DNA from: a virus | Lineage: Duplodnaviria > Caudoviricetes | IMG/VR virus record: IMGVR_UViG_3300032308_002516 | Location: 1-53,900 of that record | Length of the DNA: 53,900 nucleotides | Strand: one strand, 5' to 3' | Shown: piece after piece, positions 1 to 53,900 of the stretch | How positions within the stretch are numbered: position 1 is the first letter of the stretch | How the letters are laid out: each line of letters begins with the position of its first letter | Position numbers and translations under genes: made by a program | The notes under the pieces: model-generated | Told to the model about the DNA's origin: nothing | What the model saw: only the letters and a program-made list of their open reading frames with translations | The model's database searches: none

Positions 1-69
1 AAACTCAAAAATGGAGTAAAGTGGTTAGATACTCCGGAGCATCGGTCGATTAAAATAAACGGTCATTGA
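1..69 (+). CDS. 3' end of an upstream gene (partial)
   Basis: Frame 1 is open from base 1 (KLKNGVKWLDTPEHRSIKINGH) to TGA at 67-69 and overlaps the convergent gene, as at other junctions here. Confidence 0.35.
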   Translation, partial: KLKNGVKWLDTPEHRSIKINGH

Positions 70-700
70 GACTGATTTGTATAGCATCTCTTTGACCGTT
101 GATATTGTGAACACTGTGTAGTATTCTAGCATTTAGAATCACCCATCTTTCTTTTTCAAATTGTACTTCTTTTAATTTGATCATGTTTTTAAAAATATTT
201 GTGTAAACATTGCGATCTCGAATTATTGGATGACCGTTTTCTCTCCACCATATCGTTGTCTGATCGGCATTACTAACATCAAACAGATAAAGCAATAGGT
301 AATCCCTTGTGGTGTCGGTGTGAGGACCTAATACTTGGTCTTCTTCATTTTCCTTATGAGACGGTGCTATAGAAGCATCGATAAATCTATCAGTAATGTT
401 TTCTGATATCCATTGTTTGAATTTCTCGTTTACTGAAAAACGAACCACTGACCTACTTGTTATAGTTTTTCCGTGATCATTTAATTTCCTAAACATTTTA
501 TAAGAAATTTCTTTCTTTTCATCATCGACTTTTTGTACCCACTGTGATGTCAAAGATTGTAATTTTTTAGATTCCTCTAACTCAGCCCGTTTGATTCTAA
601 GAACATTTTTTGATTCTTCTAAAAACTTTTCAGGAACTTTGGGCAAGTCTAAATATCTATAGTACCAAATTTCTTCTTCTAGAGACATATTTTTTTCCAA
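50..700 (-). CDS. Putative 2OG/Fe(II)-dependent oxygenase (DSBH fold); ATG at 688 is an alternative start
   Basis: GPHTD...ILHSV...QRDAIQ gives HxD...H plus a distal Arg. Confidence 0.6.
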   Translation of the reverse strand: MEKNMSLEEEIWYYRYLDLPKVPEKFLEESKNVLRIKRAELEESKKLQSLTSQWVQKVDDEKKEISYKMFRKLNDHGKTITSRSVVRFSVNEKFKQWISENITDRFIDASIAPSHKENEEDQVLGPHTDTTRDYLLLYLFDVSNADQTTIWWRENGHPIIRDRNVYTNIFKNMIKLKEVQFEKERWVILNARILHSVHNINGQRDAIQISLNDRLF

Positions 701-764
701 TATATATATTTTAATTTATGCGAATTTTCAAAACCAGAATAAATTTGTTTGATAAAAAAACAAC

Positions 765-772
765 AATAAATA
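765..772 (+). promoter_or_regulatory. T4-late-like promoter AATAAATA
   Basis: 7 nt before ATG 780, with no Shine-Dalgarno (SD) between. Confidence 0.5.
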
Positions 773-779
773 TCATTCT

Positions 780-1637
780 ATGTTCTTAGCCCATAAATCA
801 GATCTTAAAATCAATTTTGCCAAACCATTGATACAATTTGACAAGAAAAAAATTTTAGTTAACAATCAAAGTTTGATGTTGTTAAACAATATCTGCCCTC
901 ATCAAGGAAGTCTTATCTTAACCGAACCCACAGACAAAATTAGCTGCAGATATCATGGCTGGACCTGGGATCATGCAGGTAGGCCTCTAAATTCCGGCAA
1001 TACTGAAATATGTAATAATTTTAATTTAGTTAAAAAAAATACCTACGAAATTAACGATTTAATTTTTACTGATCCTATTGATTTAGGATCAATCAAAGAA
1101 ATAGATTTTAGTTATATGACTCTAGTTGAATCCAGGGTAGATAGCGTACTTACTGATTACGGAAATATTATAGATGTATTTTTGGACGTAGATCATATAC
1201 CCATCGTTCATTCTTCTATATACGACAGCATAGGAGTGAAAAATGATGTTGAGTGGGTGTATTATGATTGGGGTAGCATTCAACTAGTTCATCAATCCAC
1301 TGACTATTCTGAAGAGTTCAAAGAAACATTAATAGGGATGCCTGATCAAAAATTAGCAGCAGTATGGATTACTGTATATCCATATACAACTATTGAATGG
1401 CAACCCGGAGCTTTGTTTATCAATGTATGTGTTCCTAGAAATGAATGTACTGATGTTTGTGTTTTCAAATACAGAGATAGTAGATATAGAGAAAATAATT
1501 GGAAGATAAATTCTGAGATATGGGAAACTGCCTGGTTACAAGATAAACAGCAAGCAGAATCAATAATAAACAGATCCATGTTTGATGCTCATCTAGAAAC
1601 CAGTAAGATACATTTTAGAAATTGGAATAAAAAATGA
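780..1637 (+). CDS. Rieske [2Fe-2S] non-heme iron oxygenase, alpha-subunit-like
   Basis: CPHQG...CRYHGW Rieske ligands; DVDHIPIVH and a C-terminal QD for the mononuclear Fe site. Confidence 0.85.
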   Translation: MFLAHKSDLKINFAKPLIQFDKKKILVNNQSLMLLNNICPHQGSLILTEPTDKISCRYHGWTWDHAGRPLNSGNTEICNNFNLVKKNTYEINDLIFTDPIDLGSIKEIDFSYMTLVESRVDSVLTDYGNIIDVFLDVDHIPIVHSSIYDSIGVKNDVEWVYYDWGSIQLVHQSTDYSEEFKETLIGMPDQKLAAVWITVYPYTTIEWQPGALFINVCVPRNECTDVCVFKYRDSRYRENNWKINSEIWETAWLQDKQQAESIINRSMFDAHLETSKIHFRNWNKK

Positions 1638-2557
1638 TTCACGGTTTTGAAAATGGAAAATTCTATATAGATTTTATTTCTTCTTCTAGACCCATAGGTA
1701 ATATGAGAGAGGAGGCTGACAGAAGGGCGTTAGAGATCGCCAAAGATAATCCAAAATGTATTTTGAGTTTCAGTGGGGGTATAGATAGCCAAAGTGTTCT
1801 GCATAGCTTTTACACACAAGGACTCCCATTAGAAACTGCATTTATGTTCTGTCCCGGATATAACGATAACGAGTACGAACAAGTTAAAATTCTAGACAAA
1901 AAATATAAAATTTCTACAGAAGTTATTACTATTGATCCCATGGCCTGCAGAGAAGAAATTGAATTTTTAAGTCTCGAATTAGATATACCGGGGAAAAATC
2001 ATTTACTACAAAGAAAATTTTTAAGTTATCTCCCACCCGATTATACTTTTATACAAATCGTACATGACCCTTTTGTCTATATCAATCCAGTTTCTAGAAA
2101 CAAATATTACTGTCAAGGTTATTATTGGCCGGAAATAGCTCGGCAAATAGCATTAGACTCACTAGGAAGGCCGGGAAGAAATATATTATACGGTGATACA
2201 TGGCAATTTTTAGCCAGCATTCTTAATGACGATATTTTTAAGTCGGCAATGATCTCCTCACAGTACTTTGATAACAACGGAGCTACTATTGCTGGAAAAG
2301 ATCTTCGTGGTGTGGATAGATGGGATTATTATATCAAACCCTTAATTTATGGAAAATATTGGAAAGACGAGTTGATCTATTTTACCAAGTATCGTGGGTT
2401 TGAATTAATACCATATCTTAATGATAAAACTCCTAAAATAAAGAAACACATGATAGCCTATCCCTATGAAGAAATTATTTCTTTTTTAACTTCTCAAAAA
2501 ACAGAAGTAAAAAGAGTTTACGAAAATGTAGATTATAATCTTTCGGAAATACTTTGA
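1634..2557 (+). CDS. PP-loop (adenine nucleotide alpha-hydrolase) protein
   Basis: LSFSGGIDS motif. Confidence 0.7.
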   Translation: MIHGFENGKFYIDFISSSRPIGNMREEADRRALEIAKDNPKCILSFSGGIDSQSVLHSFYTQGLPLETAFMFCPGYNDNEYEQVKILDKKYKISTEVITIDPMACREEIEFLSLELDIPGKNHLLQRKFLSYLPPDYTFIQIVHDPFVYINPVSRNKYYCQGYYWPEIARQIALDSLGRPGRNILYGDTWQFLASILNDDIFKSAMISSQYFDNNGATIAGKDLRGVDRWDYYIKPLIYGKYWKDELIYFTKYRGFELIPYLNDKTPKIKKHMIAYPYEEIISFLTSQKTEVKRVYENVDYNLSEIL

Positions 2558-3789
2558 TGAAAAATAAAATTGGATTTTACTATAAAGTCAAAGACAAAAT
2601 ATTTTACAATAAAATAGATGCGATCATGCATGCTAGTAAAACTTTAGACGATGTCTCTTGGCACTTTCACCAAGATATATTTGAAAAAATAAATTGGACT
2701 ATAGAACCGGATGCAGACTTAGATGAATTCTATAAAAATCGAGCCCAACAAATACGAGAAGAATATGACTATGTCGTAATTTTATGTAGCGGCGGAGCGG
2801 ATAGTACCAATGTCGTAAAGAGTTTTTTAAACAACGACATTTTTCCTGACGAAATCATAGCGGCAGCACCTATGTCTGGGCTAAACAACTTTGATTTCAA
2901 TACCAAGGATACTAGCCACATAAACACAATGTCCGAAACAAAGTATGCTCAACTTCCGTTGATGGACGAAATATCATCTAAATTTCCCAACGTTAAAATC
3001 ACACTCCATGATTATTTTCATGACATGTTAGATTATAAGTCGGAAGAATGGCTATATCAATGTGAAGATTGGGTTCATCCGTCTAGCCGTGCTAGATATA
3101 GATATGAAAGAATTCCACACTTGAAAAAAATAGCAGAGGCCGGCAAACGCATGGCATTTGTATACGGTATTGATAAACCAACATTAGCTGTAGATGATCA
3201 TACTGGGGATATCTATACTGTATTTGCTGACCTTCCTGTTAACGTTCAGAGATTACCGTTCGATAGGGATTATTTAAATGTAGATAACGTTTTATTTTAC
3301 TGGAATGGTCAATTACCTTTAATGATGGTCAAACAGGCACATCAGTTATCCAGATGGATTTTTAAACCGGAAAATATCAGAGCATTAAAATATCTAAGAA
3401 TACAAAGCAGAGCGTTGAAAACTTCCTGGGCCGAAAACCGATTCCGACATAGCCGATATGAGAGAGCAATAGTTCCCTGCATTTATCCCTCTACGCATAG
3501 ATCGATTTTCCAAGCAGAAAAGCCGATAAGCATTTTTCTAGGAGAACACGACGGTTGGTTCTATCAACTACATAACAAAACTATGCTTAATCAGATGATG
3601 GTATCAGATACCATTAGTTTTTTTAAAAAAATAAATCCTAAATATATTAATCCAGGAAATAACGGATTTCAAACTTTTATTAATTCTTATAAAATTGGAA
3701 AAGTTTCAGACTTTACAGAAAATCAAGATACCTTTAAGAGCATGCTAGATCTACCAGAGGTATTAGTATCTCGTTATTTTGATAGATAA
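2554..3789 (+). CDS. PP-loop ATP-pyrophosphatase-like protein, paralog of 21251..22498
   Basis: ILCSGGADSTN; long shared blocks with 21251..22498. Confidence 0.75.
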   Translation: MMKNKIGFYYKVKDKIFYNKIDAIMHASKTLDDVSWHFHQDIFEKINWTIEPDADLDEFYKNRAQQIREEYDYVVILCSGGADSTNVVKSFLNNDIFPDEIIAAAPMSGLNNFDFNTKDTSHINTMSETKYAQLPLMDEISSKFPNVKITLHDYFHDMLDYKSEEWLYQCEDWVHPSSRARYRYERIPHLKKIAEAGKRMAFVYGIDKPTLAVDDHTGDIYTVFADLPVNVQRLPFDRDYLNVDNVLFYWNGQLPLMMVKQAHQLSRWIFKPENIRALKYLRIQSRALKTSWAENRFRHSRYERAIVPCIYPSTHRSIFQAEKPISIFLGEHDGWFYQLHNKTMLNQMMVSDTISFFKKINPKYINPGNNGFQTFINSYKIGKVSDFTENQDTFKSMLDLPEVLVSRYFDR

Positions 3790-4397
3790 GTTCTGGTTAT
3801 CATCGGATTAGATTCATCTCTAGGGCCATCCTCGCTATCCGGATGGAATGCTACCAAGCTCATACTATGGTCCTGTGTTCTAAATCTATGTTTTGAAAAT
3901 CGATCTAATATAAAAATTGTTCCTGAAGATAATTCATAAATCTGATCATTAACATCTGCGAATCCCTGCCCAGATAGAACCATACCAATTCTCACGCTAG
4001 GATGAGTATGAAAAGTCTGATTTATTTCTGGAGGGAAAAAAAGATAATTAAGACAAGGATCCCCGTCTCTGGGAGCCGGTATCACACAAGAATTAGAACA
4101 TCCGTCTATGTAACTCAGGTTACCCGGAGATAAAGTATTTAAAAGTGTTAGAATTTCTTCATTCATATTGAATCCAAGTAATTCTATAATAACACCTTTC
4201 CCTTCTACTTCAAATCCTTGATTGAGAGAAGCAGATATTTTTCCTTTTCCGGAAATCGAATCTCCTCGTATTTCACCGTCACAGATTATCATTCGAGTTA
4301 TAGATTGATTTTTAAATGATCGAGTACCATTCAAAATTTTAATACTCAAGCGGTGTCGATCAAAAATGTCTGTATCTTGTGTGATAAATCTAATCAT
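3774..4397 (-). CDS. Cupin-domain protein
   Basis: QTFHTHPSVRIG...SGQG...KHRFRT cupin motifs. Confidence 0.7.
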   Translation of the reverse strand: MIRFITQDTDIFDRHRLSIKILNGTRSFKNQSITRMIICDGEIRGDSISGKGKISASLNQGFEVEGKGVIIELLGFNMNEEILTLLNTLSPGNLSYIDGCSNSCVIPAPRDGDPCLNYLFFPPEINQTFHTHPSVRIGMVLSGQGFADVNDQIYELSSGTIFILDRFSKHRFRTQDHSMSLVAFHPDSEDGPRDESNPMITRTYLSK

Positions 4398-4401
4398 ACA
4401 T

Positions 4402-4434
4402 TATTTATCAGTGGGTGTTTTTCCTCTATAAATA
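4402..4434. promoter_or_regulatory. Back-to-back late-type promoters: GATAAATA on minus (4402-4409), TATAAATA on plus (4427-4434)
   Basis: The plus box is the exact T4 gp55 consensus; the minus box is 4 nt from the ATG at 4397. Confidence 0.7.
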
Positions 4435-4454
4435 TCCGACAGAAATCAAATTAT

Positions 4455-5918
4455 ATGGATATAGTATTATTAACCGCGTGTGTCGGCAAAGAATTTAAAC
4501 TTTTCAGAACTCTAGGAACTTATCAAATCGCATGGTATCTTCGTAACTTTGATTATTCTGTGCAGGTGATAGATTTTATACATAAATTTTCTGAAGAGCA
4601 AATTTGGAAATTGATCGAAAAATATGTAAACGATAAAACAAAAATTGTCGGATACAGCCCAATGATAGATTTTCCGGAACACGGAGAATACAACAATAAG
4701 ATCGAAAGAATATTATTACGTATCAAAAAGAAATTTCCACAGATAAAAATCGTAGCAGGGGGTGCCTCAGCACAGGCGTTTGTTAAGAAATATAGAAATA
4801 AAAGTTTATTTGATGTTATTTTTATGGGACATGCCGAAGATACAATGTTGGCTTTCTGTAACCATATATTTAGAGGGGCCGCACCCCTGGCATATGAAAA
4901 AATCGAGGGAAATGTTGTAATTAGAGAAAATATTCCTCTTCCTCAGATATTTGAAAAATTTGATATTAAAAAATGTACACACACGTGGAGCCAAAATGAT
5001 TTTATACAACCGAGAGAGACTTTGCCGATAGAACTCGGAAGAGGGTGTGTATTTGCCTGTAAATTTTGTCAATATCCTTATATAGGAAAATCTAAAAACG
5101 ATTTTACTAGAGAAATGGAATTAATAAAAGAAGAAATACTTAGAAATTACCAGCAGTTCGGAACAACTCGTTATTACATGGTCGACGATACTTTTAATGC
5201 TGATAGAACACGATTAAAAGAATTTACAGAGATGGTAAAAACTTTACCTTTTGATCTTCAATACGCAGCATATCTAAGACTTGATTTAATTCATAAATGG
5301 TCGGAGCAGGAAGATCTCCTTCCAGAATCGGGATTAGTTAGTTGTTTTTTTGGAATAGAGAGCTTTAATCAAGAAGCAGCAGATTTAGTTGGAAAAGGGT
5401 GGCAAAACAAAAAAGTAAAAGATTATCTTCCTGATCTTTATCATAATAAATGGAAGAGAAAAATTTCTCCGAGACTTGGATTAATTTGCGGACTTCCGCC
5501 TGAAACATTTAATGAAATGTTTGATACCCATAATTGGTTAGTAGAAAATAAATTACCTAGCTGGTATTGGGCGCATCTCCAGATCAATCGTGATAAAATT
5601 AACTCATACACTTCGGAATTCGAAAGAAATGCAGAAAAATATGGTTTTTCTTTCGAAAGCGATAATGGTAGGGTTATCTGGAAACATAGCTTATACAACG
5701 AAAGACAGACCGAAGACATGGCAACCACTCTAAATAATTTGTCTAAGCCTTACACCACCCCTAGCTGGATGCCCCTTTTAGAATTAGGCAATTATACAGA
5801 CGATATAAATCTTTATAGAGTAACGGCCCATGATAGTATAGATTGGAATCCAATACGTCAAGGAAGGCTCAATTTCCTAAAAAATTACTATACCCAACTG
5901 TTAAATCAAAATATCTAA
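4455..5918 (+). CDS. Cobalamin-binding-domain radical SAM enzyme; start moved from 4353 to ATG 4455
   Basis: ELGRGCVFACKFC (CxxxCxxC), VDDTFN, FFGIES, GLPPET; N-terminal B12-binding-like domain (IVAGG); promoter lies at 4427. Confidence 0.85.
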   Translation: MDIVLLTACVGKEFKLFRTLGTYQIAWYLRNFDYSVQVIDFIHKFSEEQIWKLIEKYVNDKTKIVGYSPMIDFPEHGEYNNKIERILLRIKKKFPQIKIVAGGASAQAFVKKYRNKSLFDVIFMGHAEDTMLAFCNHIFRGAAPLAYEKIEGNVVIRENIPLPQIFEKFDIKKCTHTWSQNDFIQPRETLPIELGRGCVFACKFCQYPYIGKSKNDFTREMELIKEEILRNYQQFGTTRYYMVDDTFNADRTRLKEFTEMVKTLPFDLQYAAYLRLDLIHKWSEQEDLLPESGLVSCFFGIESFNQEAADLVGKGWQNKKVKDYLPDLYHNKWKRKISPRLGLICGLPPETFNEMFDTHNWLVENKLPSWYWAHLQINRDKINSYTSEFERNAEKYGFSFESDNGRVIWKHSLYNERQTEDMATTLNNLSKPYTTPSWMPLLELGNYTDDINLYRVTAHDSIDWNPIRQGRLNFLKNYYTQLLNQNI

Positions 5919-6706
5919 TTATGCATAAATTGGGATCTGTGATTTTGAATAATATCGGCAACCGAATCCCATAATTCGATTCGAGCTCTAAGAGCTTCAA
6001 TGGCGGCTTGTTCAGCTTCATGTATGTGGACAGGATCGTGATCACAAAGGTCCTGTACTAAAGAAATACTAGCCGGACCATGCTCCTCACTATCTATTTC
6101 TATGTGGCGTTCTAAATAATAATAAAATTTAGGACAATCGATTTTAGAAATATTTAAATTACTGGATAAATTTTGAAACATTTGCGGTATAATAGTTTCT
6201 CTACCAAAACAAAAAGCAGCAGCAATTATATGAGGTTCACCAGTATCAATAAATTTAAATGTTTTTTTTACAAATTTTAAACTAGCGTCGGGAATACTCA
6301 CTTCTTCTATCGCAGAATATACTCCCTGGTCTTTGACAGCTTCCACCCATTTTTCTATAGTGTTAGCATCGGCTCCAACTTCTAACATCGCTTGACAGTA
6401 TAGATCGTGGTGAGCTATACTGTTTATACCGTCTATATCTAGATCACTTTCTTCTGCTAACACGATTTCATTTATGAGTCTAGCTGCACCGCTTCTGATA
6501 TTTCTAGTCGGTATCCAGCAATTTGTACTTGGACAAATATGATTTTGTAGACTCTTTAGAAGACACATAAAATCCCAAACCGCAAAAACATGATGCTCCA
6601 TGAATATATGAAGATCGGTGATATCTTTAATGACATTTCCGACCAATAAAGGATGCTGTTCTAATTGGTTTTTTAACTGATTAATTTTCGTTAGAGGCAA
6701 GATCAT
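5915..6706 (-). CDS. DUF3050 heme-oxygenase-like (HDO superfamily) protein
   Basis: FMEHHVFAVWDFMCLLKSLQ, INEIVLAEESD, FGRE, YLERHIEID..EHGP. Confidence 0.85.
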   Translation of the reverse strand: MILPLTKINQLKNQLEQHPLLVGNVIKDITDLHIFMEHHVFAVWDFMCLLKSLQNHICPSTNCWIPTRNIRSGAARLINEIVLAEESDLDIDGINSIAHHDLYCQAMLEVGADANTIEKWVEAVKDQGVYSAIEEVSIPDASLKFVKKTFKFIDTGEPHIIAAAFCFGRETIIPQMFQNLSSNLNISKIDCPKFYYYLERHIEIDSEEHGPASISLVQDLCDHDPVHIHEAEQAAIEALRARIELWDSVADIIQNHRSQFMHN

Positions 6707-7209
6707 GATAGCGGATTTTCATTTACACACATCACTATGTGGATTCTATCACTATCTCCACCATTGATAAATGTGTGCTTTTTAGTAGTGTTGGTCCAAT
6801 AAACGAATCCCGCAGGCAATCTTTTACATTGAGAAAAGTGAGGCCATATCATCCAACATTCGTCATTGGTCGTTATAGGAATGTGAATTCTCGGTGTGGG
6901 ATCAGCATGAACTGAGTACATCTTATTCGGGGGCATGATCATTATCCTTGTTCTAAAACCATTATGCTTTTGAATCAACTTTTCGATAATAGTGTTAGAC
7001 AAGCTGGCATGGATGTTGATATATTCTTTTTCTTCTCGAATATCTAACTCTTCAATCCTTCCAGTTCCAATGTCCCAATCATCTAAACCTTCTGTTAAAC
7101 CTTGACAGATTAATTGAAGTTTGCCCTGCCCGTAATTTTTAACAATTTCAAAAACTTCATTTTGTAAATTTTCAAAATCTTCAATTTTGTACAATGGATC
7201 TAATAACAT
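6703..7209 (-). CDS. Asp/Asn beta-hydroxylase-like 2OG/Fe(II) oxygenase
   Basis: SVHADPTPRIHIPI...KKHTFINGG..DRIHIV. Confidence 0.75.
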   Translation of the reverse strand: MLLDPLYKIEDFENLQNEVFEIVKNYGQGKLQLICQGLTEGLDDWDIGTGRIEELDIREEKEYINIHASLSNTIIEKLIQKHNGFRTRIMIMPPNKMYSVHADPTPRIHIPITTNDECWMIWPHFSQCKRLPAGFVYWTNTTKKHTFINGGDSDRIHIVMCVNENPLS

Positions 7210-7266
7210 GGTAATTTTTATTTATTTAGGAGCATAGGCATAAATTAATTTACTGTTCTGGTGAAG

Positions 7267-7295
7267 TTGACAATTTGGATTTTTGATGTTATAAT
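7267..7295 (+). promoter_or_regulatory. Consensus sigma70 (early) promoter
   Basis: TTGACA-17 nt-TATAAT with extended TG; SD AGGAGG near 7310. Confidence 0.9.
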
Positions 7296-7320
7296 ATAAC
7301 TATATAGAAAGGAGGGCAAG

Positions 7321-7926
7321 ATGCCTAGCGTATTTTTAGTTAGCGACACGCATTTCGGACACGCTGGCGTTTGCCGCTTCACCCGAAATGACGGTGTTAC
7401 GAAGTTACGTCCCTGGGACGATCCCGCGGAGATGGACGAAGCCATGATCCGGGCTTGGAACGAACGTGTCCGGCCCACAGACAAAGTCTACCATTTGGGC
7501 GATGTTGTCATTAACCGTAAGGCTATGTCAACATTGGCTAGATTAAACGGTGATAAGGTTTTGATCCGTGGTAACCACGATATCTTTAGAGATGACGAAT
7601 ACCGTCAATACTTTAGAGAGTTGAGGGCATACCATGTGATGAACGGTATGATTTTGTCGCACATCCCGGTCCACGCAGATAGTTTGGGTAGATTTGGTGT
7701 TAACATCCACGGTCACTTACACGCAAATCGTGTTCGTAAGGCTCGTGGCGTTGATGCCAGGACTGGTGAAGTTTTATACGGTGACGAGATCGACCCACGT
7801 TACCACTGTGTTTGCGTAGAACAAACACCGAACTTTGCTCCTATCTTATTCGAAGACGTTATCAAGCGTATCGAAGAAGAAGGCGGTGAAATAGGTTTTA
7901 GGAACGGCAACGGTCCTATTATGTGA
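7321..7926 (+). CDS. Calcineurin-like metallophosphoesterase
   Basis: SDTHFGH, HLGDV, RGNHD, HGHLH. Confidence 0.92.
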   Translation: MPSVFLVSDTHFGHAGVCRFTRNDGVTKLRPWDDPAEMDEAMIRAWNERVRPTDKVYHLGDVVINRKAMSTLARLNGDKVLIRGNHDIFRDDEYRQYFRELRAYHVMNGMILSHIPVHADSLGRFGVNIHGHLHANRVRKARGVDARTGEVLYGDEIDPRYHCVCVEQTPNFAPILFEDVIKRIEEEGGEIGFRNGNGPIM

Positions 7927-7943
7927 TATTAACTACGCAGTTT

Positions 7944-7971
7944 ATAGGGCTCCCAGGAGCCCTATTTTTTT
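7944..7971 (+). terminator. Intrinsic terminator
   Basis: ATAGGGCTC-CCAG-GAGCCCTAT followed by a T run. Confidence 0.85.
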
Positions 7972-8017
7972 GGCTGGCATAAATATAATGAATAGGATAT
8001 TTCCAGGAGTTATTACT

Positions 8018-9376
8018 ATGCCCTTACAGATTCGCAGAGGCACCAGTGCTGAAGTTAATAGTATCACACCGTTGATCGGTGAGATTGTATACGATTCAAC
8101 ATTAAAAAGAATAGTTGTAGGTGATGGCACTACACAAGGAGGAATATCTGTAGCTGGTATTAATCTTAACGAAGCAAAAGATTCTGTTTCTGAGGTGTTT
8201 TTAGGGGGCAACCATAAAAATATCTCCTTTAGCTATAACAGTGCATCGAAGGTTATTTCAGCCACTGTAACTCTTGATCAATTTGAACTAGGAACAATTA
8301 ATGCCTCTATTATTGATAACAGCTCAACTACACTTGTAGATTCCGAAACCGGAGTAATTAGATGCAGTGATTTCTTTATTAACGAAGTGAATATCACTTC
8401 CGACGGAACAAATATAAATTTACCAGCAGGCACTACTATTGATGGTAATGAGATAGAATTTTACATCGGCACAGATGATTCTACAACTACAACAGTATCC
8501 AATGCTGACACCATAAACATTTTAGGTGACAACGTAAATATCTTTACTGCGGTAAATGAGGAAGGATATATTTTTGTATATTCTGATATAAGACAAATAA
8601 CTCCTCAACCGGACGCCAATGAAACTACAGCACATTTTATTCCGTTTTTAAGTAGTTTTAACAGTGCCTCTACAATAAAATGTGATGGAACTTTGAATTA
8701 TATTCCCGATACTGGTACATTAGCAGTAGATAAAATTTTTGCTGATACTTCGATTGGATCCCCTGCTTTGAATACAACTGTATTAACTACTGGTACTATC
8801 TATGCTAATAATGTACTAGAAATTACAGCTGCTCTTAATACTGGCACGACTCAACATCTAGTACAAGTTGGCAGTAATTCGATAGATGGAAGATTTAGAG
8901 TATTTCAAAATTCATATAAGAGTCTGTCAATGGTTGTGTTTGATCAATACCATTCAACTCCTGATGTTGACGATTTAAGATTTAACAGAGGTAGAGGAAC
9001 ATCAACAGCAACTACAGCAGTACAAACTGGTGATGACATCGCAGATATTTCATTTGCGGGACACGACGGAACTGCCATGCGTCTTTCTTCGGGAATAAGT
9101 GCTAGAGTAATGGGAACAGTTTCAAGTGGTGTGGTTCCCGGAGAATTGTTGTTTAATACAACTAACAGCACAGGAACATATCTTAATGCTGTAGAAATTA
9201 ATTCTAGCCAACAAACTACTTTCAAAGGTGCTATAACATTAGCTACATATGCGGATGCTGCGGCGAGAAACACTGCGATCCCAACTCCAACCGCAGGAAT
9301 GATGGTTTATATCACTGGCACAGGAAAATTCCAAGGATATAACGGCTCGACAACCACCTGGGATGATTTGAACTAA
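8018..9376 (+). CDS. Tail fibre / virion protein with Mtd-N-like head; start at ATG 8018
   Basis: MPLQIRRGT...GEIVYD...VVGDGTTQGG; Thr/Gly-rich; C-terminal PTAGMMVY...FQGYNG; AGGAG at 8005 and CATAAATA at 7978. Confidence 0.8.
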   Translation: MPLQIRRGTSAEVNSITPLIGEIVYDSTLKRIVVGDGTTQGGISVAGINLNEAKDSVSEVFLGGNHKNISFSYNSASKVISATVTLDQFELGTINASIIDNSSTTLVDSETGVIRCSDFFINEVNITSDGTNINLPAGTTIDGNEIEFYIGTDDSTTTTVSNADTINILGDNVNIFTAVNEEGYIFVYSDIRQITPQPDANETTAHFIPFLSSFNSASTIKCDGTLNYIPDTGTLAVDKIFADTSIGSPALNTTVLTTGTIYANNVLEITAALNTGTTQHLVQVGSNSIDGRFRVFQNSYKSLSMVVFDQYHSTPDVDDLRFNRGRGTSTATTAVQTGDDIADISFAGHDGTAMRLSSGISARVMGTVSSGVVPGELLFNTTNSTGTYLNAVEINSSQQTTFKGAITLATYADAAARNTAIPTPTAGMMVYITGTGKFQGYNGSTTTWDDLN

Positions 9377-9966
9377 TTGATCCCTGGATCGATTTTGTCT
9401 AACTGCTGAAAAGCCCAAGCACGTTCGTTACACTGAAAACACTGGCCGCAACGGCCAGTTTTTCTTTCTGTACAGGTGTGAGTTAACATTAACAACTGTT
9501 CTTGACCTCTGTCAAATAAAATTTTCAATATTTCGTCTTTATGCATTTTTATAAACGGCATTAAAATCTTAGGATGATCGGGACCTTGTACTCGTTTAGG
9601 ATATCCGTCCTCTGGATAAACACTGTAATCAAACGAATGAGGAGGATTTTGATTTGTAGCAAAAAACAAATAATCGATGTCAGTGTGATTTTGAAAAATT
9701 TCCCGAACAGCTATTCGACTTTGCTCTGTATGATAAGCATCGGGATTTCCTACTAATTTAGTTTCTTGAATTTTAATGTCAAACTGGTTCTCAAAATACT
9801 TGATTATTTCAGAAACAAATAAGTGAGATCCGTCGTGTTTTGGTATTGAAAAAGGTTGGAGTTGTATATTTTTATTTGATTTTAAAATCATATACATTAA
9901 AACAGCACTGTCTAACCCGCCAGAAAGCATAATTCCGTACTTTTTATTATCATTTAAAATCAACAT
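9373..9966 (-). CDS. QueC-like PP-loop protein (divergent)
   Basis: MLSGGLDSAV; PFIKMHK; THTC-x7-CGQCFQC-x-ER zinc site. Confidence 0.7.
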   Translation of the reverse strand: MLILNDNKKYGIMLSGGLDSAVLMYMILKSNKNIQLQPFSIPKHDGSHLFVSEIIKYFENQFDIKIQETKLVGNPDAYHTEQSRIAVREIFQNHTDIDYLFFATNQNPPHSFDYSVYPEDGYPKRVQGPDHPKILMPFIKMHKDEILKILFDRGQEQLLMLTHTCTERKTGRCGQCFQCNERAWAFQQLDKIDPGIN

Positions 9967-9970
9967 GCCA

Positions 9971-9986
9971 TATTTACAATTAAATA
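9971..9986. promoter_or_regulatory. Abutting divergent late-type promoters (TGTAAATA minus, ATTAAATA plus)
   Basis: 4 nt from ATG 9966 and 9 nt from ATG 9996. Confidence 0.55.
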
Positions 9987-9995
9987 ATTACTACT

Positions 9996-10712
9996 ATGAG
10001 AACTCTTGAAAAAATAAACAAAATAATAGAATCTATAGAAAACCCATACTCTATTAAAAATTTCTTAGATAACTATCAAATTTCATATCTAATAGATATT
10101 TTTAATAGTCAGGCATCTAGTATAGGTCCTTATTCGAATTTGATACAGAAAAACACAGGGCCTATAACTCTAGATCTTCGTGAATATTATCAAGATCAAG
10201 TGGTCAGTAAAATTTTAACCGGCTTAGAGACTTTAATAGGTAATTACGAAGTTACCGCAGCTTTCTTTTTTAAAACAGATTATCCTCATATCATACACAA
10301 CGACGATACATTTGAATTACCCGATACTGTATATAAGGGTATAACTATTCCTTTATTTTTAGATGGTTATTCCGAAACTTACCCTAAGTTATGTTTTTTT
10401 GATCAATTTTATTTTCACGGGCCAGCAAAATTTTTCAAAGGAAGCTCAAATGTTCCTACTTATTATAATAAACAAATATATGACTATAAAGACATTACAG
10501 GTACAGTAGATAAAAAATTTGTTGACGAAAAAAATTATTTTACGCATCTTAATCCGACATGGTTAGAGGGACTAAGTCTACATTCTACATTAGATTGGAT
10601 TCCCGGAGACGCATTGATATTTGACAGTATTAGATTACATTGTGCCAGCGATTTTAGAAATATAGGAATAAAATCAAAATTAGGTATAAGTATTTTTACA
10701 AAAAAATGTTAG
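9996..10712 (+). CDS. Putative 2OG/Fe(II) oxygenase
   Basis: IIHNDD...WIPGDALIFDSIRLHCAS...KLGISIF. Confidence 0.6.
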   Translation: MRTLEKINKIIESIENPYSIKNFLDNYQISYLIDIFNSQASSIGPYSNLIQKNTGPITLDLREYYQDQVVSKILTGLETLIGNYEVTAAFFFKTDYPHIIHNDDTFELPDTVYKGITIPLFLDGYSETYPKLCFFDQFYFHGPAKFFKGSSNVPTYYNKQIYDYKDITGTVDKKFVDEKNYFTHLNPTWLEGLSLHSTLDWIPGDALIFDSIRLHCASDFRNIGIKSKLGISIFTKKC

Positions 10713-11452
10713 AAAAAGATTTTTTTACACAGCGAAGAAAAGAACAGCTTGATATCTGGCCTGATTTAGAAGAGGCAGAAGCTTGGGGAAATTATTGTTT
10801 AATTCCATTAGACATACCAAGATTCGAATATCCAGAAATAGTCGAGTGGTTTTTTAAATATTCTCAACCTACATATAAGGTCAGTCCCGACGTTGCTAAT
10901 AAATTAACAGGAGTGACAAATTTCGATGCGATAGATGTTCTTCCCACACAAGAAAAAAATCAACAAGATATTTGGACATTAAACATAAGAGACGACTTTA
11001 TGATAGATTTCAAATATGTTTACGATGACATCATGAACAATTTTCCTTTTAAATCTATTTCTAGAATAAGATTTTGGAGTAGCACGAGAAATGTTTTATT
11101 CCATCGAGATCATACTAAATTTGTAGATTTTCCGGGAGCTTTCCGTATTATGTTATATGATGAAAATCCTAAACAAACACTTAGTTTAATTGAATCTCTT
11201 CCCGGTACCCCGGACGATGTTTCTAAAAAATTTCCCATTCCTAGATTACCCAACACTAATTCTTTTGTATGGAATAATCTTAGAACAAAACATGGTAGCG
11301 AGTTTATTCCAGGGTTCCGAAAAATAATAATTATATTAGATCGGTATGAAATAGATATCGAAAGATACAAAAATTTAGTTAAGAAAAGTATAGATAAGTT
11401 TCAACAAGACTGTTTTATATCTGAAAAAAGTAAAAATGAATATTTATTGTAA
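10706..11452 (+). CDS. Putative 2OG/Fe(II) oxygenase-like protein
   Basis: LFHRDH...FVWNNLRTKHGS...RKIII. Confidence 0.5.
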   Translation: MLEKDFFTQRRKEQLDIWPDLEEAEAWGNYCLIPLDIPRFEYPEIVEWFFKYSQPTYKVSPDVANKLTGVTNFDAIDVLPTQEKNQQDIWTLNIRDDFMIDFKYVYDDIMNNFPFKSISRIRFWSSTRNVLFHRDHTKFVDFPGAFRIMLYDENPKQTLSLIESLPGTPDDVSKKFPIPRLPNTNSFVWNNLRTKHGSEFIPGFRKIIIILDRYEIDIERYKNLVKKSIDKFQQDCFISEKSKNEYLL

Positions 11453-12260
11453 CGGTGATAGCTTTACTTCGGGCCTAGAAATATTAGATTACCAATTTTC
11501 TAATTTTCCCGGTTATAGTCCAACTGGATCTTATTTGGCCACTGATGCCAATTATAACTGGGCAAGAGTTAGACAAAATCATGGGATCAATTTCTTTGGA
11601 TCTTATGAAGAATTAATTTTACAAGAAAGATCAGCGGCATGGCCCGGACAATTAAAAAAAATAGACAATAATATAAACTTTATCAATAGCGGAGTAGCAG
11701 GGTCGTCTATTACTGGAATAGCTAATCGTACTACAATAGATCTTTTGAAAAATAAAAATATTAAGTTTGATTTTATTTTTATACAATTAACCAGTCCTAC
11801 TAGATTTGAATTTTATAATTCAGATCTTTCTGATTCGTATTTTATGAGAGAAAAACCAATGGGCTGGATAGAATTTTTACCTAATCAATTTGAAAAGGAA
11901 ATAGCAAAAGGTTATATGAAATATTATAAAAATGAAGATTATTCTATTAAGTATTTGTATGTAATGACTGGTTTAAAAAACTTAATTAAAGGCATAACTG
12001 GAATAGATCCTATATTTTTTATTTCCTTAAAAGTTTTAAAATACCATATCCTAGATCCATTAGAAAAAAATGTTATGTTAAAAAACAATGATATCATACA
12101 AACGTTAATAAACGAATCGGGGATATTAGAAATACCCGAAGAAAATTGCATGGATACTACTCAAATTAAAAATAACTTTTTATTTACACCGATGAAACAT
12201 TTTGAATTAAGATGCCATGAAGAATTTGCTAAAACCATTTATCAAAAATATATAAAATGA
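11436..12260 (+). CDS. SGNH/GDSL hydrolase-like protein
   Basis: N-terminal CNGDSFT, NSGVAGSS and a C-terminal His (MKHF). Confidence 0.55.
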   Translation: MNIYCNGDSFTSGLEILDYQFSNFPGYSPTGSYLATDANYNWARVRQNHGINFFGSYEELILQERSAAWPGQLKKIDNNINFINSGVAGSSITGIANRTTIDLLKNKNIKFDFIFIQLTSPTRFEFYNSDLSDSYFMREKPMGWIEFLPNQFEKEIAKGYMKYYKNEDYSIKYLYVMTGLKNLIKGITGIDPIFFISLKVLKYHILDPLEKNVMLKNNDIIQTLINESGILEIPEENCMDTTQIKNNFLFTPMKHFELRCHEEFAKTIYQKYIK

Positions 12261-12802
12261 ATTTGTTATTTTTACCCATCGACATTGACCTATCTCGACT
12301 CAACTTTTATCAAAAAGATAGATCGATCCAATTAAAAGAATACAATCCCTATTGGTCATCCTCTCCTATAGACAAAGATACTATTGAGCGTACAAACTTT
12401 AACGAAATTTTAAATCAACTACCATTTGAAAAAATAACAACCCTGACACACAAAATACAACAAAAAAAAGTAGAAAGCCATGTTGATGTATATCCGTCTA
12501 TGACTTTTGAAAAGCACGAGCTGGCTCATATATTAGAAAACGAACCCTGTGGGTATAGATTTGTTCTTAAAGGAAACATTAACAGCATTGAAATTTTTAA
12601 TGGAAACGATTGGGTAACTGCTGAAATTCCGGCGGTTCCGTGTTGCTATCTATTAAATTCTACAAACGGGTATCATCGTATCAAAGAAGACATTAATAGA
12701 GAAACTATATACGTAAGAGGTTTCGTAGATCCAAAAAAACATAAAGATTTAATAGATCGTAGCTATAAAAAATATAAGAATTATGCAATCTCCTTATTAT
12801 AG
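12257..12802 (+). CDS. Putative 2OG/Fe(II) oxygenase-like protein
   Basis: ESHVD...LNSTNGYHRI...RETIYV. Confidence 0.5.
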   Translation: MNLLFLPIDIDLSRLNFYQKDRSIQLKEYNPYWSSSPIDKDTIERTNFNEILNQLPFEKITTLTHKIQQKKVESHVDVYPSMTFEKHELAHILENEPCGYRFVLKGNINSIEIFNGNDWVTAEIPAVPCCYLLNSTNGYHRIKEDINRETIYVRGFVDPKKHKDLIDRSYKKYKNYAISLL

Positions 12803-13352
12803 GTTCATAGAAATTCCTAGCAACTTTTTCGATAAAGAAAAAATTACTGTTGATTTATCTAAAAATTTAGATAAAAATAAAAATAAACATTGGAATAACT
12901 TAAATCACTTTTTTGATGCCAGCATATTTTCTTTCTTTTCATCCATTGATTATAATTTGATAAATTCTGAATTATTTTACACGCCCCCCTATGGAGATCT
13001 AATTTGGCATATAGACATGAATCCCCCCGAAGATTTTATTAAAATTAATTTTGTATGGGGTTCAACGTTCCACTATATGTTATGGGGAGAATTGAAAGAT
13101 CTATCCAAAACTAGACAAACTTCAAAAACAGAAGTAGACACACAATATATAAAATTATCAAACGACGAAGTAATTCTTAAAGAATCTATTACAATAGTTA
13201 AACCAGCACTGGTAAATGTCGGACGTCCACATAAAGTATTAAATCATGATAAGATAGGAAGATGGTGTTTATCTTTGATATTAACACAGAATGATCAAAG
13301 AATATTATTCGAAAATGCCGTGAGAAAACTTAGTGAGTATGTTGTAAGTTAG
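12783..13352 (+). CDS. Putative 2OG/Fe(II) oxygenase-like protein
   Basis: IWHID...PALVNVGRPHKVLN...RWCLSL. Confidence 0.6.
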   Translation: MQSPYYRFIEIPSNFFDKEKITVDLSKNLDKNKNKHWNNLNHFFDASIFSFFSSIDYNLINSELFYTPPYGDLIWHIDMNPPEDFIKINFVWGSTFHYMLWGELKDLSKTRQTSKTEVDTQYIKLSNDEVILKESITIVKPALVNVGRPHKVLNHDKIGRWCLSLILTQNDQRILFENAVRKLSEYVVS

Positions 13353-14028
13353 CAATAACCTTAGCCACATTCTCTGTAGTCATAGGTATATTCAATATCA
13401 GATGTATACTGTCATTCACCCAACTAATAGTTCTATGTGTTTTTCTAGTGTTAACGTAATAGACTCTACCGTGTTCTATCTGTAATTTACGATCATCCAT
13501 CAACCAATCATAATCCAACGGTCCGCAGTTATTGACAAAGACGACTAGTCTAAAAACATCTCTAGGCATGGCTGGATGATCTCGATGAGGTACGAAGTAT
13601 CCCCCTACGTCTGATTTTACAAAAAATGTACGGCCGAGATTAGGAAATACTGAAAATAAAGAGTTAAGGCTTTGACAGGCCTTATAAACTTCAGTTTTGT
13701 TATTAAATTCTAATTCACTCAATCTACGTTTCGCAGTATAACTGGCTTCAGCTAGGCTAGGCGCATCTCTGTGTGTTTTTCCTGGTATGGTTGTTAGAGT
13801 TAAACCTTTACGATTATTCGGTCGATCTGTTCTTGGCAAGTAATCTTGCCAATCGTCTTTAAATCTTTCAAGTTCGATCATTAGTGAATTTACATCAATT
13901 TTTATCTTTAATGGCTCGAAATCACCGATGTTAATTAAACTAAGTTCGTTGGCCAACATTTCACTGCTGATATTTTTCGGATCGTAGTTTGCGGGCTGTC
14001 CGCTGATTCCTGGGGGTACCTGTGTCAT
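13330..14028 (-). CDS. Asp/Asn beta-hydroxylase-like oxygenase
   Basis: GGYFVPHRDH...GRVYYVNTRKTHRT...IHLILNI. Confidence 0.7.
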   Translation of the reverse strand: MTQVPPGISGQPANYDPKNISSEMLANELSLINIGDFEPLKIKIDVNSLMIELERFKDDWQDYLPRTDRPNNRKGLTLTTIPGKTHRDAPSLAEASYTAKRRLSELEFNNKTEVYKACQSLNSLFSVFPNLGRTFFVKSDVGGYFVPHRDHPAMPRDVFRLVVFVNNCGPLDYDWLMDDRKLQIEHGRVYYVNTRKTHRTISWVNDSIHLILNIPMTTENVAKVIANLQHTH

Positions 14029-14033
14029 AAAAA

Positions 14034-14064
14034 TATTTATATGCGTAATTTTTACCTATAAATA
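14034..14064. promoter_or_regulatory. Back-to-back perfect TATAAATA late promoters
   Basis: TATTTATA at 14034-14041 is 5 nt from ATG 14028; TATAAATA at 14057-14064 is 4 nt from ATG 14069. Confidence 0.8.
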
Positions 14065-14068
14065 TTTC

Positions 14069-14626
14069 ATGAAACAAGAAGTTCCTTACAGATATTTGTC
14101 TTTGATAAACGATCCTTTAGTCGAAGATTGGAAAGGCGTAATTGAAGATATCAATTCCTCATTTATCTATCTAGATAGCCAAGGAAGTCTTCTTAAACAA
14201 GAACTTAAAAATTTATTTTTTGATTGCGGATTAATACCAAAAAGAGGAAATTTGTGGTCACGAGAACCTCATAACCTTCCGCCATATCACACTGATCAAA
14301 AAGTTAATTGCGAATTGTTTGCTATCAATTGGCTATTGATCGGCGAACCCGGATTAACAGAATGGAGTTATAAAGCATTAGAATATAAAGACGATAATTG
14401 GACACCGTTATATAAAACCACATCTCCCCAATTTTGGGGAAACCTGTATATGAAACCAGACTTCACTGCTGTATTAAATAAACCTATGATGATAAAAACA
14501 GACATTCCGCATAGAGTTAATAATAGAGATAACAACACATGGAGAATATCTTACAGTTTAAGATTTGAAAATAATCCCACTTGGGAAGTGGGATTAGAAA
14601 AATTATCAAAATTTTTAGTAGACTAA
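14069..14626 (+). CDS. Putative 2OG/Fe(II) oxygenase-like protein
   Basis: PYHTD...AINW...KTDIPHRVNN...WRISYSLRF. Confidence 0.6.
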   Translation: MKQEVPYRYLSLINDPLVEDWKGVIEDINSSFIYLDSQGSLLKQELKNLFFDCGLIPKRGNLWSREPHNLPPYHTDQKVNCELFAINWLLIGEPGLTEWSYKALEYKDDNWTPLYKTTSPQFWGNLYMKPDFTAVLNKPMMIKTDIPHRVNNRDNNTWRISYSLRFENNPTWEVGLEKLSKFLVD

Positions 14627-14635
14627 AAAGAATAT

Positions 14636-15379
14636 ATGAAAAATAAAATTATTGTTATTACAGGGGGAAATGGAGCTGTGGCTAAAGAAGCTGCTAAAAG
14701 ATTCTCCGAAATCGGTTCTACAATTTATATCATAGTAAGAAACAATATCGACGAGGCTAGTGAATTTATTAAGAGCTTGCCCAATCAAGAGTTAAATCAC
14801 AGAGCATTTTTGTCATCCATTACAGATACCAATGCTCTTAGATCGGTAGTACAAGAAATAAAAAACATTTCCGGACGATGTGACCTCCTCATAAATTCAG
14901 CAGGAATTACTAAAAGCCTGGATAATGAAGATTTAAATTCCTATACCGATGAAATCATTGATGAAATTTTAATTAATAATGTCAGAGGAACCTTTTCAGT
15001 GATACGGGAATTTACACCATTATTACTAAACGGCGAGGAAAGTTTGATTATTAATATTACTTCAGCATCAAATAGAAGAGCTAGTCAATCGAATATTATC
15101 TACGGTGCTTCAAAGTCTGCTTTAGAATTAATTACAAGATCTTTAAGTAGAACTCTAGCACCAAAAATCAGAGTGGTATCTGTATGTCCCGGAATGTTAG
15201 AAACACCAACATCAGGGGGATATAAACCCGAAGGGACTAACGAAAGAATTGCGAAACAAATACCCCTGGGTAGAGTAGGTAAAGCTTCTGATGTTGTAGC
15301 AACTATAGAAGCATTGGCTACTTCTTTAAAATATGTAAACGGAAGTTCTATACTGTTAGATGGGGGTCGATTGGCTTGA
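14636..15379 (+). CDS. Short-chain dehydrogenase/reductase (FabG-like)
   Basis: ITGGNGAVA, INSAG, YGASK, VCPG, IPLGRVG, LDGG. Confidence 0.92.
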   Translation: MKNKIIVITGGNGAVAKEAAKRFSEIGSTIYIIVRNNIDEASEFIKSLPNQELNHRAFLSSITDTNALRSVVQEIKNISGRCDLLINSAGITKSLDNEDLNSYTDEIIDEILINNVRGTFSVIREFTPLLLNGEESLIINITSASNRRASQSNIIYGASKSALELITRSLSRTLAPKIRVVSVCPGMLETPTSGGYKPEGTNERIAKQIPLGRVGKASDVVATIEALATSLKYVNGSSILLDGGRLA

Positions 15380-16254
15380 AAACTGTAATAACCGCAGCTA
15401 TCACCGGAGCGGGGACCAAACCCGAGGATACTCCTTATCTTCCTATTACACCGGAACAGATCGCCACATCGTCACTAGAATGCGCCGAAGCAGGCGCCGC
15501 TGTGGTACATATACACGTTCGTGATCCAGAAACAGGCCGCCCGGCCATCGCTTTAGATCTATATCAGGATACTGTTGATAGAATTAAAAAACACAACAAG
15601 GATCTAATCATTAATTTAACCACGGGTCCGGGAGCAACATTTGTTCCAAGCGATGAAAAATTGTCTGTCGGGGGAGACGGCACTTATCTTTTTGATGCAG
15701 CTCTAAGAGTTCGTCACATTGAAAAAATTAAACCAGATATATGTAGTATCGACTTTAACACTATGCATCATGCTGGAAATTCAGTGCGTATTAACTACAA
15801 ACCAATTGTTAAAGAAATGATAAAAATGGTTCAAGCAGTTCGATGTAAACCTGAATTAGAAATTTTTGATAGCGGAGATTTTCGAATCGCTCAAGAATTC
15901 ATTTCTGAAGGTGTGATCGACAGTCCTCCACTATGGCAATTTGCCATGGGCATTAAATACGGTTGGTCGGCTTCTCCCGAAACATTAGACTACGCTCGCA
16001 GGCAACTTCCTAATGGTTCTGTCTGGTCGGCGTTTGGTATTAGTAAAATGCAGATGCCTATTGTAGCACAATCATGGTTATATGGCGGACATGTTCGCGT
16101 TGGCATGGAAGATAATATTTTTATCGAAAAAGGCGTTTTAGCGAAAAGCAACTCGGGGTTGGTAATAAAAGCCGCAAGAATAATTAAAGATTTAGGTGGA
16201 AAGGTAGCTAACTACACAGAAGCAAGAGAAATTTTTAATTTATATCAGAGATAA
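15376..16254 (+). CDS. Beta-keto acid cleavage enzyme (BKACE/Kce, DUF849)
   Basis: ITAAITGA, LPITPEQIA, AGAAVVHIHVRD, PELEIFD, GGHVRVGMED. Confidence 0.93.
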   Translation: MKTVITAAITGAGTKPEDTPYLPITPEQIATSSLECAEAGAAVVHIHVRDPETGRPAIALDLYQDTVDRIKKHNKDLIINLTTGPGATFVPSDEKLSVGGDGTYLFDAALRVRHIEKIKPDICSIDFNTMHHAGNSVRINYKPIVKEMIKMVQAVRCKPELEIFDSGDFRIAQEFISEGVIDSPPLWQFAMGIKYGWSASPETLDYARRQLPNGSVWSAFGISKMQMPIVAQSWLYGGHVRVGMEDNIFIEKGVLAKSNSGLVIKAARIIKDLGGKVANYTEAREIFNLYQR

Positions 16255-16280
16255 AAAAAGGACTCCGAAGAGTCCTTTTT
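16253..16280. terminator. Bidirectional intrinsic terminator
   Basis: A run-GGACTC-CGAA-GAGTCC-T run between convergent genes. Confidence 0.9.
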
Positions 16281-16294
16281 ACTTTAAGATTAAA

Positions 16295-17242
16295 TTATTT
16301 TGCTTTCTTAATCTTATCAACTAAACCAGCTGTGAAATAGTCTTGGAACTTATCATAGACTACTTTGGTTTCATCAGCAAATCTAGCCTTCTCTTCTTTG
16401 CTCATCTTTAGAACTTGAATACCATCTTGTTCAGCACGAGCTTGTGTAGCTAGTACATCGTCAATACTGATAGAACGTTCGTAACGAGCAGCAACTTGAG
16501 CAGCTTCAGATACTACAGTTTGTAGTTCTTCAGATAGACCGTTCCAGAAGTCTGTACCGATTAGGATCGATGTTAAGAACAAACTGTGTTCTGTGTGGTT
16601 GATAACCTTAGAAACTTTATCATGACCTAGAGCATACACACGTGGATATGTGCTTTCGCCGATATCTACATTGGCATTTCCTAGATTCTCTGATAATTCT
16701 TCTAGTTCCATTGGAACAACATCAGCACCTAGTGTCTTGAATGTTTCAATCGCCACCGGACTGTGGCTAGTGCGAACTTTAACATCACGTAGATCTTCAA
16801 TACGTGCTACAGGTTCATTTCCAGGAATAATACGGAAACCGCCCGAGTATGTGAAAGCCAAGCCTTTTACTTTCTTGCTTTCTTGTAAGCTGTCTAGCAA
16901 CTGCTTACCAACTTCTCCTTCAAATACACGACTTGCGTGATCGTGTGATTCGAACAAGAATGGCAAATCTAGTGCGAAGAAGTCCTTGTTTACTTTACCT
17001 AATGTGATTGTATAGGTTTGGCTCATTTCGATCTTGCCCTGATCTAATAGATCAACAAGCTCATGCTTGGTGACTACTACACCGTTGTTATATTTTTGAG
17101 TGTATTCACTCATAGTCATAACTTCGATTTCTAGTTGATCAGGAGCTTTTTTGTTTACTTCTTCTGCAAAAACTTTGGCAGCGCGAATAAACAATTCGAT
17201 CGGCTCGTGTGCTAGAACCCATTTAATATGCTTTTTGTTCAT
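16295..17242 (-). CDS. TRAP-type substrate-binding protein (DctP-like), no signal peptide
   Basis: ALDLPFLFES, GGFRII, EDLRDVKVR, LGADVVPM, WNGLSEELQ. Confidence 0.88.
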   Translation of the reverse strand: MNKKHIKWVLAHEPIELFIRAAKVFAEEVNKKAPDQLEIEVMTMSEYTQKYNNGVVVTKHELVDLLDQGKIEMSQTYTITLGKVNKDFFALDLPFLFESHDHASRVFEGEVGKQLLDSLQESKKVKGLAFTYSGGFRIIPGNEPVARIEDLRDVKVRTSHSPVAIETFKTLGADVVPMELEELSENLGNANVDIGESTYPRVYALGHDKVSKVINHTEHSLFLTSILIGTDFWNGLSEELQTVVSEAAQVAARYERSISIDDVLATQARAEQDGIQVLKMSKEEKARFADETKVVYDKFQDYFTAGLVDKIKKAK

Positions 17243-17275
17243 TTTGAGTACTCCATTCCTTTAAACGTTAAGGTT

Positions 17276-17309
17276 GAGTAGGGTCATGACTCCCTACTCT
17301 TTATTTATA
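17276..17309 (-). promoter_or_regulatory. TATAAATA late promoter (17302-17309) followed by an 8-bp 5'-UTR hairpin (17276-17299)
   Basis: GAGTAGGG-n8-CCCTACTC inverted repeat directly downstream of the box on the minus strand. Confidence 0.65.
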
Positions 17310-17315
17310 CTCTGT

Positions 17316-18209
17316 TTATCTTTTGGATTGCTCGATCTGTGTTTTATACTTGATTTGTAGATTTCTTACCATAGAAATGGATTTTTCATAAAACTGATCT
17401 GCAGGAATGTTATCAAACTGCGGAGGTCTAACGGCACTCAGTTTAAACACTTCAGTTTCACCGATTTTAGCAGTGGCTTGTTCTAGTATTTTTCCGATTA
17501 CCGCACGTCTTGCTGCTGGCATGTCTTTATGCGATACTAGGATGTTAAAAATATAGGGTGAATTTATACCCATTTCCTTTAATGTTGGAATCTTAGGTTC
17601 CTGCGGGAGTCTAGTAGGACAGCTGGCCGCTATCATCGTCATTTTTGGATTTTTAGTTTTTAACGATTGATATGCTTCATATCTGTCTATAACGAATTCA
17701 ACTCCGTTTTCTCCGGTCATGTTTACCAAGGCATCGTTGTTAGATTTGAAAACAATATATCTAACTGAAAACTTATATTTTTCTCCTAGAGCTAAGGCTG
17801 TTAGATGAGCAGCATTTCCATAACCTACTCCGCCAACTACAAATTCTTGTTGTCCTTTAAGTGGTTTATTGGTAATCACGGCCCAGCAGGCATCCCCCAA
17901 CGCATACACAGGAACATAATCCTGTTCATTTATTTGACCAGAAGCTACGTTTTCTACAAAAGCCGGAGCGATAATAGCTAAAGAGTTTAAGGCATCCAAC
18001 GATTTCACTGCTATAATTTGATTGCCACCAGGTTTGAACTCCAGCGAAAACTTATAGATATTTTGGCTGGTATTAGCTTCGTCTATGATTTTTAACATAG
18101 CAGATGTAGCACTATGTCCTGGACTATAGGGAGAAATTATTTTTATAGATTCAGTCGCATAACTAGTAGATGAAATAGCTAATAACAGTAAAAAAATTAT
18201 CTTTTTCAT
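17316..18209 (-). CDS. Bug/TctC tripartite tricarboxylate transporter substrate-binding protein
   Basis: Signal peptide MKKIIFLLLLAISSTSYA; IISPYSPG, KPGGNQIIA, GYGNAAHL, PKIPTLKEMG. Confidence 0.85.
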   Translation of the reverse strand: MKKIIFLLLLAISSTSYATESIKIISPYSPGHSATSAMLKIIDEANTSQNIYKFSLEFKPGGNQIIAVKSLDALNSLAIIAPAFVENVASGQINEQDYVPVYALGDACWAVITNKPLKGQQEFVVGGVGYGNAAHLTALALGEKYKFSVRYIVFKSNNDALVNMTGENGVEFVIDRYEAYQSLKTKNPKMTMIAASCPTRLPQEPKIPTLKEMGINSPYIFNILVSHKDMPAARRAVIGKILEQATAKIGETEVFKLSAVRPPQFDNIPADQFYEKSISMVRNLQIKYKTQIEQSKR

Positions 18210-18302
18210 GCGGTATTTCCTTAACGAGATCGGTGCTTGTACTTATTATTAAAATTATCAGGATTAATTTTTTTTAAGTTCACAGACTTTAAATAAAAAG
18301 CA

Positions 18303-19178
18303 ATGATCTTCCCAAAAAACGATTACATTAGGACTTTTGGTTCGGGCAAAAACTTTCGAGCCGAAATCGATCCACCGTCAAATAAACACAGCGACTTCCA
18401 TAAGATTTCTCTAGAAGTAGCCGAGGAAATATACGATCTTCGGCAAGGAAAATTATATCTTATGTATAGCGGCGGAGTAGATAGTGAATATATACTAAAT
18501 CTTTTTTTATCCTTAAAAATAGATATCACACCGGTAATTATAAAATTAAATCCAAACTATAACGAACACGATGTCAAATATGCCTTCGAATTCTGCGAAT
18601 CTAAAAAATTGAAGCCTATTATAATAGATTTTGATTTTGATGAATTTGTAGAATCGGGGAGAATAGTCGACATTGCCGCCGAATACTGTATCGGTGCATA
18701 TCAATTACCCGGAACATTCTCCTGTGTCGATCAATTAGGAGGCACAGTTGTAATGGGCAGTCACGGCCCGCCACACATGACTTTAGACAAAAAAAACAAT
18801 ATCTGGATGGTCGATGAAATAGAACCGCTCCACACTGTTTTAAAATATTTCAAAAAAAATAAAATATTCGGATGTCCTTATTTTCTAGTTCACAGACCCG
18901 AACAATATCTTTCTTTCCTGCAGCATCCTATTATGAAAAATCTTGCTAATCATCAATTTCCAGGTAAGTTAGGTAACAACTCAATCAAAGGTTTAGTATT
19001 CAACGACTTTAGTGGCTTTAACTCGATTAGGAGACAAAAGTATACCGGATATGAAAATATCGAAAGCAGTGAAATATTCGATCATCCCAATCTAAAAATA
19101 TTTGGAAAATTTAAAGAAAGGTGGTGGGGAACACACTCCGAACCATATTTTGATTTCATTTCCAGGATGGAAAAATAG
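18303..19178 (+). CDS. PP-loop protein
   Basis: LMYSGGVDSE; C-terminal RQKYTGYE; TTTAAATA 7 nt upstream. Confidence 0.7.
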   Translation: MIFPKNDYIRTFGSGKNFRAEIDPPSNKHSDFHKISLEVAEEIYDLRQGKLYLMYSGGVDSEYILNLFLSLKIDITPVIIKLNPNYNEHDVKYAFEFCESKKLKPIIIDFDFDEFVESGRIVDIAAEYCIGAYQLPGTFSCVDQLGGTVVMGSHGPPHMTLDKKNNIWMVDEIEPLHTVLKYFKKNKIFGCPYFLVHRPEQYLSFLQHPIMKNLANHQFPGKLGNNSIKGLVFNDFSGFNSIRRQKYTGYENIESSEIFDHPNLKIFGKFKERWWGTHSEPYFDFISRMEK

Positions 19179-19194
19179 AATAAGTAAGATACCT

Positions 19195-20469
19195 ATGAAT
19201 ATCGCAATTATTTCTTCGTCCTCTAGTTATCACCAGGTGGCACAAATGTTTACTAAAGAATCAAATGTAAACAAAGTCTATCATTACGGTGCCCATCCTT
19301 CTCTGATCGAAAACGAAAAGTATTTTCCTATACCGATTTATATCCCAGTTATTCCAAAAAATAATTCTATCGACGAAGAAGTCAAGTTAATACTAGAAGA
19401 TATTCAAAGAAGAAATATAGATTTTGTGCTGACTTCATCTGTACAAGTTCCTAGTAGTTTATTAATTCACGAAGGCCTTAAAAAACTTAATATCCCATAT
19501 TTTTTTGTGAGTCCTGAAATGACCGGTTTAGAAAAAAATAAAACTTTAAGTAAAAAAATGTTTAATAGTTTACAAATACCAACTGGAATTGGGGAAACAG
19601 TAAATGGAAAATATCTGTTTGACAATTTTAGGACCATTCCTAGGCCTTTTGTTATAAAGTTAAATTTCGTTTATCAATACGGAAAACAAACTATTATAGT
19701 AACCGATGATAATTTTGAAGAGGTTTATCTTGACTTGTTTAGTGTAAGATTAGACAACAATGCTAGAATTACCAATATCGGATTTGATGTCAGTTTAATC
19801 ATAGAAAAATTTATCAACATTAAAAAAGAATATTCTTATCATGCGTTGTTTAATTCCTCTGGATGGAAATATCTAGGATCAGCTAGAGATTATAAAAAAA
19901 TCCACGATGGTGATCAGGGATTTAATTCCGTGAGTATGGGATCATATAACATGAATAATGTCGATTTTGTGGTTCATGAATACGCTGATAAAATTTTTAA
20001 TTTTTTAAAGAGTAAAAACTATATCTACAAAGGTTTTATATTTTTAGGAATAGCCGTAGATGAAAACGATGTTCCTATGATTTTAGAAATTAATACCCGA
20101 AGCGGAGATCCGGAACTACAGGCAATACTAGGTTCTGTTAATAACAATTTGAGTGAATTATTTTTAACTGCTAGTCGAGATGATCCTATTCCTGATATAA
20201 CGCACAATGAAAATAAAACTGTAACTATTAGATTAATGAATTCAGTTTACGACTGGACTAAACCTGCTTCATTTCTTCCTAAACTAAATCCCTGTCCTGA
20301 AAATATACTGCACGGATTAGAGGGAACTGATCCTTTCTATATCAAACACTCTGTTTTTACAGCATCCGATAGAACTCATCGTGCCGCTGCTGAAAAAATT
20401 TATTCATACCTAGATAGTCAATTTGTAGGACAATTTAGATATCGAAGAGACATTGGAATACTAGAATGA
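19195..20469 (+). CDS. Divergent PurD (GAR synthetase)-like ATP-grasp ligase; start at ATG 19195
   Basis: LEKNK, PFVIK, IIEKF, DYKKIHDGDQGFNSVSMG, LEINTRSGDPE, YRRDIG. Confidence 0.8.
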   Translation: MNIAIISSSSSYHQVAQMFTKESNVNKVYHYGAHPSLIENEKYFPIPIYIPVIPKNNSIDEEVKLILEDIQRRNIDFVLTSSVQVPSSLLIHEGLKKLNIPYFFVSPEMTGLEKNKTLSKKMFNSLQIPTGIGETVNGKYLFDNFRTIPRPFVIKLNFVYQYGKQTIIVTDDNFEEVYLDLFSVRLDNNARITNIGFDVSLIIEKFINIKKEYSYHALFNSSGWKYLGSARDYKKIHDGDQGFNSVSMGSYNMNNVDFVVHEYADKIFNFLKSKNYIYKGFIFLGIAVDENDVPMILEINTRSGDPELQAILGSVNNNLSELFLTASRDDPIPDITHNENKTVTIRLMNSVYDWTKPASFLPKLNPCPENILHGLEGTDPFYIKHSVFTASDRTHRAAAEKIYSYLDSQFVGQFRYRRDIGILE

Positions 20470-21251
20470 AAAACAAATTATATTCTATTGATGTTTTTGA
20501 CGATATCGTTTCCAAAGAAACACAACTTAAAGTCGAAAAATATTTAGAAGATCAAACTTGGCACATCCAATGGATGCCCTTGCCCGCACTTCCGAAAAAA
20601 TTAAATAGATTTAAACCGAAGGATGGGTTATCCGGTCCGCTATCATCTTGGCCTATTGTGCAGTCTACTACTTTCGCAAGATGCTGTTTAGCTAGAGACG
20701 AGGATCATTTAAAGAATAAACATTATCTGATATGGAAGCTCTGGCAAGAAATAAATGCTGGCCTTAACAACGAATACGAAATCACAGGATACCCAGAAGA
20801 TATGTTCGATGAAGAATATTCCAAAGAACACGGAATAGACGGTTGGGGTTGGAGAGTTTATGTCAACGGATTATATGGCAGAATAACCACTGGCACTTGG
20901 GGAGCGCACAGAGATACTCCCGACCTAACTGATGAATCCAGCGTTACAATTTTATACTTCGTTAATCCAGAGTGGTATCCTAGGTGGAGTGGCGAAATTG
21001 TTTTTTACCCTGACGATTTAGAAGGATCTTCGGGAGATCATCAACAATTTAATGTTGGAGATCATCAACAGCAAAGAAATTACAATGTAGGCTGGGCTGA
21101 TCAAGGAAAGCTGGTCAGTCCGGTTCCTAATAGAGTAGTAGTATTCGACGGTAGATGCTTACATAATTGTCAGCCGCCGTCGACACCAGAAGGCGCTAGA
21201 TCAAAGCCGTTGTGGCGTGTGGTTTTTAGAGCTAGAAAAAAGGTAAAATAA
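20466..21251 (+). CDS. Prolyl-4-hydroxylase-like 2OG/Fe(II) oxygenase
   Basis: GAHRD...TILYFVNPEW...WSGE...PVPNRVVVFDGRCLH...WRVVFR. Confidence 0.85.
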   Translation: MKNKLYSIDVFDDIVSKETQLKVEKYLEDQTWHIQWMPLPALPKKLNRFKPKDGLSGPLSSWPIVQSTTFARCCLARDEDHLKNKHYLIWKLWQEINAGLNNEYEITGYPEDMFDEEYSKEHGIDGWGWRVYVNGLYGRITTGTWGAHRDTPDLTDESSVTILYFVNPEWYPRWSGEIVFYPDDLEGSSGDHQQFNVGDHQQQRNYNVGWADQGKLVSPVPNRVVVFDGRCLHNCQPPSTPEGARSKPLWRVVFRARKKVK

Positions 21252-22498
21252 TGTTAGACGATTTAGGATTTTATACTGTAGGCACTGAAAAATTTTACGA
21301 AAAAATTCCTGCGATGTTCAGAGCGCAGCAATTAAAAACAGAAATGTCTTGGAATTTTAATGACGAAATTTTTTCTAAAGTAGATTGGACAAAGGAACCT
21401 TCCGAGTCTTTAGATGAGCTGTATGCTAAAAGAGCAAAACAGATAAGAGAAGAATACGATTATGTTCTTCTTTTCTGTAGTGGTGGCGCCGATAGTACAA
21501 ATATGTTTTATGCCTTTGTCAACAATGGTTTACATGTCGATGAAGTAGTAGGAAGCGCACCTATATCTGGATTAAGAGATTGGAAAAGTAATCCAACCGA
21601 TCAACGAGTAGAAAACACTATAGATGAAACTTTTCACACACAAATACCTTGGTTGAAAAAAATTGAAACTCAATTCCCTAAAACAAAAGTAACTCTTCAT
21701 GATTATTTTGATGATATGCTGGAATATAAAGCCGACGATTGGCTTTTAAAAGGAAACGATTGGATGCATCCAACTATGGCCGGTCGGTATAATCTAGATC
21801 GTTATATTCATCTGAAACGCATAGCAGAATCAGGTAAAAAAATTGCCGTGGTTCAAGGCATAGACAAACCAAAAATTTACAGGCACAAAGATAATTTTTA
21901 TCTTGTTTTTGTAGACAACGTATATAACAACAAGTACGATTCTGTAAATCACCCTAATACCAATCCGGTGTTCTTTTATCATTCGCCGCAGCTACCGCAG
22001 TTGATAATAAAACAGGCACACGTTACAGCTAGTTTTCTCATGAAACCAGAAAATAAAAGCATATATGATGTTATGCCGGGAAACGACGAACGTGCTCTTG
22101 GAAAAGATTTAAAGATATCAGCTCTAATGAATCCACCAAATCCTGGAATTTACGAAAGAGGAATAGTTCCGGCAATATATCCGGCAATTAAAAAAATATC
22201 ATTCCAAGCAGGAAAACCAGATCGAATGTTCTTAGGTAAACACGACGATTGGTTTTATCAACTTCACAAAGATATTAGAATATGGGATATGATGCAGTCA
22301 GACTTGGCTAATCTAATCAGATCATTAGATCCCAAATTTTTACTTAATGATCAATATCGTGGATTATTAGGATTTAGATACTGGAGAAAATATTATAAGA
22401 TTGGACCAGTGTCGAATTTTTTATCAAATCCGTTGAATATCCTATTAGATAGCAACAAAAATAAATCTCCGATAGAAAATATTGACGATGTGAAATGA
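21251..22498 (+). CDS. PP-loop ATP-pyrophosphatase-like protein, paralog of 2554..3789
   Basis: LFCSGGADSTN, GIDKP, KQAH. Confidence 0.75.
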   Translation: MLDDLGFYTVGTEKFYEKIPAMFRAQQLKTEMSWNFNDEIFSKVDWTKEPSESLDELYAKRAKQIREEYDYVLLFCSGGADSTNMFYAFVNNGLHVDEVVGSAPISGLRDWKSNPTDQRVENTIDETFHTQIPWLKKIETQFPKTKVTLHDYFDDMLEYKADDWLLKGNDWMHPTMAGRYNLDRYIHLKRIAESGKKIAVVQGIDKPKIYRHKDNFYLVFVDNVYNNKYDSVNHPNTNPVFFYHSPQLPQLIIKQAHVTASFLMKPENKSIYDVMPGNDERALGKDLKISALMNPPNPGIYERGIVPAIYPAIKKISFQAGKPDRMFLGKHDDWFYQLHKDIRIWDMMQSDLANLIRSLDPKFLLNDQYRGLLGFRYWRKYYKIGPVSNFLSNPLNILLDSNKNKSPIENIDDVK

Positions 22499-23040
22499 TG
22501 AATTATCACATATATGAGATACACGATCTTTCCGATCAAAAGATAGTTGAACTTTTAAAAAAAAGTATCTCGGATAAAATGTTTGATAATCCTGATATTT
22601 GTAGAAATTATCTGTACGAATACCGAAACGATTCAGCTAATTTATTTTATATTTTAAAAAACGGTAGATATCGTCAAGGAGCATATTTTGTAATAACAGA
22701 CTTTGATAATAATTTTATCGCTAGTGCAGGATGGAATGAATATGATTCCGATACAGCACTTATATTAACAAGAATGATAGTCCAGCCCGAACATCGTGCG
22801 AAGTATATTATAGGTAATCATTTATTGCCAAAAATCATAGAACAAACCAAAGACTATAAAAAGGTGTGGATCACAGCTAACAATTATAATAAATCTATAT
22901 ACACCTGGTTCGAAAGATCAAATCAAGGTAAATCTGCTTCGCTTAGTAAAAGATGGCCAGATCTATATAAAAATTTCGAACCGATCGGTCAACACACTGT
23001 CTATAATACCTTACAATGGGTCGTCCAATTAAAAAAATAA
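22495..23040 (+). CDS. GNAT-fold acyltransferase-like protein
   Basis: FIASAGW...ILTRMIVQPEHRAK...ITANNYN pattern. Confidence 0.55.
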   Translation: MMNYHIYEIHDLSDQKIVELLKKSISDKMFDNPDICRNYLYEYRNDSANLFYILKNGRYRQGAYFVITDFDNNFIASAGWNEYDSDTALILTRMIVQPEHRAKYIIGNHLLPKIIEQTKDYKKVWITANNYNKSIYTWFERSNQGKSASLSKRWPDLYKNFEPIGQHTVYNTLQWVVQLKK

Positions 23041-23047
23041 ATATTCG

Positions 23048-23866
23048 ATGTTAAAAAAAATATCCAAAGCATTTTATTTTATCTTCATTCCTAAAATATC
23101 TCTAGCTATAATCACGGTAATTTTATTGGCTGTCGGAATAATTCCTCTATATTATCTGTGGTTCACGCTATTCATGTGGATTATGGTTTGCGGACTTGGC
23201 ATAGCTTGCGGATATCACAGAATTTTCAGTCATAAAACTCACGACATTCCCAGATGGAAAGAGAATATCATTTTGTTTTTTGCTGTGTTTGCTGGGCAGG
23301 GACCAAGTATTTTTTGGGTCGCCGCCCATAGAGGATATCATCATCCGCATGCCGACAAGGACAAAGATCTACACAGTCCAGTAGTTAAAGGTTATTGGCA
23401 TGCCTTTTACGGGTGGATTAAACAAATAACAGAATCTAACGTGGTAGTTAATATAAAATATTCCTCAGACCTAATGCGTAAATCTAATCATGTTTGGTTT
23501 TTTAATAACTACATGAAAATTTTATGGGGCGTTCCTTTATTGTTATGTTTGATAGATTGGAAACTAGCTTTTACTGGATTTTTTCTTGTTACGGGATTTT
23601 TCGGTGTGATACAAGACAACTTGATAAACGTGTTCGGTCACCAAAAAATGTTAGTAGGATATAGGAATTTTAAGACAGACGATAATTCACATAATAATCC
23701 CATCATGGGGTTGATAACTTGGGGACAGGGTTGGCATAATAATCACCACCATGCTCCCGGAAATTATGACTTCGGAAAAGGAACATCGGGAAAATGGTGG
23801 GAGTTTGATCCCTGCATATTATTTCTACCCTTTGTAGGAAAAGGAAAAAATTACCAATCTCGTTGA
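23048..23866 (+). CDS. Delta-9-type fatty acid (acyl-CoA) desaturase
   Basis: His boxes GYHRIFSH, HRGYHH, WHNNHH; hydrophobic helices; DKDLHSP. Confidence 0.93.
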   Translation: MLKKISKAFYFIFIPKISLAIITVILLAVGIIPLYYLWFTLFMWIMVCGLGIACGYHRIFSHKTHDIPRWKENIILFFAVFAGQGPSIFWVAAHRGYHHPHADKDKDLHSPVVKGYWHAFYGWIKQITESNVVVNIKYSSDLMRKSNHVWFFNNYMKILWGVPLLLCLIDWKLAFTGFFLVTGFFGVIQDNLINVFGHQKMLVGYRNFKTDDNSHNNPIMGLITWGQGWHNNHHHAPGNYDFGKGTSGKWWEFDPCILFLPFVGKGKNYQSR

Positions 23867-25104
23867 AATCGAGATATATGATACCTTATGTATTCTTGTA
23901 CATCCAAGTCGTCTATACTTAATAAGTTATAGTCGCTATCTAAGCCAAATCTAGCATTAGGCTTAAGCCTATCCGGAAGATCACTAACATCCTGATGATA
24001 CATAACATTTGGACCTAAGCTTCCGAGTTTAAGTTTAAAAAAATAATACCAATCGTTTTTGTCTAAGTCGTGTATGTATTTTCTAGCAGCCATTTTATAA
24101 GTAGTAGGTCCGTATAGGATTTTTTCCCCGTTATTATTATTGACCATCGACCATTTTTGATATTCCACGCTTGCGAACCAGTTAATGGCCCAATCATTAA
24201 TCACTGTGCCGTAGTCTAGTTTATCATTTAAAAAAACAGAAATCCTAACAGCACAACTTACCCATTTAATATTAAACAAGACCCACCAATAGTAATCGTG
24301 TAGGCTTTGAATAGGAACTGTAGAAGTTTTGATATTCTTTTCAAATTTATCATACCACGATTCCCCCAAATAAGGACACTGTGGAGTAGACCAATGTTTT
24401 ATGATCAAATCCTTATATTCTGAATAATGAACATCAGGTGAGGCCATTTTACTTTGTATATTAAGTAAATGATTTCTAGAGTTAGGCGATACTTTATCTA
24501 GATAAAATTCATAATTTTGCTGTAATTCTAAGAAGCTCATAGTTCCGAATATACAATCGCCTTCATCAGCAGTGATGGGTCTTAATCCTAGATTTATAAG
24601 GGAATCATATTTGTACTGTGCTGAATCATATATTTGAAACTTGTTCCAAATAAACTTCTTCCAAAATATAGGATTTTCTATCATAGAGTGTCCATTGGCA
24701 CATACACTGACATTTTTGATCTCTTCTTGAGTTAGATTCTTAATCAATGCTGCCATTATCACAGTACTATCAAATCCTCCTGAATACATGACTACAAATT
24801 TTTGATTTTTATTTTTAATTAGGTCAGCAATTTCTCTAGCACGTAAATCTGAAACTTCGTCGAATGATTTATTAAAAACAGGATCATACTCTGGCATTTC
24901 AAAACCAGGTGGAATTTCCTGTGGCCATGCCATAGACCATTCTCCATTCCTACTAACGAATCTCTGTGGTTTATATAGGGTGCTGAGATCTAATATAAAC
25001 TTTCCACCCGATCCCGCATCCTCACGAAGACTATCCCAAAAATCTTGCTGATAATAATTGTAGGTTATACCGCTTAGATATAAAACTGAATTTTTTGATA
25101 ACAT
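23851..25104 (-). CDS. PP-loop / asparagine-synthetase-like protein
   Basis: VMYSGGFDST; ITADEGDCIFG resembles the AsnB SGEGADE motif. Confidence 0.7.
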   Translation of the reverse strand: MLSKNSVLYLSGITYNYYQQDFWDSLREDAGSGGKFILDLSTLYKPQRFVSRNGEWSMAWPQEIPPGFEMPEYDPVFNKSFDEVSDLRAREIADLIKNKNQKFVVMYSGGFDSTVIMAALIKNLTQEEIKNVSVCANGHSMIENPIFWKKFIWNKFQIYDSAQYKYDSLINLGLRPITADEGDCIFGTMSFLELQQNYEFYLDKVSPNSRNHLLNIQSKMASPDVHYSEYKDLIIKHWSTPQCPYLGESWYDKFEKNIKTSTVPIQSLHDYYWWVLFNIKWVSCAVRISVFLNDKLDYGTVINDWAINWFASVEYQKWSMVNNNNGEKILYGPTTYKMAARKYIHDLDKNDWYYFFKLKLGSLGPNVMYHQDVSDLPDRLKPNARFGLDSDYNLLSIDDLDVQEYIRYHISRFQRDW

Positions 25105-25105
25105 G

Positions 25106-25906
25106 TCAGACTACCCATGTTGTTTGATTATTTCGATGTTTTACAAATCCTGCCGGGCCTAGTTTTTTTAGTTCGCTAGGTTCTTCGATTCCCATGATAA
25201 GGTAAAACAGTTGCCTTGTATCTGACGGGTCGTTTTTAGAATGTTCTAACCAAGCATTATTAATCGATACCATGGCGGAATCGATAGAATCAGATTCATA
25301 TAAAATTGTTTTGATTAAATTAATAATTCCTTGCTCTGCAGAAGTATTATCATGATAAATTTTAAAATCTTTAGGAAATTGATCATGGAAAAAAACATCT
25401 AGGTATTCTTTTTCTGGAAAAAAGTTTTTGAAATTTACAGATAAAGTTATTGCGTATAAGGTTCTCAAAGAAAATAAGGCATATTCTTGTAATCTAAGAA
25501 GTATATCTTTTCTAGGTTCCTCAACAAAATCTACAGGCCAGCCTTTTTCTATAATGATATTCTTTGGTATTTTTGATAGAGATGCTGACTGCCTGTGTGC
25601 CATGACTATAGGACTACCGTATCCCTTTTCATCTTTTTTATGTCTGGTGGAAAAATTTAAACAATTTTCATTATTCATGTCCGGTGTAACTTGATCTAGC
25701 ACATAAACTATGTTCGAAACTTTAGAAGATAAAACTTTACCTGTTTCATAAATCATCCAGGGATCGTAATTGTCAATAATAAGAAACCGGTCTACCCCTG
25801 GGGAAAAAATTGCGTAACTATTTTTTTTATTCCAACTTAACGGATAAAAGGTTTTATGAAACCCATCTACGGCATCTAACCATGGTTTTTTAGTGTATCT
25901 ATTCAT
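25106..25906 (-). CDS. Hypothetical protein
   Basis: 266-aa ORF behind a TATAAATA box, abutting the downstream gene. Confidence 0.75.
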   Translation of the reverse strand: MNRYTKKPWLDAVDGFHKTFYPLSWNKKNSYAIFSPGVDRFLIIDNYDPWMIYETGKVLSSKVSNIVYVLDQVTPDMNNENCLNFSTRHKKDEKGYGSPIVMAHRQSASLSKIPKNIIIEKGWPVDFVEEPRKDILLRLQEYALFSLRTLYAITLSVNFKNFFPEKEYLDVFFHDQFPKDFKIYHDNTSAEQGIINLIKTILYESDSIDSAMVSINNAWLEHSKNDPSDTRQLFYLIMGIEEPSELKKLGPAGFVKHRNNQTTWVV

Positions 25907-25913
25907 TGCGTTT

Positions 25914-25944
25914 TATTTATACGGTGGTTTTCTTACTATAAATA
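25914..25944. promoter_or_regulatory. Back-to-back perfect TATAAATA late promoters
   Basis: TATTTATA at 25914-25921 and TATAAATA at 25937-25944; same 15-nt gap as at 14034-14064. Confidence 0.8.
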
Positions 25945-25954
25945 TTTTTCCAAA

Positions 25955-27418
25955 ATGTCAATTATGTTTAATAATCTTGGAAAAATTATTTCCCCGTTAT
26001 GTGATCTTGAAAAGGTTGCAGTAATCGATCTCAGTAATGCATCTCGATCTTATACATATAAGCAGGTAGATCAACAAGCAGATGCTGTAGCACGTGGCTT
26101 GGCTACAAAAAATATCAACGTAGGCGAAAAAATTTCCATACTTTCAGACAATTCTGTAGATGTAATTTCTGTTTTTTTCGGGACATTAAGACTAGGCGCT
26201 ATTCCTGTATTGATTAATACTAATTTTTCAGACGAACAGATTAAAATTATCTTGTCAGAAACGAACAGCAAAATATTATTTGTTGACAGAGATAAAAAAT
26301 TCGATATACCCACTATTCATTTTAACAGCGACTTTAAAGAATTTTTGAACTACGGAAGTTTAGATTGTTATAAAACAAAAGAAGATGATATAGCTTTTAT
26401 TTTGTATACTTCAGGAACTCACGGAAGTCCAAAAGCAGCTTGTATAACTCATCGGGGTCATATTTGGGCCTTAGAACGAAATATATCATATGATAAAAAT
26501 TCTTCAGAAAGAATTTCTTTAATATCTGCTCCATTATATCACTCCAATGGGCTGTCTACCTTCGAGGGATCGTTTGCTGGAAATTCTCAAATTATTCTAC
26601 TTCCTAAATTTAATCCCTTGGGCTGTATAAAAGCTATAGAAAAATATCAGGTAAACACCATGTACTGTGTTCCGTCAATGCTTGCTATGATAATTCGTGA
26701 GGATTATATCAAACAAGCCAATTTAAATTCATTGAAATTAATTAGATCAGCATCATCACATTTCAGTCAAAATTTGTTTGATTCTGTAAAAAAATATTTC
26801 CCAAATGCTAATGTTCTTAATAGCTACGGACTCACTGAAGTTGGGCCGGCATTATTTGGACCACACCCAGATAAGATACCGAGACCAGTTACCAGCGTAG
26901 GGTATCCAGCTAAGGGTATCGAATACCGAATCGTAGATGGTGTTCTACAAATCAAAAGTCCTAGTATGATGTATTCGTATTATCATAGTCAAAATAATAC
27001 GAATTCATTTACAGATGACGGATTTTTTATTACCAACGATTTATTCACAGTAGATGAACATGGATTTTATTATTTTTTAGGAAGAAACGACGACATGTTT
27101 AAATGCGGAGGGAACAGCGTATTTCCTAAAAAAGTTGAAGAAATCTTAGAAAGTCATCCTTCTGTAATTTCTGCTGTTGTATTAGGATTTGAGGATGAAA
27201 TCAAAGGTCATAAGCCCTACGCTTTTGTTATTGTAGAAAATCACAAATCCGTCAGCGAAAAGGAGCTTAAAAAGTACGTTCTAGATCGCGGCCCCGCATT
27301 TCAACACCCTAGAAAAATATGGTTTTTGGACGAGTTTCCGCTGCTCGCAGGAAACAAGATCGACAAAGAAAAACTCAAAATTCTATATAAAAATGAGATC
27401 ACAGCACAATTAAGGTGA
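25955..27418 (+). CDS. AMP-forming acyl-CoA synthetase / adenylate-forming enzyme
   Basis: YTSGTHGSPK, PLYHSNG, SYGLTE, GRNDD, GNKIDK. Confidence 0.93.
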   Translation: MSIMFNNLGKIISPLCDLEKVAVIDLSNASRSYTYKQVDQQADAVARGLATKNINVGEKISILSDNSVDVISVFFGTLRLGAIPVLINTNFSDEQIKIILSETNSKILFVDRDKKFDIPTIHFNSDFKEFLNYGSLDCYKTKEDDIAFILYTSGTHGSPKAACITHRGHIWALERNISYDKNSSERISLISAPLYHSNGLSTFEGSFAGNSQIILLPKFNPLGCIKAIEKYQVNTMYCVPSMLAMIIREDYIKQANLNSLKLIRSASSHFSQNLFDSVKKYFPNANVLNSYGLTEVGPALFGPHPDKIPRPVTSVGYPAKGIEYRIVDGVLQIKSPSMMYSYYHSQNNTNSFTDDGFFITNDLFTVDEHGFYYFLGRNDDMFKCGGNSVFPKKVEEILESHPSVISAVVLGFEDEIKGHKPYAFVIVENHKSVSEKELKKYVLDRGPAFQHPRKIWFLDEFPLLAGNKIDKEKLKILYKNEITAQLR

Positions 27419-27450
27419 AAAAATTAATAAATACCAAAAGGAGAATTCTC

Positions 27451-27750
27451 ATGTCGTACATGTACAAGACAAGGACCATTAAGCCAGAAAATGAAAAATG
27501 GTATCCGGATGTTGAACCTGTAAAACACGCTGATTTTATGAAATGGTTTAAATCATATCCAGGAGTTGTCAGCTTTCAAAACAGAAGAGAAAGCGAAAAT
27601 GAGCATATAAGATGGGTTGAATTTTCCGATCAAGAGTCTTACGAAAGATTCATAGTTGAAAGAAATCAAAGAGAAGATTATATCGAAAGGCAGCAGTGGT
27701 TAGAATCTCACGGATTTATCGTAGAAGTTCTGGCTTATCCTAAAAACTAA
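27451..27750 (+). CDS. Small hypothetical protein, possibly dimeric alpha/beta barrel; start at ATG 27451
   Basis: AATAAATA near 27426 and GGAG SD near 27440; RWVEFSDQESYERF pattern. Confidence 0.6.
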   Translation: MSYMYKTRTIKPENEKWYPDVEPVKHADFMKWFKSYPGVVSFQNRRESENEHIRWVEFSDQESYERFIVERNQREDYIERQQWLESHGFIVEVLAYPKN

Positions 27751-27795
27751 CTGTTTGAAACTATCATCTTTAAGATATTGAATATATCTATTTTC

Positions 27796-27824
27796 TTGCA
27801 TAATTCCAAATAAAAGTATATAAT
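27796..27824 (+). promoter_or_regulatory. Sigma70-type promoter for the tRNA-like RNA
   Basis: TTGCAT-17 nt-TATAAT ending 6 nt before G27831. Confidence 0.75.
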
Positions 27825-27830
27825 AAGCTT

Positions 27831-27941
27831 GTGGCCGTGAGCAAATTGGCAAAGCTCCCGCCAGGCCCATAGCTTGGAATGGGGACGGGGCGCTGACATA
27901 GTTCGTAGCCTTTGTAGGTTCGAAACCTACCGGCCACACCA
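27831..27941 (+). tRNA. Oversized (111 nt) class II, Leu-like tRNA body with non-canonical anticodon arm; isotype undetermined
   Basis: Acceptor GTGGCCG/CGGCCAC, A73, encoded CCA; D arm AGC-AAATTGGCAAA-GCT; T arm GTAGG-TTCGAAA-CCTAC; 57 nt between the D and T arms. Confidence 0.8.
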
Positions 27942-27985
27942 AATACTCCGATAAGTATTAGACGCATTTTTATAAGGAAAACAAA

Positions 27986-28180
27986 ATGTCAAACACAGTA
28001 GAACAATTAAAAACTCAATTTGAAGCTTTTCTAGCAGAAGATTCTAAATTCACTGGTGGGAACAATGCTGCCGGTACCCGTGCTCGTAAAGCCCTACAAG
28101 AAGTTGCTAAGTTGGTCAAGGCTCGCAGAAACGAAATCACAGCTGAGAAAAACGCTCGCAAGGAAGCTAAAGCAGCCTAA
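27986..28180 (+). CDS. Hc1 / histone-H1-like small basic protein
   Basis: KFTGGNNAAGTRARKALQEVAKLVKARRNEI; SD AAGGA. Confidence 0.8.
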   Translation: MSNTVEQLKTQFEAFLAEDSKFTGGNNAAGTRARKALQEVAKLVKARRNEITAEKNARKEAKAA

Positions 28181-28181
28181 G

Positions 28182-28748
28182 ATGTATCTTGACGAGGATG
28201 CCTTTACCAGCGGCCAAGTTCTAAGCAAACTTTGGTTAGCCGAAACCATAGAACAAGTCATCATACATAATGATTTTAACAAAGAATTAAACATTCTTAA
28301 TCTAGGTGGCTGGTACGGCATCCTGCATTTTATTTTCAAGAGCAGAAATAAACTTAAAATTAAAAAATATCTAAATCTAGACATAGATCAAGAAGCCTGC
28401 GATATATCAGAGAAAATCAACGAAACCTGGGTTTGGCAAAACTGGAAGTTTAAAAGTATTTCCGATGATGCTAACATATACAAATACACCATAGACGATT
28501 TTAATGTTGTTATCAACACCAGCGTAGAACACATGAATTCAACCCAATGGTTTGACAACATTCCAAAAGACGTTTTGGTTATTTTACAGAGCAATGATAT
28601 GCCGCATGACGATCATATACAGAATCACCACAGTCTAGAAGAATTCATTAAAGAATTTTCCCTTAACGAAATATTGTATCATGGTCAAAAATTATTCCAG
28701 TACGATGATAAATCTTTCAAGCGGTTCATGCTCATAGGAGTCAAATAA
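28182..28748 (+). CDS. SAM-dependent methyltransferase-like protein; start at ATG 28182
   Basis: LNLGGWYG, LDID, VINTSVEH, LQSND. Confidence 0.65.
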   Translation: MYLDEDAFTSGQVLSKLWLAETIEQVIIHNDFNKELNILNLGGWYGILHFIFKSRNKLKIKKYLNLDIDQEACDISEKINETWVWQNWKFKSISDDANIYKYTIDDFNVVINTSVEHMNSTQWFDNIPKDVLVILQSNDMPHDDHIQNHHSLEEFIKEFSLNEILYHGQKLFQYDDKSFKRFMLIGVK

Positions 28749-29218
28749 TGAACGACGATAAAAACGATTCAACTGACAATACTATTGTATTAGATATCGG
28801 TGATTATGGAGCAGCACAACCCTCATATGCTACGTACAGTCTCGACGGAACAGATACTATAACTATAGATCCATCACTTTATACTGTAAATTCTAGTATC
28901 ACTGCCCCGTCGACTATAACTTGGTCACAAAATTATGGAACAACTTATACAGGAACCGGCATATGGGGTAACACTGACGCTAATGTTAAAATCGACACAG
29001 ACGGTATTAATATCAAAGAAGGTGGAGATATAAAGATAGCAGGAAAGAGTCTTTCAGATGCTATAGAAAAAATCGAAGAACGCTTAGGTATTCTTAATCC
29101 CAATCCAGAATTAGAAGATCGTTGGGAACAATTAAAAGAACTGCGTAAACAATACATAAAACTAGAAAAAGATCTTCTCGAAAAAGAAAAATTGATGAAA
29201 ATTTTAAAGGAAAAATAA
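28748..29218 (+). CDS. Hypothetical phage protein with C-terminal coiled coil
   Basis: Translationally coupled ORF (TAATG junctions). Confidence 0.75.
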   Translation: MNDDKNDSTDNTIVLDIGDYGAAQPSYATYSLDGTDTITIDPSLYTVNSSITAPSTITWSQNYGTTYTGTGIWGNTDANVKIDTDGINIKEGGDIKIAGKSLSDAIEKIEERLGILNPNPELEDRWEQLKELRKQYIKLEKDLLEKEKLMKILKEK

Positions 29219-29889
29219 TGGATGTACGTTTGGTATCCTATTCACAACCAACCGCAGAATTTACAGATCTGGGCATCACAGATGCGCAGGAACTCATTGC
29301 GTATTGCGCCCGTGTCAGCAATCCATCAAACCAATTCAATACAGAGACATCAGAGAAGCTTATACGATATCTTGTTAAACACGCACACTGGTCACCCCTT
29401 GAAATGGTATCAGCCTGTGTCGAAATCACCACAACCAGAGATATCGCAAGACAAATCCTTCGACATAGAAGTTTCTCCTTCCAAGAGTTCAGTCAGCGAT
29501 ATGCTGATCCTACTACAGACCTCTCGTTTGTGGTTAGAGAAGCACGACTTCAAGACCCAAAAAATAGACAGAACTCAGTCGAAACGAGCGATGAACGTCT
29601 ACAAAGAGATTGGGAACGTCAACAGCAACAGGTCATCGCATATGCCCGAAGTGCTTACCAGTGGGCTATCGCTAAGGGCATAGCCAAGGAGCAGGCCCGT
29701 GCTGTGCTACCAGAAGGACTGATCGAAAGTAAACTTTACATGAACGGCACATTGCGCTCGTGGGTACACTTCATTGAGCTACGTTCTGGAAATGGCACAC
29801 AGAAAGAACATCAGCTCGTAGCATTGGCTTGTGCTAAAGCCATCGCTGCTATCTTTCCAATGACTAACAGTTTAATTGCCAAGGAGTAA
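29218..29889 (+). CDS. thyX: Flavin-dependent thymidylate synthase
   Basis: HWSPLE, RHRSFSFQEFSQRY, KEQARAVLP, TQKEH. Confidence 0.96.
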   Translation: MDVRLVSYSQPTAEFTDLGITDAQELIAYCARVSNPSNQFNTETSEKLIRYLVKHAHWSPLEMVSACVEITTTRDIARQILRHRSFSFQEFSQRYADPTTDLSFVVREARLQDPKNRQNSVETSDERLQRDWERQQQQVIAYARSAYQWAIAKGIAKEQARAVLPEGLIESKLYMNGTLRSWVHFIELRSGNGTQKEHQLVALACAKAIAAIFPMTNSLIAKE

Positions 29890-29891
29890 TT

Positions 29892-30047
29892 ATGAAAACT
29901 GATTTTTTAAAGGCTGCTTTAGAAAAGAAAAAAGCCAACCAAAAACAAACTAATACTAAAAATGCCAAGGATGGTGATCACGGCATTCACGGTAGCCAAG
30001 TATCTACAAACAAACCAGCAAAGAAATCTGCGGGCCGTGGACGATAA
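29892..30047 (+). CDS. 51-aa basic hypothetical protein (missing from the ORF track)
   Basis: AAGGAG SD at 29881; MKTDFLKAALEKKK...KKSAGRGR. Confidence 0.7.
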   Translation: MKTDFLKAALEKKKANQKQTNTKNAKDGDHGIHGSQVSTNKPAKKSAGRGR

Positions 30048-30420
30048 TTTAAAACGATTTTGTGAAAACTACGAAGTACGTGTCTTAAACGATCAAAGAC
30101 GTAGGGCACGATATCATCCTCCTAGTTTTTTTACTGACCCTAGCAACGCATCAGTCATCAGAAACGATGTAATAGAATACGAAAGCGAAAAAGTTTATAC
30201 TGTAGAAATTCCAGAAAGTCGTTTACGAGCTCTTATAGAATTAGAGCAGCGTTTCTTTAAATGGCAGTATCATACCAAAAACGAAGTAGATTTCTTCGAT
30301 ATGCTAATGAGCAAAGAACGAGAAGAAGCTGCTATTAGATATCAAAATGAAGCTGTCCAAAAAGCGTACGAACAATATTCAATGCTCCTAAATTTGGCAG
30401 GTTACCAGAGAAAATTTTGA
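30037..30420 (+). CDS. Hypothetical protein; probable GTG start at 30037
   Basis: ORF track 29962..30420; the start overlaps the end of the 51-aa gene. Confidence 0.65.
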   Translation: MDDNLKRFCENYEVRVLNDQRRRARYHPPSFFTDPSNASVIRNDVIEYESEKVYTVEIPESRLRALIELEQRFFKWQYHTKNEVDFFDMLMSKEREEAAIRYQNEAVQKAYEQYSMLLNLAGYQRKF

Positions 30421-30438
30421 ACTATTTTTCAATCGTTA

Positions 30439-30467
30439 TTGACAGGTTTTGAGAAATCTTGTATAAT
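30439..30467 (+). promoter_or_regulatory. Consensus sigma70 (early) promoter
   Basis: TTGACA-17 nt-TATAAT. Confidence 0.9.
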
Positions 30468-30494
30468 TAACTTGTTCGACAGAAAGAAATTATA

Positions 30495-31319
30495 ATGAGA
30501 AATTATTGGACATGCTCAAAATTCGCAGATTGGCTTCGTGGCACTACTAAGCTGAAGTGCGGCACCGGTAAAGAGTGGCATGAATGGGAAAAGGCTGCTA
30601 AGGCCCGATATCCGATACGATGTTGGCTGGCTGAAGAAGGTCTGGATAAACTTCAAGATGTTTGGTGTTGGATTCCTGAAAGGATCAATGATGTTCGATA
30701 TTACATTAACAACCGTTGGATTACTCGTACTCATGCTCTTACCGCTCATCCCCGCGACATACCGCGTGGTCAGTGGAGAGACGTGGGGAACCGCTTTCTG
30801 CCTTGCCTATTCAATGAGCTGGTTGATTTTGTTGAAATAGAACAGGCTTGGCATACTTGTATGTGGGACGAAGAAGCACGTAAAAAATATTCTCCGCCTT
30901 GGTGGCGCAGTGGTTGGCTGCGTTGGAGAACTTGGCGCTGTCCAGAAGCAGGCATCGCTCATCTAAAATGGGCAATGACTCTTACTAATAAAGAATTCAT
31001 AGAAGAAGGCGAGCAAGAAGAACCTACCTATCAAGCTAAAGCAGCAAAAGAAATCCTTGAACTCTATACATGGTGGAAGGAAGTCTATCCAAAACGTCCA
31101 GATCCTATGGATGCCAGCGGTTGGAGTGATTACTGCGAAGCAATGCGAGTAAAATATCCTGGTAGTTTTATGGCCAGTCTAGACAGCAAGGATGCCGAAG
31201 ATCGAAAGGCTAGTGATAAGGCTCATAAGTTACTACGTAAGATTGAAGAGGCTTATGAAAAAGAAGATGAAGAAATGATGATTCGTCTTATTAAGATACG
31301 CGAAAGTCTATGGACTTAA
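30495..31319 (+). CDS. Trp-rich hypothetical early protein
   Basis: 274-aa ORF directly after the early promoter. Confidence 0.8.
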   Translation: MRNYWTCSKFADWLRGTTKLKCGTGKEWHEWEKAAKARYPIRCWLAEEGLDKLQDVWCWIPERINDVRYYINNRWITRTHALTAHPRDIPRGQWRDVGNRFLPCLFNELVDFVEIEQAWHTCMWDEEARKKYSPPWWRSGWLRWRTWRCPEAGIAHLKWAMTLTNKEFIEEGEQEEPTYQAKAAKEILELYTWWKEVYPKRPDPMDASGWSDYCEAMRVKYPGSFMASLDSKDAEDRKASDKAHKLLRKIEEAYEKEDEEMMIRLIKIRESLWT

Positions 31320-31510
31320 AACCTTTTTCTCCTTTTCGTGCCTGGGTACATAATTTGTGGGTTCAAAACTGCGAAGAAAGACAATTCTATAAAGATGGCC
31401 CTCAGTTAAATGTAGTAGAATATTTTAAAGAATTTAAGTGGTGGTTGCGTAGAGAATATAGATACCAAAGGGAAAAAGAACTTGATAAACGACGAAAACG
31501 AACTATATAA
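31310..31510 (+). CDS. Hypothetical protein
   Basis: Overlapping operon packing. Confidence 0.6.
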   Translation: MDLKPFSPFRAWVHNLWVQNCEERQFYKDGPQLNVVEYFKEFKWWLRREYRYQREKELDKRRKRTI

Positions 31511-31682
31511 CAAGTACATGGCTTTTCATGACATCATGCTAGAAGAATATGACCCTATGGAGATTGCCGCAATATTGGTCATACAAGGTTTAACATTTTA
31601 TCGTAGTTTTATGAGCGAGGAAGATTATCAACGTATGGTTACCAGTATCTACGATCATAAAGATGAAGTAAGGACCTTTTAA
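31482..31682 (+). CDS. Hypothetical protein
   Basis: Overlapping operon packing; TTG start uncertain. Confidence 0.6.
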   Translation: MINDENELYNKYMAFHDIMLEEYDPMEIAAILVIQGLTFYRSFMSEEDYQRMVTSIYDHKDEVRTF

Positions 31683-31687
31683 TAAAA

Positions 31688-32101
31688 ATGAAAGCAGAAA
31701 CACCAGCACAAGGCATTTTAAAAACGAACGATTTTGGTAATTCAAAATGGTATAAAGTTGTTTGTGGTTGCGGACAACCTGACCACGATCTGAACTTCGA
31801 AGTCGACGCGGACGAAACCGGTGTAAATGTAAACACTTATGTTACTGTAAAAACAGACTATTGGTCAGAAAACATAAAAAAACGATACGATATCGATAAT
31901 CCCTATCTACAAGAACTAGATTGGGCCTTAAAAGATATTTGGAATGGGTTCGTTACTCGACTAACGCTAACCTGGATGATATGGACAAAAGGATATGTCC
32001 AATGCGAAACAACTGTTCTTATGAGCGAACAACAGGCTCTCAACTACGCAGAAGCAATTAAATCCTCTATTCAAGATGTCAAAGATTTCAAAAAGTCCTG
32101 A
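31688..32101 (+). CDS. Hypothetical protein (CGCG...H motif)
   Basis: ORF in the early operon. Confidence 0.7.
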   Translation: MKAETPAQGILKTNDFGNSKWYKVVCGCGQPDHDLNFEVDADETGVNVNTYVTVKTDYWSENIKKRYDIDNPYLQELDWALKDIWNGFVTRLTLTWMIWTKGYVQCETTVLMSEQQALNYAEAIKSSIQDVKDFKKS

Positions 32102-32621
32102 ACGACATACTTTCCAAAAGGAAGGCTATGTCAAGCGTCAGGCAGAAAAAGGCGAACCTGTTAATGAAGATTATCTTGACTGGTTTGAAAAAGTTCTAGA
32201 AGAACACAATACTAAATTCGACGATCCCCAAAGCAGAATAAACAACATGGAATACGATCTCCTAACCAATGATTGGATTTTGGAGAAAGTTCGCACCAGA
32301 GATGAATATGCCCAAAATTTATATGCGGCTATGTGTAACAACGGTTTTATTAAATTGGATGTGATTCCTATCCTTAAACAACAAGAATGGTCATGTTCTT
32401 GGAGATACTCTGGCGGCATAATAGCAGACATGCGACAACAAGGCGACTTTATAGATTGGTATTGTTCGGGCATTCGAAATGATTATCAGGACGAAGATTC
32501 TGAAAAATTATGGAATCAGCGTAAATATGTTCCTGAAGGTTATATCACCGACGAGATCCGGAATGATCTCCAACGTCTTGGCTGGGCAATAGCACCTGGT
32601 GGAGATTGGGAAAAATTTTAA
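32076..32621 (+). CDS. Hypothetical protein
   Basis: YAQNLYAAMCNN...WSCSWR...DWYCSG; ORF in the early operon. Confidence 0.75.
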   Translation: MSKISKSPERHTFQKEGYVKRQAEKGEPVNEDYLDWFEKVLEEHNTKFDDPQSRINNMEYDLLTNDWILEKVRTRDEYAQNLYAAMCNNGFIKLDVIPILKQQEWSCSWRYSGGIIADMRQQGDFIDWYCSGIRNDYQDEDSEKLWNQRKYVPEGYITDEIRNDLQRLGWAIAPGGDWEKF

Positions 32622-32644
32622 CTTTAGGAGAAAAGTGAATCAAA

Positions 32645-32836
32645 ATGACCTGGGAACTTTATGAGGTCTGGTCCGATTTCGACGGGCACGAAGAACTAGT
32701 AGATACTACTAAAAGCAGAAAAGAAGCGCAGAGTCTAGCCAAAAAAACTCTCAATGAGGGCGCAGATCAAGTTTGGATCTGTAGAGAAACCGGTGACGGT
32801 GACTATGAAGAAATTGATCGGTTGACAGCTGATTAG
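32645..32836 (+). CDS. Small acidic hypothetical protein
   Basis: AGGAG upstream; 63 aa. Confidence 0.7.
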   Translation: MTWELYEVWSDFDGHEELVDTTKSRKEAQSLAKKTLNEGADQVWICRETGDGDYEEIDRLTAD

Positions 32837-32850
32837 AATACTGCTATAAT
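32822..32850 (+). promoter_or_regulatory. Consensus sigma70 (early) promoter
   Basis: TTGACA-17 nt-TATAAT with extended TG. Confidence 0.9.
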
Positions 32851-32882
32851 AACTAAATTAATTAACAACTTTGGAGTGAAAT

Positions 32883-34073
32883 ATGGCCAAGGCCGCAACT
32901 AAAACTCGTGTTACAAAAAAGCAGGTTAACGAACATCGTACTCGTGCCGCCAAAGATCTAAGTCCAAAATGGGACGGCCACGAAAATATGACCGCTGACG
33001 AGTTTAGTCGACACTTCCGTCTTTCTATGGACTACTATCGTTTTGAATTTAATGGCAAGGATCTCAAGCCTAAAGTCATTAATTGGATGAGTACTAACGG
33101 TTACACTAAAGACCAAATCAAAGCATTCAAAGACACTAAAGATAATCGCAGTAATTTAACTATGGGTGCTATCGCAGCCAATCTGCTTCGCGGCATGCCC
33201 TCAGTTCGAGCAGACTTCAACGAAGGTCGTAATACTGCTCAATGGCTTGGTGCCGCTATCGCTAAGGTCATTGAAGAAGGTAAAAACGATGAACAAGAGA
33301 CCGAAGAGGGCAGTGAACCTAAACCAGTAATGGTACAACCTAGTATTCAAGAGCGACTACGTGAAGCAGCTTGGCGCATGACTGAGGAAATCGAGGATGC
33401 TCTCGAATCCTTCAGTGAAGATCCGGAATCTTTTGATCCCAAAGCATTCAAAATGTTGAATCTTCTCCGAGGCAAACAGGCCAAGGCCGCACATGCTCGA
33501 GTTATAAAAGATCTTTACACGCCTCAACACGATGAGCTAGTTGAAGCTGCACAGGGAAATTGTGATCAACTTAAAGAAGCTTATAGTCATCTTAGTAAAG
33601 CGAATCTTAAGAAAATCACATCATTTTACGCTGAGGTACTGGCTGCCTGCGATATGCTAATGCAGGAAGCTAAGGTAAATCGAGCTCCTAGAAAAACCAA
33701 GGCTAAACCGGTTGAAAAAATAGTAGCTAAACTTAAATTCATGAAACAAGACGAAAAACTCAAGTTAGTTTCTATTAGTCCTGCAGATATTGTGGGTGCT
33801 AAAGAGCTTTGGGTTTTCAACACAAAGAGCCGAAAACTTGGCAAATATGTAGCAGCTGAATTCAGCGACCTGGGTGTAAAAGGCACTACAATCACAGGCT
33901 ACGACGAGCATAAGAGCGTACAAAAGACCCTGCGCAAGCCGGAAGAACAGCTCAAAGAGTTCAAGGCTGCGGGCAAGGTAGCTCTACGCAAGTTCCTTGA
34001 AGACATTAAAGCAGTAGATATTAAGCTCAACGGGCGTATCAACGAAGATACCGTACTTCTTAAAGTACAGTAA
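32883..34073 (+). CDS. Lys-rich hypothetical early protein (396 aa)
   Basis: GGAG SD and its own early promoter; no motif assigned. Confidence 0.85.
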   Translation: MAKAATKTRVTKKQVNEHRTRAAKDLSPKWDGHENMTADEFSRHFRLSMDYYRFEFNGKDLKPKVINWMSTNGYTKDQIKAFKDTKDNRSNLTMGAIAANLLRGMPSVRADFNEGRNTAQWLGAAIAKVIEEGKNDEQETEEGSEPKPVMVQPSIQERLREAAWRMTEEIEDALESFSEDPESFDPKAFKMLNLLRGKQAKAAHARVIKDLYTPQHDELVEAAQGNCDQLKEAYSHLSKANLKKITSFYAEVLAACDMLMQEAKVNRAPRKTKAKPVEKIVAKLKFMKQDEKLKLVSISPADIVGAKELWVFNTKSRKLGKYVAAEFSDLGVKGTTITGYDEHKSVQKTLRKPEEQLKEFKAAGKVALRKFLEDIKAVDIKLNGRINEDTVLLKVQ

Positions 34074-34106
34074 ATCAAATTATGTTAGAGCGTGATAAAT
34101 ATTGGT

Positions 34107-34982
34107 ATGAACAATGCCAATTTAGATCAATCCCTAACAGACCTTAACAAGATTATCAAAGATCTTGCCGATGCTGCTTCCCGACCTGTAACGCAGGAAA
34201 TCACACAATTTATAGAATTTCGTGCCAAAGACGGTGGATCAAACAACGGAAAAGGTATCATCTGGACTGGTGAAGGAACAGCTAAACAGCTGATTTTCAA
34301 AGCCAATGCCAGCAGAATTTATTCCACTGAACATTTTGAACTAGACAAAGACAAATCATTCGCTATCGGCGGGATGAAAGTCCTAGACGGAAAAGAGCTA
34401 GGACCGACAGTGGTTAAAAGTCATCTACAGCAAGTGGGTAGATTAAAAGGTCTTATAGTCGACGGGCATCTAAATGTAGATCAATATCTGTTCTATAACG
34501 GTAAAACCAACAGATTAGGTTTAGGAACTGACAGTCCTAACGGTGCTCTTTCTGTAGCAGAAAACGCTATAGAAGTAATGTTAGGCACTACAAAAGATCT
34601 ACACGGCATGGTCGGTACTTATGCTGCTACGGATTTTGATATCGTCACTGACAGTACATCGAGAATATCTGTTAAAGCGAACGGCGATGTCTCTATTGGA
34701 AATCCTAATCGAAATCCTGTGAAAGTATCGATCAACGGTAAACTCAGCGTTGGCGTACAAACCGCTGATCCAAATGTTGATCTGCATGTAGCTGGTTCAG
34801 TAAGATTAAATAACCGACTGCAGATGGTAGGATCTAGTTCGCCTAAAGAAGGAACATTCAATCAAGGTGATATAGTCTGGAATGAAAATCCTTCACCGGG
34901 GCAGCATATCGGTTGGGTGTGTTCTAGAGCCGGAAGCCCAGGTTCGTGGTTTCCATTCGGAGAGATCGTACAGCGAGGTTAA
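34107..34982 (+). CDS. Probable virion / tail-associated beta-rich protein; start at ATG 34107
   Basis: GATAAATA at 34094-34101, 5 nt before ATG; RLGLGTDSP and LHVAG repeats; C-terminal GDIVWN..P...GWVC...G.PGSW.PFG. Confidence 0.65.
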   Translation: MNNANLDQSLTDLNKIIKDLADAASRPVTQEITQFIEFRAKDGGSNNGKGIIWTGEGTAKQLIFKANASRIYSTEHFELDKDKSFAIGGMKVLDGKELGPTVVKSHLQQVGRLKGLIVDGHLNVDQYLFYNGKTNRLGLGTDSPNGALSVAENAIEVMLGTTKDLHGMVGTYAATDFDIVTDSTSRISVKANGDVSIGNPNRNPVKVSINGKLSVGVQTADPNVDLHVAGSVRLNNRLQMVGSSSPKEGTFNQGDIVWNENPSPGQHIGWVCSRAGSPGSWFPFGEIVQRG

Positions 34983-34987
34983 TCCTC

Positions 34988-35611
34988 ATGACCAAAGTAG
35001 CTGTTTTCGGTAACGGTGAAAGCCGTAGATCTTTAGATATCAATTCATTTCGAAACGATCACATTATCATCGGCTGTAATGCCATACATCGAGACTTTCA
35101 AGTAGATCATTTGGTTTGTTGCGATAGAAAGATGGCTGAAGAAGCCACCGATAATCTAGAAACTAAAAGTTCTTTGATCTATGTAAGAGAAGAACATTAT
35201 CATTATTTTAGAAAAGTTAGAAAGAATAAACACATACGACTATTACCAGATCTTCCTTACACAGGTGAAAGGCGAGCAGATATTCATACACATTGGGGAT
35301 CGGGTGCCTACGCAGTGCTGATCGGATGTTTGCTTTCTCCCGAAGAAATGCATTTATTTGGTTTTGACTTATATGGCAACGACGGTTTAGTTAATAATGT
35401 ATATAAAGGCACTGATAATTATAAAGGCATAAATGGATCTGCTGTAGATCCATCTTATTGGATCTATCACATATCTAAATTATTTTCTTGCTTTCCAAAT
35501 ATAGAATTCAAAATACACAACGACAAAAATTGGAAAATGCCTTTACAATGGCAACAAAAAAACGTAGAAAAATTAGAAACCACTTGCTCTGTTCATAAAT
35601 ATCTCGTATAA
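34988..35611 (+). CDS. Nucleotide-sugar transferase-like protein (GNGxS / GFD motifs); start at ATG 34988
   Basis: VAVFGNGESR, IGCNAIHRD, WGSG, LFGFDL. Confidence 0.5.
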   Translation: MTKVAVFGNGESRRSLDINSFRNDHIIIGCNAIHRDFQVDHLVCCDRKMAEEATDNLETKSSLIYVREEHYHYFRKVRKNKHIRLLPDLPYTGERRADIHTHWGSGAYAVLIGCLLSPEEMHLFGFDLYGNDGLVNNVYKGTDNYKGINGSAVDPSYWIYHISKLFSCFPNIEFKIHNDKNWKMPLQWQQKNVEKLETTCSVHKYLV

Positions 35612-35612
35612 T
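35584..35612 (+). promoter_or_regulatory. Sigma70-like promoter with an embedded CATAAATA late box
   Basis: TTGCTC-17 nt-TATAAT; CATAAATA lies in the spacer. Confidence 0.6.
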
Positions 35613-35617
35613 AGTTC

Positions 35618-35688
35618 AATAGTGGTCTTAGGCGTTCATCCCACTCTAAATACTCTGCATGTCATCAAACTTGCTACTATTACAGGAG
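35618..35688 (+). ncRNA. Candidate structured queD leader, preQ1-I riboswitch-like
   Basis: AGTGG/CCACT stem with a loop ending CATC, an A-rich linker, a possible pseudoknot and an alternative helix next to the SD. Confidence 0.4.
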
Positions 35689-35695
35689 ACTAGAG

Positions 35696-36220
35696 ATGGC
35701 AAAATATCTTTCAACAAAAACTTACGGCAACGATAGGGGTCTAAGTTGCTGCTTCCGTCAGTGGCGATCGACTCACAGTCATTGCTCACTACTTCACGGA
35801 TATTCAATCGGAATCAAACTAATTTTTGAATCGGAAACCTTAGACGATCGCAATTGGGTCATGGACTTCGGTGGACTCAAAGCATTTAAAGACTGGACAG
35901 AATATATGTTTGACCATACACTCTGTGTCGCAAAAGATGATCCTCACAGAGAAATGTTTGAAAAGATGGCTAAACTAGGCTTACAAGATCAAGGCGGTGT
36001 ATGTGATCTTAGGATCGTAGAAGGTGTGGGATGCGAAAAATTTGCTGAACTGGCTTATAAAGAAATGGAAACTATCCTACATATTTTTAAAACAGATAAC
36101 GAATATTTCTGTCCTAATGGTAATATTTTTAAAGCTAGATATCCTGTAGGATCGGGTGTAAGATTAAAATCAGCAGAAGTGTTTGAACATTCTGGTAATT
36201 CAGCAGTTTACGAAGGATAA
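35696..36220 (+). CDS. queD: 6-carboxy-5,6,7,8-tetrahydropterin synthase / PTPS family
   Basis: HCSLLHGYS, WVMDFGGLK, FDH, GCEKFA, EVFEHSGNSA. Confidence 0.88.
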   Translation: MAKYLSTKTYGNDRGLSCCFRQWRSTHSHCSLLHGYSIGIKLIFESETLDDRNWVMDFGGLKAFKDWTEYMFDHTLCVAKDDPHREMFEKMAKLGLQDQGGVCDLRIVEGVGCEKFAELAYKEMETILHIFKTDNEYFCPNGNIFKARYPVGSGVRLKSAEVFEHSGNSAVYEG

Positions 36221-37044
36221 TGGACTACGATCGTTCTTTGCTCAAAGAAATCCTGAGCAAACCCGAATGGAAACACTTTAAAGCCACTGGAAAGCTACCA
36301 GAAGGGTTTCAGTATCCTCATCCTAAACTTATCCCCCCAGGGCAAACATCTACTATAACTGTTCTTTGTGTTAGATTTGGCAGTGGATACGGAATTGAAT
36401 ATGTAGAAAAACTAAGGAACATGGTATCGAGAAATATCACTGTTCCTTATGAATTTTGCTGTCTTACAGATGATCTTACTCCTATACAAGGTGTTCGATT
36501 AATATATCAAAAAAATGCCGGCTACTTCAAACAATGGTGGCACAAAGTACACATGTTCGACGTTTCTTTACCTATAGAAGGAAGGATACTATACTTCGAT
36601 TTAGATGTTATCATCAATTCTAACATAGACAAGCTTGTAAAAAATCAAGTTGATTTTTTAGGCATACGAGATTTCAATAGAAAATTCCATCCAGGATGGC
36701 GAATACTAAACAGTTCTGTTATGACATGGATACACGGAAGCCAAAATAAGATTTGGAACGAATTTAAAAATAATCCGGCTCAGGCGATGAAACTGCACGG
36801 AGATCAAGATTGGATATGGAAATGTGCTAAAGATAAAATCAAATTTTTTCCGGATCAATGGATACAGAGTTATAAATGGGAGATCCGTAAAAAAGAAGAA
36901 ATATCACTTATTAACGGACAAAGAAACTTTCGAGAAGTCAAAACTACTGTAGATATACATCCAGAATGCTGTGTAGCTGTGTTTCACGGGGATCCAAAAC
37001 CACAGGATATCAAAGATAGATTCGTCATTGACAACTGGCAATAA
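36220..37044 (+). CDS. GT-A glycosyltransferase (GT8-like)
   Basis: CLTDD, WWHK, YFDLDVII, NSSVM, GDQDWI, FHGDPKP. Confidence 0.85.
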   Translation: MDYDRSLLKEILSKPEWKHFKATGKLPEGFQYPHPKLIPPGQTSTITVLCVRFGSGYGIEYVEKLRNMVSRNITVPYEFCCLTDDLTPIQGVRLIYQKNAGYFKQWWHKVHMFDVSLPIEGRILYFDLDVIINSNIDKLVKNQVDFLGIRDFNRKFHPGWRILNSSVMTWIHGSQNKIWNEFKNNPAQAMKLHGDQDWIWKCAKDKIKFFPDQWIQSYKWEIRKKEEISLINGQRNFREVKTTVDIHPECCVAVFHGDPKPQDIKDRFVIDNWQ

Positions 37045-37056
37045 TCATGTTATAAT
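37028..37056 (+). promoter_or_regulatory. Consensus sigma70 (early) promoter; leaderless start at 37063
   Basis: TTGACA-17 nt-TATAAT, ATG 6 nt downstream. Confidence 0.88.
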
Positions 37057-37062
37057 AGTAAC

Positions 37063-37245
37063 ATGAATGATAAAATCAAGAAAATCGCAGAGAAAACCAA
37101 TTTTACCATAGCAGACAGTCCATTATGGAAATTAAAAGTGGAAGAGTTTGCTGAAGAACTAGTAAAAGAGTGCGCCGCGTTTATGGACGAATATTCTGAT
37201 CGAACAGGACGTGATTTGTTAGACCATTTCGAAATTAAAAAATGA
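37063..37245 (+). CDS. Small hypothetical protein
   Basis: FAEELVKEC pattern; overlaps the uvsE start. Confidence 0.7.
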   Translation: MNDKIKKIAEKTNFTIADSPLWKLKVEEFAEELVKECAAFMDEYSDRTGRDLLDHFEIKK

Positions 37246-38264
37246 TAAAAAGGATTGGCTTTGCCTGTAAGTGGATAGACCATCCCGGTCAAGTAGATGG
37301 TATTAAGCCTAAAGACGACTGTAAAAAATACAATACAGGTAGCACCACAGTAGCTTGGTTAAATAGACAGACCAAGGATGTGGCAGTAGAAAAGCTCTGG
37401 TCGTTAATGGAGCAGAATATTGAATCGTGCCGCTTACTTGTTGAACGAGTAGGAGAACTTGATGAAAATCTTAGAATGGTACGACTCAGTAGCGATATAC
37501 TTCCTGTGTACACTGAGCCAACTTGGAGTTGGTTTTGGCGGACTCCCGATGTCCGAGCCTATTGTGAAAGAGCATTTGGAGCCGTGGGCGATTTGGCCCG
37601 CAAGAATAATGTTAGGCTTAGTTTTCATCCTGGCCAGTTTACTGTGTTGGCTAGCGATAATCCAGATATCGTAAATCGTTCAATTGAAGAATTTGAATAC
37701 CATGTGGACATGGCTCGCTGGATGGGCTATGGCAAAACGTTCCAAGACTACAAGATCAACGTCCACATCGCAGGACGACAAGGACCGATGGGCATCGTTG
37801 CTGCATTGGCTAGGATGACCCCCGAGGCACGTAATTGTCTTACTATCGAGAATGACGAAATATCCTGGGGCATCGATTCTAGTATTGAACTAGTTGATCA
37901 CTGTGCCCTAGTTCTTGACATACATCATCATTGGATACACTCAGGAGAATACATTGAAGCGAACGACGACCGTGTTAAAAGGATTATTGATAGCTGGCGT
38001 GGTCAGCGGCCTGTTATACATTATAGTGTATCACGGGAAGAACATCTTACTGATCATTCCACCGACACCTTACCCAATCTTAGCACGTTAATGGAAAGTG
38101 GGCATAAAAAAGCAAAACTCAGAGCTCATTCGAATTTCTACTGGAATCGAGCAGCTAATGAATGGGCACTGAGTTTTAGGGATAACTTCGACATCATGTG
38201 CGAGAGCAAAGCGAAAAATCTCGCATCATTCGCTCTTTACGAACAAGCAGTCAATGGATCATAG
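37242..38264 (+). CDS. uvsE: UV DNA damage endonuclease
   Basis: RIGFAC, RLSS, RLSFHPGQF, NVH, TIENDE, VLDIHHHW, RAHS, MCESKAK. Confidence 0.93.
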   Translation: MIKRIGFACKWIDHPGQVDGIKPKDDCKKYNTGSTTVAWLNRQTKDVAVEKLWSLMEQNIESCRLLVERVGELDENLRMVRLSSDILPVYTEPTWSWFWRTPDVRAYCERAFGAVGDLARKNNVRLSFHPGQFTVLASDNPDIVNRSIEEFEYHVDMARWMGYGKTFQDYKINVHIAGRQGPMGIVAALARMTPEARNCLTIENDEISWGIDSSIELVDHCALVLDIHHHWIHSGEYIEANDDRVKRIIDSWRGQRPVIHYSVSREEHLTDHSTDTLPNLSTLMESGHKKAKLRAHSNFYWNRAANEWALSFRDNFDIMCESKAKNLASFALYEQAVNGS

Positions 38265-39036
38265 TAGTATACCATTTCCTGTAGAATCGCCATTTCATAT
38301 GCGTCCACACATGAAACTATGGGACGGTTCCGATCCCATACTTTTCAAGGACGAAGAATATGATATGTATATCGAAGAAAAGAAAAAATATTATGGTCCG
38401 TTCTACGGAGACAATGTTGATAATTCTTTGATAAAATCTGCGATACAATCTTTAAAAAAATACACAACAGTTCCTCTTATAGATAACGACTCCGACGGGC
38501 TTGTATATAAACTGACGATGAGTATGCAGGAAGATTTTGTCATATTGGCTTCAAATCAAAAAGGCCAATTTTCTGCACAGGTATTAAGTGTACATCTTCC
38601 ATCTGGCTGGAACCCTAAGGAAAAAGCGAACTTAAATTTTTTAGAAATACACGAACCCCTGGCAGATGCCGAAATGATAAAGCGATCTTCCGATCATATC
38701 AGCAAGCTGATCTGTACCAAAGGCCCATTTGTTAGACATGTGTGGACTATTTCTAACAGTGATCAACTAAGCAGAAGACCGGATCTAACCTGGCCCTGGT
38801 CGGACGAGAATCTAGATCAAATGTACTATCGAGTCGAAAGACAGACGACTATTCCAGTCAACGAGAACTGTGCTCTATTCCTTATAAGAGTATTTGTCTG
38901 CCCATTAAAAGACATATTTGAAGATCAGGAAAAGAAAGATCGAATCATAGACAGCGTCTTTTCTATGACCGATGCTGTATTAGAGTATAAAAATTTAAAA
39001 TACGTTAAAGAATATTTTAGTCTGCATGCCTTGTGA
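38254..39036 (+). CDS. DUF3445 / heme-dependent oxidative N-demethylase alpha-like protein
   Basis: QEDFVI, VHLPSGWNPKEK, EIHEP, FVRHVW, RVERQT, LFLIR. Confidence 0.75.
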   Translation: MDHSSIPFPVESPFHMRPHMKLWDGSDPILFKDEEYDMYIEEKKKYYGPFYGDNVDNSLIKSAIQSLKKYTTVPLIDNDSDGLVYKLTMSMQEDFVILASNQKGQFSAQVLSVHLPSGWNPKEKANLNFLEIHEPLADAEMIKRSSDHISKLICTKGPFVRHVWTISNSDQLSRRPDLTWPWSDENLDQMYYRVERQTTIPVNENCALFLIRVFVCPLKDIFEDQEKKDRIIDSVFSMTDAVLEYKNLKYVKEYFSLHAL

Positions 39037-39376
39037 TATAATTCACACGCATTTTTTTAGGATGGAAATATTCGTTGACTACCATCTTAGCAGTTTCAAT
39101 ATCAAATGTCTTACAACTAAAGACATCAAAGTAGGCAGTACCATCTAATTCCATAAAATGACCACAGATGTTAGAAGTGGTTATTAACTGCATCAAACTG
39201 TATCCCTGCTTAGGATCACCCGGCAACAGATATTCGATAATCGGTTCCCCGTGTGCTGTCATATCTATCCTAGAAACTAGATCCTTGATAAAATCATAGA
39301 TATTGTCGCGGCTTGCGATACTTTCGATATCGCAGCCGCTACAATCTAGCATTAGGTGATAACCCCAATAGCTCAT
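39017..39376 (-). CDS. speD: S-adenosylmethionine decarboxylase-family proenzyme (class 1b)
   Basis: GYHLMLDC, GYS...ITTSNICGH, DVFSC. Confidence 0.8.
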   Translation of the reverse strand: MSYWGYHLMLDCSGCDIESIASRDNIYDFIKDLVSRIDMTAHGEPIIEYLLPGDPKQGYSLMQLITTSNICGHFMELDGTAYFDVFSCKTFDIETAKMVVNEYFHPKKMRVNYITRHAD

Positions 39377-39377
39377 A

Positions 39378-39680
39378 TCACTTGGCCTTGGGCTTACGTC
39401 CAGCTGCTTTCTTTACGGTTTGCTTGGCCTTGGCAGTTGTTTTTTTAACAACTGTCTTGGCTTTTTCTGCAACAACCTTAACGTCAGCAGCATCTACCTT
39501 GCCGTCTTTGTTTGCGTCAGCGGTTTCTGTTACACCGCAGACAACATTCTGAACAGCAGCTTTTACATCAGCAGAATCAACTTTTCCATCTTTGTTTACA
39601 TCGAAGCTTTTTGCGCTACGATTGTAATAAACAAAAAAGCCAATTACCACTAGGGCGATTGCTATAAGTACGATTTCCAT
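39378..39680 (-). CDS. Membrane-anchored protein with two EF-hand/dockerin-like loops and a Lys-rich tail
   Basis: N-terminal transmembrane segment; DVNKDGKVDSAD and DANKDGKVDAAD. Confidence 0.75.
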   Translation of the reverse strand: MEIVLIAIALVVIGFFVYYNRSAKSFDVNKDGKVDSADVKAAVQNVVCGVTETADANKDGKVDAADVKVVAEKAKTVVKKTTAKAKQTVKKAAGRKPKAK

Positions 39681-39700
39681 GGTTAAATCTCCTTGTGGTT

Positions 39701-39715
39701 TATTTACACTAAATA
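39701..39715. promoter_or_regulatory. Overlapping divergent late-type promoters (TGTAAATA minus, ACTAAATA plus)
   Basis: The plus box is 6 nt before ATG 39722. Confidence 0.6.
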
Positions 39716-39721
39716 TGCAAT

Positions 39722-40288
39722 ATGGACATAAAAAAGTACGTAGATATTGTCGTTTTGGCAGAATCTAAAGCAGATTCTATAGAACAAGAAAAGCTATCTT
39801 TTGGACATAAAGATCTAGATCCCGTTATGAGCGAAGCCACGCTAAAGTATCACTACGACGGATTAGCTGCCAAATACTCCGAACGCTATAACGCAGGCGA
39901 GGGAGATCCAGATTTTAACTACGGTGGTGCTATGCTCCATAATATCTTCTTTTCTAATTTGGCCCCTCCTAAATCATCAAATAAACCTTCGGGGCTCAGT
40001 AAGACGTTGATAGATAAAAAATACGGTGATTTTGACAAGTTTAAAGCTGCTGTGGAAAAAACTGCTATGTCAATACAGGGCAGCGGTTGGCTATATATGG
40101 ATATGTCTGGAGAAATCCGCACGATACGCAATCATGAGTATAAAAAGAATATGCGTATTGCTATGTTGATCGATTGGTGGGAACATGCTTGGGCCCTTGA
40201 TTATCAACAGGACAAAGCCAAATACCTAAACAATATTTGGCGTATCATCAACTGGGAAACCGTTGACATTAGACTACAAGGAGTGTAA
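39722..40288 (+). CDS. sod: Fe/Mn superoxide dismutase
   Basis: LDPVMSEATLKYH, GGAMLHNIFF, GSGW, DWWEHA. Confidence 0.88.
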   Translation: MDIKKYVDIVVLAESKADSIEQEKLSFGHKDLDPVMSEATLKYHYDGLAAKYSERYNAGEGDPDFNYGGAMLHNIFFSNLAPPKSSNKPSGLSKTLIDKKYGDFDKFKAAVEKTAMSIQGSGWLYMDMSGEIRTIRNHEYKKNMRIAMLIDWWEHAWALDYQQDKAKYLNNIWRIINWETVDIRLQGV

Positions 40289-40289
40289 A

Positions 40290-40403
40290 ATGTTAGATAC
40301 AATAGTATTATTATTAATTGGTGCCTTCATAGGTTGGCATTTTCCTGAGCCTAGCTGGGCAAAGGTGATCAAAGCCAAAGTTCTAGGAATGATCAAGAAA
40401 TAA
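40290..40403 (+). CDS. 37-aa membrane peptide (missing from the ORF track)
   Basis: AAGGAG SD; MLDTIVLLLIGAFIGWHFPEPSWAK...; fills the sod-iscU gap. Confidence 0.7.
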   Translation: MLDTIVLLLIGAFIGWHFPEPSWAKVIKAKVLGMIKK

Positions 40404-40412
40404 GGAACAAGC

Positions 40413-40799
40413 ATGGCATACTCAGAGAAAGTGATCGATCACTACGAAAATCCACGTAATGTAGGTAGTTTCTCTAAGGATGACTCCGGGGTAGGCACTG
40501 GCATGGTCGGTGCTCCTGCCTGCGGAGACGTGATGAAACTACAGATCAAGGTGGATCATGATACAGGTATTATTACAGACGCTCGCTTTAAAACGTATGG
40601 CTGCGGATCGGCGATCGCAAGTTCCAGCCTTGTCACAGAATGGGTCAAAGGAAAAACACTTGACGAAGCAGGAACAATCAAAAACAGTCAAATCGCAGAA
40701 GAGCTAGCACTTCCCCCAGTTAAGATACATTGTTCAATACTTGCCGAAGACGCTATCAAGGCCGCGATAAATGATTACCGTAACAAATACAGCAGCTGA
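40413..40799 (+). CDS. iscU: Fe-S cluster assembly scaffold
   Basis: MAYSEKVIDHYENPRNVG, APACGD, GCGSAIASSS, LPPVKIHC. Confidence 0.97.
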   Translation: MAYSEKVIDHYENPRNVGSFSKDDSGVGTGMVGAPACGDVMKLQIKVDHDTGIITDARFKTYGCGSAIASSSLVTEWVKGKTLDEAGTIKNSQIAEELALPPVKIHCSILAEDAIKAAINDYRNKYSS

Positions 40800-41097
40800 A
40801 AAAATCCAACAAAATCTAAATCGTAGGGGCAAAGGCAAAGGCATTTCCATAGGCGTAAGAACCACTGGCTGCTCTGGTTTAGCCTATACTTTAGAATATC
40901 TCGACGATACTGGTAATTTAGAACCTGGTTATACCAAGCTCTATGAAAATTTCTGTGTTTATATCAACGGAAAATATCTTCCTTATTTTTCAGAATTAGA
41001 AATAGACTACGTGAAAAACGGCTTGAATGAAGGGTTTGAATTCCGAAATTCCGCTGAAAAAGATCGCTGCGGCTGCGGCGAAAGCTTCAGAATCTAG
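40771..41097 (+). CDS. iscA: A-type Fe-S carrier
   Basis: TTGCSGLAY, GLNEGFEF, CGCGESF. Confidence 0.93.
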   Translation: MITVTNTAAEKIQQNLNRRGKGKGISIGVRTTGCSGLAYTLEYLDDTGNLEPGYTKLYENFCVYINGKYLPYFSELEIDYVKNGLNEGFEFRNSAEKDRCGCGESFRI

Positions 41098-41381
41098 TAC
41101 TTGCCTACTGGCCAGTCTATGCTAGCTGGCATATCCCATATCTTTTTACGCTCGACTCCTTTACGCTGAGCGAATCTTTTAGCATCACAATTAGCACAGC
41201 AATGAAAGTAATTATTGCTGAGTCTCTTTCTGTCTACTTTTTTTAAAGTCCTTTCGAAGACACTGTCACAGTTGTCGCAGCGAAATATAGCCACTGTCTG
41301 CCTACGTAGGTATTCGTGTACTAGACCTAATTTGCTGACCCTTAAATGCTGGATCATTCTTGTTTCTGTCTTGAGGAACAT
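41094..41381 (-). CDS. Small zinc-ribbon hypothetical protein
   Basis: CDNC...CCANC; TGTAAATA 4 nt upstream (41386-41393). Confidence 0.7.
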   Translation of the reverse strand: MFLKTETRMIQHLRVSKLGLVHEYLRRQTVAIFRCDNCDSVFERTLKKVDRKRLSNNYFHCCANCDAKRFAQRKGVERKKIWDMPASIDWPVGKY

Positions 41382-41450
41382 TGATTATTTACATCCGGCT
41401 TATAAAATTTTGGGCTAAATATTATCGATAACCATTTACCAGGGTAAATT

Positions 41451-44400
41451 ATGGCACGTAAGATCATTGATATAGGTGTAGTTGGCAATGACGGCACCGG
41501 CGATAGTATTCGCGATTCCTTCCGTAAAGTAAACGAAAACTTCCGTGAACTTTACAGTTCTCTAGGCTTAGGGGAAAGATTAACCCTAATCGAACTAGAC
41601 GACCTGAGATTAAACAGAGATACGCAACCTTATAAAGAATTGGGCGGATATCTAGGACAGGAAAATGCTGTTTTATCTGTAAACACTGACGAAAGCGGTG
41701 TGGCATTTAAACAGTTAGTAGGCGAGGGAGTTGCTATTGATTTCAGCAACCCCGGAGAAATTAGATTTACCACTGAGTTCTCCGCATTGGTTTCTGATCC
41801 TGATCCAAAATTAGGCAGCGATCTCAGCGCCAAATCTGGAGGTCTACAGCATAGAATCGTAGATCTTGGAACTGATCTTAGCCCATTATTCCCTATCTAT
41901 CAACACGAAGCTACTTCTAAGGGCTATGTAGATACTAAGCTAGCCATAGGCGGTACAGAAGCGATTGACCCAAGAACCAACGAAGTAAACACTGCTTTTG
42001 GTAAAATGACTGGTCCTTTGATTCTATCAAGAGACCCACAACCGGACGACGACGAAATCTACGACGGTCTTATCGCAGCTACGAAAAGATATGTTGATAA
42101 TTCGGGTTTCGGATCTAGAGTTAACTTGTATGTGGCCACGTCCGGCGAGGATGATCGAGTAGGTGTTAGCTCAGAATTACAGGGCCGAGCACTGTCTTAT
42201 GCTTATAGAACCCTCGAAGCTGCTTTAAAGAAAGCAGAAGAAATCATGCTAGAATCTCGAGTAGAGATGGGAGCATACAAAAAAGTTTTAACCTATAACG
42301 ACGGTGCTAATCAAGCTACCTTAGATTTCGTCGACGATGCCCCATTCGCTGGATCTGGGTTCGCAGGACAGGTCTATGTCAGTGTAGATACGATCACTAT
42401 TAATAATCCTGGTCAAAACTATGCCGTGGGAGATATCGTCTCACTGTCAGGTGGCGAATCTACACAGGCAGCTACCTATGAAGTATTATCTGTAGGAGCT
42501 CTTCCAGGAACATCTAAAGGTCCTATTCTAACTATTAGACAGCTGACATCTGGTGTATACAGTATAACACCAGGCAGCACAAATGTTCCTACATCAGTAA
42601 ACAGGCCCTTCGGTGTTAATGCTACTTTCAATGTAACCTACAAAGTTAACAATGTTAGAATTAAAACATTGGCTGAAGATGGAATAGATGGAAGAGGTAG
42701 TGGTTATGGCCTAGTGTCTGTACGTATTACCGGTGGGGGCGGTACTGGAGCTTTTGGTACTGCTGAAGTAGTAGGTGGACAAATATTAAGCATTACAGTT
42801 ACAGACCAAGGCAGTGGGTTTACCTCAGTGCCTAATGTGTTTGTCAGCTTGCCTAGATTCTTATTAAAGACAGAATTCCAAAGAACAGACTTTACCGGTG
42901 ACGTTACTACAAACACCGCAGCGGCCATTAGAGGAAGAGACGTTAGAGAAGGACTGTTTCTCAGAGGAGAAACCTCAGGAGCACTGGCTCAGATTCTTTC
43001 TCACAGCGGACAGCTAGATAGCGAAGGTCGTGAAATATTTGATGTCGATATCAAATACGGTACATTCGAATTAAACGAGCCTATATCCTACGGCGACGTT
43101 GCCAAAGAAACACAGATCACTATTTTAGTAGAAACCGGTATCTACGAAGAAAACTTACCGTTACGTGTACCACCTAACGTTTCTATAGTAGGTGATGAAT
43201 TTAGACGTTGTATCGTTAGACCCAAACCTGGACCTAGTTCTAGCCCCTGGGCTTTCACTTATTTCAGAAGAGATATCACTATTGGTGGACCTCCGCTGAC
43301 ACAGCAAGTATTCGACAACGTTGAAGAAATCTGGGAAGAAGAAAATATTCCTGGCGACACGCTGGTATTAACTTCAAGAACTTTCGGTTATCATTATCTA
43401 ACCAATCAAGGTCAACCAGTTATACCTTTGATCAATAACAAAGGATCATACAGAGCTGCTGCAGAACTGTTGAAATTAAACAGACAGTTCTTACAGAAAG
43501 AAGTGATAGCCTGGATCGAATATCAGATCGAACAACAACTGGCTCCATTTGACACTGACCCTACATTTAATTTCAGCAGAAATATCTGCGAAAGGGACGT
43601 AGGATTGTTGATAGATTCTATCGTATTTGACCTTAAGTACGGCGGTTCAGACAGAACCGTGTCCGCAGGTTTAAAATATTTCCAAAACGCCAGTTCTATC
43701 GGTGATCCAGAGGTGGTTCTCACAGAACAACTGTCTCAGACTGTAGCAGCCAACAGAAGGCTGTTAGCACTGGCACAACTAGTCATTAAGAACGTACAGA
43801 TAACAGAACTATTTCAATTCACAGTTCCGCAGATCATTGATAATGCTTTCATAGCAGAAAGTGGTGTAGGTGGAGCAGAAGATTCTATCACCGGTGTAGC
43901 ATTAACCAATCCCGTGGCCATTACCACTTTTAGTGCGCATGGTCTAGCACAGGGACAGAGAATAGTACTCAGCGGAATAGGCGGTGCTGTTGAACTCAAC
44001 GGTAACGACTACTACATCGATATTATCAATGCGGCTTCGTTCTATATTTTCAGAGACGAAGGACTGAACGATCCTATCGACGGAGAAACAGAAGATATAT
44101 CAAACTATACCAGCGGTGGTACAGTGACTAACCTAGGAGGTGTTCTAGGAGATCTTATCGAAATGGCATTTATCGATGTTCTCGAAGGATCAGCTTCTGT
44201 AAACTCTCCTAAAAACAACGATCAGATGGACATGTTCTTGGCTAACGACAGTAATCGTTGGCAAGCTTTAACTGGTCAGGGTCATGGTGGTTTCATGATG
44301 GTTCTGGACCCAACCGGTCAGATCCTTTCTCGTTCTCCATACGCACAGGAATGTGCTTCTTTCTCTGGCAGTACAGGAAAACAAAGATTCGCCGGTGGTA

Positions 44401-47400
44401 TGTATGTTGACGGTTTCGTTGGAAACTTAAAATTCAGAATTATCAGCAAAGACAGTAATACGTTCTTGCGTGTAGGAGAATTAAAAAGATTCCCACAATT
44501 ACCAGCATCGTTTATCGTTGAAGACACTGTTTATCGAATCAACTATGTTAGAGACTTTACATTTAACACTGCAGGATCTACAGCTTCATTCGTTCTAGAC
44601 GAAACCACACCGTGGCCATTTGAACTATTCACCTATGACGACAGCATTTGCTATCGTGACGTAGGACTGATCATAGATGGTCTAGGATTTGATCTAGTAT
44701 TCGGTTCAAACTATCATGCTAGAAAAGCCGGTCTATCGTATAGACAGGCCAACGCTGCGGTAGTAGTAGAAGATCAGTTAGATCTAACTACCAGAGGTAT
44801 TTCTTTAGCACACGATTTAGCTATCGCTAATTTGTCTGCTTATCCAGGAACGCACAGCTCCATTAGAACAGCAGAGCGTATAATCACCGAAATCGTTAGA
44901 AACGGTGCTGTGTTCGCTCCTTCCTTGACACTACCTAATCCTCCAGCATTGCCTGCTGTATTGAACAGTGCTAAGATTCTGTTATTGAATAATATTAGAT
45001 TCATACAAGAAGAAGTCATTGGCTACATCGCAGCAAATTATCCTGTATATAATAGAGACAAATGTTACAGAGATGTAGGTTATATCATTGATGCTGTGTT
45101 TAACGATTTGGTATTTGGTTCAAACTATCAATCTGTTACAGCAGGTTTAGCCTACTATAGAGATATTCCAAGTTCTGCTTATGTGATCAGCGATCAGAAA
45201 CCAGAAACTATCGCTGGTATTAACAAAGCCAGAGATTTGATCTTAGCAATAACCACAGACACTGGTGCTGAATCAGTGATCACTGCTAACTTTGCCATAA
45301 TCACAGACATCATCAACAGCGGTGTGGGTGTTGCTCCTTCCTTGAGTTATCCAACACCAGCAGGCGCTGATTCTGGTTATGTAGCTGCTGCTAACTTAAT
45401 CAATGCTAACAAGGCATTCTTAAAGACCATAGTCACTGGCTGGATCGCAGCACAAGTTACAGGAAACATAGCTCCGTTTACATCTAGCTTTACCTACAAC
45501 ACAGTTAAATGTCAACGAGATGTAGAATTATTAATCGACGCTATCAGATACGATCTGTTATACGGAGGAAATAGTTCTACCGTCACTGCCGGAGAAGCAT
45601 ATTATCAAGGTACTGTGATATCTGGTCAAGTCGATCAGACCGTGGCTGCTTATGAATTTTTACAATCAGTTATCACACAGGTCGCACAGAATATCACAGT
45701 AACTCCTACATACAGCGCATCTCCACAGGTTTCAGGAACTGCAGGATCAAGTGGTGCTGCTGATTTTATTTCTTCTAGACTAGACGAAATAGTAATTTTA
45801 GTTGAAGGTGGTGTAGTAACTGTTTCGAATCCTTCATACACTCTGGGCAACAGCACATATGCTGCTCAACGAGTTTTAGTACAGGCAGAAAAAGTTAATG
45901 TACAAGAAGACACAGTAGATTGGTTAGAAAGTTCTGAAACTGTGTTTGCCTATGATGATATCAAGTGTCGTAGAGACGTTGGTTATATCATAGAAGGAGT
46001 AGTCTACGATATTCTTTACGGCGGTAACAGCCAGAGCGTGGATTCAGGTAAGAAATATTACAGCAGTATATTACCTGGCGGTCCTTCACAGATTCCAGCG
46101 ACACAGAAAGCTGCTACTATCGATGCTCTAGGACATGCTAGATATCTAGCCAAGCAGGTGATATTAAACGCACCCCCTGCCATAGTCTACAGTACCGAAC
46201 CACAGATCACTGGATCTGCTTCTGATGTTACCACACAGAATCTCATAAATTCATTGATGTTGATCATCGAGGATATAATTGATAACGGTGTCAGCGCAGC
46301 ACCTGCTATAGTGTTACCTGACTTAGAGGATTATGTATATTCACCGACTATCAAAGCTGCTAAAGTCATATTAGACAGTGAAAGAACTGCTATACAACAG
46401 GCAGTGGTTGATTTCGTAGATGATAATGCTAACCTATACGAAGTTCTAACTCCTGGTAATAGATCTATGTTGAGCAACGACTTTACACAGCTCAACGACA
46501 TGGGCTACGGTGTAGTAGTAAACAACGGCGGCTTATCAGAGTGCGTCAGTATGTTTACCTACTACAACTATATTTCTTACTACTCAGTAAACGGTGGTCA
46601 GATTCGTTCCGTAGCAGGTTCATCAGCACACGGTGTGTATGCTTTGGTAGCAGAGGGTGCTGATCCATTAGAAGTTCCAACGCCGGTAACATTGTATTAT
46701 GATCTAAGCCAAGGTGGAGAATGTTATTTCCCCAGCGGTGTCTATGCCAACGTACAAGGTGGTCAGGAATTATATGTTACAAATTACGAATACGTTCCTC
46801 TAGATAACAGTGAGATCGAAATCGATCACGGTCTAGGATCACTATACAGATATCCAGTTACCACAGTGAGCACATCAGGTCTTCCTGCAGGTATAGCCAA
46901 ACTAAATCTTAAGAGTGCTGCAGGAGTCGGCGAAGAAGGTCTAGTAAGACAAGTTCCTAATGGCACAAAAATTACATTTAGACAGGCTTCACAGACAGTA
47001 TTAACTGGAGATGTTGTTGACGTTGTAACAAGACCATCAACTGGTTTGGTATTAAGAGAAGCCAATACAGTTTATCGTATTCTACAATTCCAAGACTATC
47101 CAGAACCACAGGGACCAAGATCAATAACACTGACATTAGGAACCCCTGGTTATGTGAACAGAGTTGATCACGGACTGTTGCCTGGATATCAGGTTTCATT
47201 CCAGACCACAGGTTCATTACCTACTGGAATTACAGCTGGTGAAATATACTACGTTTTAGCCGACGGTTACACCGAAGATAGATTTGCATTTTCTGCTACT
47301 AAAACAGGTTTGCCAATAACTCTATCCGGTTCGCAGACTGGATCAGCTAGTTATCTTGTAAGAGGACTAGCTAGAACCACTATGCGTGAGAACTATGACT

Positions 47401-50027
47401 ATATAGATCTCACAGTTTGGCCTGAGCAACCTTTCGCAGACAGCGGATTGATGTCATGCACTATAGACATAGCCAGTCCAGCTACTATTACCTGCACTGG
47501 GCACGGTCTAGCAGTTAATGATGTTGTTAGATTTGAAACTACAGGATCTTTACCTGGTGGTATATCTGAATCAAGACATTACTTCGTTAAGCAAGTTTTA
47601 AATGATAATCAATTTACCATAAAACAAGAGGCAACGGCAAGCGCCGATGCAGTAGTAACTGTAGGGACCCAATCAGGTTCGCACAGTATTGGAGCAGTAA
47701 TTGGTAGAGCCGGCGACACAGTAGTAGCAGTGGTAGCTGTTGGTCCTGCCGACGAAGAAAGGATTTTAAGTACTAAATTTGTGTTCCTAGGAGAAGAATA
47801 TCAGATTATTTCCTATGCTGATACTGCGACTACCTTAGAACCATACGCTTTAATAACTGTCAACAGACCGTTCGAAGATAGTACAGTTTATTGGACCACA
47901 CTGCCTACATTCAAGGCGGGTGTCTCTATTAATGAACCAGGTACACTGACCATACGTATTTCTCTAACTCGCGTTACTGGACACGATCTATTAGAAATTG
48001 GTACTGGATCATACGCTGATACAAACTATCCTAATGAAATTTATGGACCAGCGGTTAATCCTCTAAATGCTTCTAACGAAACGCAGGAACGAGATGTTGG
48101 TCGTTGTTTCTATGTAACCACAGACCAGTTCGGTAACTTCCAAGTCGGTCCTTACTTTAAGGTTGACCAGGGTACTGGTACTGTTACATTCTCCGCAGCG
48201 ATTGCGTTAAGCAACTTGGACGGTATTGGATTCAAACGAGGTGTTCCTATCTCTGAGTTCTCCACAGACTCAGCTTTCTCAGATAATGCTACAGACACAG
48301 TACCTACAGAAAACGCAACAAGAACATATATCGATAGACGTTTAGGTATCAATCATAACGGTAATACCGTTCCTGAAGCAAACTTGATTCCAACGCTAAC
48401 TGGTGGATTCATGGCCTTAGATGGTCAGTTGTCAATGAAAGGAGAAATGAATCTCGGGGACAACAAGATCATCAACGTAGCAGATGCTACTGAATTAAAA
48501 GATGCGGTTAATCTACAAAGTTTAACGTTTGCTAATTTCCAAGATACCACAGTTACTGGAGTCGCTGCATCTGATCTATTAGTGTTTACTGGCACAGGCA
48601 ATGCTGCTATCAACGCAGAAGTTATCGGTGATATTGATTTCACAGTCAATGTAGGAACCAACGAAGTCAACGCACAGATCAATGCTAACACCATCATTAA
48701 TGCCGACATCAAGACTGATGCTGCTGTAGAGCAGAGCAAGTTGGCTATGAATTTAGCAACTACAGCGGCAGCCGCTCCCTCTGCCACACCTGTGGCTTCA
48801 AGTGCTCTAGTGTCTGGAAGAAGATATCGTATAGCTACCACAGGCAGTAACTTTATTTCTGTAGGCGCAGCTTCAAACACTGTGGGAGTTATTTTCCAAG
48901 CTACAGGAACTGTAGCAGGTACAGGAACGGCCGTAGAGATCGACGCCATACAGGCAGGCACTGGCGTGGCCAGTTTTGATAATGCTCAGTTTACTGCGAC
49001 CAATGGTTGGATATCATTGAAATCTAATGGTACACCTATAACCAGGATCGAGCAGATAGCATCTAAAACAGTTTTAGGTAATGAAACAGCTTCTCTTAAC
49101 AATGTCACCCAGGTAGCATTTACCACTGTGGTCAGCGACGGCGGCGGTGTTAAAAAATCCCAATATTCCACAGGAACTGGTTTCTTAAGGCGTATAGGAT
49201 TTACATCTACACAAGATACAGACTACACCATCGTAGATATGGCTACTGGTTCGGCCGCAAGTCCAGAACCTAGTACATTAGTAGTTCGAAACAGCAACGG
49301 TGACTTTGGTGCTAGAAACGTAGACTTATCCAGACTTTTAGTAGATAATAAGATCACCATAGATACAGTTACTTCTGGAGTCGCTGGAGCGGGCTTTACA
49401 CAATATCATGGATTCTCAGGTCAAGTAGGTATATTGATCGGCGACGGACCTGCCGCTGACGGCAGCGACAAGCGCAGTTTCTACGATAATAACACCCATA
49501 CATTTAGAACACAGAATGGTTTGACTAATGCTCCTGTCACTGTAGGCACACTGACTGCTGGTGCTATAACCACAGGCGGAGTAGCTATAGCTGGTACAGT
49601 AACTGGTAACTGGTCGCTGACAGCAGGCAGCAAGTTCCAAGCTACCTATGCTGACCTAGCAGAATACTACGAGGGCGATAAAGAGTATGAAGTTGGAACA
49701 GTCTTGATATTCGGCGGAGACCGAGAAGTAACAGTATCTACTAAGTTTGAAGATCATAGAATCGCAGGAGTTGTGTCAGAGACTGGTGCTTATATAATGA
49801 ACAACGAATGCCCAGGCACAAAAGTTTGTATAGCATTACAGGGTCGTGTACCATGTAGAGTTGTAGGTAAAATAGAAAAAGGTGATTTACTAGTTACTTC
49901 TAATATCCAGGGGGTGGCGATTTCTGTCAAAGGAACAGCTCGACCAGGAACTATCATTGGTAAGGCATTAGAAAATTACAATTCAGATCACATTGGCACT
50001 ATTGAAGTAGCCGTAGGAAGAGCATAA
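41451..50027 (+). CDS. Giant virion structural / tail protein (2858 aa)
   Basis: N-terminal IDIGVVGNDGTGDSIRDSFRKVNENF phage tail/baseplate anchor; ATKRYVD motifs; HGL..G repeats; five C-x-R-D repeats; C-terminal YADLAEYY chaperone-like domain; GCTAAATA at 41414. Confidence 0.88.
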   Translation: MARKIIDIGVVGNDGTGDSIRDSFRKVNENFRELYSSLGLGERLTLIELDDLRLNRDTQPYKELGGYLGQENAVLSVNTDESGVAFKQLVGEGVAIDFSNPGEIRFTTEFSALVSDPDPKLGSDLSAKSGGLQHRIVDLGTDLSPLFPIYQHEATSKGYVDTKLAIGGTEAIDPRTNEVNTAFGKMTGPLILSRDPQPDDDEIYDGLIAATKRYVDNSGFGSRVNLYVATSGEDDRVGVSSELQGRALSYAYRTLEAALKKAEEIMLESRVEMGAYKKVLTYNDGANQATLDFVDDAPFAGSGFAGQVYVSVDTITINNPGQNYAVGDIVSLSGGESTQAATYEVLSVGALPGTSKGPILTIRQLTSGVYSITPGSTNVPTSVNRPFGVNATFNVTYKVNNVRIKTLAEDGIDGRGSGYGLVSVRITGGGGTGAFGTAEVVGGQILSITVTDQGSGFTSVPNVFVSLPRFLLKTEFQRTDFTGDVTTNTAAAIRGRDVREGLFLRGETSGALAQILSHSGQLDSEGREIFDVDIKYGTFELNEPISYGDVAKETQITILVETGIYEENLPLRVPPNVSIVGDEFRRCIVRPKPGPSSSPWAFTYFRRDITIGGPPLTQQVFDNVEEIWEEENIPGDTLVLTSRTFGYHYLTNQGQPVIPLINNKGSYRAAAELLKLNRQFLQKEVIAWIEYQIEQQLAPFDTDPTFNFSRNICERDVGLLIDSIVFDLKYGGSDRTVSAGLKYFQNASSIGDPEVVLTEQLSQTVAANRRLLALAQLVIKNVQITELFQFTVPQIIDNAFIAESGVGGAEDSITGVALTNPVAITTFSAHGLAQGQRIVLSGIGGAVELNGNDYYIDIINAASFYIFRDEGLNDPIDGETEDISNYTSGGTVTNLGGVLGDLIEMAFIDVLEGSASVNSPKNNDQMDMFLANDSNRWQALTGQGHGGFMMVLDPTGQILSRSPYAQECASFSGSTGKQRFAGGMYVDGFVGNLKFRIISKDSNTFLRVGELKRFPQLPASFIVEDTVYRINYVRDFTFNTAGSTASFVLDETTPWPFELFTYDDSICYRDVGLIIDGLGFDLVFGSNYHARKAGLSYRQANAAVVVEDQLDLTTRGISLAHDLAIANLSAYPGTHSSIRTAERIITEIVRNGAVFAPSLTLPNPPALPAVLNSAKILLLNNIRFIQEEVIGYIAANYPVYNRDKCYRDVGYIIDAVFNDLVFGSNYQSVTAGLAYYRDIPSSAYVISDQKPETIAGINKARDLILAITTDTGAESVITANFAIITDIINSGVGVAPSLSYPTPAGADSGYVAAANLINANKAFLKTIVTGWIAAQVTGNIAPFTSSFTYNTVKCQRDVELLIDAIRYDLLYGGNSSTVTAGEAYYQGTVISGQVDQTVAAYEFLQSVITQVAQNITVTPTYSASPQVSGTAGSSGAADFISSRLDEIVILVEGGVVTVSNPSYTLGNSTYAAQRVLVQAEKVNVQEDTVDWLESSETVFAYDDIKCRRDVGYIIEGVVYDILYGGNSQSVDSGKKYYSSILPGGPSQIPATQKAATIDALGHARYLAKQVILNAPPAIVYSTEPQITGSASDVTTQNLINSLMLIIEDIIDNGVSAAPAIVLPDLEDYVYSPTIKAAKVILDSERTAIQQAVVDFVDDNANLYEVLTPGNRSMLSNDFTQLNDMGYGVVVNNGGLSECVSMFTYYNYISYYSVNGGQIRSVAGSSAHGVYALVAEGADPLEVPTPVTLYYDLSQGGECYFPSGVYANVQGGQELYVTNYEYVPLDNSEIEIDHGLGSLYRYPVTTVSTSGLPAGIAKLNLKSAAGVGEEGLVRQVPNGTKITFRQASQTVLTGDVVDVVTRPSTGLVLREANTVYRILQFQDYPEPQGPRSITLTLGTPGYVNRVDHGLLPGYQVSFQTTGSLPTGITAGEIYYVLADGYTEDRFAFSATKTGLPITLSGSQTGSASYLVRGLARTTMRENYDYIDLTVWPEQPFADSGLMSCTIDIASPATITCTGHGLAVNDVVRFETTGSLPGGISESRHYFVKQVLNDNQFTIKQEATASADAVVTVGTQSGSHSIGAVIGRAGDTVVAVVAVGPADEERILSTKFVFLGEEYQIISYADTATTLEPYALITVNRPFEDSTVYWTTLPTFKAGVSINEPGTLTIRISLTRVTGHDLLEIGTGSYADTNYPNEIYGPAVNPLNASNETQERDVGRCFYVTTDQFGNFQVGPYFKVDQGTGTVTFSAAIALSNLDGIGFKRGVPISEFSTDSAFSDNATDTVPTENATRTYIDRRLGINHNGNTVPEANLIPTLTGGFMALDGQLSMKGEMNLGDNKIINVADATELKDAVNLQSLTFANFQDTTVTGVAASDLLVFTGTGNAAINAEVIGDIDFTVNVGTNEVNAQINANTIINADIKTDAAVEQSKLAMNLATTAAAAPSATPVASSALVSGRRYRIATTGSNFISVGAASNTVGVIFQATGTVAGTGTAVEIDAIQAGTGVASFDNAQFTATNGWISLKSNGTPITRIEQIASKTVLGNETASLNNVTQVAFTTVVSDGGGVKKSQYSTGTGFLRRIGFTSTQDTDYTIVDMATGSAASPEPSTLVVRNSNGDFGARNVDLSRLLVDNKITIDTVTSGVAGAGFTQYHGFSGQVGILIGDGPAADGSDKRSFYDNNTHTFRTQNGLTNAPVTVGTLTAGAITTGGVAIAGTVTGNWSLTAGSKFQATYADLAEYYEGDKEYEVGTVLIFGGDREVTVSTKFEDHRIAGVVSETGAYIMNNECPGTKVCIALQGRVPCRVVGKIEKGDLLVTSNIQGVAISVKGTARPGTIIGKALENYNSDHIGTIEVAVGRA

Positions 50028-53000
50028 TGGCACAGATTATAATTGACGCAGGTATTCCACCGATAGTTTGGAGTTCAGTTCAAGATGCTTTTGATAAAAT
50101 AAATTCAAACTTCGAAGAGCTGTATCTAAATTTAGGTAATGAGGATTTAGTCAACTTTGAAAATCTTGGTACTAGTTTAATTCCAAGAACAACATCATTT
50201 TATGATCTTGGCACTAGTGCTAAAAGATGGAAAGACCTATATCTAAGCGGTAGCAGTTTATACATCGGCGATGCTGTTATAACTTCTGAAGATGGTAAAG
50301 TTAATTTACCCGCAGGCTCAACTATTGGCACATTGGCCATCGACGAAAATTATTTTAAATTTGTAACAGTTACTGGTCAGGGAACTATATCTGCTGATCA
50401 AGGCACAGATACTCTGACATTTACTGCCGGTACGGGTATGAATCTTTCAGTTGATACTGGAACAGATACCATAACAGTTAATAATGCCGGTGTTATAGGT
50501 TTAACAAATACAACTACATTGCCTGCCGGAATATCTTCGGGGTCAGGAATAGCAGTAAGTTCTGGAAATGGTTCGGTTCTTATTACCAATACAGGAACTT
50601 CACAGATACTGGGAACTGCTGGTCAAATAGGAGTAAGCAGTACTGGTCCTAGTGGTACTGGCGTAGTAACTTTAACGAACCTAGGAGTAACTAGATTAGA
50701 AACTGCTCCGGGATCTGGTATTGGTCTAACAGCTAACAACGGACTTATACAGATCACTAATACGTTGCCTAATATCGTACAGCCTGTAATTAGAAACTTA
50801 GCCGTATCGGGATCACCAGCACAGGCTACATTAATCAGCGATAACGCAAATTATACTGTAACTTTCGTGCCGGGTCTGGGCACAGGTATTACAACAAACT
50901 CTATAGCTAGAACAGTAACATTTACCAACACCGGTGTTAGATCTATTACATCGAGCAGCAACGCTATCACACTCGACTCGTCAACAGGTGTAATAACAGT
51001 AGGATTTAACAACGAAATCGATATAGTGGGATCAGTGTTTGCTGACAACTCTACTATGTTAGTCGACAGCACAAACGGTGTACTTAGAGGAACATTGTTA
51101 GGTAATCTAATTGGGCCTGTCGAGGGAGATGTTGTTGGCTCTGTATTTTCTGATAGTAGCACATTGTTAGTTGATGCTGTGTCTGGAACTATTCCTTGGT
51201 CTGTGTTAGCAGATATTCCTACAGAAGGAAAAACCATTTATGTCAATACCAACGGTAGCGATTCTAACTCAGGCAGAACAAAAGAAAAAGCATATGCTAA
51301 ACTCAGTTACGCATTATCTCAGGCCACAGCAGGAGATATAATTTCTATATCAGCTGGAACATATCAAGAAACATTCCCAATGACTGTACCTGCAGGAGTA
51401 TCTATTAAAGGAGCTGGAATAAGATCCACGATAATCACTCCCACAATAGCGACCAGTCAGAAGAGTTGCTTTTTATTAAACGGCGAGACTTCTGTGGAAG
51501 ACCTTACGATCAAGGATATGTATTACGATGGCGGAGCCAATACTGGCTACGCATTTAGATTTGCCACTGGATGTAGTATAACATCTGCTGTTCCCTTGGT
51601 ACAGCGAGTATTAGTTTACAGCAAAGGATCTGTAGTTACAGTCAACGATCCTTATGGTTATGGATCATCGGGAGCAGGTCGAGGTGCTTATTTAGACGGA
51701 GCATTAGTCAGTAGATCAAGTTTAGAACCTAGTATACAGTTTAAGAACTGTGTATTCATAGTTCCGAACAGTAGAGGTATAATAGCAACAAACGGCGCTA
51801 GACCAGACCTTCACAGTTGTTATTTTTACTTTGCTAATATAGCAGTGGAAGCTGTCCAAGGAATAACTGGTCGGGCAGCCGACGGAAAGACTTTATTGAG
51901 TTTACAAGGTGTTTCTGGATCATGGACAACACCAACCACTGTTAGTTATTACGATGTTGACGGAACGACACTGATAACTTCTGGTACATTAGAAAGTGTT
52001 ACCAATAATAGATATGTCTTAGATGGCGACATCAGTGGTTTCGCATTCGCTATAACTAGAGATCAAAAAGTTATCACAGTAAAAGGTGGAGCCGCTGTTA
52101 GTGCTACACAGTCTAACTTCGGAGCTAAGAGTCTGGCGTTAGACGGTACTGGTGATTATCTAAGTTTAGAATCTTCCGATGATTTTGAATTTGGCACAGG
52201 CAATTTTACATTAGAATGTTGGGTATATAGATCAAATGCCACAGCTACTGAATATATTTTCGATTACAGAGTCAGACCAAACGATGTAGCACCTGTGCTA
52301 TATCTCAGCGGAGGAAATCTAATTTACTATACCGCCGGATCTGCTAGGATAACCGGCACAGGTTCCGTAGGTAGTCCCAACGCATGGTATCATGTGGCTG
52401 TGTCCAGAAACAGCGGTACGACTAAACTATTCGTTGACGGTTTACAGGTCGGTTCTAGTTATTCCGACAGCAACGCTTATGTAAGATCGCCTATGGTCAT
52501 AGGTGGAGATTATCTAGGTAAAAATCTATTCACTGGTTACATAGATGAAGTTAGAGTAACCAACGGTTATTCTAGATATAACAGTAATTTCAGTTCTATC
52601 CTTAATCCGTTTGTTGGGGATAGGTACACAAAATTATTGATGCATTTTGATACAGCTATAGAAGATGATAACACGATAAATTACGATATTAGAGCGGGTT
52701 CAGGAGGCACTGCTACTGCTGTTACAGGTATAGATCGATCAGAATTCGGTGCAGAGATTTATTTAGAATCCTGCTTGATAGGTTATGGTTTATACGGAGC
52801 TAGAGCAGATGGCGCAGGAACTGTTATAAGATTAGGTTCTCATGAATTTTTCTTTGTAGGCACCGGAGCTGATCTATCTAACAATGGCCCAGGGAGACTA
52901 ACTGCCAACGAAATTTTATCTGCTAACGGAGGAAGAATATTTAATGATTCCTATCATTTTAACACTAAGAAGATAGGAAACATAGTTGAATTCGACTTAA

Positions 53001-53308
53001 CGAATCGAAAAATAGAATTCACATCAGGCGATATTGTGTTGTCGCAAAATGCCATTACCTCGGCCAGCGGTGAAAACGTTGTTATAGACCCAGGCGAAGG
53101 CGGTATATTAGATATCGAAGGCAATACAAAAATATTCGGAAACTTTACAGTAATCAGTAAAGTACCAGGTACCAGCAAAGGATCCGCAGGAGATTTAGCA
53201 GGTACTGTAGCTTTTGATGATACTTACATCTATTATTGTACCACAGATTATACTAATGGTGTAGCAGATATTTGGAAACGAACCGCACACGGTGCCGGAA
53301 CTTGGTAA
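50027..53308 (+). CDS. Tail fibre-like protein with beta-helix and LamG/ConA-like domains
   Basis: AFDKINSNFEELY, YDLGTSAKRWKDLYLS, IYVNTNGSDSNSG, FGTGNFTLECWVY...WYHVAVSR...GYIDEVRV, YIYYC...WKR. Confidence 0.85.
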   Translation: MAQIIIDAGIPPIVWSSVQDAFDKINSNFEELYLNLGNEDLVNFENLGTSLIPRTTSFYDLGTSAKRWKDLYLSGSSLYIGDAVITSEDGKVNLPAGSTIGTLAIDENYFKFVTVTGQGTISADQGTDTLTFTAGTGMNLSVDTGTDTITVNNAGVIGLTNTTTLPAGISSGSGIAVSSGNGSVLITNTGTSQILGTAGQIGVSSTGPSGTGVVTLTNLGVTRLETAPGSGIGLTANNGLIQITNTLPNIVQPVIRNLAVSGSPAQATLISDNANYTVTFVPGLGTGITTNSIARTVTFTNTGVRSITSSSNAITLDSSTGVITVGFNNEIDIVGSVFADNSTMLVDSTNGVLRGTLLGNLIGPVEGDVVGSVFSDSSTLLVDAVSGTIPWSVLADIPTEGKTIYVNTNGSDSNSGRTKEKAYAKLSYALSQATAGDIISISAGTYQETFPMTVPAGVSIKGAGIRSTIITPTIATSQKSCFLLNGETSVEDLTIKDMYYDGGANTGYAFRFATGCSITSAVPLVQRVLVYSKGSVVTVNDPYGYGSSGAGRGAYLDGALVSRSSLEPSIQFKNCVFIVPNSRGIIATNGARPDLHSCYFYFANIAVEAVQGITGRAADGKTLLSLQGVSGSWTTPTTVSYYDVDGTTLITSGTLESVTNNRYVLDGDISGFAFAITRDQKVITVKGGAAVSATQSNFGAKSLALDGTGDYLSLESSDDFEFGTGNFTLECWVYRSNATATEYIFDYRVRPNDVAPVLYLSGGNLIYYTAGSARITGTGSVGSPNAWYHVAVSRNSGTTKLFVDGLQVGSSYSDSNAYVRSPMVIGGDYLGKNLFTGYIDEVRVTNGYSRYNSNFSSILNPFVGDRYTKLLMHFDTAIEDDNTINYDIRAGSGGTATAVTGIDRSEFGAEIYLESCLIGYGLYGARADGAGTVIRLGSHEFFFVGTGADLSNNGPGRLTANEILSANGGRIFNDSYHFNTKKIGNIVEFDLTNRKIEFTSGDIVLSQNAITSASGENVVIDPGEGGILDIEGNTKIFGNFTVISKVPGTSKGSAGDLAGTVAFDDTYIYYCTTDYTNGVADIWKRTAHGAGTW

Positions 53309-53319
53309 TGGAGCGATAA

Positions 53320-53900
53320 ATGGCAAAACAAACGATAAATGTAGGCACTACAGCAAATGATAGAAAAGGCGACAGCCTACGTCTTGCGTTTCAGAAGGTA
53401 AATGCTAATTTCTCAGAGCTTTATACCGCACTGGGATTAGACGTTGCTCCACTAAATTTAGGAGCATTTGAATTTACTGGTAGTACTATGAGTACTACTG
53501 ACAGCAGTTCTATTACAATCGATCAAGCAACTACTGTTACCAGTAACTTAACTGTAGGTGGAGATATAGTTCCTAGTGTAGCTAATGGTGGTAACTTAGG
53601 TAGTCTTGCTAAACCATTCCGTAGCCTATATGTCAGCAATAGCACAGTTTTCTTGGGGGGTGTTCCTCTAAGTCTAGAACCAGGAACCAATGAACTAAGA
53701 GTTAATAATATACCTATTAGTCAAAACATTTCCTATACAGACATCCCTAACGCTCCCGCAGACATTGCAGATTTAACAGACGTAGAAGGACTTTTAACAG
53801 GTGTTCAAGGGCCCAAAGGTGATCGAGGTGAGAGAGGCTTACCAGGTCAAGATGGAGCACCTGGGCAAGATGGAGCACCTGGGCAAGATGGAGCACCTGG
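53320..53900 (+). CDS. Collagen-repeat tail fibre protein (runs off the window end)
   Basis: GGAG SD; MAKQTINVGTTANDRKGDSLRLAFQKVNANFSELY; ends GVQGPKGDRGERGLP(GQDGAP)3. Confidence 0.85.
   Translation, partial: MAKQTINVGTTANDRKGDSLRLAFQKVNANFSELYTALGLDVAPLNLGAFEFTGSTMSTTDSSSITIDQATTVTSNLTVGGDIVPSVANGGNLGSLAKPFRSLYVSNSTVFLGGVPLSLEPGTNELRVNNIPISQNISYTDIPNAPADIADLTDVEGLLTGVQGPKGDRGERGLPGQDGAPGQDGAPGQDGAP
53845..53898 (+). repeat. 18-bp tandem repeat, at least 3 copies, encoding GQDGAP
   Basis: GG(T/G)CAAGATGGAGCACCT at 53845, 53863 and 53881. Confidence 0.95.

Follow-up and report, generated by a model that had tools for sequence, protein, structure and literature searches.

The substrates of AsnB-type enzymes are not confined to small molecules, but include peptides (in lasso cyclases) and precursors of the cell wall or O-antigen. 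Among iron oxygenases, the 2OG beta-hydroxylase Cpz10 hydroxylates an aminoacyl-glycyluridine intermediate, according to the accessible part of its description (PMC9814697), and in the binding protein 4P47 the carboxylate-binding arginines are Arg152 and Arg173, as given in the available portion of the source (PMC11668362).

Proteins resembling each of these are encoded in a phage island of tailoring-type enzymes (Table 1) within the 53,900-nt stretch of DNA analysed here (the window). What a sequence-only reading had observed in this island was confirmed as a whole. Its interpretation was supported in part: the enzyme types and the T4-late-type promoter boxes stood, whereas a single assembly line and a role in virion decoration were not supported.

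Source phage and composition of the island

The source is an uncultured freshwater T4-like giant phage of roughly 360 kb, of which the contig is a fragment; the virus record is rated 15% complete. Close relatives are contigs of 95-236 kb (25-66% complete), and a gp7-like baseplate wedge protein shares 34% identity with T4-like cyanophage proteins. No gp55 was found within the 54 kb available. A chimeric assembly with host DNA is ruled out, since the junction between the island and the ThyX-QueD block is reproduced in two relatives (L007 and L031) and read depth is even across it.

The 32 island ORFs were chosen from 74 window ORFs of at least 80 aa. They are tightly packed (coding fraction 0.976, widest intergenic gap 111 nt) and AT-rich, with a mean gene GC of 0.347 vs 0.403 for 22 downstream genes, in keeping with the earlier count of about 30 such genes. 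Pfam/NCBIfam matches bear out the Rieske, cupin, B12-radical SAM, DUF3050, SDR, BKACE, AMP-binding, desaturase and ATP-grasp assignments, and these searches detected no NRPS, PKS or replication family among the 32 ORFs, as had been claimed. The GNAT assignment of o27 holds at family level only: Acetyltransf_1 is matched by 5 of the 16 members, and GNATs make up all of the top PDB profile matches, from 3.8e-4. The proposed SGNH protein, o14, was not confirmed, as it lacks DxxH and has no Pfam match even at E 10. Beyond the earlier list, the island encodes a metallophosphoesterase whose sigma-70 promoter is perfect, a protein of ABM fold and two solute-binding proteins.

Several matches lie below model cut-offs. 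The B12-binding domain of o06 scores 23.7 bits (cut-off 32.1), although class-B radical SAM families match, and PhpK-family 81.8 bits, far below its cut-off; homologues align from residue 35, and the start was corrected to ATG 4455. The Kce model gives o20 236.8 bits (cut-off 382), TIGR00877 gives o24 97.4 bits (vs 288), and all FadD/MenE-like matches of o31 are below cut-offs. The ATP-grasp protein o24 matches 7lvo at 8.9e-21, and its homologues align from residue 29-32. For o32, the Atlas model (pLDDT 0.91) has TM 0.68-0.78 to ABM, Dabb and SnoaL clusters, its nearest feature clusters are 100% viral, and its PDB profile match, to IsdI, reaches only E 0.1; 35 distinct relatives occur in the loci.

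Table 1. Features of the island and their positions in the window.
Feature	Position	Strand	Length (aa)	Basis
Tailoring-enzyme island	50-27,750			32 non-nested ORFs kept
o01, AspH/Cpz10-like Fe(II)/2OG oxygenase family member	50..700	-	216	HTD127...H195
o02 box	767-772			TAAATA
o02, compact Rieske non-haem iron oxygenase	780..1637	+	285	Pfam Rieske 2.4e-8, 34.2 bits
o03, short PP-loop ATP pyrophosphatase	1634..2557	+	307	SGGIDS at residue 47
o04, long PP-loop, stand-alone AsnB-type synthetase domain	2554..3789	+	410-411	SGGADS
o05, cupin	3774..4397	-	207	Cupin_2 29.7 bits vs cut-off 27.2
o05 box	4402-4407	-		TAAATA
o06 box	4427-4434			TATAAATA
o06, class-B (B12-binding) radical SAM enzyme	4455..5918	+	487	Radical_SAM 1.1e-10, CxxxCxxC
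o07, DUF3050 (haem-oxygenase-like fold family)	5915..6706	-	263	PF11251 1.3e-82
o08, AspH/Cpz10-like 2OG hydroxylase	6703..7209	-	168	A2 reference row
o08 boxes	7219-7228	-		two overlapping TAAATA
o09 promoter	7267-7295			sigma-70, 12/12, sole such match, with SD
o09, metallophosphoesterase (PdeM-like)	7321..7926	+	201	Metallophos
o09 terminator	7944-7965			
o10 box	7980-7985			TAAATA
o10, tail-fibre-like, Mtd_N N-terminus	8018..9376	+		Mtd_N 2e-11
o11, QueC-like PP-loop protein	9373..9966	-	197	SGGLDS at residue 15
o11 box	9971-9976	-		TAAATA
o12 box	9981-9986			TAAATA
o12, virus-only family, possible cupin	9996..10712	+	238	HND101...H141
o13	10706..11452	+	248	HRD133...H196 motif only
o14	11436..12260	+	274	N-terminal GDS only
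o15	12257..12802	+	181	HVD75...H140 motif only
o16, AspH/Cpz10-like 2OG oxygenase	12783..13352	+	189	iterated profile; A2 row
o17, AspH/Cpz10-like 2OG oxygenase	13330..14028	-	232	seed o08, 9e-12
o17 box	14034-14041	-		TATAAATA
o18 box	14057-14064			TATAAATA
o18, AspH/Cpz10-like 2OG oxygenase	14069..14626	+	185	iterated profile; A2
o19, short-chain dehydrogenase/reductase (SDR)	14636..15379	+	247	adh_short_C2 5e-39
o20, beta-keto acid cleavage enzyme (BKACE)	15376..16254	+	292	PF05853 1.2e-89
o21 terminator	16280-16255			
o21, DctP-family (TRAP) binding protein	16295..17242	-	315	DctP 1.5e-51
o21 5' hairpin	17276-17299			
o21 upstream box	17302-17309			TATAAATA, own box of o21
o22, exported TctC/Bug-type (TTT) solute-binding protein	17316..18209	-	297	TctC 23.7 bits vs 27
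o23 box	18290-18295			TAAATA
o23, short PP-loop ATP pyrophosphatase	18303..19178	+	291	SGGVDS; first row of A4
o24, PurD-like ATP-grasp ligase	19102..20469	+		GARS_A 8.5e-17
o25, probable 2OG-Fe(II) oxygenase	20466..21251	+	261	HRD148...H192
o26, long PP-loop, AsnB-type synthetase domain	21251..22498	+	415	SGGADS; o04 paralogue
o27, GNAT-type acyltransferase	22495..23040	+	181	Acetyltransf_7 E 0.021
o28 box	23038-23043			TAAATA
o28, membrane di-iron desaturase/hydroxylase	23048..23866	+	272	FA_desaturase 3e-13
o29, third PP-loop type, AsnB-synthetase-like	23851..25104	-	417	SGGFDS
o30, obligate upstream partner of 417-aa PP-loop	25106..25906	-	266	
o30 box	25914-25921	-		TATAAATA
o31 box	25937-25944			TATAAATA
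o31, acyl-CoA (AMP-forming) ligase	25955..27418	+	487	AMP-binding 1.2e-60 + AMP-binding_C
o32, ABM/Dabb-fold small protein, virus-only family	27415..27750	+	about 99 from Met13	

Promoters

Overall, TATAAATA is not enriched in the window (6 found vs 7.9 expected); all 6 copies sit immediately before gene starts. TAAATA occurs at 45 sites, and 16 of these lie on the sense strand within the 0-35 nt that precede a start codon, a zone to which 1.8% of positions belong (binomial P 5e-17). Three further boxes (o06, o10, o21) were recognised once starts were corrected or a greater distance was allowed. In all, 14 island transcription units bear the box; cassettes do start at a T4-late-type motif as first noted, with the consensus (T)(A)TAAATA. 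The best reading is that almost the whole island would be transcribed from such promoters, 2-32 nt before start codons. From the promoter motif, expression would be late.

The metallophosphoesterase gene o09 (GC 0.48; 87-89% identity in relatives; PdeM 36 bits, below cut-off) is probably early and outside the tailoring set. The tail-fibre-like gene within the island, o10, starts at the corrected ATG 8018 after AGGAG, and its homologues border islands in five relatives (L003/L006/L036 and L007/L031). The same TAAATA box precedes o10 and o53, a 2858-aa virion protein.

PP-loop enzymes

All six predicted PP-loop proteins (o03, o04, o11, o23, o26, o29) are real: each has SGGxDS, iterated profiles link them, and two (o04, o29) are confirmed by fold. 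The best VIA match of the o04 AF2 model (pLDDT 92.5) is AsnB 1ct9 (Z 12.0 over 282 residues), followed by ASNS (10.4), beta-lactam synthetase (9.7), TsnB9 (9.2) and carbapenam synthetase (8.1); generic PP-loops score lower, at about 7. The o29 model (pLDDT 72) shares this top set (Z 11.1-9.0), led by beta-lactam synthetase (11.1), ASNS (11.0) and TsnB9 (10.5). For the long type, Foldseek returned zero matches at E 1e-3 or better, and Pfam Asn_synthase does not match the long PP-loops; o04 belongs to no Pfam family at all. The two long proteins, o04 and o26, share 43% identity; o26 has relatives of 61-77% identity in four loci (L027, L029, L032, L034) and clusters with ATP-grasp-linked copies in the PP-loop tree.

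The short protein o03 belongs to family A4, whose profile best matches NH3-dependent NAD synthetase (3.4e-7), and L037 and L032 have genes 42-43% identical to it; relatives of o23 are present in 30 loci. The QueC Pfam match of o11 (2.9e-11) covers residues 133-188 only, TIGR00364 scores 33.7 bits against a cut-off of 150, and the protein carries a CGQCFQC motif. Families A1, A4 and A5 lack an invariant Cys, which argues against sulfur-transfer chemistry.

The long and 417-aa types are almost confined to viruses. Out of 1.84 billion representatives, 1,606 match the long family at E 1e-3 or better, and IMG/VR gives 83 matches; there are none in 50,697 GenBank phage records and only 2 in 185,579 species genomes, on MAG contigs of 3 and 9 kb.

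Iron-dependent oxygenases

HxD...H is present in all nine proteins listed earlier as oxygenases, and the assignment holds to differing degrees. Five (o01, o08, o16, o17, o18) form one 2OG-hydroxylase family of 70 sequences (A2), in which both His (H101 and H145 of o08) are invariant and the Asp (D103) occurs in at least 90%; its profile matches Cpz10 (2.9e-14) and proline hydroxylase (4.9e-10). Without a Pfam match of its own, o01 is tied to o18, o16 and o08 by iterated profile and to A2 by hhalign (probability 99.4%; 97% for o17), and o08 scores 22.5 bits with Asp_Arg_Hydrox (cut-off 22.6). The 2OG-FeII_Oxy_3 match of o25 is weak (26.3 bits vs 27), and o12, o13 and o15 have the motif only. 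No Pfam or PHROG match was obtained for o12, nor a significant hhalign match to A2; in the Atlas, every neighbour is viral, and 13-14% of one cluster carry DUF6445.

Other oxidative enzymes include o02, with CPH...CRYH (CxH...CxxH) and DVDHIPIVH (DxxHxxxxH), and o28, with His boxes HRIFSH, HRGYHH and HNNHHH, 4 hydrophobic segments and relatives in 28 loci.

Binding proteins

The DctP-type protein o21 has no signal peptide, and a hydrophobic N-terminus is absent from all 16 DctP locus homologues and from the best 120 database homologues, which are 81-96% identical and define a highly conserved signal-less clade. It matches 4p47 at 8.1e-34, and R137 and R157 align to Arg152 and Arg173, so that both carboxylate-binding arginines, as the available part of the 4P47 source gives them, are kept. 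Its closest relatives of solved structure have galacturonate, glucuronate, KDG, pantoate, erythronate or isethionate as their ligand. The second protein, o22, matches 4x9t (1.1e-5) and a terephthalate-binding protein (0.01), and shares a signal-peptide-like N-terminus with all 45 listed TctC-type family members. No DctQM or TctAB partner was found within the 54 kb available.

Gene linkage in relatives

To assess linkage, 62 non-identical architectures were compared with 1000 within-locus shuffles. Selection of the loci by their long PP-loop introduces a bias in co-occurrence, and loci that are related do not count as independent. The long PP-loop adjoins TctC 31 times (shuffle mean 6.4), a long PP-loop directly follows ATP-grasp 10 times out of 11 (10 vs 0.49), a short PP-loop follows Rieske 7 times out of 9 (7 vs 0.36), and the 417-aa type follows an o30-like gene 4 times out of 4 (4 vs 0.15), with none of the 1000 shuffles as high in any of these. 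Long PP-loop and DctP adjoin no more often than by chance (4 vs 2.6; 256 of 1000 shuffles as high). In the window itself o22 does not adjoin a long PP-loop. TctC adjacency is scattered over the PP-loop tree: its 29 rows require 18 changes, and supported branches force at least 14 of these. It is thus not one inherited arrangement. Further pairings are the o05-type cupin beside the long PP-loop in L006, L009 and L037, and relatives of o19 (47% identity) and o20 (62%) in L027, the former beside a BKACE gene. The three relatives of o30, for which Pfam, NCBIfam and PADLOC gave no family, are each followed by the 417-aa type.

Relatives therefore keep sub-modules and are not randomly assorted: small cassettes make up the island as a mosaic and turn up again in hundreds of related phage contigs. 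The original proposal of one activate/ligate/oxidise/acylate assembly line spanning it is not supported, because the modules shared by relatives, of two to ten genes, come in many combinations and tblastn in 75 loci found no relative for 8 of the 32 ORFs (o07, o11-o15, o17, o18). By the same result, the six-gene oxygenase block may be unrelated cargo.

Proposed function and comparison with known systems

We give about even chances to the reading that the island is a genuine accessory (hyperplastic) cassette mosaic that captures, activates and amidates carboxylates, with oxidative tailoring. The route that we infer, from substrates and host-permease use through amide formation to an end product, would begin with the exported TctC/Bug-type and signal-less, arginine-intact DctP-type proteins binding carboxylate-bearing small molecules, the former presumably feeding a host TTT permease. 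Carboxylates would then be activated by o04, o26, o29, o24, o31 and probably o03 and o23, as acyl-adenylate or acyl-phosphate, and joined to ammonia or an amine, giving amides (or a thioester); amide formation by the AsnB-like PP-loops is predicted from their modelled folds. The skeletons might be tailored by the five Cpz10/AspH-like hydroxylases, o25, the Rieske enzyme, the membrane desaturase and the DUF3050 protein, with the class-B radical SAM enzyme, the GNAT and the ABM-fold protein also taking part. Finally, the o18-SDR-BKACE unit, of which o18 is the first gene, could hydroxylate, oxidise and cleave a beta-keto acid.

Since AsnB-type substrates extend to peptides and to precursors of the cell wall or O-antigen, macromolecular or envelope targets may also apply. 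A link to morphogenesis or virion decoration, to which only the T4-late-type promoters and the adjacent tail-fibre gene would point, is not supported. The nearest characterised relatives all act on small molecules. Small-molecule carboxylate chemistry is favoured over protein, glycan or DNA modification by these relatives and by the fact that, among the conserved partners of the long PP-loop, the strongest is a carboxylate-type binding protein that is exported. The relatives in question are AsnB, beta-lactam synthetase, TsnB9, PurD, Cpz10, proline hydroxylases, Kce and acyl-CoA ligases; from AsnB itself, the long and 417-aa PP-loop proteins differ in having the synthetase-domain fold without the glutaminase domain.

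Phage lineage and contig integrity

The window is an entire IMG/VR record, rated 15% complete, and 53,900 bases at that rating would correspond to a genome of approximately 360 kb. T4-type baseplate and tail-fibre proteins are encoded in its right half. For example, o54 (1093 aa) matches baseplate-wedge PHROGs at 2e-139 and shares 34% identity with gp7-like proteins of Synechococcus phages. Among 50,697 GenBank phage records, megablast found no DNA match to the first 25 kb, and the close relatives are contigs of 95-236 kb, rated 25-66% complete. The phage belongs to an uncultured lineage of very large T4-like phages. The N-termini of o54 and of the 2858-aa virion protein o53 display a short mutual similarity (36% over 61 aa).

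The island has a coding share of 97.6% in the 32 non-nested ORFs that were kept, with no gap longer than 111 nt; gene GC averages 0.347, compared with 0.403 downstream. No tRNA was detected in the window by ARAGORN, and a search of the whole window against Rfam at the gathering threshold returned nothing.

A GC content 5-6 points below that of the structural region is compatible with an artefact, either host or foreign DNA wrongly assembled into a phage contig or ORFs that follow one another by chance, and a chimeric assembly with host DNA had been named as a possible pitfall in the sequence-only reading. This is hardly conceivable. The independent contigs L007 and L031, two related viral loci, join island-type genes to the same ThyX...QueD phage block, and the families of the island are present in 75 viral loci. 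In run X1, which may be the source sample, contigs tile 14.8-32 kb and span the junction between island and core, the depth staying even at 5-9. Short, near-identical pieces of both island and core also turn up in other studies, in runs that are labelled freshwater metagenome. Parts of the stretch are without cover in runs X2-X4. The dense coding and the use of the same TAAATA box on both sides of the junction also argue against an artefact. Thus, the contig is not chimeric.

Coordinates of features in the window and in one related locus
Feature	Position	Description
Island	50-27,750	ORFs o01-o32
o06 (radical SAM)	ATG 4455	start corrected from the DNA; 20 nt past TATAAATA
o09	7267-7965	PdeM-like metallophosphoesterase
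o10 (tail-fibre-like)	ATG 8018	corrected start behind AGGAG; 32 nt past the box
Hairpin in o11	9441-9459	bidirectional, terminator-like (8 pairs, 6 GC); lies over the Cys-rich motif of QueC-like o11, in the 3' end of its coding sequence; 65 nt past the o10 stop
o21 unit (DctP-type)	16255-17309	self-contained, with its own TATAAATA
5' hairpin of o21 unit	17276-17299
Terminator of o21 unit	16280-16255
Candidate tRNA-like RNA and preQ1 riboswitch	27796-27941 and 35618-35695	no support from ARAGORN or Rfam gathering scores
o33	28056-28748	230 aa; no family match
o37	30495	preceded by a perfect sigma-70 promoter similar to that of o09
o39	32076-32621	181 aa; no family match
o40	32883	preceded by a perfect sigma-70 promoter similar to that of o09
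IscU/NifU-like protein (by eye)	40413-40799	128 aa; 80-85% identical in L019, L021 and L024
o53, then o54	41451-53308	2858-aa virion protein, then 1093-aa gp7-like baseplate wedge
Desaturase-like paralogues	L009:1-16000	nine copies in a 20-kb locus

PP-loop proteins with an AsnB-type fold

All six of the PP-loop proteins originally counted in the island carry the SGGxDS motif, and iterated profiles over the window and related loci link them. The motif reads SGGADS in the long PP-loop proteins o04 and o26 and SGGFDS in the 417-aa o29 (PP417); S78, G79, G80, D82 and S83 are invariant across 29 sequences. When the AF2 model of o04 (pLDDT 92.5) was used for an exhaustive VIA search, five AsnB-family synthetase domains led the results (Z 12.0-8.1, 268-286 residues), with generic PP-loops at approximately 7. 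The alignment with 1ct9 covers 282 aa (Z 12.0, rmsd 4.8). For o29, whose model has a pLDDT of only 72, the same search gave 1jgt (11.1), 9b6c (11.0), 7ylz (10.5) and 1q15 (9.0). The profile of the short PP-loop proteins (o03, o23) matched NH3-dependent NAD synthetase best (3.4e-7).

Only the exhaustive VIA search resolved this likeness to AsnB. Pfam at E 0.01 found 0 families in o04, o26 and o29, leaving Asn_synthase (PF00733) unmatched, and none of the 120 listed long PP-loop homologues has a precomputed Pfam domain. The single PP-loop protein to match PF00733 was o11, weakly (18.4 bits against 21). A PDB profile search with the long PP-loop alignment gave 0 matches at E 1 or better, and Foldseek of the model against the PDB found nothing at E 1e-3 or better, seeing the generic PP-loop core alone. 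The N-terminal Ntn glutaminase is absent: the proteins are 410-417 aa in length and contain no Pfam GATase domain. At 50% identity the long PP-loop family comprises 1,606 representatives, the best 150 of which are all at most 451 aa.

Sulfur transfer of the LarE/TtuA type was considered for the PP-loop proteins and is unlikely, since no Cys is invariant in the three PP-loop families. A PADLOC scan of 10 of the 32 island proteins gave a sole, weak match, DndC (17.8 bits), on the P-loop of o29.

The long PP-loop family is almost confined to viruses. Among 185,579 species genomes it was seen on two short MAG contigs only, and tblastn of o26 against the 50,697 GenBank phage records gave no match. 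A single-protein pattern scan of IMG/VR found nothing; the family profile found 83 relatives there, which were kept as 75 loci.

Linkage to solute-binding proteins

Tblastn relatives of 24 of the 32 island ORFs occur in these 75 loci, and gene adjacency compared with shuffled orders reveals conserved sub-modules, not random assortment. Blocks such as o30-PP417-TctC-DctP-short PP-loop-desaturase-ATP-grasp-long PP-loop, in which o30 is the gene upstream of PP417, are common to four loci (L027, L029, L032, L034). Co-directional adjacency was scored in 62 non-identical architectures (1,524 genes) against 1000 within-locus shuffles. The counts are inflated by kinship and the choice of loci via the long PP-loop biases co-occurrence, but a long PP-loop gene lies beside a TctC-type gene 31 times against 6.4 expected (0 of 1000 shuffles as high), ATP-grasp precedes long PP-loop 10 times against 0.49, Rieske precedes short PP-loop 7 times against 0.36, and o30 precedes PP417 4 times against 0.15. 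No enrichment was found for long PP-loop beside DctP (4 against 2.6; 256 of 1000 shuffles) or for o32 beside long PP-loop (5 against 4.6). On a quick maximum likelihood tree of 92 long PP-loops, the label for a TctC neighbour takes 18 changes for 29 rows. At least 14 of these are forced by supported branches, and the pairing is thus spread across the family.

Of the two binding proteins, o22 is probably of the TctC/Bug type, scoring 23.7 bits against a cut-off of 27; its PDB matches are 4x9t (UPF0065, 1.1e-5) and a terephthalate-binding protein (0.01). Judged by eye, o22 and all 45 listed TctC-type relatives start with a signal-peptide-like sequence (MKK...hydrophobic...A-type). Bug proteins hold carboxylates via a PGGxxD loop. 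The other protein, o21, is of the DctP type (PF03480, 175.9 bits against a cut-off of 23.4). Its R137 and R157, the latter at least 90% conserved, align to Arg152 and Arg173 of 4P47, whereas Asn213 is replaced by Ser197; the account of 4P47 in PMC11668362 has these two arginines holding the ligand carboxylate. Among solved structures, those nearest to o21 bind sugar acids and small hydroxy-acids. A hydrophobic N-terminus was found in 0 of 16 locus copies and 0 of the 120 best database copies of the DctP-type protein. Identity to o21 is 81-96% in the best 120 database clusters, all of them 314-330 aa in length. This makes o21 far better conserved than the enzymes around it. The membrane families DctQ and DctM are lacking within the window, which covers part of a genome. 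Prediction of a complex between o26 and o21 gave a score of 0.02 and a mark of 0.32, values that speak neither for nor against an interaction, and in the shuffle test long PP-loop/DctP is not the best pair.

We suggest that the island is made up of cassettes that would bind, activate, amidate and oxidatively tailor small carboxylic acids, a reading to which we give an even chance, because the carboxylate is the common thread of its parts. The thread runs through two receptor families and three kinds of activating enzyme (AsnB-type PP-loops, the PurD-like ATP-grasp and the acyl-CoA ligase). It also takes in a unit for beta-keto-acid cleavage, as well as hydroxylases with closest relatives that act on amino-acid-like small molecules. 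Folds, motifs, gene linkage and the near-confinement to viruses are observed; the substrates, the forming of amides, the recruitment of host permeases, the timing and the product are inferred. The single assembly line proposed earlier finds no support.

The same genes might instead serve auxiliary catabolism or scavenging, as independent nutrient-acquisition cassettes with no dedicated end product, in which extra binding proteins widen organic-acid uptake and the enzymes feed central metabolism or nitrogen pools and so fuel replication. A binding-protein gene beside the first enzyme is the usual layout of bacterial uptake and catabolic operons, BKACE (o20), SDR (o19) and acyl-CoA ligase (o31) are catabolic types, module content varies strongly between relatives, and the exported TctC-type proteins require a host permease. 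We nevertheless regard this as unlikely. Cellular genomes almost lack the core PP-loop families, which are therefore not metabolic genes of host origin. Making amides costs ATP and nitrogen instead of yielding them, the partners (ATP-grasp, GNAT, radical SAM, ABM-fold) belong to biosynthetic types rather than catabolic ones, and a DctP protein without a signal cannot work in uptake.

Oxygenases and other tailoring enzymes

Much of the proposed gene content was borne out by Pfam and NCBIfam, namely Rieske (o02), cupin (o05), radical SAM with a B12 domain (o06), DUF3050 (o07), SDR, BKACE, AMP-binding ligase, FA-desaturase (o28) and PurD-like ATP-grasp (o24), together with DctP. Motif checks agree (Rieske CxH...CxxH and DxxHxxxxH, CxxxCxxC, three desaturase His boxes). 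The two binding proteins, the ABM-fold protein o32 (Atlas TM 0.68-0.78) and the metallophosphoesterase o09 are additional to the original list. The GNAT assignment of o27 holds at family level, although its own Pfam match is weak and appears at E 10 only; SGNH (o14) was confirmed neither by Pfam at E 10 nor by the motif check. At E 10, Pfam gave only noise for o01, o12-o18, o27 and o30, save for that weak GNAT match, and PHROGs returned 0 families for ten unknown island ORFs. No NRPS, PKS or terpene synthase was found by Pfam/NCBIfam among the 32 ORFs; for NRPS and PKS this had been claimed.

True PurD, QueC and Kce identities were rejected, all being far under curated cut-offs. For example, o24 scores 97.4 bits against a cut-off of 288 for TIGR00877, though aligned over 1-420 of 425 positions, and falls within the ATP-grasp fold family. 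A RiPP cluster was likewise rejected, as gaps of at most 111 nt leave no room for a precursor gene and o32, being a folded domain of the ABM type, is no precursor peptide.

Nine HxD...H oxygenases had been proposed. The motif is present in 9 of 9, and five (o01, o08, o16, o17, o18) form one AspH/Cpz10-like family, which we call A2. The proteins o12, o13 and o15 have the motif only, with no Pfam match even at E 10; o25 scores 26.3 bits against a cut-off of 27 for 2OG-FeII_Oxy_3. Comparison with A2 by hhalign gave 0.6-12.8%. Across the 70 A2 sequences H101 and H145 alone are invariant, and D103 is at least 90% conserved. The A2 profile matches the 2OG beta-hydroxylase Cpz10 (7v4f, 2.9e-14) and proline hydroxylase (4p7w, 4.9e-10), and 11 of the 70 members match Asp_Arg_Hydrox at E 0.01 or better. 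As presented in PMC9814697, structure 7V4F is Cpz10 with its small-molecule product.

Envelope or lipid remodelling would make other use of these enzymes, with desaturases, LpxO/OlsC-like hydroxylases, a GNAT N-acyltransferase and an acyl-CoA ligase rebuilding membrane lipids or lipid A late in infection, for instance into aminolipids with amide-linked head groups. The desaturase shows the His boxes together with 4 membrane segments, the 20-kb locus L009 contains as many as 9 desaturase paralogues, the ligase is FadD-like, and GNAT precedes desaturase 6 times against 1.7 expected (3 of 1000 shuffles as high). The Asp_Arg_Hydrox family, moreover, includes lipid A and ornithine-lipid hydroxylases. 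The AspH-like proteins, however, are without a membrane segment, and among solved structures they match a soluble nucleoside-antibiotic hydroxylase best; this reading would also leave six PP-loops, the PurD-like ligase and the binding proteins unexplained. We consider lipid remodelling very unlikely as an account of the island.

The paralogues in L009 represent a massive local expansion of a membrane di-iron family. Downstream of the island, o39 and o33 are found again at the borders of related islands, in 17 and 11 loci respectively, and the IscU/NifU-like look of the 128-aa protein would suit an island so rich in Fe and Fe-S enzymes.

Late-type promoters

Within the window, TATAAATA is not over-represented (6 copies against 7.9 expected), and every copy lies directly before a gene. 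Its core TAAATA is the commonest hexamer in upstream regions. On the sense strand, 16 of 45 sites lie 0-35 nt ahead of a start, a zone comprising 1.8% of positions (P 5e-17). The earlier observation that cassettes start at this box stands, with boxes before 14 island units, including o21, often back to back between divergent genes. The same box precedes structural genes, namely o53 (followed by o54) and the tail-fibre-like o10. The corrected start of o06 is consistent with homologues aligning from residue 35. As a motif, placed as a -10 region, the T4-type late (gp55-dependent) promoter element is well founded, given its position statistics and its presence before both island units and a virion protein gene, and it suggests that the island would be expressed late. 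Among the families of the window, which represents 15% of the genome, no late sigma of the gp55/gp33 type was seen. No RNA runs containing window 14,000-23,900 are listed.

A different signal precedes o09: over the first 20 kb, this gene alone has a perfect TTGACA-N17-TATAAT promoter. It also has a strong Shine-Dalgarno sequence, a terminator, a GC content of 0.48 and 87-89% identity in relatives. From its sequence, o09 probably belongs to the early genes and has nothing to do with the tailoring set.

Late-type promoters common to island and structural genes accord with macromolecule modification, the reading preferred earlier, in which the island decorates virion proteins or glycans or hypermodifies phage DNA or tRNA during morphogenesis; examples would be amidation or hydroxylation of Asp/Glu side chains or uronic acids, or attachment of amines to bases. 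A tail-fibre-like gene lies inside the island, as had been noted (Pfam matches the Mtd_N N-terminus of o10), and at island borders in relatives. Asp_Arg_Hydrox contains protein hydroxylases, QueC-like o11, QueD and a glycosyltransferase are nearby, and uronate binders are among the nearest solved relatives of o21. Against this, Pfam finds no DNA- or RNA-binding, glycosyltransferase or protein-recognition domain in the island, and in each enzyme class free small molecules are the substrates of the nearest solved relatives. Exported solute-binding proteins, with no part in virion assembly, show the strongest linkage, and there is no gene space for precursor peptides. Virion decoration is not supported, and macromolecule modification as a whole is decidedly unlikely, though the targets may be macromolecular or lie in the envelope.

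A virus-exclusive metabolism?

The reading of small-acid cassettes can be taken further. The exported TctC-type receptors of the phage would plug into host permeases and harvest specific exogenous acids. Private, fast-diversifying, glutaminase-less AsnB-type synthetases, together with the PurD-like ligase and iron oxygenases, might then turn these acids into amide-linked metabolites. The ultra-conserved, signal-less DctP-type protein, probably highly expressed, might act as a cytoplasmic carrier or sponge for a key carboxylate; to our knowledge, there is no precedent for a TRAP binding protein that works inside the cell. We consider this complete scheme, a virus-exclusive secondary metabolism in giant freshwater phages with TctC harvest, amide synthesis and a cytoplasmic DctP carrier or sponge, tentative and somewhat unlikely as a whole.

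As a rule, phages take their auxiliary genes from hosts and use them to reinforce known pathways. The core enzymes of this island, by contrast, form large families that are nearly absent from cells and from GenBank phages, and their genes share conserved, co-directional modules with those of solute-binding proteins. Were these modules to make or edit small molecules, a private chemistry of giant phages would follow; its amide-forming enzymes would be new, and it might include new metabolites with effects on the physiology of the host or on competition in lakes. With the signal-less DctP clade, the idea that a transporter receptor has been re-used in the cytoplasm can be tested directly. The modules are small enough for heterologous expression, and the question can therefore be tested without culturing the phage.

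A full-text literature search found no description of such an island, though supplementary gene tables could list these families. Term look-up in PMC7674155 and PMC4360716 found none of the island's families, and in PMC6359870 the sole mention is of a tctA domain, on SUP05 viral contigs. This analysis contributes the statistics on promoters and on the pairing of long PP-loop and TctC, and it describes the signal-less clade of DctP proteins and the family with an ABM fold.

Comparison with known systems

T4-like cyanophages possess hyperplastic regions of auxiliary genes with multiple 2OG-Fe(II) oxygenases and late NATAAATA promoters. The island resembles them in its T4-like baseplate genes, its AT-rich accessory block between conserved modules, its several small 2OG oxygenases and its TAAATA late-type box. 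It differs in a core of PP-loop, ATP-grasp and binding proteins that is not in cultured phages, and in a genome estimated at approximately 360 kb rather than 170-250 kb.

Bacterial TTT and TRAP uptake operons also have a binding-protein gene directly beside, and co-directional with, an enzyme gene; their TctC-type proteins are likewise exported, and the carboxylate-binding arginines of the DctP type are kept in the island protein. In contrast to such operons, the window lacks membrane components, its DctP-type protein has no signal peptide, and the partner is a virus-only, predicted amide synthetase.

With Cpz10 and L-proline cis-4-hydroxylase the A2 proteins share the conserved HxD...H triad and a small, soluble form (170-230 aa). 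Unlike these enzymes, A2 is poorly covered by Pfam, and is present as 5 paralogues in the window and up to 8 in the 21-kb locus L030.

The AsnB synthetase domain, beta-lactam synthetase, carbapenam synthetase and the hydroxyamidotransferase TsnB9 have the same SGGxDS motif and whole-domain fold as o04 and o29, and by analogy the same chemistry would be expected, from carboxylate to acyl-adenylate to amide. The island PP-loops differ from this family in their size of approximately 410 aa without a glutaminase domain, in a sequence identity of approximately 10% and in having no Pfam Asn_synthase match. They are, furthermore, nearly confined to viruses, with several paralogues per phage that are paired with binding proteins or with a PurD-like ligase.
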